Positions 1 to 64,000 of a DNA stretch of 64,000 nucleotides are shown here, one piece after another. A program made the position numbers and the translations under genes. This DNA comes from Mobula hypostoma. Lineage: Eukaryota. The DNA lies in assembly GCF_963921235.1 (NCBI RefSeq), contig NC_086097.1:682001-746000 (forward strand), given 5' to 3'. Below the pieces are notes generated by a model. It was not told where the DNA came from. It worked only from the letters and a program-made list of their open reading frames with translations, and ran no database searches. Position 1 is the stretch's first letter, and each line of letters opens with the position of its first letter.

Positions 1-1084
1 CAAAATCTCTTTCAGAAAGCTGGGGTGCAGTTTATCTGGTCCAGATGACTCATGTACCCTTACGTCTTTCAGCTTATTGAGCACCTTCTTCTTTGTAATA
101 GTAACTGCACTCACCTCTATTCCCTCTCACCCTTCAACATCTGGCACACTGCTCGTGTCTTCCATAGTGAAGACTGTTGCAAAATATTAATTTAGTTCAT
201 CTACTATCTCTTTGTCCCCCGTTAATATGCTGTACTTCCAGAAGGCACATAACATCTGTCTTCCAGAAGGCACATAAAAACTGTTGGATATATTAGAGAA
301 ACACGGGGAAAGTGAGACTAGCATACTGAAGGAACTATGAATCTAACCCTAACCCTAACACTAATGCATGGTCTTAATCTCAGAGTTTTGAAATGGTGAC
401 TTTAGAGATGGCTGATGTTCCAATTGTCCCACTCTGGGGTTCTGAAGATCCTGAAATCATTCCTGAGGACTGGAGGGCAGCAAATATTACTCCACTGTTT
501 CAGAAAAAAGGGGCAAAGAGAACAGAGGGCTACTGACCTGTCAACCCGATGTTAGTGAAAAATGCTGGAATACGACAAAACATCTTGTAAAGCATTACGG
601 GAGTGAGCAGTCACCATGGCTTTATTAAAGTAAATCACAACTGACTGAGCTGTTGGAGTTCTTTGAGGATGTGTCAGGGTCATATAGCATAGCAATAGGC
701 CCATGGCCCATCATGTCCATGGTGCAGGGATCATTCACTGAAACAATGCAGATTTCCAACATCTGCTGATCTTCTCATGACTGTGATTCACTGTGACAAA
801 ATGGATAGAGTTAAAGATTAAAAGAAGTGCAATCATTCTGATGGGGTTATACTGTAGGCTTCTGAACAGACACTGAGAGATGGAGGAACGGATATGTAGA
901 TAGATTATGGAAAGATGTAAAAAAAAAGTTGTGGTAGTGGTGACTTTAATACCAAATTTTTACTTCTGTTTTAGTGAAAGAGGCTTAGATGGGGTAGAAG
1001 TTCTTCAGTGCATTTAAGAGGATTTCTTGAAACAGTAGGTGGATAATCTAACTAGAGTATGGACCACACTCAAACTTGTTTTGG

Positions 1085-1447
1085 GCTTACACAGAGTAGA
1101 TGTGGAAAGGATGTTTCCCATGGTGGGAGAGTCTAGGACAAGAGGGCACAGCCTCAGGATGGAGGGGTGTCCTTTCAAAACAGAGATGCGGAGAAACTTC
1201 TTGAGCAAAAGGGTGGTGAAGTTGTGGAATTTGTTGCCACATGCAGCTCTGGAGGTCAGGTCGTTGAGTGGATTTAAGGTAGAGACTAATTGGTTCTTGA
1301 TTGGAAGTGGCATCAAAGGTTACGGGGAGAAGGCCGGGAACTGGGGTTGAGGAGGAGATTGAAAAAAAGGATCAGTCATGATTGAATGGCAGAGCAGACT
1401 CAATGGGCCAGATGGCCTAATTCTGCTCCTATGTCTTATGTCTTATA
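1085..1447 (+). mobile_element. CR1 LINE 3' end (5'-truncated), within older decayed CR1 fragments occupying about 1-2060
   Basis: RTRGHSLR...FLSKRVVKLWNLLP C-terminal motif; 3' hairpin and (TCTTATG)n tail. Confidence 0.8.
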
Positions 1448-2064
1448 GAAACGAACTTGGACAGGTGAGTGGCCTTTCATTGGAAAATCATTCTGCAAAA
1501 AGTTATCATAACTCCTTAAGTTTATATATACAGTAATTATGTATAAGGATATCATGAACCTTTTGGAAAAATAAGAATTTGGGGGAGGGTGAGTTTGACA
1601 CTATTACACAGGAGCTAATTGTGCACCATTGTTATTGTGGAAGTGCACACCTGATATTGTTTAAATATAGCTGACCAATCCCATGGACAAGCATATTTCA
1701 GTCCTGAGCAGGATAAAGGAAACTCAGATTATGAAAGAGGTTCTGAAGTTTGTCAGCTCCTTGAATAAATAAAATTAAAATAGCAGGAAAGTGCTCAGGC
1801 AGGGCCCAAAGAGGCCATGAAATGTTCTTGGCAAGAAGGATTAAAGAGAATCCTAAACCATTTTTATAAATATATTACATACAAGAGGATAACTAGGGAG
1901 AGGGTAGATCCAGGATAAAGACAGGAATTCATGCTTGGATTCACAGGATGTGGGAAGGGAGCTAAATGAATGCTTTACAAGCAGAGAGATATAAATAGAT
2001 TAAGTGAGTAGCTAAGGGTTTGGCAGCTGTAGAGGTAATTGTCTGTTATGTCCAACGATGTCAG

Positions 2065-2455
2065 GAAACCTGTGCAGGAAAGTGGAAAAGCTGTTGCACT
2101 GGGGCAGTTACATTCTCTTGACCTCAGAAGTGCCAGTCCAGTGGTATGAACAAGTGTCACAAACTGGGATCTTCCTTGGTTGTAGTGGATGACCATAAAG
2201 TCTTCTGTGCCTTGTCATGCCCTTCTCTCTTCACAGAGTGTTGCAGCACCACCTTCCTGGCTGTTGGATCTCACTGTAGATCTCTTCCGCCCAGTCGGCC
2301 AGAGCTGACTTTGCAATCTGGGACAGGCACGTCTCTAGCTCACCAGAGTATGAGGTAGCCAGCTACCATCACCTGGTTTCACCTGCCTGTTGAAGTGGTG
2401 TACTGGGGTGTGGCTGCTGACACATGCAAACAGCTACTTGGAGCCACAGGTGAGG
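2065..2455 (-). mobile_element. Non-coding repeat, probably derived from an RTE-clade LINE 5' region
   Basis: Reverse complement resembles 48838-49090 (caggtga..gtagc; tggtcatccac). The RTE assignment is from memory only. Confidence 0.45.
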
Positions 2456-3100
2456 CAGACAGAGTACAATGTTGGTAAGTGCGAGGTCATCCACTTTGGA
2501 AGGAAAAATAGAAGATCAGATTGTTTTCTAAATGGTGAAAGACTGAAGTATGTTGTTGTTCAGAGGGAATTGGGAGTGCTAGCACATAAACCACAAAAGT
2601 TTGGTTTGCAGGAGACAGTGCAGAGGAAGTGCATGAGGTTAGTTCCATAGATGAGGGGGTTAACCCATGAGGAGAACTTGAGTCCTTGGGACTGTACTCA
2701 CTAGAATGAGAGGGGATCTTATAGAAACATTATAAAATTATGAAGAGATGGATAAGAAAGAGGCAGGAAAGTTGTTTCCACTGGAAGATGAGCTGAGAAC
2801 TAGGGGACATAGCCTCAAGATTCAGGGGAATAGATTTAGGACAGCGATAAGAAGAAACTGCTTTTCCAAGAAAGTAGTGAATCTGTGGAATTCTCTGCCC
2901 AGGAAAGCAGTAGAGGCTACTTCATTAAATATATTTAAAGCACAGTTAGGTAGGCTTTTGCACAGCAGGGGAATTAAGGGTTACGGGGGAAAAGGCATAT
3001 TAGTGGAGCCGAGTCCATGGCCAGATCAGTCAAGATCTTATTGAATGGCAGAGCAAGCTCAAGGTGCCATATGGCTGACTCCTGCTCTTAGTTCTTATGT
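2456..3100 (+). mobile_element. CR1 3' fragment
   Basis: KCEVIHFG and RTRGH...VVNLWNSLP motifs in ORFs 2390 and 2748; terminal ttcttatg. Confidence 0.8.
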
Positions 3101-3328
3101 ATGCACAAAAGTGCAGGGCATGCTAATGTGCTATAGCAGGGAAGGAGTGGCAAGCATCAAAAGATAGCGACAGTTCACATCTGATGGATGTTTAGCGTAG
3201 AGAACATCAGTTGTTCCTGCACTTGCTATTTACATCTGAAATTATTCACAGTGCCAGGGTTTGACTCTGGGCTCGTTGTGGCTGAATGCAACTGTGGACT
3301 TTTCCCATTTGCTCTGCTCATAGTTTAC

Positions 3329-3409
3329 CTTTCACAGTCGAGTTTCATCAGAGCACGGACATCAAAGCAGAACTGCACATCTGTCACTGTACAGCTTGGG
3401 TAGGCCTCA
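3329..3409 (-). CDS. TMEM63C: TMEM63C exon (81 nt) [26 protein letters not shown]
   Basis: Acceptor ttgtcttccag|T; donor AG|gtaaac; CA+T=His across a 22,963-nt intron. Confidence 0.93.
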
Positions 3410-3635
3410 CTGGAAGACAATACATATGTAAGGTCACAACTACGCATCTTTCATTCCAGCTGAAGGTCACCATCTTACCTAGTGCAACACACAGATACGG
3501 CAGAGAGGAACAAACTGTTGCTAACCAATACCAGTCCTTCATACACACCGTTCACACAAACACACATATACACACGCAAATGTATATACATACACAAGCA
3601 GACATACGCACAAATATCCTCATACATACTCAGTA

Positions 3636-3679
<44 letters not shown>

Positions 3680-6600
3680 CATAGAATAGTACAGTACAGG
3701 CCCTTTGGCCCACATTGTTGTGCCAACCCTGAAACCCTGCCTCCCATATAACACCCACTTTAAATTCCTCCAAATACCCGTCTAGTAGTCTCTTAAATTT
3801 CACTAGTGTATCTGCCTCCACCACTGACTCAGGCAGAGTATTCCACGCACCAAACACTCTCTGAGTGAAAAAACATTCCTCTAATATCCCCCTTAAACTT
3901 CCCACCCCTTACCTTAAAGCTATGTCCCCTTCTATTGAGCAGTGGTGCCCTGGGGAAGAGGCGCTGGCTATCCACTCTATCTATTCCTCTTATTATCTTG
4001 TACACCTCTATCATGTCTCCTCTCATCCTCCTTCTCTCCAAAGAGTAAAGTCCTAGCTCCCTTAATCTCTGATCACAATCCATACTCTCTAAACCAGGCA
4101 GCATCCTGGTAAATCTCCTCTGTACCTTTTCCAGTGCTTCCACATCCTTCCTATAGTGAGGCGACCAGAACTGGAGATAGGGATTAAGGGTCGGCACAAC
4201 ATTGTAGCCCAAAGGGCCTGTACTGTGCTGTACTGTTCTATGTCTTTTGCCTACATCCTTTTTTAAAAAGTGGCATGACATTTGCTGCCTTCCAATCCGC
4301 TGGGACCTGCCCAGAGTCTTGAGAATTTTGGTAAATGATTACCAACACATCTACTATAACCTCCACCAATTCCCTCAGCACCCTGGGATGCATCCCATCA
4401 TGTTATCTCCTCAAAGGATTCCAACAGGTTTGTCAGGCAAGATTTTCCCTGAAGGAAACCATGCTCACAATATCCTATCTTATCACGTGTCACCAGGTAC
4501 TCCATACCCTCATCCTTAACAATGGACTCCAACATCTTCCCAACCACTGAGGTCAGGCTAACTGGTCTATAATTTCCTTTCTGTTGCCTTCCTCCTTTCT
4601 TAAAGAATGGAGTGACATTTGCAATTTTCCAGTCCTCTGCACCAGGCCAGAGTCCAATGATTTTTGAAAGATCATTACTAATGCCTCCACAATATCTACT
4701 GCTATCTCTTTCAGAACCCTAGAGCGCAGTTCATCTGGCCTGGGTGACCTATGTACCCATAGGTCTTTCAGCATTTTGTGCAACTTCTCTCTTGTAATAG
4801 TAACTGCACTCACTTCTCTTCCCTCACACCCTTCAACATCTGGCACACTGCTGGTGTCTTCCAAGTGAAGGCTGATGCAAAAGACTCATTTAGTTCATCT
4901 GCCATCTCCTTGGCCACTGATGTATTTCTCCGGCCTCATTTTCTAGTGGTCCTATATCCACTCTGAACTCTGTTTTGTTTTTTACATACATGAAAAAGCT
5001 TTTACTCTGCACTTCAATATTGTTTGATAGCTTGCTTTCGTATTTCATCTCTTCCCTCCTATTGATTCTTTTAGTTGCTCTCTGTAGGGTTTTAAAAGGT
5101 TTCCAATCGTCTGTCTTCCCACTAATCTTTGCTTTGTTGTATGCATTCTCTTTTGCTTTTACATTAGCACTGACTTCCCTGATCAGATATTTTGCCATTT
5201 GAGTATTTCTTCATTTTTGGAATGCACATATCCTGTACCTTCCTCATTTTCCCCCTAAACACACGCCTTTGCTGCTCTGGTGACATCCCTGCCAGCAACT
5301 CCTTCCAATTTACTTTGGCAATCTCCTCTCTCATACCACTGTAATTTCCTTTACTCCACTGAAATACTACTACATCAGACTTTACTTCCTTCCTATCAAA
5401 TTTCAAGCTAAACTCAATCATACTGTGATCACTGGTTCCTAAGATTTCTTTTACCTTAAGCACCCTAATCACCTCCTGCTCAATATATAACACCCAATCT
5501 AGTATAACTGATTTCCTAGAAGTTTCAACGACAAACTGCTCTAAAAAGCCACCTCTTAGGCATTCAACAAACTCACTTTCTTGAGATTACCAACCTAATT
5601 TTCCAAATCGACCTGCATGTTAAAATCTCCCATGACTATCGTAACATTGCCCTTTTGACAAGCATTTTCTATCTCCTGTTGTAATGTGCAGACCACTTCT
5701 TTACTATTGTTGCGGGAGGGGTCTGTATACAACTTCCATCAGGTTCTTTTTACCCTTGCAGTTCCTTAGCTATACCCACAATGATTCTACACCTTCCAAT
5801 CCTTTGTCACCTCTAATGATTTGATTTCCTATTTACCTATAGAACACCCCACCCCCTCTGCCTACCTGCCTATCCTTTCAATACAATGTGTATACTTGGA
5901 CGTTAAACTCCCAGCTATAATCTTCTTTCAACTACGACACAGTGGTGCCCACAATATCATACATGCCAATTTGTAACTGTGCAATAGGTTCATCTATGTT
6001 ATTCTATGTACTGTGTGCATTTAAATATAACACCTTCATATCTGTATTCATCATCCTTTTCGATTTTATCCCCTTTTTACATTATTGACTAAAATTTTGC
6101 CCTATCAGTCTGTCCTTGCTAGCAGTCTCAGTTTGTCAACCAACCAGCCCATCCTCAGCACTATCACTCTGCTTCCCATCCTCCTGCCAAATTTGCTTAG
6201 ACCCTCCCAAACAGTTCTAGCAAAGCTGGCTGCAAGGAAATACAGGTTACATCGAAACCCAAGGCTTTACATCGAAACCCGAAACCCTGCTAGATGCAGG
6301 AAGATTGTTCCTCATGTTGGGGAAGTCACAGTTTGAGGATAAAGGGGAAGCCTTTTAGGACCGAGATGAGGAAAAACTTCTTCACACAGAGAGTGGTGAA
6401 TCTGTGGAATTCTCTGCCACAGGAAACAGTTGAGGCCAGTTCATTAGCTATATTTAAGAGCAAGTTAGATATGGCCCTTGTGGCTAAAGGGATCAGGGGG
6501 TATGGAGGGAAGGTTGGTACAGGGTTCTGAGTTGGATGATCAGCCATGATCATACTGAATGGCAGTGCAGGCTCGAAGGGCCAAATGGCCTACTCCTGCA

Positions 6601-9600
6601 CCTATTTTCTATGTTTCTATCCTTCTATGGTTCCAATATCCTTGCAGACAGGTTTGCTAGAGCTATGGGGAGGATTTGAATGAATTTGGCGGGGGATAGC
6701 AACCAGAGTAATAGGACTGAGGAGAGGGATGCTGTTGTACAAATAGAGGCAGTGATTAGTGAGACTGTGCGGAAGGACAGGCAGATGATAGGGCAAAACT
6801 GCAGTCGGTGGGATGAGCTAAAGTATAACAGTGGGCCAAAATCAAAAACAGTGATGAATACAGGACCGAAGGTGTTATATTTGAATGTATGCAGTATAAA
6901 GAATAAGGCAGATGATCTTGTAGCACAGTTTGAGATTGGAAGGTATGATGTTGTGACATCTCTGAGTTATGGCTGAAAGAAGAACATAACTGGGATCTTA
7001 TCATCCAAGGATACACATGGTTTAGGATAGGCATATGGGCAGAGGGGTTGCAGTGGATCTGTAGGTAAAAATGAATTCAAATCCTTAGAAAGATGTGACA
7101 TAGGATTGGGAGATGTAGAATCCTTGTGGGTAATGAAACTGCAAGGATAAAACAACCCAGATGGGAGTTATTTACAGATCCCCAAACAGTAGCTAGGACA
7201 TGGGCTACAAATTACAAAAGGAGATAGAAAAGGCATGTAAAAAGGGAAACATGATTATCATGGGGATTTTCAATATGCAGGTGGATTGGAAAAATCAGGT
7301 TGGTGCTGGAATCCCAAGAGAGGGAATTTGTAGAATGCCAACGGCATGGATTTCTGTAGCAGCTTGTAGTTGAGCCCACTAGAGGAATGGCAATTGAAGC
7401 CTCTGTTGACGCCTCTTTGAGCCACATCTTTGTGCTTGGCGATAATATGTACCAAGACATCTGGATATTCACCCTTGCCCTTGAGAATGCCATGGACCCG
7501 ATCTGAGAAATCCCTGATGCTGGCACCAGGGAGGCAACATAACATCTGGGTGTCTCTATCATGCCCACAGAACCGCATCACAAACAAGAGAAAATCTGCA
7601 GATGCTGGAAATGCGAGCAACACACACAAAATTCTGGAGGAACTCAGAAGGCCAGGCAGCATTTAGGAAAAGATTACAGTTTATGTTTCGAGCCGAAACT
7701 CTTCGGTAGTCCTGTCGAAGGGTTTTGGCCCGAAATGTCAACTGTATTCTTCTCCTAGATGCTGCCTGGCCTGCTGAGTTGATCTAGCATTTTGTGTGTG
7801 TTGCACAGAATCTCGCCTATATTTTTATTACTAAAGTATCTCTATCAACACTGCACTCCTCTTCACCTCTCTGCTCTTTTGAGCTGCAGCACCAGAGTCA
7901 GTGCCAGAGACCCGTTCACTGTGGCTCTCATCTGGTAGGTCGGCTCCTTCATTGGAGTCTAAAGTTGTATAATTATTATTGAGGGGAACGGCCACTGGCT
8001 GTGCAATTCCCCTCCTTCTCCTGACAATCACCCAGTTACCTCTCTCCTGCAATCTAGGGGTGACTACCTCTCTATAGCTCCTGTCCATCACCATCTCATT
8101 CTCCTAATGTAGCAGGATCCTCTTTTGAGTCAATATGGGTGGAAGTCAGGAACAGGAAGGGAGTAGTTACTCTACTGGGGGTATTCTATAGGCCCCCTGG
8201 TAGCAGCAGAGATACAGAGGAGCAGATTGGGAGGCAGATTTTGGAAAGGTGCAAAAATAACAAGGTTGTTATCATGGGTGACTTTAACTTCCCTAATATT
8301 GATTGGCACCTGATTAGTTCCAAGGGTTTAGATGGGGCAGAGTTTGTTAAGTGTGTCCAGGATGGATTCCTGTCACAGTATGTGGACAGGCCGACCAGGG
8401 GGAATGCCATACTAGATCTAGTACTAGGTAATGAACCGGGTCAGGTCACAGATCTCTCAGTGGGTGAGCATCTGGGGGACAGTGACCACCGCTCCCTGGC
8501 CTTTAGCATTATCATGGAAAAGGATAGAATCAGAGAGGACAGGAAAATTTTTAATTCAGGAAGGGCAAATTATGAAGCTATAAGGCTAGAACTTGCGGGT
8601 GTGAATTGGGATGATGTTTTTGCAGGGAAATGTACTATGGACATGTGGTCGATGTTTAGAGATCTCTTGCGGGATGTAAGGGATAAATTTGTCCCAGTGA
8701 GGAAGATAAAGAATGGTAGGGTGAAGGAACCATGGATGACAAGTGAGGTGGAAAATCTAGTCAGGTGGAAGAAGGCAGCATACATGAGGTTTAGGGAGCA
8801 AGGATCAGATGGGTCTATTGCAGAATATAGGGAAGAAAGAAAGGAGCTTAAGAAGGGGCTGAGAAGAGCAAGGAGGGGGCATGAGAAGGCCTTGGCGAGT
8901 AGGGTAAAGGAAAACCCCAAGGCATTCTTCAATTATGTGAAGAAAAAAGGGATGACAGGAGTGAAGGTAGGACCGATTAGAGATAAAGGTGGGAAGATGT
9001 GCCTGGAGGCTGTGGAAGTGAGCGAGGTCCTCAATGAATACTTCTCTTTGGTATTCATCAATGAGAGGGAACTTGATGATGGTGAGGACAATATGAGTGA
9101 GGTTGATGTTCTGGAGCATGTTGATATTAAGGGAGAGGAGGTGTTGGAGTTGTTAAAATACATTAGGACAGATAAGTCCCCGGGGCCTGATGGAATATTC
9201 CCCAGGCTGCTCCACGAGGCAAGAGAAGAGATTGCTGAGCCTCTGGCTAGGATCTTTATGTCCTCGTTGTCCACAGGAATGGTACAGGAGGATTGGAGGG
9301 AGGCGAATGTTGTCTCCTTGTTCAAAAAAGGTAGTAGGGATAGTCCAGGTAATTATAGACCAGTGAGCCTTACGTCTGTGGTGGGAAAGCTGTTGGAAAA
9401 GATTCTTAGAGACAGGATCTATAGGCATTTAGAGAATCATGGTCTGATCAGGGACAGTCAGCATGGCTTTGTGAAGGGCAGATCGTGTCTAACAAGCCTG
9501 ATAGAGTTCTTTGAGGAGGTGACCAGGCATATAGATGAGGGTAGTGCAGTGGATGTGATCTATATGGACTTTAGTAAGGCATTTGACAAGGTTCCACATG

Positions 9601-12600
9601 GTAGGCTTATTCAGGAAGTTAGAAGGCATGGGATCCAGGGAAGTTTGGCCAGGTGGATTCAGAATTGGCTTGCCTGCAGAAGGCAGAGGAAGGTGGTGGA
9701 GCGAGTACATTCAGATTGGAGGATTGTGACTAGTGGTGTCCCACGAGGATCTGTTCTGGGACCTCTACTTTTCGTGATTTTTATTAACGACCTTGATGTG
9801 GGGGTAGAAGGGTGGGTTTGCAAGTTTGCAGATGCCACAAAGGTTGGTGGTGTTGTAGATAGTGTAGAGGATTGTCAAAGATTGCAGAGAGACATTGATA
9901 GGATGCAGGAGTGGGCTGAGAAGTGGCAGATGGAGTTCAACCCAGAGAAGTGTGAGGTGGTATACTTTGGAAGGACAAACTCCAAGGCAGAGTACAAAGT
10001 AAATGGCAGGATACTTGGTAGTGTGGAGGAGCAGAGGGATCTCGGGGTACATGTCCACAGATCCCTGAAAGTTGCCTCACAGGTGGATAGGGTAGTTAAG
10101 AAAGCTTATGGGGTGGTAGCTTTCATAAGTCGAGGGATAGAGTTTAAGAGTCGCGATGTAATGATGCAGCTCTATAAAACTCTGGTTAGGCCACAATTGG
10201 AGTACTGTGTCCAGTTCTGGTCGCCTCACTATAGGAAGGATGTGGTAGCTTTGGAAAGGGTACAGAGGAGATTTACCAGGATGCTGCCTGGTTTAGAAAG
10301 TATGCATTATGATCAGAGATTAAGGGAGCTAGGGCTTTACGCTTTGGAGAGAAGGAGGATGAGAGGAGACATGATAGAGGTGTACAAGATAATAAGAGGA
10401 ATAGATAGACTGGATAGCCATCACCTCTTCCCCAGGGCAGCACTGCTCAATACAGGAGGACATGGCTTTAAGGTAAGGGGTGGGAAGTTCAAGGGGGATA
10501 TTAGAGGAAGGTTTTTTACTCAGAGAGTGGTTGGTGCGTGGAATGCACTGCCTGAGTCAGTGGTGGAGGCAGATACACTAGTGAAGTTTAAGAGACTACT
10601 AGACAGGTATATGGAGGAATTTAAGGTGGGGGCTTATATGGGAGGCAGGGTTTGAGGGTCGGCACAACATTGTGGGCTGAAGGGCCCGTACTATGTTGTA
10701 CTATTCTATGTTCTATGTTTATGTTTCTCTATGAGTCGAAGGTCAACAAGCTGTAGCTCCAGTTCCTTAATACATTCTCTCAGGAGCTGCAACTTGGTGC
10801 ACCTGATGCAGAGGTGTGTATCTGGGAACTGGAGGTCTCCCAGACTTGCCATATCCCACGCAGTGTACAAAACACTGCCACTGTAGCTATTCTCACTGGC
10901 CTACTATGCCCTAACGGATAAGAAATGAACAAGAAGAGAGAGAGATAGAGAATTAGATGGAGCGAGAGAGAGAGAGAGAGAGACACGGAGAGAGATATAG
11001 AGATAGAGAGAGAGAGAGAGAGAGACTGACTGAGACTTACAAGATACTTTACCTCACCCAAGCCTGATCTTGCCTAAGCTGTGATTTGAGCTTCCTTGTG
11101 TCTGGTATTAATCCAGTATTTCTTCAGGATCCCGGCGATGCTTCCAGAAACCATGGAAATATTAATGGAAAGAAACATTCTCTGTGGGAGACGTGATGGT
11201 GGCTGTTATTATTGAGGTATAAGTCCACATGATTAACCCTGTGAAAACTATTTTGGATCTGGAGAGTCTCCACGAGGAAATAAGAAGATTACGCACGACA
11301 TTCCTACAGAATGGCTACAAGGAGAAGGAAATCAATTGAGCCCTTAAAAGGTCCAACAGAAAAAGCAAGAAACCTAACATCGAGGCGGAACCCGTCATGA
11401 TAGCCTGTCTTTCCTATATTTCCACGGTTTCTGGAAGCATCGCCAGGATAACAAGCAGGATAGACAAAAGAGAACTGGTTGATATTGTGTACTTGGATTT
11501 TCAAAAGGCCTTTGACAAAGTGCCAGAAATGAGGCTTCTTAATAGGCTATGAGCACATGGTATAAGAGGAAAGATTCCTCCTCAGCATAGATAAAAGCAT
11601 TGGCTGATAGGCAGGAAGCAAAGAGTGGGAATAAAGGGAGCCTTTTCTGCTTGGCTGCCGGTGACTAGTGGTGTTCCACAGGAGTCTGTTTTAGGACCAA
11701 TTCTTTTTACGTTATATGTCAATGATTTGGATGATGGAATTGATTGCTTTGTTGCAAAGTTTGCAAATGACATGAAGATAGATAGAGGGGCAAGTAATTT
11801 TGAGGAAGCAAGGAGGCTGCAGAAGGACTTGGAGAGATTAGGGGAGTGTGCAAAGAAGGTTAGATGGAATATTGTGTCAGGAAGTGGCAGCTTTTCAATG
11901 GTTTCAATGAGGTCACACTTCATTCTTCTGAATTCAAGAGGACACAGGCCCAGTGCCATCAAACGCTCTTCATATGACAAGCCATTCAATCCTGGAATCA
12001 TTTTTGTGAATCTCTTTTGAAGCCTCTCCAGTTTCAACACATCTTTTTCTAAGATAAAGGGTCCAAAGTTATCTACAATAAATATAGGCAGCATGGAGTA
12101 AGTAAGGTGCTCGAAGAATATAAAGAATGTAAAAAGAATCTTAAGAAAGAAATTAGAAAGCTAAAAGAAGATACGAGGTTGCTTTGGCAAGTAAGGTGAA
12201 AATAAATCCAAAGCGTTTCTACAGTTATATTAATAGCAAAAGGATAGTGAGGGACAAAATTGGTCCCTTAGAGAATCAGAGTGGACAGCTATGTGTGGAG
12301 CTAAAACAGATGGGGGAGATTTTAAACAATTTCTTTTCTTTGGTATTCACTAAGGAGAAGGATATTGAATTCTGTAAGGTAAGGGAAACAGATAGGGAAG
12401 TTATGGAACCTATGATGATTAAAGAAAATTGACAATAAGTACCCCTGTTTGAGTACTGTTGGGGGGACAGCTTACCTGGGGGAAGCAACAGTGACCGTGC
12501 CTCTGGCACAGAGTCTGGCCCCGTAGCTCAGGAGGGTAGGGAAAGGAAGAGGAGGGCAGTAGTAATGGGGACTCGATAGTTAGGGTTTCAGATAGGTGAT

Positions 12601-15600
12601 CCTGTGGATGCAGTCCGGAGACCCAGACGGTAGTTTGCCTCCCTGGTGCCAAGGTCCAGGATGTTTCTGATCGTGTCCAAGAGATCCAGAAGTGGGAGGG
12701 AGAGGAGCCAGAGGTCGTGGTACATATAGGTACCAATGACATAGGTAGAAAAAGGGAAGAAGTCCTGAAAGGAGAATATAAGAGTTAGGAAGGGAGTTGA
12801 GAAAAAGGACCGCAAAGGTAGTAATCTCGGGATTACTGACTGTGCTACGCGACAGTGAAAGTAGGAATGCAATGAGGTAAAGGATAAATGCGTGGCTGAG
12901 GGATTGGAGCAGGGGGCAGGGATTCAAGTTTTTGGATCATTGGGACCTCTTTTGGCGCAGGTGTAACCTGTACAAAAAGGATGGGTTACACTTGAATCCT
13001 AGGGGGACCAATATCCTGGCAGGGAGATTTGCGAGGGCTACTGAGGTGACTTTAAACTAGAATGGTTGGGGGGTGGGAATCAAATTAAAGAGACTAGAAG
13101 GGAGGAGGTTAGTTCACAAATAGAGAAAGCTAGCAGACAGTGTGTGAGGGAGGATAGGCAGGTGACAGAGAAGTGGAGCACTCAGACCAAAGATGTAGGG
13201 GACAAGGAAGAAAAAGATAACAAAGTTGTTTGCTCCATTAAGGATAAACAGAGAGTAAGAGGTGGAGAGTTTCTTAAATGCAATTATTTTAAAGCTAGGA
13301 GCATCGTAAGAATGGTGGATGAGCTTAGAGCATGGATTGATACCTGGAAATGTGATGTTGTAGCTATGAGTGAAACATGGTTGCAGGAGGGGTGTGATTG
13401 GCAACTAAATGTTCCAGGATTTCGTTGCATCAGGTGTGATAGAATAGGAGGGGCAAGAGGGGGAGATTTTGCATTGCTAGTCAGAGAAAATATAACAGCG
13501 GTGCTCTGGCAGCATAGATTAGTGGACTCGTCTAGGGAGGCTATTTGGGTGGAATTGAGGAATGCAAAAGGTATAGTGACGCTTAAAGGGGTGTGTTATA
13601 GACCACCTAATGGGGACCGAGAACTGGAGGAGCAAAATTGTAAGAAGATAGCAGATATTTGTAGTAAGCACAAGGTTGTGATTGTGGGAGATTTTAATTT
13701 TCCACACATAGACTGGGAAGCCCATTCTGTAAAAGGGCTGGATGGTTTGGAGATTGTCAAATGTGTGCAAGATAGTTCTTTGCAGCAATACATAAAGGTA
13801 CCAACCAGAGAAGGGGCAGCATTGGATCTCCTATTAGGGAATGAGATAGCGCAGGTGACAGAGGTATGTGTTGAGGAGCACTTCAGGTCCAGTGATCACA
13901 ATGCCATTAGTTTCAATATAATTATGGAGAAGGATAGGACTGGACCCAGGGTTGAGATTTTTGATTGGAGAAAGGCTAACTTTGAGGAGATGCCAAAGGA
14001 TTTAGAAGGAGTGGATTGGGATAATTTGTTTTATGGGAAGGATGTAATAGAGAAATGGAGGTCATTTAAAGGTGAAATTTTGAGGGTACAGGATCTTTAT
14101 GTTCCTGTTAGGTTGAAAGGAAAGGTTAAAAGTTTGAGAGAGCCATGGTTTTCAAGGGATATTGGAAACTTGGTTTGAATAAAGAGAGGGATCTACAATA
14201 AATATAGGCAGCTTGGAGTAAATGAGGTGCTTGAGGAATATAAAGATTGTAAAACGAATCTTAAGAAAGAAATTAGAAAAGCTAAAAGAAGGTATGAGGC
14301 TGCTTTGGCAAGTAAGATGAAAATAAATCCAAAGAGTTTTTACAGTTATATTAATAGCAAAAGGATAGTGAGGGATAAAATTTGTCCCTTAGAGAATCAG
14401 AGTGGACAGCTACGTGCGGAGCCAAAAGAGATGGGGGAGATTTTGAACAATTTCTTTTCTTTGGTATTCATTAAGGAGAAGGATATTGAATTGTGTAAGG
14501 TAAAGGAAACAAGGAGGGTAGTTATGGAAAGTATGATGATTAAAGAAGAGGAAGTACTGGTGCTTTTAAGGAATATAAAGTGGATATGTCTCTAGGTCCG
14601 GACAGGATATTCCTTGAGGGAAATTAGTGAGGAAATAGCAGGGGCTCTGACAGAAATATTTCAAATGTCATTAGAAACAGGGATGGTGCCGGAGGATTGG
14701 CATATTGCTCGTGGTTCCATTGTTTAAAAAGGGTTCTAAGAGTAAACCTAGCAATTATCGGCCTGTGAGTTTGACATCAGTGGTGGGTAAATTGATGGAA
14801 AGTATTCTTAGAGATGGTATATATAATTATCTGGATAGACAGGATCTGATTAGGAACAGTCAACATGGATTTGTGCATGGAAGGTCATGTTTGACAAATC
14901 TTATTGAATTTTTTAATGAAGTTACTAGGAAAGTTGACGAGGGTAAAGCGGTGGATGTTGTCTATATGGACTTCAGTAAGACCTTTGACAAGGTTCCACA
15001 CGGAAGGTTAGTTAGGAAGGTTCAATCGTTAGGCATTGATATCGAAGTAGTAAAATGGATTCAACAGTGGCTGGACGGGAGACGCCAGAGAGTAGTGGTG
15101 GATAACTGTGGGTCAGATTGGAGAACGGTGTGTAGCAGTGTGCCTTAGGGATCTGTATGGGTCCAATGTTGTTTGTCATATACATTAATGATCTGGATGA
15201 TGGGGTGGTAAATTGGATTAGTAAGTATGCAGATGATACTAAGATAGGTGGCGTTGTGGATAATGAAGTAGGTTTTCAAAGCTTGCAGAGAGATTTAGGC
15301 CAGTTAGAAGAGTGAGCTGAAAGATGGCAGATGGAGTTTAATGCTGAAAAATGTGAGGTGCTACATTTTGGTAGGACTAATCAAAATAGGACATACATGG
15401 TAAATGGTAGGGCATTGAAGAATGCAGTAGAACAGAGGGATCTAGGAAAAATTGTGCATAGTTCCTTGAAGGTGGAATCTCATGCGGACAGGGTGGTGAA
15501 GAAAGCTTTTGGTATGCTGGCCTTTGTTAATCAGAGCAGTGAATGAAGGAGTTGGGATGTAATGTTGAAATTGTATAAGGAATTGGTAAGGCCAAATTTG

Positions 15601-18600
15601 GAGTATTGTGTACAGTTCTGGTCACCAAATTATAGGAAAGTTGTCAATAAAATTGACAGAATACAGAGGAGATTTACTAAAATGTTGCCTGGGTTTCATC
15701 TCCTAAGTTACAGAGAAAGGTTGAACAAGTTAGGTCTTTATTCTTTGGAGCGTAGAAGGTTGAGGGGGGACTTGATAGAGGTGTTTAAAATTATGAGGGG
15801 GATTGATAGAGTTGACACGGATAGGCTTTTTCCATTGAGAATGGGGGAGATTCAAACAAGAGGACATGAGTTGAGAGTTAAAGGGCAAAAGTTTAGGGGT
15901 AACATGAGGGGGAACTTCTTTACTCAGAGAGTGGTAGCTGTGTGGAACAAGCTTCCAGCAGAAGTGGTTGAGGCATGTTCGATGTTGTCGTTTAAAGTTA
16001 AATTGGATAGATATATGGACAGGAAAGGAATGGAGGGTTATGGGCCGAGTGCAGGTCGGTGGGACTAGGTGAGTGTAAGAATTCGGTACGGACTAGAAGG
16101 GCCAAGATGGCCTGTTTCCGTGCTGTAATTGTTATATGGTTATATGGTTAAAGAAGAGGAAGTACTAGTGCTTTTAAAGAATATAAAAGTGGATAAGTCT
16201 CCGGGGCCGGACAGGTTATTCACTAGGACCTAGAGGGATGTTAGTGTGGAAATAGCAGTGGCTCTGACAGAAATATTTCAAATGCCATTAGAAATGGGGA
16301 TGGTGCCGAAGGATTGGCGTATTGCTCATGTTGTTCCATTGTTTAAAAACGGTTCTAAGAGTAAACCTAGCAATTATCGGCCTGTGAGTTTGATGTCAGT
16401 GGTGGGTAAATTGATGGAAAGTATTCTTAGAGATGGTATATATAATTATCTGGATAGACAGGGTCTGATTAGGAACAGTCAACATGGATTTGTGCATGGA
16501 AAGTCATGTTTGACAAATCTTATTGCATTTTTTGAAGAGGTTACTGGGAAAGTTGACGAGGGTAAAGCAGTGGATGTTGTCCATATGGACTTCAGTAAGG
16601 CGTTTGACAAGGTTCCACATGGAAGGTTCAATCGCTAGGTATTAATATTGAAGTAGTAAAATGGATTCAGCAGTGGCTGGATGGGAGACACCAGAGAGTA
16701 GTGGTGGATAACTGTTCGTCAGGTTGGAGGCCGGTGACTAGTGGTGTGCCTCAGGGATCTGTACTGGGTCCAGTGTCGTTTGTCATATACATTAATGATC
16801 TGGATGATGGGGTGGTAAATTGGATTAGTAAGTATGCAGATGATACTAAGATAGGTGGAGTTGTGGATAATGAAGTAGGTTTTCAAAGCTTGCAGAGAGA
16901 TTTAGGCCAGTTAGAAGAGTGGGCTGAAAGATGGCAGATGGAGTATAATGCTGATAAATGTGAGCTGCTACATTTTGGTAGGACTAATCAAAACAGGACA
17001 TACATGGTAAATGGTAGGACATTGAAGAATGCAGTAGAACAGAGGGATCTAGGAATAATGGTGCATAGTTCCCTAAAGGTGGAATCTCATTTGGATAGGG
17101 TGGTGAAGAAAGCTTTTGGTATGCTGGCCATTATAAATCAGAACATTGAGTATAGGAGTTGGGATGTAATGTTAAAATTGTACAAGGCATTGGTAAGGCC
17201 AAATTTGGAGTATTGTGTACAGTTCTGGTCACCAATTTATAGGAAAAATGTCAACAAAATAGACTGAGTACAGAGGAGATTTACTGGAATATTACCTGGG
17301 TTTCATCACCTAAGTTACAGAGAAAGGTTGAACAAGCTGGGTCTTTATTCTTTGGAATGTAGAAGGTTGAGGGAGGACTTGATAGAGGTATTTAAAATTA
17401 TGAGGGGGATAGATAGAGTTGACGTGGATAGGCTTTTCCATTGAGAGTGGGGGACATTCAAACAAGAGGACATGAGTTGAGAGTTAAAGGGCAAAAGTTT
17501 AGGGGTAACATGAGGGGGAACTTCCTTACTCAGAGAGTGGTAGCTGTGTGGAACGAGCTTCCAGCAGAAGTGGTTGAGGCAGGTATGATATTGTCACTTA
17601 AAGTTAAATTGGACAGCTATATGGACAGGAAAGGAATGGAGGGTTAAGGGTTGAGTGCAGGTCGGTGGGACTAGGTGAGAGTAAGCATTCAGCACGGAGT
17701 AGGGCCGAGATGGCCTGTTTCTGTGCTGTAATTGTTATATGGTTATATGTTATATTGTTATAAAATTGCTCACAATACTCGAAGTGAGGACCCATCAGTG
17801 CTGTAGAAAGTCTCAACATTACATCCTTGCTTTTATATTCTAGACCTCTTTAAATGAATTCTAACATCACATTTGCCTTCCTCACACCGACTCAACCTGC
17901 AAATTAATGTTGCACACACAAAATGCTGGCAAACTCAGCAGGCCAGACTGCATCTACGGAAAAAAGTACAGTTGAAGTTTTGGGCCAAAACCCTTTTGCA
18001 GGACTGGAGAAAAAAAGCTGAGGAGTAGATCTAAAAGGTGAAGGGAGGGGAGAGAGAACCACCAGGTGATAGGTGAAACCTGGAGCGGGATGGGTGAAGT
18101 AAAGAGCTGGGAAGTTGATTGGTGAAAGAGATAGAAGGTCATGGAAGAAAGAAAAAGGGGAAAGGAACACCAGAGGGTGGAGATGGGTGGGCAAGGAGAT
18201 AAGATGAGAGAGGGAAAAGGGGATGGGAAATGGAAGTGGGGGGGGGGATGTTGGAGGATATTACCAGAAGTTTGAGACATCAATGTTCATGCCATCAGGC
18301 TGGAGGCTACCGAAGTGGTATATAAGGTGTTGTTCCTCCGATCTAAGTGTGGCCTCATCACGACAGTGGAGGAGCCCATGGATGGACATATCAGAATGGG
18401 AATGGGAAGTGGAATTAAAATGGGTGGCCACTGGGAGACCCTGCTTGTTCTAGCAGATGGAGCATAAATGCTCGGCAAAGGCAGTTCCCCCATCCTCCAA
18501 TCACCCTACCAGCCTCCGCGTCCAGCACATAATTCTCCGATACTTCCACCATCTCCAATAGGATCCCATCACCAAGCATGTTTCCCTCCCCTCTCCCCAC

Positions 18601-21600
18601 TTTCTGCTTTCCACAGGGATCGCTGCCTACACGACTCCCTTCTCCATTCGTCTCTCCTCATTGATCTCCCTCCTGGCACTTATCCTTGCTAGTGGAACAA
18701 GTGCTACAACACCTGCCCCACACCTCTTCCCTCACTATCATCCAGGGCCCTAAACAGTCCTTCCAGGTGAGGCGACATTTCACCTGTGAGTCTGCTGGGG
18801 GTCATTTACTGTGTTGGGAGGACTGTGTTTGGTGGTCCCAGTGTGGCCTCCTGTACATCGGTGAGACCAAACGTAGATTGGATTTGCCAAGTCATACCAT
18901 CCCCTCTGCCTACCTTCCTATCCCTCCGATACCACATGTAATCTTGGACATATAGCTCTCAACTGCAACCATCTTTCAGCCATGATTCAGTGATGGCCAC
19001 AATATCAGACTTGACCTGACAATCTGTAATAGTGCAACAAGATCATCCACCTTATTTCTTATAGTCCGTGCATTGAGATATAACACTTGAGTACTGTATT
19101 TGCTACCCTTTTTGATTTTGCATCCCTAATGCACTATACTCACCCTGGTGGCTGCAATTTTGTCCTATCATCTGCCTGCCCTGACAGTCTGACTACATGC
19201 TATCTGTGTTAAGTGTATTCAGGAAGGTTTCCTGACATAATATGTAGATAAGCCTACAAGAGGAGAGGCTGTACTTGATCTGGTATTGGGAAATGAACCT
19301 GCTCAGGTGTCAAGTCTCTCAGTGGGAGAGCATTTTGGAGATAGTGATCGCAATTCTATCTCCTGGAGACAGATAGGAACAGACAAGTTAGGAGAGTGTT
19401 TAATTGGAGTAAGGGGAAAGCTATCAGGCAGGAACTTGAAAGCATAAATTGGGAACAGATGTTCTCATGGAAATGTATGGCAGAAATGTGGCAAATGTTC
19501 AGGGGATATTTGCGTGGCGTTCTGCATACGTACGTTCCAATGAGACAAGGAAAGCATGGTAGGGTACAGGAACCGTGGTGTACAAAGGCTGTCTAGTCAA
19601 GAAGAAAAGAAAGGCTTACGAGGTAATGATAGAGATCTAGAAGATTATAAGGCTAGCAGCAAGGAGCTTAAGAATGAAATTCGGAGAGCCAGAAGGGACC
19701 ATGAGAAGGCCTTGGCGAGCAAGATTAAGGAAAACCCCAAGGCATTCTACGAGTATGTGAAGAGCAAGAGGGTAAGATGTGAGAGAATAGGACCAATCAA
19801 GTGTGACAGTCAAAAGGTGTGAATGGAATCGGAGGAGATAGCAGACATACTTAATGAGTAATAATCCCCCTCCAACTTTCAAATCCCTTACTCACTCTTC
19901 CTTCAGTTAGTCCTGACGAAGGGTCTCGGCCTGAAACGTCGACTGCACCTCTTCCTACAGATGCTGCTTGGCCTGCTGCGTTCACCAGCAACTTTGATGT
20001 GTGTTGCTTGAATTTCCAGCATCTGCAGAATTCCTGTTGTTTATACTTAATGAGTTCTTTGCTTCAGTATTCACTATGGAAAAGGACCTTGGCGATTGTA
20101 GGATAACTTACAGTGGACTGAAAAGCTTGAGCATATAGACATTAGAAAGAGGATGTGCTGGAGCTTTTGAAAAGCATCCAGTTGGATAAGTCTCCGGGAC
20201 CAGATGAGATGTACCCCAGGCTACTGTGGGAGGCAATGGAACAGGTTGCTGAGAATCTGGCGATGATCTTTGCATCATCAATGGGGATGGGAGAGGTTCT
20301 GGAGAACTGGAGGGTTGCAAATGTCGTTCCCTTATTCAAGATAGCCTTGGAAATTATAGACCAGTGAGTCTTACCTCAGTGGTTCATAAGTTGATGGAAA
20401 AGATCCTGAGAAGCAGGAAAGTTTTCTAAATCAATATATAGAGAGACCAACTAGAGGGGATGCAATATTGGATCTCCTGTTAGGTAACGAATTAGGGCAA
20501 GTGACAGAAGTCTGTGTAGGGGAGCACTTTGGTTCCAGTGATCATAACACCATTAGTTTCAACTTGATCATGGACAAGGATAGATCTGGTCCTGAGGTTC
20601 TGAACTGGAAGAAGGCCAAATTTGAAGAAATGAGAAAGGATCTAAAAAGCGTGGATTGGGACAGGTTGTTCTCGGGCAAAGATGTGATTGGTAGGTGGGA
20701 AGCCTTCAATGGGGAAATTTTGAGAGTGCAGAGTTTGTATGTTCCTGTCAGGATTAAAGGCAAATTGAATAGGAATAAGGAGCCTTGGTTCTCAAGGAAT
20801 ATTGCAACTCTGATAAAGAAGAAGAGGGAGTTGTATGAAATGTATAGGAAACAGGGGGTAGATCAGGTGCTTGAGGAGTATAAGAAGTGCAAGAAAATAC
20901 TTAAGAAAGAAATCAGGAGGGCTAAAAGAAGACATGAGGTTGCCTTGGCAGTCAAGGTGAAGGATAATCCAAAGAGCTTTTACAAGTATATTAAGAGCAA
21001 AAGGATTGTAAGGGATAAAATTGGTCCTCTTGAAGATCAGAGTGGTCGGCTATGTGCGGAACCAAAGGAAATGGGGGAGATCTTTATTAGGTTTTTTGCA
21101 TCTGTATTTACTAAGGAAACTGGCATGAAGTCTATGGAGTTAAGGGAAACAAGTAGTGAGACCATGGAAACTGTACAGATTGAAAAGGAGGAGGTGCTTG
21201 CTGTCTTGAGGAAAATTAAAGTGGATAAATCCCCGGGACCTGACAGAGTGTTCCCTCGGACCTTGAAGGAGACTAGTGTTGAAATTGCAGGGGCCCTGGC
21301 AGAAATATTTAAAATGTCGCTGTCTACGGGTGAAGTGCCGGAGGATTGGAGAGTGGCTCATGTTGTTCCGTTGTTTAAAAAAGGATCGAAAAGTAATCCG
21401 GGAAATTATAGGCCGGTGAGTTTAACGTCAGTAGTAGGTAAGTTATTGGAGGGAGTACTAAGAGACAGAATCTACAAGCATTTGGATAGACAGGGGCTTA
21501 TTAGGGAGAGTCAACATGGCTTTGTGCATGGTAGGTCATGTTTGACCAATCTGTTGGAGTTTTTCGAGGAGGTTACCAGGAAAGTGGATGAAGGGAAGGC

Positions 21601-24600
21601 AGTGGATGTTGTCTACATGGACTTCAGTAAGGCCTTTGACAAGGTCCCGCATGGGAGGTTAGTTAGGAAAATTCAGTCGCTAGGTATACATGGAGAGGTG
21701 GTAAATTGGATTAGACATTGGCTCGATGGAAGAAGCCAGAGAGTGGTGGTAGAGAATTGCTTCTCTGAGTGGAGGCCTGTGACTAGTGGTGTGCCACAGG
21801 GATCAGTGCTGGGTCCATTGTTATTTATCATCTATATCAATGATCTGGATGATAATGTGGTAAATTGGATCAGCAAGTTTGCTGATGATACAAAGATTGG
21901 AGGTGTAATAGACAGTGAGGAAGGTTTTCAGAGGGACTTGGACCAGCTGGAAAAATGGGCTGAAAAATGGCAGATGGAGATTAATACTGACAAGTGTGAG
22001 GTATTGCACATTGGAAGGACAAACCAACGTAGAACATACAAGGTTAATGGTAAGGCACTGAGCAGTGCAGTGGAACAGAGGGATCTGGGAATACAGATAC
22101 AAAATTCCCTAAAAGTAGCATCACAGGTAGATAGGGTTGTAAAGAGAGCTTTTGGTACATTGGCCTTTATTAATCAAAGTACTGAGTATAAGAGCTGGAA
22201 TGTTATGATGTGGTTGTATAAGGCATTGGTGAGGCTGAATCTGGAGTATTGTGTTCAGTTTTGGTCACCAAATTACAGGAAGGATATAAATAAGGTTGAG
22301 AGAGTGCAGAGAGGGTTTACAAGGATGTTGCCGGGTCTTGAGAAACTCAGTTACAGAGAAAGGTTGAATAGGTTAGGACTTTATTCCCTGGAGCGTAGAA
22401 GAATGAGGGGAGATTTGATAGAGGTATATAAAATTATGATGGGTATAGATAGAGTGAATGCAAGCAGGCTTTTTCCACTGAGGCAAGGGGAGAAAAAAAC
22501 CAGAGGACATGGGTTAAGGGTGAGGGGGGAAAAGTTTAAAGGGAACATTAGGGGGGTCTTCTTCACACAGAGAGTGGTGGGAGTATGGAATGAGCTGCCA
22601 GGCGAGGTGGTAAATGCGGGTTCTTTTTTAACATTTAAGAATAAATTGGACAGATACATGGATGGGAGGTGTATGGAGGGATATGGTCCGTGTGCAGGTC
22701 AGTGTGATTAGGCAGAAAATGGTTCGGCACAGCCAAGAAGGGCCAAAGGGCCTGTTTCTGTGCTGTAGTTTCTATGGTTCTATGGTAAGCAGGATTTGTG
22801 AACATTTGGAGAGACATACCCTTTGTCAAAGGTAGGTCATGCCTTACAAGCCTGATTGAATTTTTTGAGGATGTGACTAAACACATTTATGAAGGTAGAG
22901 CAGTACATGTAGTGTATATGGATTTCAGCAAGGCGTTTGATAAGGTACCCCATGCAGGGCTTATTGAGAAAGTAAGGAGACATGGAATCCAAGGTGACCT
23001 TGCTTTGTGGATCCAGAATTGACTTGCTCACAGAAGGCAAAGTGTGTTTGTAGACGGATCATATTCTGCATGGAGGTCGGTTACCAGTGGTGTGTCTCAG
23101 GGATCTGTTCTGGGACCCCTTCTATTCGTAATTTTTATAAATGACCTGGATGAGGAAGTGGGGGGAAGGGTTAGTCAATTTGCTGATGACACAAAGGTTG
23201 GGGGTGTTGTGGATAGTGCGGAGGGCTGTCAGAGGTTACAGTGGGACATCAATAGGATGCAAAACTCAGCTGAGAAGTGGCAGATGGAGTTCAACCCAGA
23301 TAAGTGTGAGGTGGTTCATTTTGGTAGGTCAAATATGATGACAGAATATAATATTAATTGTAAGACTCTTGGCAGTGTGGAGTGTCCGAGTCCATAGGAC
23401 ACTGAAAGCTGCTGTGCAGGTTGACTCTGTAGTAAAGAAGGCATACGGTGCATCGGCCTTCATCAATCGTGGGATTGAGTTTAAGAGCCGAGAGGTAATG
23501 TTGCAGCTATATAGGAACCTGGTCAGACCCCACTTGGAGTACTCTGCTCAGTTCTAATCACCTCACTACAAGAAGGACGTGGAAACTATTGAAAGGGTGC
23601 AGAGGAGATTTTCAAGGATGTTGCCTGGATAGGGGAGCATGCCTTATGAGAATAGGTTGAGTGAACTCGGCATTTTCTCCTTGAAGCAGCGGAGGATGAG
23701 AGGTGACCTGATAGAGGTGTACAAGATACTGAGAGGCATTGATCGTGTGGATAGTCAGAGGCTTTCTCCCCAAGGCTGAAATGGCTAACACGAGAGGACA
23801 CAGGTTTAAGGTGCTTGGAAGTAGGTACAGAGAAGATGGCAGGGGTAAGTTTTTCACACAGAGTGGCGAGTGTGTGGAATGGGCTGCCAGCAACGGTGGT
23901 AGAGGTGGATACAATAGGGTCTTTTAAGAGACTCCTGGATAGGTACATGGAGCTTAGGAAAACAGAGGGCTATGGGTAACCTTAGGTAATTTCTAAGTAA
24001 GTACATGTTCGGTACAGCATCGTGGGCCCCAAGGGTCTGTGTTGTACTGTAGATTTTCTGTGTTTTCTATGTTCTATCTTTGCTTTTTTGACCATCTGTC
24101 CTATCCTGAGTCCCTTCATTCTGGTTCCCACCCCCCTGCCAAATTAGTTTAAACCCTCCCCAACAGCTCTAACAAACCTGCCTGCAAGAATATTGTTCCC
24201 CCTCGGGTTTCAGTGCAACCTGTCCCTTTTGTATAGGTCATACTTCCCTCAGAAGAGATCCCAATGATCCAAGAACCTGAAGCCCTTCCCCTGCACCAGC
24301 TTCTCAGCCATGCATTTATCTGCCAAATCATCTTGTTTCTACCCTCGCTAGCACATGGCACAGGTAGCAATCCAGAAATTACTATCCTGAAGGTCCTGCT
24401 CTCAACTTTCTGCCTAGCTCTCTAAATTCTCTCTTCAGGACCTCATTGCTTTTCCTTCCTATGTCATTGCTACCGATATGTACCAAGACATCTGGTCGCT
24501 CTCCCTCCCTCTCTAAATAATGTCGTAGACTACTTTCAAAATGGAGAGAAAATTCAAAAACCTGAGATCCAGAGGGACTTTGGAGTCCTTGTGCAGGATT

Positions 24601-27600
24601 CCCTGAAGGTTAGCTTGCAGGCTGACTTGGTCGTAAGGAAGGCAAATGCAACGTTTGCATTCATTTCAAGAGGGCTAGAATACAAATGCAAGTCATGCTT
24701 TGGCTTTATGATGCATAGGTCAGACTGAACTAGGAGTATTGTCAGTAGTTTCCGGCCCCACATCTAAGAAAAGATGTGCTGGCATTATTGAGAGTCGAGA
24801 GGAGGTTCATGAGAATGATCCCAGGGATGAAGCAGTTAACACATGATGAGCATTTGATGGTTCTGGGCCTGTACTCACTGGAGTTTAGAAGAATGAGGGA
24901 GGGTCTCATTCATACCCATTTAAGTATTGTAGGAAAGGCAGATGAGCTCAGGACCTGGATCAATACCTGGAATTATGATTTTGTAGCCATTAGTGAGACT
25001 CATTTGCAGGACGGGCAGGACTGTTAGCTCAATGTTCTAGTGTTCCGTTGTTTTAGATGCAACAGAGTGGAAGGGAAGTGCATAGTAGGTATAGAAAGAT
25101 AGGAACAAATGAAGTGCTTATGGAGTAAAGGACAACACTTAAGAAAGAAATCAGGAGGGCTAAAAGAAAACATAAGGTTGCCCTCGCAGACAAGATGAAG
25201 GAGAATCCTAACAGATTCTACAGATACGTTAACAGCAAAAAGAATCCAAGAAACAAAATTCTGGAAGATCAAAATGGTAATCTATGTGTGGAGCCAAAAG
25301 AGGTGGGGGAGATCTTAAATGGAATTTACTCAGGAAACATACATAGAAACTATAGAAGTGAGGCAAAGACTTCATGGACCCTGTACAGAGGAGGAGGTGT
25401 TTGCTGTCCTGACCCAAATGAGGGTGGATAAATCCCCAGGGCCTGACAAAGTGTTCCTTAGACCCTGTTGGAGGGAAGTGCAAAAATTGCTGGGGCCCTA
25501 ACAAAGTTAGTTATGTCATCCTTAGCAACAGGTGAAGTACCAGGGGATTGGAGAATAGCTAATGTTATTCCACTGTTTAAGGAAGGCTCTAAAAATAAAC
25601 CTGGAAATTATAGGCCGGTAAGCCTGACCTTAGCAAGGCATTTGACAAGGTCCCTGGGATTGAGAGGGATGAGAGCAGACTCAAACAGCAGAATGGCCTA
25701 ATTCTGCTCCTATGTCTTATGGTCTTACAGATGTTATCAAGGACAGCAGGCAAGAAGCCACCATAGCTCTAATTCAATGATGGAATTCAATATTTGTGAT
25801 GCATAAAGAAGGCAGCATGTGGTCACATTGGCTTGATTCCAACAGAAAGCCAAATATGATCACTGAGATGACTTGTAAAATGCTCCTGAGAAGGAACTAC
25901 GTGGAAATGTGATCTACCCACAGTTGACAGATTATGCGAGATAAACAACAGTGTCTTGTATTGCTAAGGACAGTAGTTCAAGCACAGAGAAACTTAAAAA
26001 ATGATCAAATAGTTATTGAAAATGCAGATAGTAATTATTATCAGAGATCATTTACTGCTTAGGAGGAAGCAATTTACCCTATTGCATTCAAATGCACGCC
26101 ACATGCAACTGTTCTTAACCGCTATTAATTCTTTCCTTTTTTTTTAAATAGCATCTGACCACTCAATCGCTCTACCAAGCAGAACAAAATCTCACTATAC
26201 AGGCATGACCTTATTTTATAATTTAGTTCTCCCCACAGCCTTCCCTTCTCCAAAGCACATGGACTCAGAAATACAGACTATTCACTTCCATAACCCCAGT
26301 ACCTCGCTCTCAACATCCCCACACACTCACTGCTCCTCCCAACGCTGACTTTTTCAAAGCCGTAGGACTCACTGGAAGTGCTTGATGATGAGACTTGCAT
26401 CTGTGATGTCTTTTGGGATTTGTGAGATCAGCAATGTCCTTGCAACCTTTGGAAGAAAAAGGCTACAGCTAGATTAGATCATAGCACTTAGAGCACTCAA
26501 ACCATGTCCCCAAACAAACACCTGCCATCCAGACCGAGAACAACTGAAAAGAGCTGCTCAAGGTGACTGCATCCTTGGACTTGATTTTAAGGGAATTACT
26601 TTACTCCTGTACAAACCTTTTGAATACTGTCCAGTGCCAATTCAAATTAACCCCATTTACCATGCACATGGTCTATAGCCCACCATTCCCTGCCTGCACT
26701 TCTGTCTGTGTAAAGACTTCTGAGTTCTGTAAAAGGGACTGCAAGTCCCACACTGGCCCTATTAACCACTTCAGAACCAGGCTAGAAGCAGTCATTCTCA
26801 ATCCTCAAGGACTGCAGGTTCCCTTCCCCAGGTGACACTGTGGTGATTGGACAGCTTCACAAACACCTACATTGACATTGAGGGAGGATTTTTAAAAATG
26901 AAAAAATTGGCTTCATCAGGCAGAGAACTGTGGAGCATATAACATTAGAATAAATGTGGAAATTAGAACATTTATCCTGGATGAAAGCCTATCCTGGAAG
27001 CACTGGCCAGAGTAGGAAGATGAGCCAAATGCTCCTTTGCAGGCTTGTGAAACTGTCAGCTCCTGCACATTAACACAATGTGTTCATTCAGTTGTAGCTC
27101 ACCTTCTCATTCTCCTTATAATCAAGCTGTAGAGAGTGATGTCCCATGCAGATCACTGTCACTATGAAGTAGAAGAGCGCAAATATACTATGTAGCCACA
27201 ACAGCCGATCACTGGAAAACAAAAACCCAGAGCTTCAGCAGCAGAAGTACGGGAGGCAGCAGAACTGATGGAGGGGGAATAAAGTAACAAAGGGAGAGGA
27301 AGGAGTGATCTGAAACTGGAAATCACGGTAACGGGTGGAGGAGGGAGTTGCAGGAAATGATTGAGGCAGTGGGCACAGAAGTGTGATAAGATCTGCCATG
27401 TCTTTGAGTCATATAATCATAGAAAAGTATAGTACAGAAATAGGTCCATCTCGTCCATGCTGAACCATTTAGACTACCTCCTCCCTGCAGTTTATTGACC
27501 TGCAACAGGACCATAGCCCTCCATTCCCCTACCATCCATGTACCTATCCAAACTTATCTTAGAAGTTAAAATTGTGCTCACATGTGCTCACATGTACCAC

Positions 27601-30600
27601 ATGTGCTGGCAGCTCATTCCATATCCTCTTGACCCTCTGAGTAAAGAAGTTTCCTCTCATGTTCTCCTTAAACTTTTCACCTTTCGCCTTTAACCCATGA
27701 CTGTAGTCCCACCCAACCTCGGTGGAAAAAGCCTGTTTGCATTTTCCCAATCAATACACCTCCATAATTTTGTATATTCAATCAAATCTCCTCTCAATCT
27801 TCTATGTTCCAAAGAATAAAGTCCTAACCCATTCAATCTTTCCTTCTAATTCAGTTCCTCCAGACCCAGCAAAATCCTTGTAATTTTTCTGTGCATTCTT
27901 TCAACGTTACTTTAAGTCAAGTCAAGTTTATTGTCATTTCGACCATAAGCCGCTGGTACAGTACACAGTAAAAACGAAACCATGTTCCTCCAGGACCTTG
28001 GTGCTACATGAAACAACACAAAACTACACTAAACTATGTGAGACAGCACAAGGCTACACTAGACTACGTAAAATAACATAAAAACTGCACTAGACTACAG
28101 ACCTGCACAGGACTACATAAAGTGCACAAAACAGTGCAGGGCAGTACAATAATTAATAAACAAGACAATAAACACAGTAGAGGACAAATTACAGTATAAT
28201 AATAAATGATGTAGATGTCAGTCTAGACTCTGAGTATTGAGGAGTCTGATGGCTTGGGGGAAGAAACTGTTGCACAGTCAGGTGACCACAACTGCACACA
28301 ATACTCCCCATTGGGCCTCACTAATATCTTATACAACATCAACATAGCATTTCACCTCCTGTACTCGATACTTTGATTTCTGAATGCCAATGTTCCAAAA
28401 GCTTTCTTTACAATCTTATTTACCTGTGATGAATGATGGACCTCTATTCCCAGATCCCTTTGCTCTACTACACTCCTCAGTGCCCTACCGTTCACTGTAA
28501 AATAAAGGGCTAATTACCCTAGGTAATTTCTCAGGTAAGGACATGTTCAGCACAGCTCTGTGGGCCAAAGGGCCTGTATTGTGCTGTAGGTTTTCTATGT
28601 TTCTATGTCTCTCATTATCGCCATGATCTAATTTTTAATTAAGAGCAGTATGTTGACAGAATAATGTGGAGTACCTGAAATATGGATTTATACCAGCACC
28701 AAGTAACCAACAGCAGCCAATATATCTGTTGTGTGAAAAAGTTTTTTTTCCAAATGAAGCAATGAAACTGTCCAGGTTCCTTGAACGTTTGAAGAGAATA
28801 CACTCTGATAAAGCAAACAAGAACTTGGCTTATTGTCAGTCACTTCGTGAAAACTTTCAGAAATGAAAAAACACTCAAAACATGTATGCCAGCACTTCAT
28901 AACAAAAGAGTAATGGTTTGCATGCTTCATACAATATTTCATTGCTCATTGCTAAATCTGGAAAGCCCCATACAATTGGAGAAGAACTGACTGTGCAACA
29001 GTAAGAGAGCTTCTGGGTAATGTTCTACACAAGTCACCAGAGCAAATAATTAAAGTGATTCCACTCAGTGACAACTTTGTTTAAAGATGAAATGTCTGAG
29101 AATGTGGAAGACACAATGTGCAACATGAATGGGACAATGGAATTCACTCTGCAGTTGGATAGGTCAATTTGCCAGGCAATGAATCTTTGCTTCTGGCTTA
29201 TGTTCGCTTCATAAAACATGAAAGCATGGTACAGTAATCACAAACAAGAGAAAATCTGCAGATGCTGAAAACCCAAGCAAAATAGGCAGCACCTATGGAA
29301 AAGAGTATTGTCGATGTTTCAGGCCGAAACACTTTGAAATATTTTGTGTGTGGCATGGTACTAGAGTTTTTATTTGCAAGGGGACTAGAAATAGATATGA
29401 CGGAGAGTCAATATTCAGGTTGTTGAACAATTTTTCAAAGAGGACATTCTGCTCAACAATATTCTTGCTTGTGCAACAGATGGGCACCATCAATGAAAGG
29501 ACACTACCCTAGGCTATTACTTTCTTGAAAAAAAACTGTATGTAACATAATAGTATTTACCATTCACTGTATAATTCAGATACCTTCTCACAAAAATCCT
29601 ACGTGATCAGCTGCATAAATCATTAAATACTGTTATCACAGCAGTAAATAAAATCAGGTCCCATGCTCTCAATTCTCAACTATTTCAAGAAATTTGTATT
29701 GAGAATGATCAACAGTTTGAATGCTTGCTGTTGTACACAGAAGTCAGATGGCTTCATTGTCACTTTTGCATCAGTCTTCAATGCGGAAGATTCTGACAGT
29801 ATAATGAAAGTTTGAAAGCGTCAGAGGTCAGAAGTATGTGAAGTTGCCATTACGAGGAAGAAGTATCTTGGAAAACTGAAAGGTCTGAAGGTAGATAAGT
29901 CACCTGGATCAAATGGTGTACACCCCAAAGTTCTGAAAGAGGTGGCTGAAGAGAGTGTGGAGGCATTAGTAATGATCTTCCAAGAATCACTAGATTCTGG
30001 AATGGTCATAATAACATAGAAAACCTACAGCACAATACAGGCCCTTCGGCCCATGATGCTGTGCCCTCTATTTTTCTAAGCTCTATGTACCTATCCAGGA
30101 GTCTCTTAAAAGACGCTATCAAATCCGCCTCCATCACCGTCGCCAGCAGCCCATTCCACACACTTACCACCCTCTGGGTAAAAAACTTGCCCCGACATAC
30201 TTCCTCTGTACCTACTTCCAAGCACCTTAAAACTGTGCCCTCTCGTGTTAGCCATTTCAGCCCTGAGAAAAAGCCTCTAACTAGCTACACCATCAATGCC
30301 TCTCATCATCTTATACACCTGGAAGACTGGAAAATTGAAAGTGTCACTCCACTCTTCAAGAAGGGAGAGGAGCAGTAGAAAGGAAATTGTAGGCCACTTC
30401 ATCTCTTCTCAGTGGTTGGGAAGATGTTGGAGTTGATAGTTGAGGATGTGGTTTTGAAGTACTTGAATGCACATGATAAAATAGGCCGTAGTCAGCTTGA
30501 TTTCCTCAAGGGAAAATCTTGCCTGACAAATCTGTTGAAATTCTTTGAAGAAGTAACAAGCAGGATAGACAAAAGAGAATCGATGGATGTTGTATACTTG

Positions 30601-33600
30601 GATATTCAGAAGGACTTTGACAAGGTGCCAAACATGAAGCTGCTTAACAGGTTAAGAGCCTATGGTATTACAGGAAAGATGCTAGCAAGAATTAAGCAAT
30701 GGATGATTGGCTGGAAGCAAAGAGTGGGAATAAAGGGAGACTTCTCTGGTTGGCTGCCGATGACTACTGGTTTTCCACATGGGTTTATGTTAGGATCACT
30801 TCCTTTTATGTTAAATGTCAATGACTTGGATGATGGAATCGATGGCTTTGTTAAAAAGTTTGTGGACGATACAAAGATAGGTGGAAAGGCAGGTCATTCT
30901 GAGGAAATAAAGAGGGTACAGAAGGACTTAGATAGATTGGGAGAATGGGCAAAGAAGTGGCAGATGGATTACAGTGTTGGGAAGTGTATGATCATGCACT
31001 TTAGTAGATGGCTATTTTCCAAATGGAGAGAAAATTCAAAAATGTGAAGTGCAAAGTGACTTGAAAGTTCTTGTGCAGAATTCCCTGAAGGTTAATTTGC
31101 AGGTTCAGTCACTGGTGAGGAAGGCAAAGGCGATGCTAGCATTCATTTCAAGAGGACAAGAATAGCAAGGATGTAATGTTGAGATTTTATAAAACATTGG
31201 TGTGGCATCAGCTGGAGTATTGTGAACTGTTTTGGGCCCCTGATCTTAGAAAGGATGTGCTAACATTGGAGAGGGTTCAAAGTAGGTTCTCAAAAATGTT
31301 TCCAGCATTGAACAACTTGCCTTATGAAGAGCATTTGATAGCTCTGGGCCTGTATCATGAGAATTCAGAAGAATGAGGGGTGACCTCATTGAAACATATC
31401 AAATGGTGAAAGGCCTTGATAGAGTGGATGTGGAGAGGATATTTCCTAGGCTGCAAGAGTCTAAGACCAGAGGACACAGCCTCAGAATACCATAAGACCA
31501 TAAGACAAAAGAGCAGAAGTTGGCCATTCGGCCCATCGAGTCTGCTCCGCCATTTTATCATGAGCTGATCCATTCTCCCACTTAGTCCCACTCCCCCCGC
31601 CTTCTCACCATAACCTTTGATGCCCTGGCTACTCAGATACCTATCAACCTCTGCCTTAAATAAACCCAATGACTTGGCCTCCACTGCTGCCCGTGGTAAC
31701 AAATTCCATAGATTCACCACCCTCTGACTAAAAAAATTTCTTTGCATTTCTGTTCTGAATGGGTGCCCTTCAATCCTTCAGTCATGCCCTCTCGAACTAG
31801 ACTCCCCCATCATGGGAAACAACTTTGCCACATCCACTCGGTCCATGCCTTTCAACATTCAAAATGTTTCTATGAGGTCTCCCCTCATTCTTCTAAACTC
31901 CAAGGAATACAGTCCAGGAGCGGACAAATGTTCCTCATATGTTAACCCTCTCATTCCCGGAATCATTCTAGTGACTCTTCTCTGTACCCTTTCCAATGTC
32001 AGCACATCCTTTCTTAAATAAGTGGACCAAAACTGCCCACAGTACTCCAAGTGAGGTCTCACCAGCACATTATAGAGCCTCAACATCACATCCCTGCTCC
32101 TATACTCTATTCCTCTAGAAATGAATGCCAACATTGCATTCGCCTTCTTCACTACCGACTCAACCTGGAGGTTAACCTTGAGGGTATCCTGTACGAGGAC
32201 TCCCAAGTCCCGTTGCATCTCAGAACTTTGAATTCTTTCCCCATTTAAATAATAGTCTGCCCGTTTATTATTCTGCCAAAGTGCATAACCATACACTTTC
32301 CAACATTGTACTTCATTTACCACTTCTCTGCCCGTTCTTCAAATCTATCCAAGTCTCTCTGCAGACTCTCCGTTTCCTCAGCACTACTGGCCCCTCCACC
32401 TATCTTTGTATCGTCAGCAAACTTAGCCACAAAGCCATCTATTCCATAATCCAAATCGTTGATGTACAATTTAAAGGAAGCGGCCCCAACACAGACCCCT
32501 GTGGAACACCACTGGTAACCGGCAGCCAACCAGAATAGGATCCCTTTATTCCCACTCTCTGTTTCCTGTCAATCAGCCAGCGCTCTATCCACTTATGTAA
32601 CTTTTCCGTAATTCCATGGGCTCTTATCTTGTTAAGTAGTCTCATGTGTGGCACCTTGTCAAAGGCTTTCTGAAAATCCAAATATACAACATCCACTGCA
32701 TCTCCCTTGTCCAGCACTCTGGTAATTTCCTCAAAAAATTGTAATAGGTTTGTCAGGCAGGATTTTCCTTTAAGAAATCCATGCTGAGTTCTGCCTATCT
32801 TGTCATATGCCTCCAGGTACTCTGTAACCTCATCCTTGACAATCGACTCCAACAACTTCCCAACCACAGATGTCAAGCTAACAGGTCTATAAAGATGATC
32901 CTGACTCTCCGAAACCCCTACAGTTACTTTCCCCATATCTACTTCTTACATATTGTGGGAATCTTTGTGTCCATCTCCTCTTAGGCAGCGTAATCATCTT
33001 CTGGGTGAAAATGTTCTTTCACAAATTCCCAGTCAAGTCAAGTCAAGTCGCTTTTTATTGTCATTTCGACAATAAACTGCTGGTACAGTACACAGTAAAA
33101 ATGAAACAACATTCCTCCAGGACCATGGTGCTATATGAAACAACACAAAAACTACACTAGACTAAGTGAGACAACACAAGGCTACACTAGACTACTTAAG
33201 ACAACACAAAAACTTCACTAGACTACAGACCTACACAGCACTACATAAAGTGCACAAAACAGTGCAGGGCAATACAATAAATAATAAACAAGACAACAGG
33301 CACAGTAGAGGACAAATTACAATATAGTAATAAATGATGCAGATATTCAGTCTAGACTCTGAGTATTATGGAGTCTGATGGCTTGGGGGAAGACCTCATC
33401 ATCAACACAACCATTGTTTCTGTGTGGCTCGTAAGATTGGTGTAGACAGCTGGGTATAAGGGGATGGCAAATGATGAAGGCAGGCCAGTAGGTAGGGGTA
33501 TGAATGATAAGATAGGTGAGCAGAACTGACGGGGAAGGAAGCTTGGGTAGGGGATGGTTGGGAGTGCAGGAGAGACTGACAGCAGTGAGGGACCATCATG

Positions 33601-36600
33601 GATATGATGGCAGCATTGAGGCAGATCAGATGAGAAGAGGGTACAGAATGGGGTCGACTCAGCACTAGGGAATAGAGTAAAAGGAAACAGAGATGTTCCT
33701 GTTGGCAATGGATGGGAGTGGGGGTACCACCGGGAGATTGATGGGCAGCAGAAATGTGTGGGACCAGTTCAGGGGGAGAGTAGATGGTGGCTGCATTGTG
33801 GAATTACAGACAGTCCTTCCTCACTCACTCTGCAGGAACGTTTGCGATGGTTATACGGCCAAAGTGTTGCGGGCTGTCTCCTGGAACATAAATGTTCATC
33901 AGTCAGTGGTAGGTGCAAGTGCAACAAGACAAAGCACAGACTTCCCCCTCCCAGTGGTCAGAGCCAGTGGTTTTATCCAGTGTCTGCAGCCCAAGGCTAG
34001 CTCCTTGCTCTTGACCAATTCACTTGCCCTCCCCTTCCTCAGCTCCCAGTTCTACCCCAGTCTCTCCAATGTGAAAACTTAGATCGCTCCATGGTCTCAC
34101 AGGACCTGAACTTGTTCTGGTCCACCACCACCCTGATTTCTCTGCAAGCCCCCAAACAAAGAGGCACCTGGTATTCACAAATGTAATAACTAGTGCCAAC
34201 ACCTCCAGTTTAGGAAATTAGCCCTCTGCACCTCTCTCTTCCCTACAATGATCTTTAGGGTGCACCTCTTTGGCCAGGCTTTTGATCCATCTGCCACACT
34301 TCCCCACCTACTCTGTTACACACACCTGTTACTGCTGACCTCTGGTGCCATGCCTTCTCTGCTCCCAGTAAGATCCCAGACAAAGGAGCAGAATTAGGCC
34401 ATTGAGCCCATCGAGTCTGCATCGCTATTCAATCATGGCTGATTTATTATTCCTCTTTATAAGACCATACCCCGTTATAAGACCTTAAGACATTCTCCTG
34501 TCTTCTCCCCATAACCTCTTCACATGCCTACTAATCAAGAACCTATTAACCTCTGTTTTAAGTATGCCCAGAGATAGCCTCCACAGCCATCTGTGGCAAT
34601 GAATTCCACAGATTCACCATCCTCTGACTAAAGAACACAGATCCTTACCCAGCAGGTCCCCCGAGAAGTTGACAGGAAGGATGATGGCGATGGAGAAGAC
34701 ACAGACCACACTGAGGAGAACTAAGATGTGACGCTGGAACGAGAGATACACGATGGCGTCGATTCCGCACTTGTATTGAATTTCATCATCTCTGAGTACA
34801 AACACAGTGGATACAGCTCCAGTTTCACAGACAGCTACAAGAACTGCTATCAGCCCATCCCCTCCCAACACCTCTGCTTCCTCTGCCCTTGTTCCTTCTC
34901 ACCTCATGTTGTGGCTTCTAATGCTCCTCATTCACTCCTACAGAGCCCTGTCACTCGATGTACTCTGCCCAAAATGCTCTCCCTCAGCCCCTTCTTCACC
35001 ACAGCCCCTCACAGCATCCTCCCTCATTTTTAGCAGGGCGCCAGTTCAAAACCATCTGTGTAAACGGAAGCAGGGAGAAAACCTGACATCGACATCACTA
35101 CTGAATGTGAATATTTCACAACGAGCAAGTCAGTGGTTGACTATACTGCCACTTCACAGCCTCCCCAGGGAGGTATAAGGCAGGATAAAAAGGAACAACA
35201 TCCACTTGCAGGGATGACTGCAGCTCCAACACCTCCCATCTTGGATAAAGCAGCATGTTTGATTGTCCACCCCAATCCCAGTTCACCACAAAAAACATTC
35301 CCTCCACTACTGGTGTAGAGTGGTGGTAGAATATACCACCTGCAAAATGCACTGCCGATTTCTAAAAGAACCTCACAAATTCGTAACCTCTATGACCCGT
35401 GATGCAGCGGGAGTGTTTAAAAGAGAGACGATTAATGGAGCAGGTGACGGAGTAGTGGGAGACAGAGTAGGAAGGCTTTGACTTCTGAGGCTTTGGTGAG
35501 CTGAGGAAGAGCTTCACTCCAAGTGAGGTAAGGTTGGGTAAGTTCCTTTAATAAATCTAATTACCTTAAGAGTAGGTAATGGAGGCAGCAGTTAGGGCAA
35601 TTGAGTGCTCCATTTGCAGTATGTGGGAAGTCAGGGCGAGCACAATCGTCCCTGATGATTACACCTGTAAAAGGTGCATCCAGCTGCAGCTCCTGATAAA
35701 CCGAGTTAGGGAGCTGGAGCTGGATGAACTTCGGATCATTCGGGAGGCAGAGGCAGAAATAAACAGGAGTTACAGGGAGATAGTCACCACTAAGAGTCAG
35801 GAGACAGGTAGCTGGGTGACTGTAAAAAGAGGGAAGGGGAATAGACAGAATGAGCAGAGCACTCCTGTGGTTGTTCTCACCAATAATAAGTACATCGTTT
35901 TGGACACTGTTGAGGGGGACGACCTACCAGGGACAAGTTGCAGTGGTTGTGTCTCTAGCACCGAGATGGGACCCTCAACTCAGAAGGGAAGGAGGGAAAA
36001 GAGGAGAGCAGTAGTGATAGCGGATTCGATAGTTAGGGGGACAGATGAGAGGTTCTGTGGAAGAGATCGAGAATCCCAGATGGTCTGTTACATCGCTGGT
36101 ACCAAGGTCCGCAATATCTCGGATCGAGTTCTCGGTATTCTCAAGAGGGAGGGTGAGCAGCCGGATGTTGTGGTCCATGTAGGGACTAATGACATGGGTA
36201 GGAAGAGTGAGGAGGTCCTGAATGGTGAGTTTAGGGAGATAGGTGCCAAGTTAAAGGACAGGACCTCCAGGATAGCAATCTCAGGATTGCTACCAGGGCC
36301 ACGCGCAGGCGGGTTTAGAAATAGTAAGATAGCGCAGATCAACACGTGGCTGAAGACATGGTGCAGGAGGGAGGGCTTCAGATTTATAGATAATTGGGCA
36401 GTTTTCCAGGGAAGATGGGACCTGTTCCGGCGGGACCGTTTACATCTGAACTGGAGGGGGACAAATATTCTTGCAGGTAGGTTTGCTAGAAAGGATCCGG
36501 TGGATTTAAACTAGATACAAGGGGGGAGGGGAACCAGAGTGTAGGAACAGATGTAGGGGAGAAGGAAGAAAAAGAAAATAGTAAAGTTGTTTGCACCGTT

Positions 36601-39600
36601 GGTGATAAACAGAGAGTAAGAGGTGGAAAATTTCTTAAATGCATTTATTTTAATGCTAGGAGCATTATAAGAAAGATGCATGAGCTTAAAGCATGGATTG
36701 ATACCTGGAAGTATGATGTGGTAGCTATTAGTGAAACTTGGTTACAGGCGGGGTGTGATTGGCAACTAAATATTCTTGGATTTAATTGCTTCAGGTGTGA
36801 TAGAATTGGAGGGACAAGAGGGGGAGATGTTGCATTGCTTGTCAGAGAAAATCTTACAGCAGTGCTCTTGCAGGATTGGTTAGAGGGCTCATCTAGGGAG
36901 GCTATTTGGCTGGAATTGAGGAATGGAAAAGGTGTAGTAACACTTATGGTGGTGTATTATAGACCACCAAATGGGGAGCAAGAATTGGAGGAGCAAATTT
37001 GTAAGGAGATAGCAGATATTTGTAGTAAGCACAAGGTTGTGATTGTGGGAGATTTTAATTTTCCACACATAGACTGGGAAGCCCATTCTGTAAAAGGGCT
37101 GGACGGTTTGGAGTTTGTAAAATGTGTGCAGGAAAGTTGTTTGCAGCAATACATAGAGGTACCAACTGGAGAAGGGGCAGTGTTGGATCTCCTGTTAGGG
37201 AATGAGATAGGTCAGGTGACAGAGGTTTGTGTTGGGGAGCACTTCAGGTCCAGTGATCACAATGTTATTAGTTTCAATATAATTATGGAGAAAGATAGGT
37301 CTGGACCCAGGGTTGAGATTTTTGATTGGAGAAAGGCTAACTTTGAGGAGATGTGAAAGGATTTAGAAGGAGTGGATTGGGACAATTTGTTTTATGGGAA
37401 GGATGTAATAAAGAAATGGAGGTCATTTAAAGGTGAAATTTTAAGGGTACAGGATCTTTATGTTCCTGTTAGGTTGAAAGGAAAGGTTAAAAGTTTGAGA
37501 GAGCCATGGTTTTCAAGGGATATTAGAAATTTGGTTCGAAAAAAGAGATATCTACAATAAATATAGGCAGCATGGAGTAAATGAAGTGCTCGAGGAATAT
37601 AAAGAATGTAAAAAGAATCTTAAGAAAGAAATTAGAAAAGCTAAAAGAAGATATGAGGTTGCTTTGGCAAGTAGGTGAAAATAAATCCCAAAGGTTTCTA
37701 CAGTTATATTAATAGCAAAAGGATAGTGAGGGATAAAATTGGTCCCTTAGTGAATCAGAGTAGTCAGCTATGTGTGGAGCCGAAAGAAATGGGGGAGATT
37801 CTGAACAATTTCTTTTCTCGGTATTCACTAAGGAGAAGGATATTGAATTGTGTAAGATAAGGGAAACAGGTAGGGAAGTTATGGAAACTATGATGATTAA
37901 AGAAGAGGAAGTACTGGTGCTTATAAGAAATATAAAAGTGGATAAGTCTCCGGGTCCTGAAAGGATATTCCCTCGGACCTTGAGGGAAATTAGTGTGGAA
38001 ATAGCAGGGCCTCTGACAAGGTCATGTTTGACAAACCTTATTGAATTTTTTGAAGAGGTTACCAGGAAAGTTGACGAGGGTAAAGCGGTGGATGTTGTCT
38101 GTATGGACTTCAGTAAGACCTTTGACAAGGTTCCACATGGAAAGTTAGTTAGGAAGGTTCAATCGTTAGGTATTAATATTGAAGTAGTAAAATGGATTCA
38201 ACAGTGGCTGGATGGGAGACGCCAGAGAGTAGTGGTGGATAACTGTTTGTCAGATTGGAGCCCAGTGACTAGTGGTGTGCCTCAGGGATATGTACTGGGT
38301 CCAATGTTGTTTGTCATATACATTAATGATCTGGATGATGGGGTGGTAAATTGGATTAGTAAGTATGCAGATGATACTAAGATAGGTGGAGTTGTGGATA
38401 ATGAAGTAGGTTTTCAAAGCTTGCAGAGAGATTTAGGCCAGTTAGAAGAGTGGGCTGAAAGATGGCAGATGGAGTTTAATGCTGATAAATGTGAGGTGCT
38501 ACATTTTGGTAGGACTAATCAAAATAGGACATACATGGTAAATGATAGGGCATTGAAGAATGCAGTAGAACAGAGGGATCTAGGAATAATAGTGCATAAT
38601 TCCTTGAAGGTGGAATCTCATGTGGATAGGATGGTGAAGAAAGCTTTTGGTATGCTGGCCTTTATTAATCAGAGCATTGAGTATAGGAGTTGGGGTGCAA
38701 TGTTGAAATTGTACAAGGCATTAGTGAGGCCAAATTTTGATCATTGTGTACAGTTTTGGTCACCGAATTACAGGAAAGATGTCAACAAAATAGAGAGAGT
38801 ACAGAGAAGATTTACTAGAATGTAACCTGGGTTTCGTCACCTAAGTTACAGAGAAAGGTTGAACAAGTTGGGTCTTTATTATTTGGAACGTAGAAGGTTG
38901 AGGGAGGACTTGATAGAGGGATTTAAAATTATGAGGGGGATAGATAGAGTTGACGTGGATAGGCTTTTTCCATTGAGAGTGGGGGAGATTCAAACAAGAG
39001 GACATGAGTTGAGAGTTAAAGGGCAAAAGTTGAGGGGTAACACGAAGGGGAGCTTCTTTACTCAGAGAGTGGTAGCTGTGTGGAACAAGCTTCTAGCAGA
39101 AGTGGTTGAGGCAGGTTCGATGTTGTCGTTTAAAGTTAAAATTGGACAGCTATATGGACAGGAAAGGAATGGGGGGTTTTGGGCTGAGTGCAGGTCGGTG
39201 GGACTAGGTGAGAGTAAGAGTTCAGCGTGGACTAGAAGGGCTGAGATGGCCTGTTTCCATGCTGTAATTGTTATATAGTTATATGACCAAGGTGGTCATG
39301 GGCAACAGGTGATTAGGAACACCACCATCCACACAGCCATTCCTTCTCACAACATCTTCGAAGATAGAACATAAAACAATCTATCAGAAATCAATCTGTC
39401 AGAAATTCTGTTCCATTTCGCTTGATTATTCTGTTCAAACTGAGACCCAACTGGAGAACTTCTTCCTGTAATTCCTTCTTCTGACACCCAGTCACTATAC
39501 TACATGTTAAATAAGCAGACACTTCATTGGTCACATCATTCTTTCTGAATGTTTGCAGTTTCATTTTTTATTGTTTGTTACCTTAAATGGTTCTTAACCT

Positions 39601-42600
39601 CTCTGATTTATTTTCATTACAATAGTTATGGGTTTAGGCTATGTCCACACTAGACTGGATAATTTTGAAAATGCCGGTTTCGCGTAAAAATGATAGGCAT
39701 TCACACCAGGCGTTTTTGAAAATACCTCTGTCCACATTAAAATGGGTATTTGGACGAATCTCCTCCTACTGGGCATGCACAGGACACACAGAAAACAAGT
39801 GAAGAGGAAACGGTATACTTGGTGCGCGTTTGTCCAGTTACAGACTAGAAAAACTTAAAAGGAAATTGCCAGACGAAAGACTTGGTGCATGTTTAGAAAC
39901 CATAGAAACCTTAGAAAAACTACAGCACAGAAACAGGCATTTTGGCCCTTCTTGGCTGTGCCGAACCATTTTCTGCCTAGTCCCACTGACCTGCACATGG
40001 ACCATATCCCTCCATACTCCTCCCATCCATGTATCTGTCCAATTTATTCTTAAATGTTAAAAAAGAACCCGTATTTACCACCTCGTCTGGCAGCTCATTC
40101 CATACTCCCACCACTCTCTGTGTGAAGAAGCCCCCCCTAATGTTCCCTTTAAGCTTTTCTCCCCTCACCCTTAACCCATGTCCTCTGGTTTTTTTCTCCC
40201 CTTGCCTCAGTGGAAAAAGCCTGCTTGCATTCACTCTATCTATACCCACCATAATTTTATATACCTCTATCAAATCTCCCCTCATTCTTCTACACTCCAG
40301 GGAATAAAGTCCTAACCTATTCAACCTTTCTCTGTAACTCAGTTCCTCAAGTCCCGGCAACATCCTTGTAAACCTCCTCTGCACTCTTTCAACCTTATTT
40401 ATATCCTTCCTGTAATTTGGTGACCAAAACTGAACACAATACTCCAGATTCAGCCTCACCAATGCCTTATACAACCTCATCATAACATTCCAGCTCTTAT
40501 ACTCAATACTTTGAATAATAAAGGCCAATGTACCAAAAGCTCTCTTTACGATCCTATTTCCCTGTGACGCCACTTTTAGGGAATTTTGTATCTGTATTCC
40601 CAGATCCCTCTGTTCTACTACACTCCTCAGTGCCCTACCATTTACCCTGTATGTTCTACCTTGGCTTGTCCTTCCAAAGTGCAATACCTCACACTTGTCT
40701 GTATTAAACTCCATCTGCCATTTTTAAGCCCATTTTTCCAGTTGGTCCAGAAACGTTTCCTACAGCCATAGTCTCGTCACCGATGAAAGGGACGACAGCT
40801 ACAACTAAATGCAAGAAGGCTTGTTACTGGGCAAAAGTGAAATTTGCTGTTACCTCATTCGTTTGCCTTTACTTTTGCCATGTCTTTGTGTATTATTTTG
40901 CTGTATTTAACATGTGCAATCAAACAAGTTACTGGGCAAAAGTGACAATTGCATCTATTGAATGTTTGCACAAGCAATACATTAATAAAGCATCTTGTTA
41001 AATGTATAAAACATGTCTGCATCAGTGTTACATTGTATTTCCATACAATGTTACATTGGGATGTTACACATCCATTGTCAGATATTGTTGTGGTGTTGGA
41101 GGTTGCGTTTAAGAAAACAATTAAATGCCGCGCTGCCGCCACCATTTGTTCCGGCACGTCATGACAGCGTTTTTAAAATTAGCCAGTTACCCCGTACACA
41201 CTACAACAGCCAACCGGCGTTTTCAGATTTAAACACTCTGGAGAGTGTTTTAGAAAAGCTCCGTTTTTGGGGGAGGAAAACTCCATTTCAGTGTGGTCGG
41301 AGGGTCAAAACGAAGAGAAAAAGCTTCGGTTACAGATTTATCCAGTCTAGTGTGGACGTAGCCTTATTCTCATCTTCCTCAGGAACTGGTAATGTCCATT
41401 AACAAGGAAATTGTCACCATGACACTGCTACCATTGACACATCATTTCTTCTGTATTCTGACATGTGGCTGAAGGAGGTGACTATATGTAACTCTCTTCA
41501 CACAGCAGAAATCACAAGGATTAAGCAATGAACATTCAACATACCTCATGTGATAGAGTGTGGTCAGCCATGAACAAAAGCCCTACCGAAAAACAAAACA
41601 AAATGAAAAATCCATTAATTTGAAGCTAAGATCACATATCAGAATCAGAATCACTTTATTGCCAGTATGTGAAACTTACCAGAATTGACTGTGATTTAGT
41701 GCCAAGTTTGAAACACAGGACAATCCCATAACATACAACACAATAGCAACCACCAATTTACAAGACATTAGTGCCAATGGCCATTAGCAATCAACAATTA
41801 GAACGGTCACATGAGCAAACATCAGTAATCAAATTTAAATAAATGAGAACATATGAACAGACTCGATAATTATCAACAAATCGGGAAAGACCATTTAATA
41901 GATGAAATTTTAGCAACACAGAAATTACCATAAGACCATAAGATATAGGAGCAGAATTAGGCCATTTGGCCTATCAAGTCTGCTCCACCATTTCATCATG
42001 ACTGATCCAATTTTTCTTCTCAGACCCAGTCTCCTACCTTTTCCTCGTATCCCTTCATGCCCTGACCAATCAAGAATCTATCAACCTCTGCCTTAAATAT
42101 TCATAAAGATTTGGCCTCCACCGCTGCCTGTGGCAAAGAATTCCACAGACTCACCACTCTATGGCTAAAGAAATTCCTTTTTATCTCTGTTCTAAAAGGA
42201 TGCCCCTCTATTCTGAGGCTGTGTCCTCTGGTCTTAGACTCTCCCACCATTGGAAACATCCTCTCCATATCCACTCTGTCAATGTCTTTCACCATTCAAT
42301 AGGTTTCAAGGAGGTCACCCCTCATTCTTCTGAGTTCCAGTGAATACAGGCCAAGAGCCATCAAACACTCTTCATATGTCAAGCCATTCAATCCTGGAGT
42401 CATTTTTGTGAACCTCCTTTGAACCCTCTCCAGTTTCAGCACATCCTTTCTAAGGTAAGGGGTCCAAAGGCACTGTAATATCATCCTTCCATACTGATCT
42501 CCCTCATGGAACTCATTGCTGCAGGCAGGACAAGTGCTCCACCTGCCTTTACACCTCCTCCCTCACCTTGAGGTGAGGCAACACTTCACTTGTGAGTCTA

Positions 42601-45600
42601 TCAGTCCCGCAAAAAACACTTCAACTGTGAGTCATCTGCTGTATCTAGTGAGGCAAATTGGGAGACTGCTTCATTGAGCACCTTCACCCTGTCTGCCACA
42701 AAAGAAGGTGCTTAAAGTAGTTTTTCAATTTCACTTTCCATTTTCATTCCAACATGTGTCCTCAACTGTCACTATAAGGCCACACTCAGGTTGGAGGAGC
42801 AACACCTCATATCCATCTGAGTAACCTACAACCTGATGGCATGAACAATGATTTTCATAACTTCCAGTAATTTCCCCCCTCCCCCTTCACTCTTTTTCCA
42901 TTACACATTTTGGTATCTCTCTCTCTCCTTCTCTCACCTACCCATCACCTCCCACTGGTTCTCCTCTTTCTTCCCTTTCTTGCATGGTCCACTATTATCA
43001 GATTCTTTCTTCTTCAGCCCTTTACCTTTTCCACCTAATACCTCCCAGCTTCTTACTTCATCCTCAATCCCCTACCCACCTACCTCCCCTCTGGACTCAT
43101 CTGTCACCTGCCAGCTTGTACACACCCCTTCTGCTCCCCCAAACCTCCTTATTCTGACTTCTTCCCCCTTCCTTCCCAGTCCCAATGAAGAGTTTTGGCT
43201 CAAAATGTTGACTGTTTATTCATTTCCATAGATGCTGCCTGAACTGCTGAGTTCCTCCAGCATTTTGTACGTGATGTAAAAATAATCCAAATTGCTTTTG
43301 CAGTTGGATAACTAGTAAATAATATCATAGAACACTACACAGAGAAACAGGTCACTCGGCCCATCTAGTCCATGACAAACTATTATTCTGCCCCGTCCCA
43401 TCGAGCAACATCTGGATCAGCCCTGCATGCTCTTCCCACCCATGTACCTATACCTATGACCTTGAAGTGCTGCAATCAAACCTGCATCCACCACTTCCAT
43501 TGGAAGCTTCTTCCACACTCTCACCACCCTCAGAGTGAAGAAGTTCCCACTCATAGTCCCCGTAAACATTTCAGTAAGTTCACTGAAATGTAAGTTGACT
43601 CACCACATCCTTACTCTCCAGTTCTGTTGGGCTGGTTTCACAGGAAGATTTCTCCTTTTCATTTTGTTCTCCATAAAACAAGGAGGTGAGGCTGCAGAAA
43701 ATAAAGAAAGCTGTAAACAGCACAGCACCTTCAGACTTACAAAAGCATTGAGAATTACAGAGAAAACAGGTAGCCATCAACAAACAAAATGGGAAGTGAG
43801 AAACCGAGAGATAAAGAGGAAAGGTGACACAATCATGGCTAACAAGAGAAGTCAAAGCCAACATAAAAGCCAAAGAGAGGGCATATAATGGAGCAAAAAT
43901 TAGGGGCAAGTTAGAGGATTGGAAAGATTTTAAAAGCCAACAGAAGGCAACTAAAAAAGTCATTAAGAAGGTTAGGATAGAATACGAAAGTGTGTTAGGC
44001 AATAATATTAAAGAGGATACCAAAAGTTTATTCAGATACCTAAAGTGTAAAAGAGAGTTGAGAGTGGATATCAAACCACTGGAAAATGATGCCGAAGAGG
44101 TAGAAATGGGGGACTACAAAATAGTGGATGAACTGAATTAAGTAATTTACACGCAAACAACAGGAATTCTGCAGATGCTGGAAATTCAAGCAACACACAT
44201 CAAAGTTGCTGGTGAACGCAGCAGGCCAAGCAGCATCTATAGGAAGAGGCGCAGTCGACGTTTCAGGCCGAGACCCTTCGTCAGGACTAACTGAAGGAAG
44301 AGTGAGTAAGGGATTTGAAAGCTGGAGGGGGAGGGGGAGATGCAAAATGATAGGAGAAGACAGGAGGGGGAGGGATAGAGCCGAGAGCTGGACAGGTGAT
44401 AGGCAAAAGGGGATACGAGAGGATCATGGGACAGGAGGTCCGGGAAGAAAGACGGGGGGGGGGTGACCCAGAGGATGGGCAAGAGGTATATTCAGAGGGA
44501 CAGAGGGAGAAAAAGGAGAGTGAGAGAAAGAATGTGTGCATAAAAATGAGTAACAGATGGGGTACGAGGGGGAGGTGGGGCCTTCTTCACTGTGGAAGAT
44601 ACTAGCTGTAAAGTGGAAATTCCAGGACTCAGGGGGATGAAGTGTGTGAAGTTACTGTAGGTAGAAGATTCATGGGAAACTGAAAGGTCTGAAGGTAGAT
44701 AAATCATCTAGACCAGATGGTGTAAGCCCTAGGGTTCTGAAAGAGGTGGCTAAAGAGGTCGTGAAGAATCGTTGTAATGATCTTTCAAGAAGCACTAGAA
44801 TCTGGAATGGTTCTGGAAGACTTAAAATTGCAAATGTCACTCCGCTCTTCAAGAACTGCGAGAGGCCAAAGAAAGGAAAATATAGACCGATTAATCTGAC
44901 CTCAGTGGTTGGGAAGATGTTGGAGTCAATTCTGAAGGATGAAGTCTCAGGGTACTTGGAGGCACATGATAAAATAGGCTGTAGTCAGCTTGGTTTCCTC
45001 AAGGGAATTTCTTACCTGACAAATCTTTTGGATAGACAAAGGAAAATTGGTTGATGTTGTGTACTTGGATTTCCAGTAGGCTCTTGACAAGGTGCGACTC
45101 GTGGGGCTGCTTAACAAGCTACAAGCCAATGGAAAGATTTTAGCATGGATAAAGCCGCGGCTGTTTGGCAGGAGGCAAAGAGTGGGAATAAAAGAAAGTT
45201 TTTCTGACTGGCTGCCGGTGACTACTGGTGTTTGGCAGGAGTCTGTGTTGGGACAGATACTTTTACGTTATATGTCAGTGATTTGTTTGATGGAATTGGT
45301 GGCTGGTTGTAAAGTTTGCAGATGATATGAAGATAGGTGGAGGGGCAGGTAGTTTTGTGGAAGTAGAGAGACTACAGAGCACTTAGACAGATTTGGAGAA
45401 TGGGCAAAGAAATAGCAGTTGGAATACAGTGTCGGGAAGTGTATGGTCATGCACTTTGGTAGAAGAATTTATTTTCTAAATGGAGAGAAAATACAACAAA
45501 CTGAGGTTTAAAGGGGCTTAGGAGTCCTTGTGTAGGATTCCATAAATATTCCCTAATTTGCAGGTTGAGTCTGTGGTAAGGAAGTCAAATGCGATGTTAG

Positions 45601-48600
45601 AATTCATTTCAAGAGGACTAGAATATAAAAGCAATTATATAATGTTGAGACTTTATAAAGTGCTGATGAGGCTTCACATGGACTATTGTGAGCAGTTTTG
45701 GACCATTTATCTTGGAAAGGATGTATTGAAAATGGACAGGGTTCAAAGGAGATTCATGAAAATGATTCCAGAATTGAATGGCTTGTCGTATGAAGAGCCT
45801 TTGATGGTTCTGGACTTGTATTCTCTGAAATTCAGAAGAATGAGGGGTGACCTCATTGAAACCTATCAAATGGTGAAAGGCTGACACTTCATTGGAAAGG
45901 GTACAGAGGAGATTTACCAGGATGCTGCCTGGTTCAGAGAGTATGCATTATGATCAGAGATTAAGGGTGCTAGGGCTTTACTCTTTGGAGAGAAGGAGGA
46001 TGAGAGGAGACAAGATAGAGGTGTACAAGATAATAAGAGGAATAGATAGAGTGGATAGCCAGTGCCTCTTCCCCAGGGCACCACTGCTCAATACAAGAGG
46101 ACATGGCTTTAAGGTAAGGGGTGGGAAGTTCAAGGGAGATATTAGAGGAAGTTTTTTTTTACTCAGAGAGTGGTTGGTGCGTGGAATGCGCTGCCTGAGT
46201 CAGTGGTGGAGGCAGATACACTGGTGAAGTTTAAGAGACTACTAGACAGGTATATGGAGGAATTTAAGGTGGGGGGTTATATGGGAAGCAGGGTTTGAGG
46301 GTCAGAACAACATTGTGGGCCGAAGGGCCTGTAATGTGCTGTACTATTCTATGTTCTATGTTCCCAACACTGTATTCCATTTACACTACTTTGCCCACTC
46401 CCCTAATCTGTCTAAGTCCTTCTGTAGCCTTCTTGCTTCCTCAAAACTACCTTCACTTCCATCTATCTTCATATTGTCTGCAAACATTACAACAAAGCCA
46501 TCAATCCATCATCCAAATCATTGACCGATAATGTAAAACGTATCTGTCCTAACACAGACTCCTGTCACTGGCAGCCAATCAGAAAAGGCTTCCTTTATTC
46601 CCACTCTTTGCCTCTTGCCAATCAGCCACTGCTTTATTCATTCTATAATCTTTACTCTAATAACTTGGGTTGATAGGTTGTTAAGCAGCCTCATTTGTGA
46701 CACAAGTACACAACATCAACCGGTTCTCTTTTGTTCATCCTGCTTGTTATCCTGACGATCCTTCCAGAAACTGTGGAAATATCGGAAAGACAGGCTGTCG
46801 TGACGGTTCCTCTTCTCATTTGGTTCCCCAGGTTTTCTGTCGGACCTTTTAAGGGCTCAATTGATTTCCTTCTCCTTGTAGCCATTCTGTAGGAATGTCG
46901 TTCGTAATCTTCTTATTTCCTCGTGGAGACTCTCCAGATCCAAAATAGTTTTCACAGGGTTAATCACGTGGTCTTATACCTTAACAATAACAGCCACCAT
47001 CACACTTCCCAACAGATAGTGGGTCTTTCCACTTATATTTCCATGGTTTCTGGAAGGATCACCAGGATGCTGAAGAAATACTGGATTAATACCAGACAGA
47101 AATCTGTAAGGAAGTTCAAGTTAGAGTTTAGGGAAGATCCGGCTTGGGTGAGGTTTTTTTCTCTCTCCCTCTCTCTCTCTCTCTCTCCCTCCCTCTCCCT
47201 CTCCTGATATTTGTTCATTTCTTATCTGTTAGGGCATAGTAGGTCAGTGAGAATAGCTATAGGGGATGTCCTCTGTGTGGGATATGGGAAATCTGGGAGA
47301 CCTCCAGTTGCCAGATTCACACATCTGCACTAAGTGCACCAAGTTGTAGCTCCTAACAGAACGTATTAAGGAAATGGAGCTACAGCTTGATGACCTTTGA
47401 CTCAAACAGGAGAATGATATGATGGACAGGAGCTACAGGGTGGTAGTCAGCCCTAAATTGCAGGAGACAAGAAAGTGAGTGACTGTTAGGAGGAGGGGAA
47501 ATGCACAGCCAATGCAATTTACACCTGTAGTCATCCCCTCAATAATAATTATACCACTTTACATACCAATGAGGGGAACAACCTACCAGATGGGAGCCAC
47601 AGTGACCAGGTTTCTGGCACTGAGTCTGGCGCTACGGCTCAGAAGAGCAGAGTGCTAAAGAGGAGTGCAGTGTTGATAGGAGATCTCTTAGTCATAAAAA
47701 CATAGACGAGGTTCTGTGGGCATGATAGAGACACCCAGATAGTATGTTGCCTCCCTGGTGCCAGCATCTGGGATGTCTCAGATCGGGTCCATGGCATTCT
47801 CAAGGGCAAGGATGAGCATCCAGGTGTCTTGGTACATATTGTGACCGAGGACAAAAATGTGGGTCAAAGTAGACCTGGGACTTAGGATGGCTGGTATTTA
47901 CAGGATTCCCTGTGAATGCGGAGCAGCGTATATCAGCCAGACAAGATGCATGGTGGAAACCTGCATCAAGGAGCACAGGGGGTCTACCTGTTTGGTTTAC
48001 CCGGGGAAATCAGTGGTGGCAGAACATTCATTCGCAATGGCCCAAGGATCGACTTCGATGGCAGAAAACTACTGTGCCAATGGCTTTTGGGACCATTTGA
48101 GATCATCATTCCAAATTAAGTTGGGAGAGTTTGTCATCGAAACATCGGTTACAGTCGATTCCTGTACCTAGCTGGAAGCCCAAGAAGAGGTTTTTCTCCC
48201 TTTGAAATTTTGATCATCATGACACACCACTGACGTTGAATGTCCAATTCAGAGAAAACTGCTGTGAAGCTTTGCTTTTAACTCTTGAAAGTGGACCCGA
48301 CCGAAAGGTAGCTCTTTTTAAGCACTGCCTTTTTCTGATTGGTTGCTCTGCAACTCAGAGAAACTGCCACAAAACTGCCTTTTGAATCTCAATTGCCGTC
48401 CTGATTAAAAGGTAGCTATTTTTACACAACACTAACGTTGATTGTCTAACTCAACTTTTTAACCTTTTATGCCTTGACTTATCAAGAACCTATCAACCTC
48501 CATCTTAAATACACTCAATGACCTGGCCTCCTTTATCGAATCACTTGTCATATGAAGAGCGTTTTTTATGGCTCTGAACCTGTATTCATTGGAATTCAGA

Positions 48601-51600
48601 AGAATGCGGGTTGACTTCATTGAAACCTATCGAGTGGTGAAAGGCCTTGATAGAGTGGATGTGGAGAGGATGTTTCCTATGGTGGGAGCTTCTAAGACCA
48701 GATGACACAGCTTCAGAATAGAGGAGTATCCTTTTAGGACTGAGATGAGGAGGAATTTCTTCAGCTAGTGAATGGTGAATCTGTGGAATTCTTTGCCACA
48801 GGCAGCTGTGGAGGCCAAGTCTTTATGTATACTTAAGGCAGGTGAGGGTAGCCGACGGGTCTCAAACCCTTGGTGAGATAGGGAGTTGTCTATCCCAGCA
48901 TGTGAAGACAGAATCCGGCAGATTGAGCGGACGAGACCAGTGGAAGGTCCAACGGTCAAGAAGGCAGTCTCTGCAAGTGTTGTAGAACGTGTAGAGTAGG
49001 ACAAGACACAGAAGTTGTCCTGGTCATCCACTGTGCCTAGTCCCATCTCTAGCCGTCTCGACTTTTGTCTTGCCACTGGATCCAGATGGAAATTGGGAAG
49101 AGAGAGTGAGACCTGCAACTCTCCCTCACTCAAATCCAAATCAGGTGCTAGTCTCAACACTATCATCATCAAAAGCCGGCTAGCGGCATGGTGGCATCAG
49201 TGCTGGACTTCGGGGTGAGAGGTCCCGAGTTCAACTCCAGCCGGCTCCCTTGCACGCTTTCCATCCATGCTGGGCTGAGCGTCAAGCTAGCAACTCAACC
49301 TCGTAAAAAGTACCAATAGTGTTGAGGTCTTCATCGATGACGAAGGGCGAAACTTAGATATGTTTAGAATCATTCTCATGAACCTCCTCTGAACCCTCTC
49401 CAATGACAGCACATCCTTTCTCAAATAAAGGGTCCAAAATAGCTTACAATACTCTGAGTCAGGCCTTACCAGTGTTTTTAAAGCCTCAACATTACATCCT
49501 TGCTTTTATGTTCTATTCCTCTTGAAATGAATGCTAACATCACATTTTCCTTCCTTATCACAGACTCAACCTGCAAATTAACCTTTAGAGAATCCTGCAC
49601 AAGGACATCCAAGTCCCTATGGACTTGAGATTTTATAATTTTCTCTCTACTTAGAAAATAGTATAAGTTTTTATTTCACTTACAAAAGTGCATGTCCATA
49701 CAATTCCCGACACTGTCTTTCATCTGCCACTTATTTGCCCATTCTCCCAATCTGTCTAAGTCCTTCCGTAACCTTTCTATTTCCTCAAAACTAACTATCC
49801 CTCAACCTACCTTCGTGTCATCCGCATGACAATCTTCGCCACAAAGATCTAACATATAAAGAGGCTTTGAGGAAAGAGAAGCAGAATAAAGGGTGTAACA
49901 GGAAGGGAGCAGTTACTCTATTGGGGGTATTCTATAGGCCTCCTGGTAGCAGCAGAGATACAGAGGAGCAGATTGGGAGGCAGATTTTGGAAAGGTGCAA
50001 AAATAACAGGGTTGTTATCATGGGTGACTTTAACTTCCCTAATATTGATTGGCACCTGATTAGTTCCAAGGGTTTAGATGGGGCAGAATTTGTTAAGTGT
50101 GTCCAGGACGGATTCCTGTCACAGTATGTGGACAGGCCAACTAGGGGGAATGCCATACTAGATCTAGTACTAGGTAATGAACCAGGTCAGGTCACAGATC
50201 TCTCAGTGGGTGAGCATCTGGGGGACAGTGACCACCGCTCCCTGGCCTTTAGCATTATCATGGAAAAGGATAGAATCAGACAGGACAGGAAAATTTTTAA
50301 TTGGGGAAGGGAAAATTATGAGGCTATAAGGCTAGAACTTGCGGGTGTGAATTGGGATGATGTTTTTGCAGGGAAATGTACTATGGCCATGTGGTCGATG
50401 TTTAGAGATGTCTTGCAGGATGTTAGCAATAAATTTGTCCCGGTGACGAAGATAAAGAATGGTAGGATGAAGGAACCATGGGTGACAAGTGAGGTGGAAA
50501 ATCTAGTCAGGAGGAAGAAGGCAGCATACATGAGGTTTAGGAAGCAAGGATCAGATGGGTCTATTGAGGAATATAGGGAAGCAAGAAAGGAGCTTAAGAA
50601 GGGGCTGAGAAGAGCAAGAAGGGGGCATGAGAAGGCCTTGGCAAGTAGGGTAAAGGAAAACCCCAAGGCATTCTTCACTTATGTGAAGAAAAAAAGGATG
50701 ACAGGAGTGAAGGTAGGACCGATTAGAGATAAAGGTGGGAAGATGTGCCTGGAGGCTGTGGAAGTGAGCGAGGTCTTCAATGAATACTTCTCTTCGGTAT
50801 TCACCAATGAGAGGGAACTTGATGATGGTGAGGACAATATGAGTGAGGTTGATGTTCTGGAGCATGTTGATATTAAGGAAGAGGAGTTCTGGAGTTGTTA
50901 AAATACATTACGATCGGTAAGTCCCTGGGGCCTGACGGAATATCCCCCAGGCTGCCCCACGAGGTGAGGGAAGAGATTGCTGAGCCTCTGGCTAGAATGT
51001 TGTCCCCTTATTCAAAAAAGGTAGTAGGGATAGTCTGGGTAATTATAGACCAGTGAGCCTTACGACTGTGGTGGGAAAGCTGTTGGAAAAGATTCTTAGA
51101 GTTAGGATCTATGGGCATTTAGAGAATCATGCTGATCAGGGACAGTCAGCATGGCTTTGTGAAGGGCAGATCGTGTCTAACAAGCCTGACAGAGTTCTTT
51201 GAGGAGGTGACCAGGCATATAGATGAGGGTAGTGCAGTGGATGTGATCTACATGGATTTTAGTAAGATATTTGACAAGTTTCCACACGGTACGCTTATTC
51301 AGAAAGTCAGAAGGCATGGGATCCAGGGAAGTTTGGCCAGGTGGATTCAGAATTGGCTTGCCTGCAGAAAGCAGAAGGTGAGGGTCGTGGTGGAGGGAGT
51401 ACATTTGGATTGGAGAGTTGTGACTAGTGGTGTCCTACAAGGATTGGTTCAGGGACCGCTACTTTTCGTGATTTTTATTAACGACCTGTATGTCGGGGTA
51501 GAAGGGTGGGTTGGCAAGTTTGCAGACGACACAAAGGTTGGTCGTGTTGTGGATAAGACCATAAGACAAAGGAGCAGAAGTCAGCCATTCGGCCCATCGA

Positions 51601-54600
51601 GTCTGCTCTGCCATTTTATCATGAGCTGATCCATTCTCCCATTTAGTCCCACTCCCCCACCTTCTCACCATAACCTTAGACGCCCTGGCTACTAGGATAA
51701 ATTGTCGAAGGTTGCAGAGAGACATTGATAGGATGCAAAAGACCATAAGACCATAAGACAGAGGAGCAGAAGTCGGCCATTCGGCCCATCAAGTCTGCTC
51801 CGCCATTTTATCATGAGCTGAATCCATTCTCCCATTTAGTCCCACTCCCCCGCCTTCTCACCATAACCTTTGAAGCCCTGGCTACTCAGATACCTATCAA
51901 TCTCTGCCTTAAATACACCCAATGACTTGGCCTCCACTGCTGCCCGTGGCAACAAATTCCATAGATTCACCACCCGCTGACTAAAAAAATTTCTTCGCAT
52001 TTCTGTTCTGAATGGGCGCCCTTCAATCCTTAAGTCATGCCCTCTCGTACTAGACTCCCCCATCATGGGAAACAACTTTGCCACATCCACTCTGTCCATG
52101 CCTTTCAACAGTCAAAGTATGACTATGACTGTGACTATTCGAAATGTTTCTATGCGGCCTCCCCTCATTCTTCTACACTCCAAGGAGTACAGTCCAAGAG
52201 CGGACAAACGTTCCTCATATGTTAACCCTCTCATTCCCGGAATCATTCTAGTGAGTCTTCTCTGTACCCTCTCCAACATCAGCACATCCTTCCTTAAATA
52301 AGGAGACCAATACTGCCCACAGTACTCTAAGTGAGGTCTCACCAGTGCCTTAAGTGGGCTGAGAAGTGGCAGATGGAGTTCAACCTGGAGAAGTGTGAGG
52401 TGGTACACTTTGGAAGGGCAAACTCCAAGGCAGAGTACAAAGTAAATGGCAGGAAACCTGGTAGTGTGGTGGAGCAAAGGGATCTGGGGGTACACATCCA
52501 CAGATCCCTGAAAGTTGCTTCACAGGTAGATGAGGTAGTTAAGAAAGCTTATGGGGTGTCAGCTTTCATAAGTTGAGGGATAGAGTTTGAGAGTCGCGCG
52601 GTAATAATGTAGCTCCATAAAACTCTGGGTAGGCCACACTTGGAGTACTGTGTCCAGTTCTGGTCGTCTCACTATAGGAAGGATGTGGAAGCATTGGAAA
52701 GGGTACAGAGGAGATTTACCAGGATGCTGCCTGGTTTAGAGAGTATCCCCTCCTCCCCTTTTTCTGCCCTCTTTATCTCTTTTAAAGCACTGAAATCCAG
52801 GAATATTGAGAATCCATTCCTGCCCTGGTGCCAGCCAAGTCTCTGTAATGGCCACTACATCATAATTCCATGTACGTATCCAAGCTCTCAGTTCATCACC
52901 TTTGTTCCTGATGCTTCTTGCATTGAGGTACACACACTTCAGCCCTTCTACCTTACTACCTTTACACCTTTTATTCTGCTTCTCTTTCCTCAAAGCCTCT
53001 CTAAATGTTAGATCTGGCTTTACTCCATGCACTTCTTTCACTGCTCTATCGCTCCGGGTCCCATCCCCCTTGCAAATTAGTTTAAACCCTCCCGAACCAT
53101 GCTAGCAAACCTACCTGCAAGGATATTGCTCCCCCTCGAGTTCAGGTGCAACCCATCCAATCTGTACAGGTCCCACCTTCCCCAGAAGAGATCCCAATGA
53201 TCTAAAAATCTAAAACCCTGCTCCCTGCACCAACTCCTCAGCCACACATTCAACTGCCATCTCCTCCCATTCTTATCATCACTGTCATGTAGCACTGGCA
53301 GCAATCCTGAGAATGCCACCCTTGAGGTCCTGTTCTTCAGCCTTCAGCCTAGTTCCCGAAATTCACACTTCAGGACCTCATCTCTCTTCCTGCCTATGTC
53401 GTTGGTCCCAACATGTATCATGACTTCTGGTTGCTTTCCCTCTCATACCAGGATGTTGTGCACTCGGTCAGAGACATCCCAGACCCTGGCACCCGGGAGG
53501 CAACAAACCATGCGGGTGTCCTTCTCATGTCCACAAAATCTCCTGTCTGCTCCCCTGACTATAGAGTCTCCAATATCGACAGCTCTCCTCTTCTCTGTCC
53601 CACCCTTCTGCACCACAGGGTCAGACTCAATGCCAGAGGCCCTGCCACCATGGCTCATACCTGGTCGGTCGTCCCCATGAACAGTATCCAGGACGGTAAA
53701 CTTATTATTCAGGGGAATGGCTACAGGGGTGCTCTGCATTACCTGTCTGCTCACCTTCCCTTTCCCTCCTCTGACTGTCACCCAACGACCTGCTTCCGAC
53801 AGCCTCGGTCTGACTACTTCCCTGTAGCTCTCATATATGACTGCCTCATTCTCCCTTATGAATCGAAGGTCATCCAGCTGCTCCAGATTCCTTACATGGT
53901 CTTCCAGATCGCCCAGCCGTATGCACTTCTGGCAGATGTGACTCTGTGGGAGAGGGGCGTTCCCCCAAGACTGCCATATCTAACATGAGAGGCACATCAC
54001 CGTCTCAGGAGGCATTGTAAAGACTAACTGCGAGCAAGCCTCTCGAGTCAAAGCCTCAAAGCTCCACTCCTTCGCTGGCCCACTCACTCACTGGCCGCTT
54101 TCCACTTTTCTAGTTTAAGGTTAAATCAGGGGTTGTTGGGTGTTGCTGGGTTTTGCAGCTTGAAGGGCTGAAAGAGCATTTTTCACACTGTATCTCTAAA
54201 TAAAATAAACCACCACAGCCATCTTCCCCTGAATGAGGTATGATTCCAACCAGCAAAGTGATTCTCACTGACTCCAGTTTAACCAGGGCTCGATCAAATG
54301 GTTCTTGGCAGGGAATTGACGAACATAGACCACAAACAGGCGGATGCGCAGTTTAATTTGGCATCAGAGCCAACCCAGATTCCATGGGCCAAAAGGCCTA
54401 CTTCTATTCTATATTGTTCCATAGTCCACGTACAACAGGACATGGATCAACTGGAAAAGTAGACAAGGGAATGGCAGAGAGAGTCTACTTGAGTAAGCAT
54501 GAAATTGTGGGGAAGTTAAACCGGGGAGATCTGAAAGAGAACAGCAGAGCCTTGGGGAGTGATGCTGAACAGAAAGACCTTAACATACAAGTGCATGGAT

Positions 54601-55547
54601 AGTTTCTTAAAAATGTGAATACAGGTCGTAGGGTGGTGATAACCCTTATAGTCAAGTCAAGATTCAAGATTGTTTATTGACATACATCAGTACAGAAATG
54701 TAAAAGAAAATAAAATAAGTAATACAATATAAAAAGAACACAACAAAAACACACAAGAATGCATCACCTACATTGGCTGAGGCATTGACTATTAAAGTTA
54801 GGACAGCATGGTTACATTTCACTGGAATATTGTGTATAGTTCTGGCTACAACAGGACATACATGATTCACCTGGAGAAGGTACAGTAAAGATTCATAAGG
54901 ATGTTGCTTTATTTGGAGGGTTTAAGTAATCAGGTGAGATTAAACAAGCTGGGTCTGTCTTCCCTGAGTGAAGACAAAAAGGCATATAAAATTACGAGTG
55001 CTATTGATAGTGTAGGATGGGTAAAGAAAGGAATGAGGTAAGACAACACATCAGGTATTGATCTGGACTGATGTGCTGTTCTATCCCAAAACTATTGTCA
55101 ATACCGGAGCTTCTATTTACATGAAAAAGTGGAGAACAGGAAACAGACTATGAGAAGAGTTAGATGAACAACAGGGTCAGGATGGACATTATGGGCCAAA
55201 GGGCCTATTCCTGTTCCTGTTCTGTATTGTTGTTCTATCTTCTAACACAGAGCCTCCAGCTGGAATACTCCCTGTGAACAGGTACTGGGAGCATGCTGAA
55301 AGGACCAGAAAATCCAGTGCATGAATTGAGGAGTTGGACTTGAATATTGGAGGTAGATAGGGGACTTAGATACAGGAGGTACAGTAGATAGGGAGGTATT
55401 TATGGGAGGTACAGTAGATAAGGGAGGTATTTACGGGAGATAGATAGGTAAACAGAAGGGAAAAAACCTGTCATTGTCCATCAGTAGAGCCAGTCGTCCA
55501 TAGTCCCAGGCAGCTTTCCGGAGGCAGGAGAATATGAACAATAGCAC
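3329..55547 (-). CDS. TMEM63C: TMEM63C (OSCA/TMEM63 calcium-permeable mechanosensitive channel), partial spliced CDS: 8 internal exons, 665 nt
   Basis: Joined exons read [221 protein letters not shown] with no stop, and all splice phases match. Family motifs are recognised from memory; LTSLFYGEQ and IIKHFHEAYP favour paralogue C over A/B. Confidence 0.93.
3638..3676. repeat. (CA)n microsatellite
   Basis: Uninterrupted CA run, preceded by degenerate CA-rich sequence. Confidence 0.95.
3677..4175 (-). mobile_element. CR1 3' end, same subfamily as 8110-10731
   Basis: [15 protein letters not shown]...; near-identical to the 10213-10715 sequence in reverse. Confidence 0.9.
4245..6243 (-). mobile_element. 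Decayed CR1 (ORF1 end through APE endonuclease and linker)
   Basis: Fragmented ORFs with [11 protein letters not shown] and [12 protein letters not shown] motifs; multiple frameshifts. Confidence 0.75.
6289..6631 (+). mobile_element. CR1 3' end, same subfamily as 62726-63731
   Basis: [31 protein letters not shown]; (TTTCTATG)-type tail. Confidence 0.85.
6632..7395 (+). mobile_element. Decayed CR1 ORF1-end/APE fragment
   Basis: [16 protein letters not shown] (endonuclease motif I) and a GDFN-like region. Confidence 0.7.
7577..7804. mobile_element. Short foldback element made of two inverted Penelope-type terminal repeat arms
   Basis: gcaacacacacaaaat...gcagcat on the left arm versus atgctgcc...attttgtgtgtgttgc on the right arm; cacagaa duplicated on both flanks; degenerate hammerhead cores at the centre. 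Confidence 0.7.
8110..10731 (+). mobile_element. Young 5'-truncated CR1 with an uninterrupted 838-codon ORF2 remnant (8139-10655), catalytically dead
   Basis: APE GDFN/SDH and RT motifs; RT catalytic FADD is changed to FADA (GCC at 9834-9836) and PQG to PRG; (TTCTATG)n tail. Confidence 0.95.
11076..11448. mobile_element. Penelope-like element fragment with an internal inversion
   Basis: [10 protein letters not shown] on the minus strand; [33 protein letters not shown] on the plus strand. Confidence 0.75.
12070..17760 (+). mobile_element. CR1 (5'-truncated) split by an insertion of the same subfamily; outer parts 12070-12426 and 16156-17760
   Basis: MMIKE|EEVL continuity across the insertion; (GGTTATAT)n tail at about 17730-17760. 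Confidence 0.88.
12427..16147 (+). mobile_element. CR1 with partial ORF1 and complete but disrupted ORF2
   Basis: TSD TTAAAGAA (12419-12426 and 16148-16155); ORF1 GDS/GTND/DGLH motifs; ORF2 pieces at 13066, 14227, 14705, 15331 and 15562. Confidence 0.92.
17908..18880. mobile_element. Decayed Penelope-like element: 3' end on minus (17908 to about 18490) joined to a plus-strand GIY-YIG region
   Basis: [13 protein letters not shown]...[13 protein letters not shown]; terminal repeat with a mutated hammerhead core. Confidence 0.8.
19860..20042 (+). mobile_element. Solo 183-bp Penelope terminal-repeat unit carrying a hammerhead motif
   Basis: Perfect 13-bp TSD ATACTTAATGAGT (19847-19859 and 20043-20055); sequence matches the 3' repeat of 61237-62651. 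Confidence 0.88.
19909..19944 (+). ncRNA. Minimal type I hammerhead ribozyme motif
   Basis: agtc CTGACGA agggtctcggcct GAAA C GTC gact: both core boxes, stem II, stem I agtc/gact, and a palindromic ACGT in place of stem III. Confidence 0.7.
20419..22786 (+). mobile_element. Young 5'-truncated CR1; ORF2 remnant open for 747 codons (20468-22711)
   Basis: TSD AAGCAGGA (20411-20418 and 22787-22794); intact PQG and FADD; (TTCTATGG)n tail. Confidence 0.95.
24078..24530 (-). mobile_element. CR1 ORF1 C-terminus and ORF1/ORF2 junction fragment
   Basis: [12 protein letters not shown]; ...[12 protein letters not shown]. Confidence 0.8.
24531..25728 (+). mobile_element. Patchwork of decayed CR1 ORF2 fragments
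   Basis: [26 protein letters not shown] and NYRPVSLT motifs. Confidence 0.65.
26373..26446 (-). CDS. TMEM63C: TMEM63C exon (74 nt) [24 protein letters not shown]
   Basis: Acceptor tttttcttccaaag|GTT; donor CA|gtgagt. Confidence 0.94.
27103..27211 (-). CDS. TMEM63C: TMEM63C exon (109 nt) [36 protein letters not shown]
   Basis: Acceptor tttttgttttccag|T; donor AAG|gtgagc; LWLH TM motif. Confidence 0.94.
27415..28500 (-). mobile_element. CR1 3' fragment interrupted by 27914-28279
   Basis: [18 protein letters not shown]1 3' hairpin/tail near 27415. Confidence 0.7.
27914..28279 (-). mobile_element. Rex/L2-type LINE 3' end (copy 1)
   Basis: Minus strand reads [11 protein letters not shown], then a 3'UTR, AATAAA and a (TTGAC)n tail; highly similar to 33031-33392. 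Confidence 0.7.
28630..29755 (+). pseudogene. Decayed hAT (Charlie/ZBED5-like) transposase fragment
   Basis: EYLKYGF...CEKV..NEAMK...H (BED finger), [18 protein letters not shown] and ATDGAP-like motifs, broken by stops and frameshifts. Confidence 0.8.
29233..29352 (-). mobile_element. Short Penelope terminal-repeat-derived insertion within the hAT remnant
   Basis: TSD GCATGGTAC (29224-29232 and 29353-29361); starts like 7577 (cacaaacaagagaaaatctgcagatgctg). Confidence 0.75.
29756..31489 (+). mobile_element. Older CR1 RT region with a nested minus-strand CR1 3' end (about 30007-30318)
   Basis: [14 protein letters not shown] and FVDDTK motifs in ORF 30412..31047. Confidence 0.8.
31490..32890 (-). 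mobile_element. CR1 3' 1.4 kb, (TCTTATGG)n-tail subfamily
   Basis: [18 protein letters not shown] and FADDTK motifs; ccataaga repeats at 31490-31505. Confidence 0.9.
33031..33392 (-). mobile_element. Rex/L2-type LINE 3' end (copy 2)
   Basis: Same sequence and (TTGAC)n tail as 27914-28279. Confidence 0.7.
33829..33880 (-). CDS. TMEM63C: TMEM63C exon (52 nt) [16 protein letters not shown]
   Basis: Acceptor tttatgttccag|GA; donor GA|gtgagt; phases fit both neighbouring exons. Confidence 0.92.
34649..34791 (-). CDS. TMEM63C: TMEM63C exon (143 nt) [47 protein letters not shown]
   Basis: Acceptor tttgtactcag|A; donor G|gtaagg; hydrophobic TM segment with LPVNFSG; lies inside ORF 34614..34871(-). 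Confidence 0.95.
35398..39281 (+). mobile_element. Full-length CR1 LINE (5'UTR, ORF1, disrupted ORF2, 3' tail)
   Basis: TSD TATGACC (35391-35397 and 39282-39288); ORF2 broken by a stop at 37354-37356, frameshifts, and a deletion of about 230 bp near 38018 relative to the sibling 14652-14882. Confidence 0.92.
35579..36514 (+). CDS. CR1 ORF1p: CxxC..CxxC zinc finger, coiled coil, SGNH esterase-like domain (311 aa, open)
   Basis: ECSICSM...CKRC; ADS (GDS block), VGTND and DRLHL; esterase domains in CR1 ORF1 are established. Confidence 0.85.
   Translation: MEAAVRAIECSICSMWEVRASTIVPDDYTCKRCIQLQLLINRVRELELDELRIIREAEAEINRSYREIVTTKSQETGSWVTVKRGKGNRQNEQSTPVVVLTNNKYIVLDTVEGDDLPGTSCSGCVSSTEMGPSTQKGRREKRRAVVIADSIVRGTDERFCGRDRESQMVCYIAGTKVRNISDRVLGILKREGEQPDVVVHVGTNDMGRKSEEVLNGEFREIGAKLKDRTSRIAISGLLPGPRAGGFRNSKIAQINTWLKTWCRREGFRFIDNWAVFQGRWDLFRRDRLHLNWRGTNILAGRFARKDPVDLN
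39637..41363. mobile_element. Non-autonomous PIF/Harbinger DNA transposon (about 870 bp without the nested CR1)
   Basis: 26-bp TIR GGCTA(T/C)GTCCACACTAGACTGGATAA with one mismatch; TSD TTA (39634-39636 and 41364-41366). Confidence 0.88.
39901..40748 (-). mobile_element. CR1 3' end nested in the Harbinger element, same subfamily as 20419-22786
   Basis: TSD AGAAAC (39895-39900 and 40749-40754); ORF 39977..40714(-). Confidence 0.92.
41545..41582 (-). CDS. TMEM63C: TMEM63C exon (38 nt) [12 protein letters not shown]
   Basis: Acceptor ttttgtttttcggtag|GGC; donor AG|gtatgt; conserved GFCSW motif. Confidence 0.92.
41926..42468 (-). mobile_element. CR1 3' end
   Basis: [11 protein letters not shown]...KTRGHSLR motifs; ccataaga tail repeats. 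Confidence 0.85.
42475..43275 (+). mobile_element. Decayed Penelope-like 3' region
   Basis: LRLEEQHLI...LQPDGMN motif, pyrimidine-rich UTR, terminal repeat with a degenerate hammerhead. Confidence 0.7.
43604..43691 (-). CDS. TMEM63C: TMEM63C exon (88 nt) [29 protein letters not shown]
   Basis: Acceptor ttttctgcag|C; donor GTG|gtgagt; also visible as the tail of ORF 43580..44074(-). Confidence 0.92.
44150..44580 (-). mobile_element. Penelope 3'UTR/terminal repeat
   Basis: Reverse complement of the 62268-62650-type sequence. Confidence 0.85.
44253..44288 (-). ncRNA. Minimal type I hammerhead ribozyme motif (same strand as TMEM63C)
   Basis: Minus strand is identical to 19909-19944. Confidence 0.7.
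45891..46360 (+). mobile_element. CR1 3' end, same subfamily as 8110-10731
   Basis: Near identity to 10251-10717; TTC duplicated at the flanks; (TTCTATG)n tail. Confidence 0.9.
46364..48095. mobile_element. Mosaic: CR1 RT fragment (-), rearranged Penelope fragment, CR1 5'UTR/ORF1 (+, about 47130-47855), Penelope GIY-YIG region (+)
   Basis: Reverse-complement counterpart of 7415-11890; [24 protein letters not shown] motif in ORF 47857. Confidence 0.8.
48838..49352 (+). mobile_element. Non-coding repeat, probably RTE-related, hosting a tRNA-derived SINE
   Basis: Related to 2065-2455(-); family assignment from memory. Confidence 0.45.
49175..49310 (+). mobile_element. tRNA-derived SINE
   Basis: 7-bp acceptor-like stem GCCGGCT (49175-49181) pairing with AGCCGGC (49239-49245); A-box-like cggcatggtgg; B-box-like gagttcaactcc; non-tRNA 3' body ending cgtaaaaa. 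Confidence 0.6.
49845..52746 (+). mobile_element. CR1 (8110 subfamily) lacking both ends, with two nested minus-strand CR1 3' ends (about 51553-51697 and 51740-52349)
   Basis: ORF 49867..50901 is nearly identical to the 8139 ORF; the nested pieces start with ccataaga tail repeats. Confidence 0.88.
52747..54100 (-). mobile_element. CR1 5' portion: 5'UTR, ORF1 (esterase) and ORF2 N-terminus
   Basis: [20 protein letters not shown] and REGLN*, followed by CVYLNARS and ITETW. Confidence 0.88.
55468..55547 (-). CDS. TMEM63C: TMEM63C exon (80 nt) [26 protein letters not shown]
   Basis: Acceptor ttgatttcag|GTG; donor CAG|gttttt (weak); ends phase 2, AG+C=Ser with the next exon. Confidence 0.9.
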
Positions 55548-55916
55548 CTGAAATCAAGATATAGTCTGGCATTAACATCTCTCCGAACATACACAGGCAT
55601 CAGGCCCTGTAAGTTAGCCCACTGTGACAGGTGATGTCTGAATACCAAGCCAATCCCACTCAAACTGGGCTCAAAACCAAATACAGAATCCAGTATTTAC
55701 CTCACCAACTCAGAATTTCAAATGATTTCATGATCAGGTGATTCAGTATCAAAAGCCAAACTTCTTCACTCAGCAGGTGGTGTGAGAGTGTAACGAACGA
55801 CAGTGGAAGTGGTGGATCTGGGTTCAACTATAACATTTGAGAGCAGCTTGGATAGGTATATAATGGGGGATATAGTTAAAGACAAGGAAGAAGATTAGGT
55901 TGGCATGGACTGAATG

Positions 55917-56250
55917 AAATGAAATGAAATATCTTTATTATCATTGCATAGTACAATTTGTCATGCACCAATACAGCGAAAATGAATTTGCAACTCCCAT
56001 ATTCAATGCTATAAAACAAATAAAATAAATAAACAATAAATAAAATCAAGTAATCAGCCAGTACAACCAGCAACCATAAAACCAGTATTAAAGTAGCAAT
56101 ATAACAAATTTATGGATAATGCTTGATCGATTGGTTCAGAGCAATTATAGCTCTGGGGAAAAAAACTATTTTTCAGTCTGGAATTGCCGGCATAGAAAAT
56201 CTTATAACATCTGCCAGATGGAAGAAGTTCAAACAGATGATTGTATCTGT
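55917..56250 (-). mobile_element. Rex/L2-type LINE 3' end
   Basis: LFELLPSGR...RLKNSFF motif, AATAAA, (CATTT)n tail; TSD TGAATG (55911-55916 and 56251-56256). Confidence 0.7.
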
Positions 56251-57024
56251 TGAATGGGTTGAAGGGCCTGTTTCTGCCTAGTTTTAACTGTCATACATAA
56301 AGTACTGGTCAAGGAGTATAGCTGCTTGTCAAAGACAGTTCCTTCATCACAGATCCACAGAGAAAAGGTGACTTGATCCACTCCTTTAATACGGTTCTGT
56401 CTCCTTGGATCTGTGGGAGAACCTAATAACCGTTTGGTTGTTGTGCTGAACTAACTGCTTCCCTCCACCAGCTCTCGAAAAGCAAATCTACTGGGCTCAA
56501 CCAACTGTGGAGTTTATGAAGGCTTTCTAGGCTTTGCTGAGGAAGACTGGTGCCCAGGCTGATCTCTCTTGTGCCACAGGACAGTTATAGAGAGAGTCAT
56601 AGAGTCACAAAGCGATACCGCACAGTTACAGGCCCTTCATCCCAACTGGACCTTGCTGGCCAGAACCAATTTCCTGCATTTGGCCCATATATCTCATGCG
56701 TTCCTACATGTACCTATCCAAAAACTTTTCAAATGATACTATTGTACTTGTCGCAACCACTTCCTCTGACAGCTCATTCCATATACATTTGATTTCCTCT
56801 TGCTTAGGAAGAGCAATATCCCTAACCTTGCCATCCTTGAACACCCTGCTACCTCTGATTACACACTATGACAGTGCCAGTAGCATTATTTTTCACCCAG
56901 AGAGTTGTGGATCTGTGGAATGCTCTGCCTCAGAAGGCAGTGGAAGCCAATTCTCTGGATGCTTTCAAGAAAGAGTTAGATAGAGCCCTTAAAGATAGTG
57001 GAGTCAAGGGACATGGGGAGAAGG

Positions 57025-60000
57025 ACATGGGACCTCTTCTGGGGCAGGTGGGACCTGTACAAGAGAGACGGGTTACACTTGAACTACAGGGGGACCAATA
57101 TCCTTTCAGGGAGGTTTGTTAGTGCTATTGGGGAGGCTTTAAACTAGATTTGCAGGGGGATGGGAACCAGAGTGCCAGAGCTGACAGTGTGGCTGGGGTG
57201 AAAATAAATGATGTTAAAAGTGCAAGCAAATCCGCAAATACAAAGGTTGTGAGTGGTGGTAAAAATCTTCTGAGGTGTATATATTTCAATGCTAGGAGTA
57301 TTGCGGGGAAGGTGGATGAGTTGAGGGCGTGGATTGACACGTGGAATTATGACGTTATAGCAATTAGTAAAACTTGGCTACAGGAGGGGCAGGACTGGCA
57401 GCTTAATATTCCAGGGTTCCGATGTTTCAGATGTGATCGAGGCAGACGAATGAAAGGTGGGGGAGTAGCATTGCTTGTTAGGGAAAATATTACAGCAGTG
57501 CTCAGGCCGGACAGATTAGAGGGCTTGTCTACTGGGTCCCTATGGGTGGAGCTGAGAAACAGGAAAGCTATGGCCACATTAGTGGGATTGTATTACAGAC
57601 CATCCAATAGTCAACGAGACTTGGAAGAGCAAATCTGCAGAGAGATAGCAGGCAACTGCAGGAAACATAAAGTTGTGGTGGTAGGGGATTTTAATTTTCC
57701 ATATATTGATTGGGATTCCCATACTGTTAGGGGTCTAGATGGTTTAGAGTTTGTAAAATGTGTTCAGGAAAGTTTTCTAAATCAATATATAGAGGGACCA
57801 ATTAGAGGGATTGCAATATTGGATCTCCTGTTAGGAAACGAGTTAGGACAAATGACGGAAGTCTGTGTAGGGGAGCACTTTGGTTCCAGTGATCATAACA
57901 CCATTATTTTCAATTTGATCATGGACAAGGATAGATCTGGTCCTCGGGTTGAGGTTCTGAACTGGAAGAAGGCCAAATTTGAAGAAATGAGAAAGGTTCT
58001 AAAAGGCGTGGATTGGGACAGGTTGTTCTCTGGCAAAGATGTGATCGGTAGGTGGGAAGCCTTCAAAGGAGAAATTTTGAGAGTGCAGAGTTTGTATGTT
58101 CCTGTCAGGATTAAAGGCAAAGTAAATAGGAATAAGGAACCTTGGTTCTCAAGGGATATTGCAACTCTGATAAAGAAGAACAGGGAGTCGTATGAAATGT
58201 ATAGGAAACAGGGAGTAAATCAGGTGCTTGAGGAGTATAAGAAGTGCAAGAAAATACTTAAGAAAGTAATCAGGAGGGCTAAAAGAAGACATGAGGTTGC
58301 CTTGGCAGTCAAAGTGAAGGATAATCCAAAGAGCTTTTACAAGTATATTAAGAGCAAAAGGATTGTAAGGGATAAAATTGGTCCTCTTGAAGATCAGAGT
58401 GGTCGGCTACGTGCGGAACCAAAGGAAATGGGGGAAATCTTAAATAGGTTTTTTGCGTCTGTATTTACTAAGGAAACTGGCATGAAGTCTGTGGAATTAA
58501 GGGAATCAGGTAGTCAGATCATGGAAACTGTACAGATTGAAAAGGAGGAGGTGCTTGCTGTCTTGAGGAAAATTAAAGTGGATAAATCGCCGGGACCTGA
58601 CAGAGTGTTCCCTCGGGCCTTGGAGGAGACTAGTGTTGAAATTGTGGGGGCCCCGGCAGAAATATTTAAAATGTCGCTGTCTACGGATGAGGTGCCGGAG
58701 GATTGGAGAGTGGCTCATGTTGTTCCGTTGTTTAAAAAAGGATCGAAAAGTAATCCGGGAAATTATAGGCCGGTAAGTTTAACATCAGTAGTAGGTAAGT
58801 TATTGGAGGGAGTACTTAGAGACAGAATCTACAAGCATTTGGATAGACAGGGACTTATTAGGGAGAGTCAACATGGCTTTGTGCGTGGTAGGTCATGTTT
58901 GACCAATCTATTGGAGTTTTTCAAGGAGGTTACCAGGAAAGTGGATGAAAGGAAGGCAGTGGATATTGTCTACATGGACTTCAGTAAGGCCTTTGACAAG
59001 GTCCCGCATGGGAGGTTAGTTAGGAAAATTCAGTCGCTAGGTATACATGGCGAGGTGGTAAATTGGATGACATTGGCTCAATGGAAGAAGCCAAAGGGCG
59101 GTAGTAAAGAATTGCTTCTCTTGTGTGGAGGCCTGTGACTAGTTGTATGCCACAGGGATCAGTGCTGGGTCCATTGTTATTTGTCATCTGTATCAATGAT
59201 CTGGATGATAATGTGGTAAATTGGATCAGCAAATTTGCTGATGATACAAAGATTGGAGGTGTAGTAGACAGTGAGGAAGGTTTTCAGAGCCTGCAGAGGG
59301 ATTTGGACCAGCTGGAAAAATGGGCTGAAAAATGGCAGGTGGAGTTTAATACAGACAAGTGTGAGGTATTGCACGTTGGAAGGACAAACCAAGGTAGAAC
59401 ATACAGGGTTAATGGTAAGGCACTGAGGAGTGCAGTAGAACAGAGGGATCTGGGATTATGGATACAAAATTCCCTAAAAGTGGCGTCACAGGTAGATAGG
59501 GTCCTAAAGAGAGCTTTTGGTACATTGGCCTTTATTAATCAAAGTATTGAGTATAAGAGCTAGAATGTTATGATGAGGTTGTATAAGGCATTGGTGAGGC
59601 TGAATCTGGAGTATTGTGTTCAGTTTTGGTCACCAAATTACAGGAAGGATATAAATAAGGTTGAAAGAGTGCAGAGAAGGTTTACAAGGATGTTGCCAGG
59701 ACTTGAGAAACTCAGTTACAGAGAAAGATTGAATAGGTTAGGACTTTATTCCCTGGAGTGTAGAAGAATGAGGGGAGATTTGATAGAAGTATATAAAATT
59801 ATGATGGGTATAGATAGAGTACATGCAAGCAGGCTTTTTCCACTGAGGCAAGGAGAGAAAAAGACCAGAGGACATGGGTTAAGGGTAAGGAGGGAAATGT
59901 TTAAAGGGAACATTAGCGAGGGCTTCTTCACACAGAGAGTGGTGGGAGTATGGAATGAGCTGCCAGACGAGGTGGTAAATGCGGGTTCTTTTTTAACATT

Positions 60001-60156
60001 TAAGAATAAATTGGACAGATACATGGATGGGAGGTGTATGGAGGGATATGGTCCATGTGCAGGTCAGTGGGTCTAGGCAGAAAACGGTTCGGCACAGCCA
60101 AGAAGGGCCAAAAGGCCTGTTTTTATGCTGTAGTTTCTATGGTTCTATGGTATGGT
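57025..60156 (+). mobile_element. CR1 with ORF1 C-terminus and near-complete ORF2 (frameshifted near 59070-59125, stop near 59561), inserted into another CR1 3' end (about 56886-57024 + 60161-60260)
   Basis: ORFs 57150, 59123 and 59570; AAGG duplicated at the flanks; the host 3'UTR resumes at 60161. Confidence 0.92.
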
Positions 60157-60544
60157 AAGGCAGGAATGGGGTACTGATTGTGGATGATCAGCCATGATCA
60201 CAGTGAATGGCGGTGCTGGCTCAAAGGGCTGAATGGCCTACTCCTGCACCTATTGTCTATTATAATGTTGTATATTTAACTATATGCTGTATTTGCACTT
60301 TATGTCAACTTTTACAAATACAGAATATTTTGTATCTGTTAATATTATTTTATGTCTGTGTGTGATATATGTACTGTGCTTTGTAGCTTGGTTTCAGAGC
60401 AACATTGTTTCATTTAGCTGTTGTTTTTATGACCTGGCTATTCAGAAAGCTGGCAAATCGGCTTCTGGTTTAATGAGTGCAGTTTCAAGATCTCCCATTC
60501 ACTCATAGAAGGTTTGGTTAACACAGGCATCCGAGTCCACACAA

Positions 60545-60852
60545 GCCTCACATTCCCTTCCACACTCCAGAAACCCAGTTCCTACACTCCTTCTCACCTT
60601 CCGGAAACCCCCCATACACACACACCCTCCCACACCCTACAATCCCCCACACTCCCTCCCACTCCTCAGAACCCCCCAGCACCCCTCCCACTCCCTGGAT
60701 CCCCATTCACTCCCCGGAAACACCCGCCCACTTCCTGGAACATCCCCCTCCCACTCCCTGGAATCCCTCACCACACTCCCACTTCCCGGAATCCCTCACC
60801 ACCTCCCACTCCCCAGAATCCCTCACCACACTCTCACTCCCCGGAAAGCCCC
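60545..60852. repeat. Degenerate C-rich minisatellite (cccactccccggaa-like units)
   Basis: Recurring ccactcc..ggaa(t/a)ccc units. Confidence 0.7.
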
Positions 60853-61333
60853 ATACTTGCTGTTGGAACTGCTTCTTTTCATATTGTATGTCAAAGGTTT
60901 GGGTGAAGGAGTTGATGGCTTCATGGCCAAGTTTGCTGATGATACAAGGGCAGGTAGTGTTTGGGGTGTCTGCGGAAGGAATTGGATAGGTTGGGAGAAA
61001 GAAGTCGCAGATGGAATATAATGTAGGGAAGTGCATGGGAATAAAGACACTGACTTCTTTGTAAATGGGGAGAAAATTCAAAAATCAGAGGTGCAGGGGG
61101 ACTTGGGTGTCCTCGTGCAGGATTCCCTAAAGGTTAACTTGCAGGCTGAGTCTGTGGTAAGAAATGCAAATGCCATGTTAGCATTCATTTCGAGAGGACC
61201 AGAATACAAAAACAAGAACGCAATGCTGAGGTCTTAAACAACAGGAATTCTGCAGATGCTGGAAATTCAAGCAAGACACATCAAAGTTACTGGTGAACGC
61301 AGCAGGCCAAGCAGCATCTCTAGGAAGAGGTAC

Positions 61334-61369
61334 AGTCGACGTTTCAGGCCGAGACCCTTCGTCAGGACG
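61334..61369 (-). ncRNA. Minimal hammerhead motif in the inverted terminal repeat
   Basis: Minus strand: cgtc CTGACGA agggtctcggcct GAAA C GTC gact. Confidence 0.65.
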
Positions 61370-62560
61370 AACTGAAGGAAGAGTTAGTAAGAGATTTGAA
61401 AGTGGGAGGGGGAGGGGGAGATCCAAAATGATAGGAGAAGACAGGAGGGGGAGGGATGGAGCGAAGAGCTGGACAGGTGATTGGCAAAGGGGATCTGCTC
61501 TCAGGATGAGGCTTTTCATTCCAGGACGAGGGAGATGTCCTCCTTTTTTAAAGAAAGGGGCTTCCCTTCCTCCACTATCAACTCTGCTCTCAAACGCATC
61601 TTCTCCATTTCACTCACATCTGCTCTCACTCCATCCTCCCGTCACCCCACTAGGAATAGGGTTCCCCTGGTCCTCACCTACCACCCCACCAGCCTCCGGG
61701 TCCAACATAATATTCTCCGTAACTTCTGCCACCTCCAACGGGATCCCACCACTAAGCACATCTTTCCCTCCCCCCCTCTGCTTTCCGCAGGGATCACTCC
61801 CTACGCGACTCCCTTGTCCATTCGTCCCCCCCATCCCTCCCCACTGATCTCCCTCCTGGCACTTATCCTTGTAAGCGGAACAAGTGCTACACATGCCCTT
61901 ACACTTCCACCCTCACCACCATTCAGGGCCCCAGACAGTCCTTCCAAGTGAGGTGACACTTCACCTGTGAGTCGGCTGGGGTGATATACTGCGTTCGGTG
62001 CTCCCGATGTGGCCTTCTATATACTGGTGAGACCCGACGCAGACTGGGAGACCGCTTTGCTGAACACCTACGCTCTGTCCGCCAGAGAAAGCAGGATCTC
62101 CCAGTGGCCACACATTTTAATTCCACATCCCATTCCCATTCTGACATGTCTATCCATGGCCTCCTCTACTCTAAAGATGAAGCCACACTCAGGTTGGAGG
62201 AACAACACCTTATATTCCGTCTCCAACCTGATGGTATGAACATCGACTTCTCTAACTTCCACTAATGCCCCACCTCCCCCTCGTACCCCATCCGTTATTT
62301 ATTTTTATACACACATTCTTTCTCTCACTCTCCTTTTTCTCCCTCTGTCCCTCTGACTATACCCCTTGCCCATCCTCTGGGTTCCCCTCCCCACCTGTCT
62401 TTCTCCCCGGACCTCCTGTCCCATGATCCTCTCATATCCCCTTTGCCAATCACCTGTCCAGCTCTTGGCTCCATCCCTCGCCCTCCTGTCTTCTCCTATC
62501 ATTTTGGATCTCCCCCTCCCCCTCCCACTTTCAAATCTCTTACTAACTCTTCCTTCAGTT

Positions 62561-62596
62561 AGTTCTGACGAAGGGTCTCGGCCTGAAACGTCGACT
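62561..62596 (+). ncRNA. Minimal hammerhead motif in the 3' terminal repeat
   Basis: agtt CTGACGA agggtctcggcct GAAA C GTC gact. Confidence 0.65.
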
Positions 62597-62725
62597 GTAC
62601 CTCTTCCTAGAGATGCTGCCTGGCCTGCTGCGTTCACCAGCAACTTTGATGGCTGAGGTCTTATAAGCATTTATGATACCCCACGGAGTATTGTGAGCAG
62701 TTTTAGGCTTCTTATTTAAGAAATT

Positions 62726-63731
62726 ATAGAAACATAGAAACATAGAAAATAGGTGCAGGAGTAGGCCATTCGGCCCTTCGAGCCTGCACCGCCATTTATT
62801 ATGATCATGGCTGATCATCCAACTCAGAACCCAGCCTTCCCTCCATACCCCCTGACCCCTGTAGCCACAAGGGCCATATCTAACTTCCTTTTAAACATAG
62901 CTAATGAACTGGCCTCAACAGTTTGCTGTGGCAGAGAATTCCACAGATTCACCACTCTCTGTGTGAAGAAGTTTTTCCTAATCTCGGTCCTAAAAGGCTT
63001 CCCCTCTATCCTCAAACTGTGACCCCTCGTTCTGGACCTCCCCAACATCGGGAACAATCTTCCCGCATCTAGCCTGTCCAATCGCTTTAGGATCTTATAC
63101 GTTTCAATCAGATCCCCCCTCACTCTTCTAAATTCCAACGAGTACAAGCCCAGTTCATCCAGTCTTTCTTCATATGAAAGACCTGCCATCCCAGGAATCA
63201 ATCTGGTGAACCTTCTTTGTACTCCCTCTATGGCAAAGATGTCTTTCCTCAGATTAGGGGACCAAAACTGCACACAATACTCCAGGTGTGGTCTCACCAA
63301 GGCCTTGTACAACTGCAGTAGTACCTCCCTGCTCCTGTACTCGAATCCTCTCGCTATAAATGCCAGCATACCATTCGCCTTTTTCACCGCCTGCTGTACC
63401 TGCATGCCCACTTTCAATGACTGGTGTATAATGACACCCAGGTCTCGTTGCACCTCCCCTTTTCCTAATCGGCCACCATTCAGATAATAATCTGTTTTCC
63501 TATTTTTGCCACCAAAGTGGATAACTTCACATTTATCCACATTAAATTGCATCTGCCATGAGTTTGCCCACTCACCCAACCTATCCAAGTCACCCTGCAT
63601 CCTCTTAGCATCCTCCTCACTGCTAACACTGCCACCCAGCTTCGTGTCATCCGCAAACTTGGAGATGCTGCATTTAATTCCCTCATCCAAGTCATTAATA
63701 TATATTGTAAACAACTGGGGTCCCAGCACTG
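62726..63731 (-). mobile_element. Young CR1 3' 1 kb (open 301-codon ORF2 remnant)
   Basis: ORF 62824..63729(-) with FADDTK; (TTTCTATG)n tail. Confidence 0.92.
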
Positions 63732-64000
63732 GCGTTGGACAGAATCCAGAGGAGGTTCACGAGAATCATCCCAGGAATGAAAGAGTTAATATATGAGGAG
63801 CAATTGATGGTCCTGCCCCGTACTAGCTGGAATTTAGAAGAACAAGGGGATATCACATTGAAATTTGATACAATAGATGTGGAGAGGATGTTTCATATAG
63901 CGGGTGAGCCCAGGACCAGCGAGCGCAGCTTCAGAATTGAAGAACACTCATTTAGAATGGAGATGAACAAAAGATTTCCTTAGCCCGAGGATGGTGAATA

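What the first reader, a model, noticed from the sequence alone, without database searches (positions are those of the whole stretch)
13051..57147. Conserved in-phase U_UUA_AAC slippery site at every intact CR1 ORF1/ORF2 junction: candidate programmed -1 frameshift in a LINE
Seen in sequence: five junctions from divergent CR1 copies end ORF1 with T TTA AAC plus an immediate stop. They are 13051-13060 (+, acT TTA AAC TAG), 36505-36514 (+, gaT TTA AAC TAG), 57138-57147 (+, gcT TTA AAC TAG), 53086-53077 (-, ggT TTA AAC TAA) and 24153-24144 (-, ggT TTA AAC TAA). The preceding codon varies (Thr, Asp, Ala, Gly) yet its third base is always T; Leu is always TTA and Asn always AAC. Conservation is therefore at the nucleotide level rather than the peptide level. 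In the four copies that retain ORF2, the -1 frame (TTT AAA CTA...) runs open into the endonuclease with no AUG before the NARS-type motif I. A G-rich tract (e.g. GGGGGATGGG) follows about 7-10 nt downstream. Established: U_UUA_AAC is the canonical X_XXY_YYZ -1 frameshift heptamer of coronaviruses, and gag-pol style frameshifting is typical of retroviruses and LTR elements, whereas L1 ORF2 uses termination-reinitiation. Inference: these CR1s make an ORF1-ORF2 (esterase-endonuclease-RT) fusion by -1 frameshifting. I could not see a convincing downstream pseudoknot, and I cannot confirm whether this has been reported before.
Basis: partly seen in the sequence, partly recalled or inferred. Interest (0 to 1): 0.82.

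Follow-up and report, generated by a model that had tools for sequence, protein, structure and literature searches.

The report
Conserved frameshift site in CR1 LINEs
The junction between the two genes of CR1 jumping elements keeps a classic "slippery" ribosome-frameshift signal from rays to birds, so the second protein is probably made as a fusion to the first, as in retroviruses and unlike what is described for human L1.

Summary
Observation confirmed. TTTAAACTAR occurs 5 times in the window, 0.41 expected, always as NNT-TTA-AAC-stop ending an esterase-type ORF1. The endonuclease/RT ORF2 lies in the -1 frame, and no AUG precedes the endonuclease in the 4 copies that keep ORF2.

Two more junction remnants (6183-6203 -, 6675-6695 +) lie in decayed copies and have lost the site, so 5 of 7 are intact.

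Two distant elements from other DNA, L001 and L006 (24-32% ORF1 identity), carry the same T_TTA_AAC_TAR. In the 179-column ungapped alignment of all 7 junctions, the only invariant runs of 3 or more are TTTAAACTA and a GGGGG that begins 9-10 nt after the heptamer.

Leu is TTA 6/6 and Asn AAC 6/6 although both codons are minor. The codon before encodes 5 different residues and always ends in T.

ORF1 proteins end in LN in 32/51 elasmobranch-type hits and 91/120 bird/turtle-type hits.

No conserved downstream stem or pseudoknot was found.

Best reading: a conserved -1 programmed frameshift giving an ORF1-ORF2 fusion (about 0.7). It is untested at the bench. Ten searches of the held papers found no report of it.

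The parts
13051..13060 (+). Slippery heptamer T_TTA_AAC (13051-13057) plus ORF1 stop TAG (13058-13060), copy 1
13068..13073 (+). G6 run, 10 nt after the heptamer
12463..13060 (+). 3' part of esterase ORF1 (three tblastn pieces, frameshifted) ending ..EVTLN*
13045..14178 (+). -1 frame ORF2 start ([13 protein letters not shown]...) running into the endonuclease; no Met before NARS
35576..36514 (+). Open ORF1 (ATG at 35579; coiled-coil region plus Lipase_GDSL_2 esterase) ending GAT TTA AAC TAG
36505..36514 (+). Heptamer plus stop TAG, copy 2
36521..36526 (+). G6 run, 9 nt after the heptamer
36490..37356 (+). -1 frame ORF2 start ([16 protein letters not shown]...) with endonuclease
57028..57147 (+). 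3' remnant of ORF1 (5'-truncated copy) ending GCT TTA AAC TAG; heptamer 57138-57144, stop 57145-57147
57155..57159 (+). G5 run, 10 nt after the heptamer
57123..59138 (+). -1 frame ORF2 (671 aa open: endonuclease plus start of RT), first Met inside the endonuclease
53077..53086 (-). Heptamer (53086-53080) plus stop TAA (53079-53077), copy 4
53065..53069 (-). G5 run, 10 nt after the heptamer
53077..54024 (-). ORF1 homology (residues 1-304 of the query, 54% identity) ending ..REGLN*
52724..53101 (-). -1 frame ORF2 start ([16 protein letters not shown]...[14 protein letters not shown]...), truncated copy
24144..24153 (-). Heptamer (24153-24147) plus stop TAA (24146-24144), copy 5; ORF1 upstream carries in-frame stops, no ORF2 homology downstream
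24131..24136 (-). G6 run, 10 nt after the heptamer
6183..6203 (-). Decayed junction remnant (heptamer position reads TCTAAGC, stop lost) of an old degenerate copy
6675..6695 (+). Decayed junction remnant (TTTGAAT GAA, stop lost; G5 kept) of a 5'-truncated old copy

Best explanation
These are CR1-group LINEs of a ray-like genome, with an esterase-type ORF1.

ORF1 ends in a recoding module: U_UUA_AAC, then UAG or UAA, then 6-7 nt, then a G5-6 run.

**Proposed mechanism (inferred).**
- Most ribosomes read Leu-Asn and terminate, giving ORF1p.
- In a minority, the tRNA-Leu in the P site and the tRNA-Asn in the A site slip back one base together, onto UUU and AAA.
- These ribosomes then read CUA (Leu) and continue in the -1 frame through a variable linker into the endonuclease and reverse transcriptase.
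- The product is an ORF1p-ORF2p fusion (...x-L-N-L-...). This parallels retroviral Gag-Pol and sets a low ORF2:ORF1 ratio.

**Shown here:** the anatomy, the phase, the nucleotide-level conservation, and the wide distribution of the LN* end.

**Inferred:** the slip itself, the fusion protein, and its efficiency.

The stimulator is unknown. There is no conserved helix. Candidates are the adjacent stop codon and the G tract, which could act as a protein-bound linear element or, in some copies only, a two-tetrad quadruplex.
For: - **Heptamer in phase.** A canonical X_XXY_YYZ heptamer sits in the ORF1 phase at 5 of 5 non-decayed junctions in the window. It also occurs at two distant loci: L001 (32% ORF1 identity, CAT TTA AAC TAG) and L006 (24%, GCT TTA AAC TAA).
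- **Only two invariant runs.** In the ungapped 7-sequence alignment, the only invariant runs of 3 nt or more are TTTAAACTA (9 nt) and GGGGG (5 nt). Upstream coding columns are 17.6% invariant with runs of at most 2.
- **Codon choice.** TTA is used 6/6, against 12% (window CR1 ORFs) and 15% (L001) of Leu codons. AAC is used 6/6, against 22.5% of Asn codons in the window CR1 ORFs. The -3 codon encodes T, D, A, G, G, H and ends in T 6/6. Other invariant Leu columns have 2-3 codons.
- **-1 frame geometry.** ORF2 is in the -1 frame in 7/7. That frame is closed by a stop 3-6 codons before TTT. There is no AUG before the endonuclease in 6/7 and no shared near-cognate start.
- **Genome-wide.** Thousands of contigs of two species list no variant at 5% or more across 36500-36518. 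All 7 loose-end consensi of other subfamilies read TTTAAAC, and 6 of them are followed by TAG or TAA.
- **Protein level.**
  - LN terminus in 32 of 51 hits.
  - LN terminus in 45 of 94 profile representatives that have a C-terminal region; 60 of 94 end in N.
  - LN terminus in 91 of 120 bird/turtle-type hits.
  - Named sources include rays, skates, sharks, Acipenser, Anolis, Varanus, a snake, turtles and many bird orders.
  - The -3 residue is one that lacks an NNT codon (K, E, Q, M, W) in 2/52, against 79/468 at positions -4 to -12 (Fisher p 0.014).
- **Decay control.** Decayed copies lose the site. The site is therefore not mutationally protected.
Against: - **No downstream structure.** No conserved stem-loop or pseudoknot. 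Fold z-scores of six junctions are +0.83, -1.20, +1.43, -2.20, +0.58 and +1.27. The alignment fold gives -0.52 kcal/mol, 2 pairs and no covariation.
- **G-quadruplex weak.** A two-tetrad motif is present in only 4/7 and a three-tetrad motif in 0/7.
- **Spacer.** The G run starts 9-10 nt after the heptamer. That is longer than the spacer I recall as usual for structured stimulators (5-9 nt).
- **G tract could be peptide-level.** It could be conserved for the -1 frame peptide G-x-G-N/D, seen from ray to a crane (Grus) gene model.
- **L006.** It has a TAATG stop-start overlap with ATG in the -1 frame. That is the arrangement of the SART1 coupling described in PMC3708506.
- **Weak residue test.** The KEQMW depletion may reflect helix periodicity, because positions -6, -7 and -10 are also depleted.
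- **Shared ancestry.** The sequences share ancestry, so per-sequence probabilities are not independent.
- **No direct data.** No ribosome profiling, reporter or peptide evidence exists.
Confidence: 0.7

Rival explanations
1. Termination-reinitiation, or non-AUG initiation, at the ORF1 stop, as proposed for L1 and shown for SART1. The ribosome terminates at UAG/UAA and the 40S subunit restarts nearby in the -1 frame. The conserved TTTAAACTA and G tract would be tethering or restart signals. ORF2p would be a separate protein.
For: - PMC3708506 (passages read) describes UAAUG coupling for SART1 and says the ORF2 translation mechanism in non-LTR elements is unclear.
- L006 has TAATG with ATG in the -1 frame.
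- Two window copies have ATT at the same place.
- No frameshift-type structure is present.
- The G tract often contains GGGA/UGGGA. From memory, this resembles the calicivirus 18S-complementary motif.
Against: - No AUG or shared near-cognate codon in 6/7.
- Reinitiation does not predict a phase-locked X_XXY_YYZ heptamer with fixed minor codons and a fixed T in a variable codon.
- As I recall them, known tethering motifs lie upstream of the stop, not downstream.
Confidence: 0.2
2. The nonamer is conserved for a reason unrelated to decoding. Examples are an RNA or cDNA cis-element for ORF1p/ORF2p binding, or a required ORF1p C-terminal Leu-Asn. ORF2 would be translated by an internal entry mechanism.
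For: - The LN terminus is conserved at the protein level.
- The G tract could be a binding site.
- An IRES is reported upstream of mouse L1 ORF2 (abstract of PMC3592465, seen in the listing).
Against: - A peptide constraint does not fix minor codons or the third base of a variable codon.
- A frame-independent cis-element would not need to sit exactly in phase with the ORF1 stop, with the -1 frame opening 2-5 codons upstream, in 7/7.
Confidence: 0.07
3. Chance, or plain shared ancestry of young copies.
For: The five window copies are related repeats. Repeat families share sequence by descent.
Against: - The copies are only 51-65% identical in ORF1 protein.
- L001 and L006 are at 24-32% identity and upstream nucleotide columns are 18% invariant, yet 9 consecutive nt are invariant.
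- Old copies have lost the site.
- The pattern count is 5 against 0.41 expected.
Confidence: 0.03

Closest known systems
Alpharetrovirus (RSV/ALV) gag-pol -1 frameshift, A_AAU_UUA followed directly by the gag stop UAG (site recalled from memory; passage says ALV gag-pol frameshifting succeeds 5-10% of the time)
   Same: A tandem-slip heptamer is the last two sense codons of the upstream gene and the stop codon follows immediately. The product is a structural-protein/polymerase fusion made at a low ratio.
   Different: As I recall it, RSV needs a downstream stem-loop or pseudoknot. None is conserved here. The element here is a non-LTR LINE whose upstream protein is an esterase-type ORF1p, not Gag.
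Coronavirus ORF1a/1b U_UUA_AAC frameshift site
   Same: Identical heptamer and phase.
   Different: Coronaviruses use a pseudoknot a few nt downstream and the 0-frame stop is not adjacent (recalled). Here the stop is adjacent and no pseudoknot is found.
Dictyostelium non-LTR elements TRE5-A / TRE3-A
   Same: [quoted passage not shown]
   Different: They belong to a different clade and host. I did not see their site or any conservation analysis. Nothing comparable was found in print for vertebrate CR1.
SART1 UAAUG translational coupling and L1 unconventional termination-reinitiation
   Same: Bicistronic LINE RNA, with ORF2 expression coupled to the end of ORF1 (PMC3708506 passages).
   Different: Those give a separate ORF2p and need no slippery heptamer. 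Here 6 of 7 junctions lack any AUG.
Arterivirus protein-stimulated frameshifting with a linear C-rich motif about 11 nt downstream (recalled from memory)
   Same: The site lacks a helix and has a short conserved linear tract roughly 10 nt downstream.
   Different: Here the tract is G-rich. No binding factor is known, and the tract may be conserved as coding sequence.

Membership tests
-1 programmed ribosomal frameshift site | X_XXY_YYZ heptamer in the phase of the upstream ORF | tested here: met
   T_TTA_AAC in ORF1 phase in 7 of 7 non-decayed junctions
-1 programmed ribosomal frameshift site | Downstream ORF in the -1 frame, overlapping the site, without its own start codon | tested here: met
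   -1 frame opens 2-5 codons before TTT and runs into the endonuclease. No ATG in 6 of 7; L006 has ATG just after the site
-1 programmed ribosomal frameshift site | Heptamer conserved at nucleotide level among diverged relatives | tested here: met
   9-nt invariant run against 18% background invariance; fixed minor codons; genome-wide contigs
-1 programmed ribosomal frameshift site | Stimulatory stem-loop or pseudoknot 5-9 nt downstream | tested here: not met
   No fold better than shuffles in a consistent way; consensus fold -0.52 kcal/mol with 2 pairs. Only a G5-6 run at 9-10 nt
-1 programmed ribosomal frameshift site | Transframe protein or measured frameshifting | not testable with these tools
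   No proteomic or ribosome-profiling data available. The RNA-like contigs only show that the junction is present and uninterrupted
CR1-group LINE (esterase ORF1 type) | ORF2 with apurinic-type endonuclease plus reverse transcriptase | tested here: met
   Exo_endo_phos, Exo_endo_phos_2 and RVT_1; 36% identity, E 1e-120, to the endonuclease/RT part of a barn swallow (Hirundo) protein
CR1-group LINE (esterase ORF1 type) | ORF1 with SGNH/GDSL esterase domain | tested here: met
   Lipase_GDSL_2 E 5e-12; PDB 4c1b 'ORF1-encoded protein' E 1.4e-24
CR1-group LINE (esterase ORF1 type) | CR1 rather than L2 by RT phylogeny; short tandem-repeat 3' tail | tested here: inconclusive
   No tree was built. LN-ending ORF1 relatives are abundant in birds, which lack L2 according to PMC13343379 (passage). 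L2-type tails (DGLHP...) do not end in LN. A (CTATGTT)5 repeat follows the ORF2 stop at 10691-10725
Termination-reinitiation (UAAUG type) | Start codon overlapping or next to the upstream stop, in the downstream frame | tested here: not met
   Absent in 6 of 7; present in L006 only

The most novel reading that the evidence does not exclude
The dominant LINE group of non-mammalian vertebrates expresses its endonuclease/RT as an ORF1p-ORF2p fusion. It does so through a structure-less -1 frameshift module (U_UUA_AAC, stop, 6-7 nt, G5-6) kept since before rays and birds diverged. The linear G tract, bound by a host factor or by the element's own protein, acts as the stimulator. This would be a Gag-Pol strategy in a LINE, and a new kind of cellular-context frameshift stimulator.
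Probability: 0.25. Interest if true: 0.88.

Novelty: new member of a known kind. Interest (0 to 1): 0.72.

Why it matters
How LINEs translate ORF2 from a bicistronic RNA is a long-standing open question. PMC3708506 says it is 'not clear'.

CR1-group elements make up 22-34% of shark and ray genomes (PMC13343379, passage read). From memory, they are also the main LINEs of birds and reptiles.

A conserved canonical slip site gives a concrete and cheaply testable mechanism. It predicts an ORF1p-ORF2p fusion. That fusion would explain the stoichiometry and co-assembly of the two proteins in the way Gag-Pol does for retroviruses.

It would also add a deeply conserved vertebrate-genome example of -1 frameshifting that lacks the usual RNA structure.

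Tried and rejected
- **Downstream structure.** Single-sequence folds, folds allowing G-quadruplexes and a consensus fold gave nothing conserved. I dropped the pseudoknot idea, and I dropped the G-quadruplex as a general stimulator.
- **Genome-contig scan with the ORF1 profile.** Only 4 bacterial SGNH hydrolases.
- **Viral-contig scan.** 47 pattern matches, none confirmed.
- **Other metagenome loci.** L002 and L003 are frameshifted, decayed copies. L002 reads GCTTTTAAAAAAAGG at the expected place. L004, L005 and L007-L011 are not LINE junctions. I did not count any of these.
- **Own genome.** Not held, so there is no direct genome-wide census.
- **Earlier notes of this scan.** Three look-ups, nothing relevant.
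- **Gene models joining ORF1 to the endonuclease.** P0009, P0218, P0341 and P0344 come from mutated copies or from model building. I rejected them as evidence of a natural fusion and used them only to read the -1 frame peptide.
- **Papers not held.** Kapitonov and Jurka 2003, the SART1 paper and the BfCR1 paper. The original chicken, turtle and fugu CR1 descriptions are not in the library either, so an old remark on this site cannot be excluded.
- **Literature searches.** None returned a paper describing a CR1 slip site. 'CR1 + slippery + retrotransposon' gave 0 papers.

Full report
**What is in the window.**
- The 64-kb window is a nest of LINE fragments. tblastn with one ORF1 and two ORF2 translations finds matches along nearly its whole length, on both strands.
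- ORF1 (35576-36514, open, 312 aa) carries a GDSL/SGNH esterase domain. The ORF2 pieces carry endonuclease and reverse-transcriptase domains.
- The closest ORF1 proteins are from stingrays (74% Hemitrygon akajei), then other rays, skates and sharks. The window is therefore most likely from a batoid fish (inference).
- ORF2 is 36% identical (E 1e-120) to the endonuclease/RT part of a barn swallow (Hirundo) protein.
- One copy ends in a (CTATGTT)5 tail.
- I file these as CR1-group LINEs with an esterase ORF1. The CR1-versus-L2 assignment rests on indirect evidence only (see the membership table).

- TTTAAACTAR occurs five times against 0.41 expected, with 0 of 100 shuffles reaching 5.
- At each place it forms NNT-TTA-AAC-stop at the end of ORF1.
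- The -1 frame opens 2 codons (13051) or 5 codons (the other four) before TTT.
- In the four copies that retain ORF2, the -1 frame runs into the endonuclease without any Met.
- ORF1 C-termini detectable by tblastn exist only at these five places.
- Reading the frames by eye and by a mismatch search turned up two more junction remnants, at 6183-6203 (-) and 6675-6695 (+). They lie in old, stop-riddled copies. The heptamer has two changes and the stop is gone.
- So 5 of 7 remnants are intact. The two losses show that the motif decays once selection stops.

**Conservation is at the nucleotide level.** In the last 40 ORF1 codons of six copies (five from the window plus L001):
- The terminal Leu is TTA in 6/6. 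TTA is 12% of Leu codons in the window's CR1 ORFs and 15% in L001.
- Asn is AAC in 6/6. AAC is 22.5% of Asn codons in the window ORFs.
- The codon before encodes Thr, Asp, Ala, Gly, Gly and His and always ends in T. Third-base T is 30% in the window ORFs and 15% in L001.
- Other amino-acid-invariant Leu columns in the same stretch use two or three different codons.

**Relatives from elsewhere.** A profile scan of metagenome contigs returned 11 loci.
- Two are usable LINE junctions.
  - L001 (ORF1 32% identical) ends CAT TTA AAC TAG. The endonuclease follows in the -1 frame (GGPEAFKLERKGGEN...IKCIYLNARS).
  - L006 (24% identical; tail ..RLADLVNHALN, like the bird/turtle type) ends GCT TTA AAC TAA. 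The endonuclease follows in the -1 frame.
- L002 and L003 are decayed. The remaining loci are not LINE junctions.
- In the ungapped alignment of the seven junctions (119 nt upstream, 60 nt downstream), 17.6% of upstream columns are invariant, in runs of at most 2.
- The only longer invariant runs are TTTAAACTA at 0 to +8 and GGGGG at +17 to +21.

**Genome-wide view.** Contigs of two DNA runs (organisms A and B) and two probable RNA runs were laid on 36330-36730 at 80% likeness. Counts laid were 4296, 3493, 268 and 146.
- Alternative letters with at least 5% share are listed at 36499 and 36519 and at none of the places between. That span covers the heptamer, the stop and four more bases. The tool withheld 22 weaker rows.
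- No insertions or deletions were listed.
- Many contigs leave the reference in the variable stretch just before the heptamer. The 7 loose-end consensi that extend through the junction all read TTTAAAC. Six are followed by TAG or TAA and one by CAA.
- Short RNA-like contigs cross the junction uninterrupted. 'RNA' is the tool's guess.

**Protein-level breadth.**
- Of 51 ORF1 relatives of the window protein, 32 end in LN. Most others are truncated or chimeric. One skate protein ends TIN and one lizard protein ends LLK.
- A profile search of 1.84 billion representatives gave 7548 hits. Of the 150 listed, 94 have a recognisable C-terminal region. Of these, 45 end LN, 9 end QGN, and 60 end in N.
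- LN-ending clusters carry names from a snake, Anolis, Varanus, two turtles, barn swallow and Acipenser.
- A search with the swallow protein listed 120 proteins from many bird orders and a turtle. Of these, 91 end LN. Most of the other 29 break off before the C-terminal region; the four that reach it end LD, SN, LS and LI.
- L2-type tails (DGLHP..., like the crystallised zebrafish ORF1p) do not end in LN.
- Among 52 LN-ending representatives, the residue before LN is one without an NNT codon in 2 cases. That compares with 79 of 468 at positions -4 to -12 (p 0.014). Some other positions are equally depleted, so this is weak support.
- A crane (Grus) gene model that happens to read the -1 frame shows ..SFKLGSKGEGDN... 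This implies the same TTT-AAA-CTN sequence and a G-rich stretch in birds.

**What is missing.**
- No conserved helix follows the site. z-scores of six 120-nt folds scatter around zero. The consensus fold has two pairs and no covariation.
- A two-tetrad quadruplex motif is possible in 4 of 7 and a three-tetrad motif in none.
- The one conserved downstream feature is the G5-6 run, 9-10 nt after the heptamer. It may be an RNA signal.
- It may equally be kept as coding sequence. The -1 frame peptide reads G-x-G-N/D in ray, L001 (G-G-E-N) and bird. The decayed L006 reads L-G-V-R while keeping the G runs. I could not separate the two readings.
- If the peptide is what is conserved, then translation in the -1 frame starts within a few codons of the ORF1 stop. 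Both the frameshift and the reinitiation readings require that.

**Mechanism and rivals.**
- The simplest account of a phase-locked canonical heptamer, fixed against codon usage, at the only place where the -1 frame is open, is tandem -1 slippage. It would yield an ORF1p-ORF2p fusion at low frequency.
- The stop directly after the heptamer recalls the alpharetroviral gag-pol site (recalled from memory).
- Termination-reinitiation remains possible at about 0.2. It is the mode discussed for L1 and SART1 (PMC3708506, passages read), and L006 has TAATG. However, 6 of 7 junctions have no AUG and no shared near-cognate codon, and that model does not predict the heptamer.
- A decoding-unrelated cis-element (0.07) or chance/shared ancestry (0.03) fit the data poorly.

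**Novelty.**
- Ten full-text searches found no description of a slip site in CR1.
- The 2016 frameshifting review mentions only HeT-A among non-LTR elements (passages).
- A 2026 survey of CR1-group elements does not contain the words frameshift, overlap, slippery or translation.
- A -1 frameshift for ORF2 is stated for Dictyostelium TRE5-A and TRE3-A (PMC5911963, legend read). The idea is therefore not new for LINEs as a class.
- The founding CR1 papers are not in the library, so I cannot exclude an early remark.
- I rate this a new member of a known kind. Interest is high because it is deeply conserved, easily tested, and bears on how LINEs make ORF2p.

Noticed in passing
window 13042-13044, 36487-36489, 57120-57122 and the matching places on the - strand copies; L001 1107-1109; L006 3157-3159: The stop that closes the -1 frame lies exactly 6 codons before TTT in 6 of 7 junctions. 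It is TAG in the window copies and TGA in L001 and L006, although the surrounding sequence differs. Copy 13051 has it 3 codons before. Possibly selected; no explanation.
   Followed up: partly
proteins P0103, P0111, P0112, P0115, P0116, P0118, P0119, P0143, P0166: A separate group of esterase ORF1 proteins ends in Q-G-N. That ending could encode another canonical heptamer (G_GGA_AAC). No DNA was available to check.
   Followed up: no
L006 3175-3186: This bird/turtle-like decayed copy has both the heptamer and a TAATG stop-start overlap with ATG in the -1 frame.
   Followed up: partly
proteins P0013 and P0332: CR1 ORF1 esterases are filed in NCBI as 'SGNH/GDSL hydrolase family protein' of Pseudomonas aeruginosa and Klebsiella pneumoniae, on contigs of 4159 and 2932 bases. 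They look like vertebrate DNA contaminating bacterial assemblies.
   Followed up: no
proteins P0029, P0053, P0054, P0096, P0125: Gene models named after host genes (ribosomal protein S24 isoform, transmembrane protein 204 isoforms) or carrying long unrelated N-terminal parts contain or end with a CR1 ORF1 esterase. They are likely annotation chimeras.
   Followed up: no
window 10691-10725: A (CTATGTT)5 tandem repeat lies just after the ORF2 stop of the copy at 8064-10655, as expected for a CR1-type 3' tail.
   Followed up: partly
window 10935-11025: (AG)45 microsatellite between LINE fragments.
   Followed up: no
window 36485-36500 (loose ends): The roughly 15 nt just before the heptamer is where subfamilies diverge most. 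Hundreds of contigs break alignment there and resume at the heptamer.
   Followed up: partly

Follow-up and report, generated by a model that had tools for sequence, protein, structure and literature searches.

A stop-adjacent U_UUA_AAC heptamer closing CR1 ORF1: a candidate -1 recoding signal for ORF2

How do ribosomes reach the second open reading frame (ORF2) of a CR1 retrotransposon when that frame lies at -1 relative to ORF1 and, in most lineages, offers no AUG ahead of its catalytic N-terminus? The question is raised by a 64,000-nt stretch of the Mobula hypostoma genome (GCF_963921235.1, NC_086097.1, positions 682,001-746,000 of the forward strand), hereafter the window. An earlier note had claimed that five ORF1 copies here end in T TTA AAC and an immediate stop codon. 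All five sites were located, each of them in phase with the ORF1 that it closes, and they are exactly the five matches to TTTAAACTAR in the window (13051-13060, 36505-36514 and 57138-57147 on the forward strand; 53077-53086 and 24144-24153 on the reverse strand). Shuffled sequences gave an expectation of 0.41 matches, with at least five in none of 100 shuffles. The features of these copies (J1 to J5), and of a sixth, decayed junction, are as follows.

12463..13060, +: J1 ORF1, 5'-truncated (from about residue 114), ending ..ACT TTA AAC TAG
13051..13072, +: J1 candidate recoding motif; heptamer, TAG, 10-nt spacing, G tract
13051..15070, +: J1 ORF2, -1 frame, open until 14178; APE domain by Pfam
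35576..36514, +: J2 ORF1, complete, 312 aa, ending ..GAT TTA AAC TAG; PF13472, E 5.3e-12
36505..36526, +: J2 candidate recoding motif; T_TTA_AAC (36505-36511), TAG (36512-36514), spacer, GGGGG (36522-36526)
36505..38207, +: J2 ORF2, -1 frame, APE endonuclease then RT; open until 37356, decayed beyond
57028..57147, +: J3 ORF1, last ~40 codons, ending ..GCT TTA AAC TAG
57138..57159, +: J3 candidate recoding motif; heptamer, TAG, 10-nt spacing, GGGGG
57138..60076, +: J3 ORF2, -1 frame, APE and RT; open until 59138, then frameshifted
60135..60151, +: J3 3' tail, octamer TTCTATGG twice, a CR1-type microsatellite end just past ORF2
53077..54024, -: J4 ORF1, ending ..GGT TTA AAC TAA; 54% identity to J2 ORF1
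53065..53086, -: J4 candidate recoding motif; heptamer, TAA, 10-nt spacing, GGGGG
52724..53086, -: J4 ORF2, N-terminal 117 residues only, -1 frame; ..CVYLNARS.. reached without Met
24144..24516, -: J5 ORF1, C-terminal part only, interrupted by one stop, ending ..GGT TTA AAC TAA
24132..24153, -: J5 candidate recoding motif; ORF2 lost about 28 codons on
6167..6201, -: sixth junction, decayed; TCTAAGCAAATTTGGCAGGAGGATGGG.., homologous to TTTAAACTAATTTGGCAGGGGGATGGG.. of younger families

These copies have the attributes of the CR1 group. Their ORF1 is of the SGNH/GDSL esterase type (Pfam Lipase_GDSL_2, PF13472), with a zinc-knuckle-like N-terminus, a coiled region and then the esterase in the complete J2 protein, and their ORF2 matches Exo_endo_phos and RVT_1, that is, an N-terminal APE endonuclease (PF03372/PF14529) and a reverse transcriptase (PF00078). 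The linker before the APE domain of J1 holds a lineage-specific insertion. An octamer-repeat 3' tail, rather than poly(A), is a CR1 hallmark; besides the two octamers that follow J3, similar octamers stand after other copies. The J3 copy itself is 5'-truncated at about 57028, and its genome matches all begin at query base 91. The esterase ORF1 is given as the sole ORF1 type of vertebrate CR1 and L2 in the passages of PMC13343379 that deal with them, which also describe chondrichthyan L2 elements without an ORF1.

To place the junctions in a broader frame, we compared ten diverged DNA lineages: eight from the M. hypostoma genome, one sturgeon-like and one turtle-like (this count includes L061 and L066, which belong either to CR1 proper or to a sister clade). 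The identity of their ORF1 proteins (ORF1p) ranges from 24 to 60%, yet all ten read NNT TTA AAC TAR at the junction, with T_TTA_AAC in ORF1 phase (as in 5/5 window copies) and the UAR stop directly abutting the heptamer. The codon before TTA AAC is ACT, GAT, GCT, GGT and GGT in the five window copies, where the stop is TAG or TAA. Across the lineages it is ACT, GAT, GCT, GGT or CAT, hence five amino acids whose third codon base is invariably T, a base found at only 24% of third positions. The leucine codon of the heptamer is likewise invariably TTA, which is scarce elsewhere (15 of 161 ORF1 Leu codons, or 9%); AAC accounts for 32 of the 79 Asn codons, and conserved leucines elsewhere, in the DGLHLN motif, are coded by TTA, TTG, CTG and CTC. 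Synonymous variation was sought across the diverged lineages and none was seen within the heptamer, which upholds the earlier view that conservation here acts on nucleotides rather than on the peptide.

The G-rich tract previously placed some 7-10 nt downstream was confirmed, and its spacing is stricter than first given: in all five window copies GGGGG starts exactly 10 nt past the heptamer, and in 10/10 lineages it occupies nucleotides 18-22, counted from the heptamer start, although the codons on either side specify L/R/Q/K and G/E/D/V. Every lineage has its ORF2 in the -1 frame. That frame opens 2-5 codons 5' of the heptamer in the window copies and 1-5 codons 5' of it in nine of the ten lineages. 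As the earlier note had stated, in the four window copies retaining ORF2 (J4 keeping 117 residues of it) the frame runs into the endonuclease with no Met before the ..Y(F/L)(N/K)ARS.. motif, the NARS motif of J2 included. A conserved in-frame ORF2 start, one of the refuting outcomes named in the earlier note, was looked for; eight of the ten lineages have no AUG before the APE motif, and only F316 and L066 carry UAAUG, whose AUG overlaps the stop in the ORF2 frame (codon 4). The stop context of the other eight is UAGAU, UAGAA, UAAUU or UAAAU, and J4, J5 and F324 have AUU right behind it.

At the level of individual loci, 60 genomic copies of two young families (one window copy per family included) have the heptamer intact in 59 cases and the stop in 57, a retention that is neutral inheritance within young families and not selection. 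Two of the 30 J3-family loci combine an ORF1 of about 320-325 aa with an ORF2 that stays open as far as the locus extends, and their first ORF2-frame Met lies some 110-150 codons in, within the APE domain. Contigs from four public runs list variants at 57131-57137 and at 57147/57148, whereas 57138-57146 is free of them. For other families, position 57138 is the exact start of the alignment in 315, 20, 20 and 4 of these contigs, respectively, and depth peaks over 57138-57179, the segment most widely common to CR1 families in the public contigs; the conserved block reaches about 40 nt past the heptamer. One junction departs from this pattern. The old sixth junction (6167-6201, reverse strand), with a 29% identical APE-RT remnant downstream of it at 4205-6039, reads TCTAAGCAAA at present, so that the rule once stated for every intact junction holds for the recognisably intact ones and is limited to them.

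The same footprint is visible in proteins. Among 127 complete ORF1p C-termini, 99 end in N (28 do not) and 81 in LN. Thirteen different residues precede LN, but those without any codon ending in T (K/Q/E/M/W) do so in just one of the 81 tails, an E in a ray or shark sequence, against 118 of 729 at positions -4 to -12; the binomial P is about 1e-5, a rough figure, as are all such conservation probabilities for lineages that share ancestry. Tails in LN occur in proteins of rays, sharks, sturgeon, an eel, turtles, a tortoise, a snake, a monitor lizard and a swallow, and U_UUA_AAC plus stop at the end of CR1 ORF1 apparently spans the jawed vertebrates. Other tails, QGN (nine ORF1p clusters), KN and EN, are compatible at the protein level with G_GGA_AAC, A_AAA_AAC and G_GAA_AAC, and other LINE lineages with an esterase ORF1 appear, judging from these tails, to use equivalent NNA_AAC-stop sites.

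Taken together, the conservation test suggested in the earlier note gave a strongly favourable result and none of its refuting outcomes was encountered; the best reading of these sequences is consequently that a stop-adjacent -1 tRNA slip opens access to ORF2. With some confidence, we lean towards U_UUA_AAC_UAR being a programmed -1 recoding signal that provides the translation route to the endonuclease and reverse transcriptase, and the ORF2 product would then probably be an ORF1-ORF2 fusion. The heptamer fits X_XXY_YYZ in the ORF1 phase, and heptamer, adjoining stop and G5 are kept as nucleotides while surrounding codons and amino acids vary. In the proposed mechanism, tRNA-Leu on UUA and tRNA-Asn on AAC would each shift back by one base and pair with UUU and AAA. 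The adjoining stop, slow to decode, would supply the pause, in the role of the coronavirus pseudoknot, and the G5 tract may contribute additionally in some way. A few percent of ribosomes would then decode CUA (Leu) and proceed into ORF2, yielding an esterase-APE-RT fusion whose two parts meet at ..x-L-N-L-.., and the ORF1p:ORF2p ratio would be high. The stop codon, incidental in the earlier note, is probably part of the signal.

With respect to a stimulatory RNA structure, the earlier note had seen no convincing downstream pseudoknot, and our folding analysis agrees. RNAalifold found no consensus structure downstream of the site (2 pairs, -0.52 kcal/mol), none of seven single folds was significant (z-scores -1.52 to +0.82), no conserved hairpin or pseudoknot emerged and Rfam gave no match. 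A three-tier G-quadruplex motif occurs in 0/10 lineages and a weak two-tier motif in six. Stimulatory structures usually begin 5-9 nt after a slip site, and the G5 tract, at 10 nt, lies beyond that spacing. The earlier interpretation is supported in part: slip-based entry into ORF2, as first proposed, is still favoured, though with no conserved hairpin, pseudoknot or three-tier G-quadruplex to accompany it; what stands in their place is the adjoining stop and the conserved G5.

The main rival is post-termination -1 re-pairing, or a termination-coupled restart, giving a separate, unfused ORF2p; we regard it as the less likely of the two. Here ORF1p would be released at the UAR, the ribosome would retain deacylated tRNA-Asn on AAC (with tRNA-Leu perhaps still in the E site) and slide one base back to AAA, and Leu-tRNA on CUA would let elongation resume into an ORF2p without Met. 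Such a route needs the same heptamer and stop as the slip and differs from it in product. It would account well for a stop that abuts the heptamer in every lineage and for an ORF1p that ends exactly at N in most tails, an adjacency that classical P/A-site frameshifting does not require; moreover, post-termination ribosomes are known to migrate in vitro to codons cognate to their P-site tRNA. The phase of ORF2 is also that of UAAUG overlaps, present in two of the ten lineages, and SART1, in the parts of PMC3708506 and PMC3894237 that treat it, makes ORF2 translation dependent on termination of ORF1 at UAAUG. Against this stands the T at heptamer position 1, kept in 10/10 DNA lineages and compatible with 80 of the 81 LN tails, from which it follows that the UUA-bound tRNA has to re-pair as well. 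That is natural for a two-tRNA elongation slip and less obviously needed after release. Neither a restart-promoting structure nor an upstream 18S-complementary motif turned up in an unsystematic search.

Less probable still is termination-reinitiation of the SART1 or L1 kind, from an AUG or a near-cognate codon that closely follows the stop, with TTTAAAC conserved for another reason, be it a C-terminal Leu-Asn of ORF1p or an unstructured A/U-rich context. The UAAUG of F316 and L066 and the AUU after the stop in J4, J5 and F324 are in keeping with it, and reviews describe non-LTR ORF2 initiation as unresolved and restart as the documented route. However, J1, J2, L061 and the P42-like lineage have neither AUG nor a common near-cognate codon there, consensus and single folds gave no SART1-type downstream structure that would enhance restart, an ORF2 AUG overlapping the stop is confined to 2/10 lineages, and no peptide constraint can explain an exclusive TTA or a T-ending codon over five amino acids. 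Finally, it is very improbable that the block, the heptamer together with some 40 nt beyond it, serves as an RNA or DNA element with no part in translation, such as a site for packaging or protein binding or a TTTAAA box acting like an internal promoter, and that its ORF1 phase is incidental: its extent, its status as the most widely shared CR1 segment and a G5 tract without an assigned translational role speak for this, but it leaves unexplained the single phase in which the block always starts on the final two codons of ORF1, the constant stop adjacency, a constantly -1 and mostly startless ORF2 and the different yet still slippery tails (QGN, KN) of other lineages.

In the literature covered by our search, older subscription papers lying outside it, we found no published report of a CR1 slip site, and the predicted -1 slip is best judged against other systems. 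U_UUA_AAC is the frameshift heptamer of coronavirus ORF1a/1b (IBV and the SARS-CoV family); the CR1 junction shares with it the heptamer and its phase, a -1 polymerase ORF without a start and extreme conservation of the site. Coronaviruses, however, have a pseudoknot 5-7 nt downstream and a 0-frame stop that is not adjacent, whereas CR1 has no conserved structure, a stop right after the heptamer and a linear G5 10 nt on. In the luteovirus BYDV and the dianthovirus RCNMV an immediate 0-frame stop does follow the slippery heptamer, as in CR1, and the polymerase is a low-abundance fusion; their heptamers are G_GGU_UUU or G_GAU_UUU, assisted by a bulged stem-loop to which BYDV adds a long-distance interaction, and no structure of this kind was found in CR1. 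The arterivirus PRRSV (nsp2TF) uses a linear, unstructured motif, not an RNA fold, about 10 nt downstream of its slip site and resembles CR1 in this, but its motif is C-rich and acts via a viral protein and poly(C)-binding proteins, whereas that of CR1 is G5.

Among APE-type LINEs, Dictyostelium TRE5-A and TRE3-A are stated to require a -1 frameshift for ORF2, as proposed here for CR1, in the section of PMC5911963 devoted to them; they belong to another clade and another host, and that section describes no canonical heptamer or conservation analysis. In SART1 (Bombyx) and in human L1, with its unconventional ORF2 translation, ORF2 is likewise served by ribosomes coming from ORF1, and the UAAUG of SART1 gives ORF2 the -1 phase that it has in CR1, where two of the ten lineages carry UAAUG as well. 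But SART1 relies on an AUG and a downstream structure with no slippery heptamer, and L1 has an inter-ORF spacer, whereas in CR1 the AUG is mostly missing and the heptamer invariant. Gag-pol expression by -1 frameshifting in retroviruses, LTR retrotransposons and domesticated derivatives of these such as PEG10 (G_GGA_AAC) offers a further parallel to the proposed scheme in its abundant first protein and rare RT fusion, and in tRNA-Asn on AAC as the slipping A-site tRNA. CR1 differs in being non-LTR, in having an esterase-type ORF1 instead of Gag and in lacking a protease to split a fusion; the QGN tails, for their part, would suit a PEG10-type site at the protein level.

The five occurrences of TTTAAACTAR that the earlier note had placed at CR1 ORF1/ORF2 junctions are all present, at 13051 (J1), 36505 (J2) and 57138 (J3) on the plus strand and at 53086 (J4) and 24153 (J5) on the minus strand. 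The phase read there holds at every one of them: ACT, GAT, GCT, GGT or GGT, then TTA AAC and then TAG or TAA. By chance the window should hold 0.41 such decamers, and none of 100 shuffles contained five or more; the bare heptamer TTTAAAC occurs 23 times (10.5 expected). At each site the product of the upstream ORF hits the GDSL/SGNH esterases of PF13472 (E 5.3e-12), and that of the downstream ORF, in the -1 frame, hits families of APE endonucleases and reverse transcriptases. This -1 frame opens merely 2-5 codons 5' of the heptamer and, as had been claimed, the four window copies that retain ORF2 have no ORF2-frame Met ahead of the endonuclease motif ..Y(F/L)(N/K)ARS... A tblastn search across the window yields many 5'-truncated CR1 fragments, the five readable junctions and one more, decayed junction that the earlier list did not contain. 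Short octamer repeats follow the ORF2 ends, and we take these to be CR1-type tails. The additional features are:

6167-6201, minus strand: sixth CR1 junction, its heptamer region decayed to TCTAAGCAAA, then ..GGCAGGAGGATGGG..
4205-6039: old APE-RT remnant downstream of the sixth junction, 29% identity to young ORF2
60135-60151, plus strand: two copies of the octamer TTCTATGG, past the end of the J3 ORF2
60135-60151, 22770-22786, 28592-28612 and 46347-46363, with minus-strand equivalents: short octamer repeats like TTCTATGG, which mark many CR1 copies at the 3' end

When the ray genome assembly (3.48 Gb, 200 contigs) was searched, the junction queries gave at least 3308, 5187, 3086 and 9512 first-look candidates, totals that are lower bounds and not copy numbers. 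Sixty loci were fetched from two young families (98-99% and 95-96% identity to the query), the window's own copy being one locus in each family. The heptamer is intact in 59 of the 60 (the exception is a single C-to-T change) and the stop in 57, with three point changes in TAG. We have rejected this retention as a sign of selection: copies decay neutrally after insertion, and the informative comparison is the one between lineages. Two of the 30 J3-family loci combine an ORF1 of about 320-325 aa with an ORF2 whose frame stays open as far as the 3.4-kb locus reaches; in both, the first ORF2-frame Met comes only some 110-150 codons in, within the APE domain.

For the comparison between lineages we used ten junctions: J1-J5, three more from the ray genome and two from a metagenome scan. 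The three ray lineages, each retrieved as a 181-nt stretch after hits to divergent protein queries, are a family with a 324-aa ORF1, another with a 316-aa ORF1 and an old family near a catshark-type ORF1. The metagenome scan gave 11 loci. Two of them have a readable junction, namely L061, whose ORF1 tail shares 95% identity with a sturgeon record, and L066, whose tail shares 64% with a snapping-turtle ORF1; in L062 the junction is decayed. Two further scans for cross-species DNA returned only bacterial GDSL lipases (genome contigs) and no match (viral contigs). Although the ORF1 proteins of the ten lineages share only about 24% to 60% identity, every lineage reads NNT TTA AAC TAR. The codon ahead of TTA is ACT, GAT, GCT, GGT or CAT, that is, five amino acids with T as third base throughout, whereas the conserved Leu of the nearby DGLHLN motif is coded TTA, TTG, CTG or CTC, and conserved Asp, Gly and Asn codons likewise vary synonymously. 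In seven ORF1 reads from three families (with the window copy read twice among them), TTA accounts for 15 of 161 Leu codons, AAC for 32 of 79 Asn codons and T for 24% of third positions. Agreement by chance, even with only six lineages counted as independent, would be of the order of 1e-12, a rough figure because the lineages share ancestry. Across the ten lineages the site is frozen at the nucleotide level, as the earlier note had proposed from the window, and its observation is confirmed and generalized.

A footprint of the heptamer is also visible in ORF1 proteins across jawed vertebrates. A word-based search, in which the nearest named proteins come from stingrays and other rays, was combined with a profile search of 1.84 billion representatives (E <=0.001, best 150 of 8410). 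Among the matches listed, 197 proteins fit the ORF1 profile and 127 have a complete C-terminus, of which 99 end in Asn: 81 LN, 9 GN (all QGN), 2 KN, 2 EN, 2 SN, 1 IN, 1 AN and 1 FN. Some of the 28 non-Asn tails look like LN or GN ends whose stop has mutated. Thirteen different residues stand ahead of LN, and those whose codons cannot end in T (K, Q, E, M and W) occur there once in 81 proteins, compared with 118 of 729 at positions -4 to -12 (binomial P ~1e-5); among 50%-identity representatives alone the count is 1/50 (P ~7e-4). Named proteins ending in LN come from rays, sharks, sturgeon, a deep-sea eel, three turtles, a tortoise, a snake, a monitor lizard and a swallow. The QGN, KN and EN tails would fit G_GGA_AAC, A_AAA_AAC and G_GAA_AAC, respectively; these heptamers are inferred from protein alone, because searches of the ray genome for nearer relatives of the QGN-type and turtle-type ORF1 found the ray's own families only, at 32-39% identity.

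Contigs from four public runs, representing four organisms and aligned to 57040-57440 at >=80% likeness, lend independent support to a conserved site. Variants fall at 57131, 57134, 57136, 57137, 57147 and 57148, with none at 57138-57146 among the variants listed (72 weaker ones lie beyond the list). Depth peaks at 57138-57179, and alignments from other families start exactly at 57138 in 315, 20, 20 and 4 contigs. We draw no claim of transcription from these contigs, since the RNA nature of the runs is a guess.

Downstream of the heptamer there is a second nucleotide-level element. A GGGGG tract (G5) occupies nt 18-22 from the first heptamer base in all ten lineages, 10 nt past the heptamer and 7 nt past the stop. 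Ahead of its central GGG stands a codon for L, R, Q or K that always ends in G; the codon behind it, for G, E, D or V, always begins with G. A scan for long-range partners of the tract placed the best duplexes ~640-650 nt upstream in J2, L027 and L066, against a C/U-rich, Pro-codon-rich stretch of a conserved ORF1 motif. Energies of -17 to -26 kcal/mol, as found here, are nothing out of the ordinary in a G-rich 22-mer, and in other lineages the positions differ. The scan gave no convincing conserved long-range duplex; the upstream complement may be due simply to C-runs being scarce on a purine-rich strand.

A classical stimulator is missing. The sequence downstream of the heptamer is purine-rich and C-poor. 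Across seven lineages RNAalifold found two pairs (-0.52 kcal/mol) and no conserved hairpin or pseudoknot. Folded singly, the 83 nt past the heptamer gave z-scores from -1.52 to +0.82, none significant. The three-tier G-quadruplex motif (four G3 tracts) is present in none of the ten lineages and a weak two-tier motif in six, and an Rfam scan of the whole window gave no matches. The earlier note, too, had seen no convincing pseudoknot.

The best available reading of the junction is that ORF2 would be entered by a -1 slip at the heptamer, with tRNA-Leu shifting from UUA to UUU and tRNA-Asn from AAC to AAA, one base back. The adjacent stop, when in the A site, would supply the pause, and as an invariable neighbor it is probably part of the recoding signal. 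Heptamer-plus-stop sites, in which the stop abuts the heptamer as it does in CR1, occur in luteoviruses and dianthoviruses. Since a LINE needs far less ORF2p than ORF1p, slippage at a few percent under weak stimulation would serve it well. Were the slip to precede peptide release, an ORF1-ORF2 fusion with the junction ..x-L-N-L-.. would result. In this form the frameshift interpretation of the earlier note is partly supported, the fusion product and the stimulator being proposals still.

The main rival is that the slip follows release: a ribosome retaining deacylated tRNA-Asn would re-pair one base back and resume, giving an unfused ORF2p. The strict abutment of the stop favors this, as does the -1 phase of ORF2, which is that of UAAUG overlaps. 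Such an overlap, the layout of SART1 (PMC3708506 and PMC3894237), is actually present in two of the ten lineages: L091, of the 316-aa family, and L066 (1875-1887) read TTTAAACTAATG, so that an ORF2-frame AUG overlaps the ORF1 stop with the heptamer kept. The other eight have no such AUG. However, T is conserved at heptamer position 1, an argument for the re-pairing of two tRNAs, and this fits slippage during elongation better than the post-release route. Restart at an AUG or near-cognate codon independently of the heptamer, like a non-translational role for the conserved block, leaves the codon-level pattern unexplained.

Elongation slippage can be extended to a broader, tentative scheme, which we think rather unlikely to hold. 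CR1-group LINEs of jawed vertebrates would have kept the junction for several hundred million years as a structure-free -1 recoding cassette with three parts: U_UUA_AAC, a stop that must abut it, and a linear G5 spaced invariably 10 nt away. The G5 would be a new kind of stimulator. It might act in trans by way of a factor that binds G tracts, either one of the host or ORF1p with feedback on ORF2 synthesis, or it might contact the ribosome. Access to ORF2 across esterase-ORF1 LINEs would follow a general NNA_AAC-stop rule, under which tRNA-Asn slips next to a stop, in U_UUA, G_GGA, A_AAA and G_GAA variants.

Translation of the second gene in LINEs is a long-standing open question. Among retrotransposons, CR1-group elements predominate in many vertebrates; in elasmobranchs they make up 22-34% of the genome, according to PMC13343379. 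Our full-text literature search found neither a slippery site nor a frameshift reported for the CR1 junction between ORF1 and ORF2; the original CR1/L2 descriptions lay outside it, and an earlier mention is possible. A 2026 CR1-group survey, a 2014 study of Jockey-superfamily ORF1 and a 2013 esterase structure paper do not use frameshift, overlap or slippery in this sense, and a 2016 recoding review, in its first 300,000 characters, mentions HeT-A and TART alone among non-LTR elements. Passages in PMC3708506 and PMC3894237 term the mechanism of non-LTR ORF2 translation unclear and discuss only restart, IRES and 2A, and a passage in PMC5911963 says that Dictyostelium TRE5-A and TRE3-A require a -1 frameshift. 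We file the CR1 site as a new member of the retroelement -1 recoding family, with an architecture that would be atypical if the G5 tract and adjacent stop are its stimulators. A conserved 10-nt slip-and-stop site would, if true, explain both the synthesis of ORF2p and its rarity, and the predicted esterase-endonuclease-RT fusion would enforce cis-preference. Annotators would gain the true ORF2 start and a simple marker for potentially competent CR1 copies, and the recoding field a short vertebrate frameshift signal without an RNA fold, plus the G5 element.

Several minor observations deserve mention. Local GC skew across the window is strong, up to +0.44 per 4 kb, and follows the orientation of the CR1 sense strand, which is rich in purines. 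Three J2-family copies (L042, L047 and L055) have point-mutated stops with an intact heptamer, and at locus L093 the ORF1 stop has changed from TAA to GAG, lengthening ORF1 to 355 aa. In L094 (contig C1 near 217.9 Mb) an extra G in the G-run just 5' of the heptamer places ORF1 and ORF2 in one open frame of 1097 aa; as the product of a one-base insertion, this copy was rejected as functional evidence and has the look of a fusion that arose naturally and by accident. In a minority of the ORF1p tails (P0099, P0131, P0147 and P0182) the end reads ..FFR, ..FFH or ..FFG, and a slip site of the U_UUU_UUY type might be concealed there, one codon ahead of the stop. Finally, the CR1 ORF1 records P0011, P0027, P0051/P0052 and P0074 carry public labels such as Pseudomonas aeruginosa hydrolase, '40S ribosomal protein S24 isoform', 'transmembrane protein 204 isoforms' and 'UNVERIFIED_CONTAM', and are likely contamination or gene models that have swallowed a LINE.
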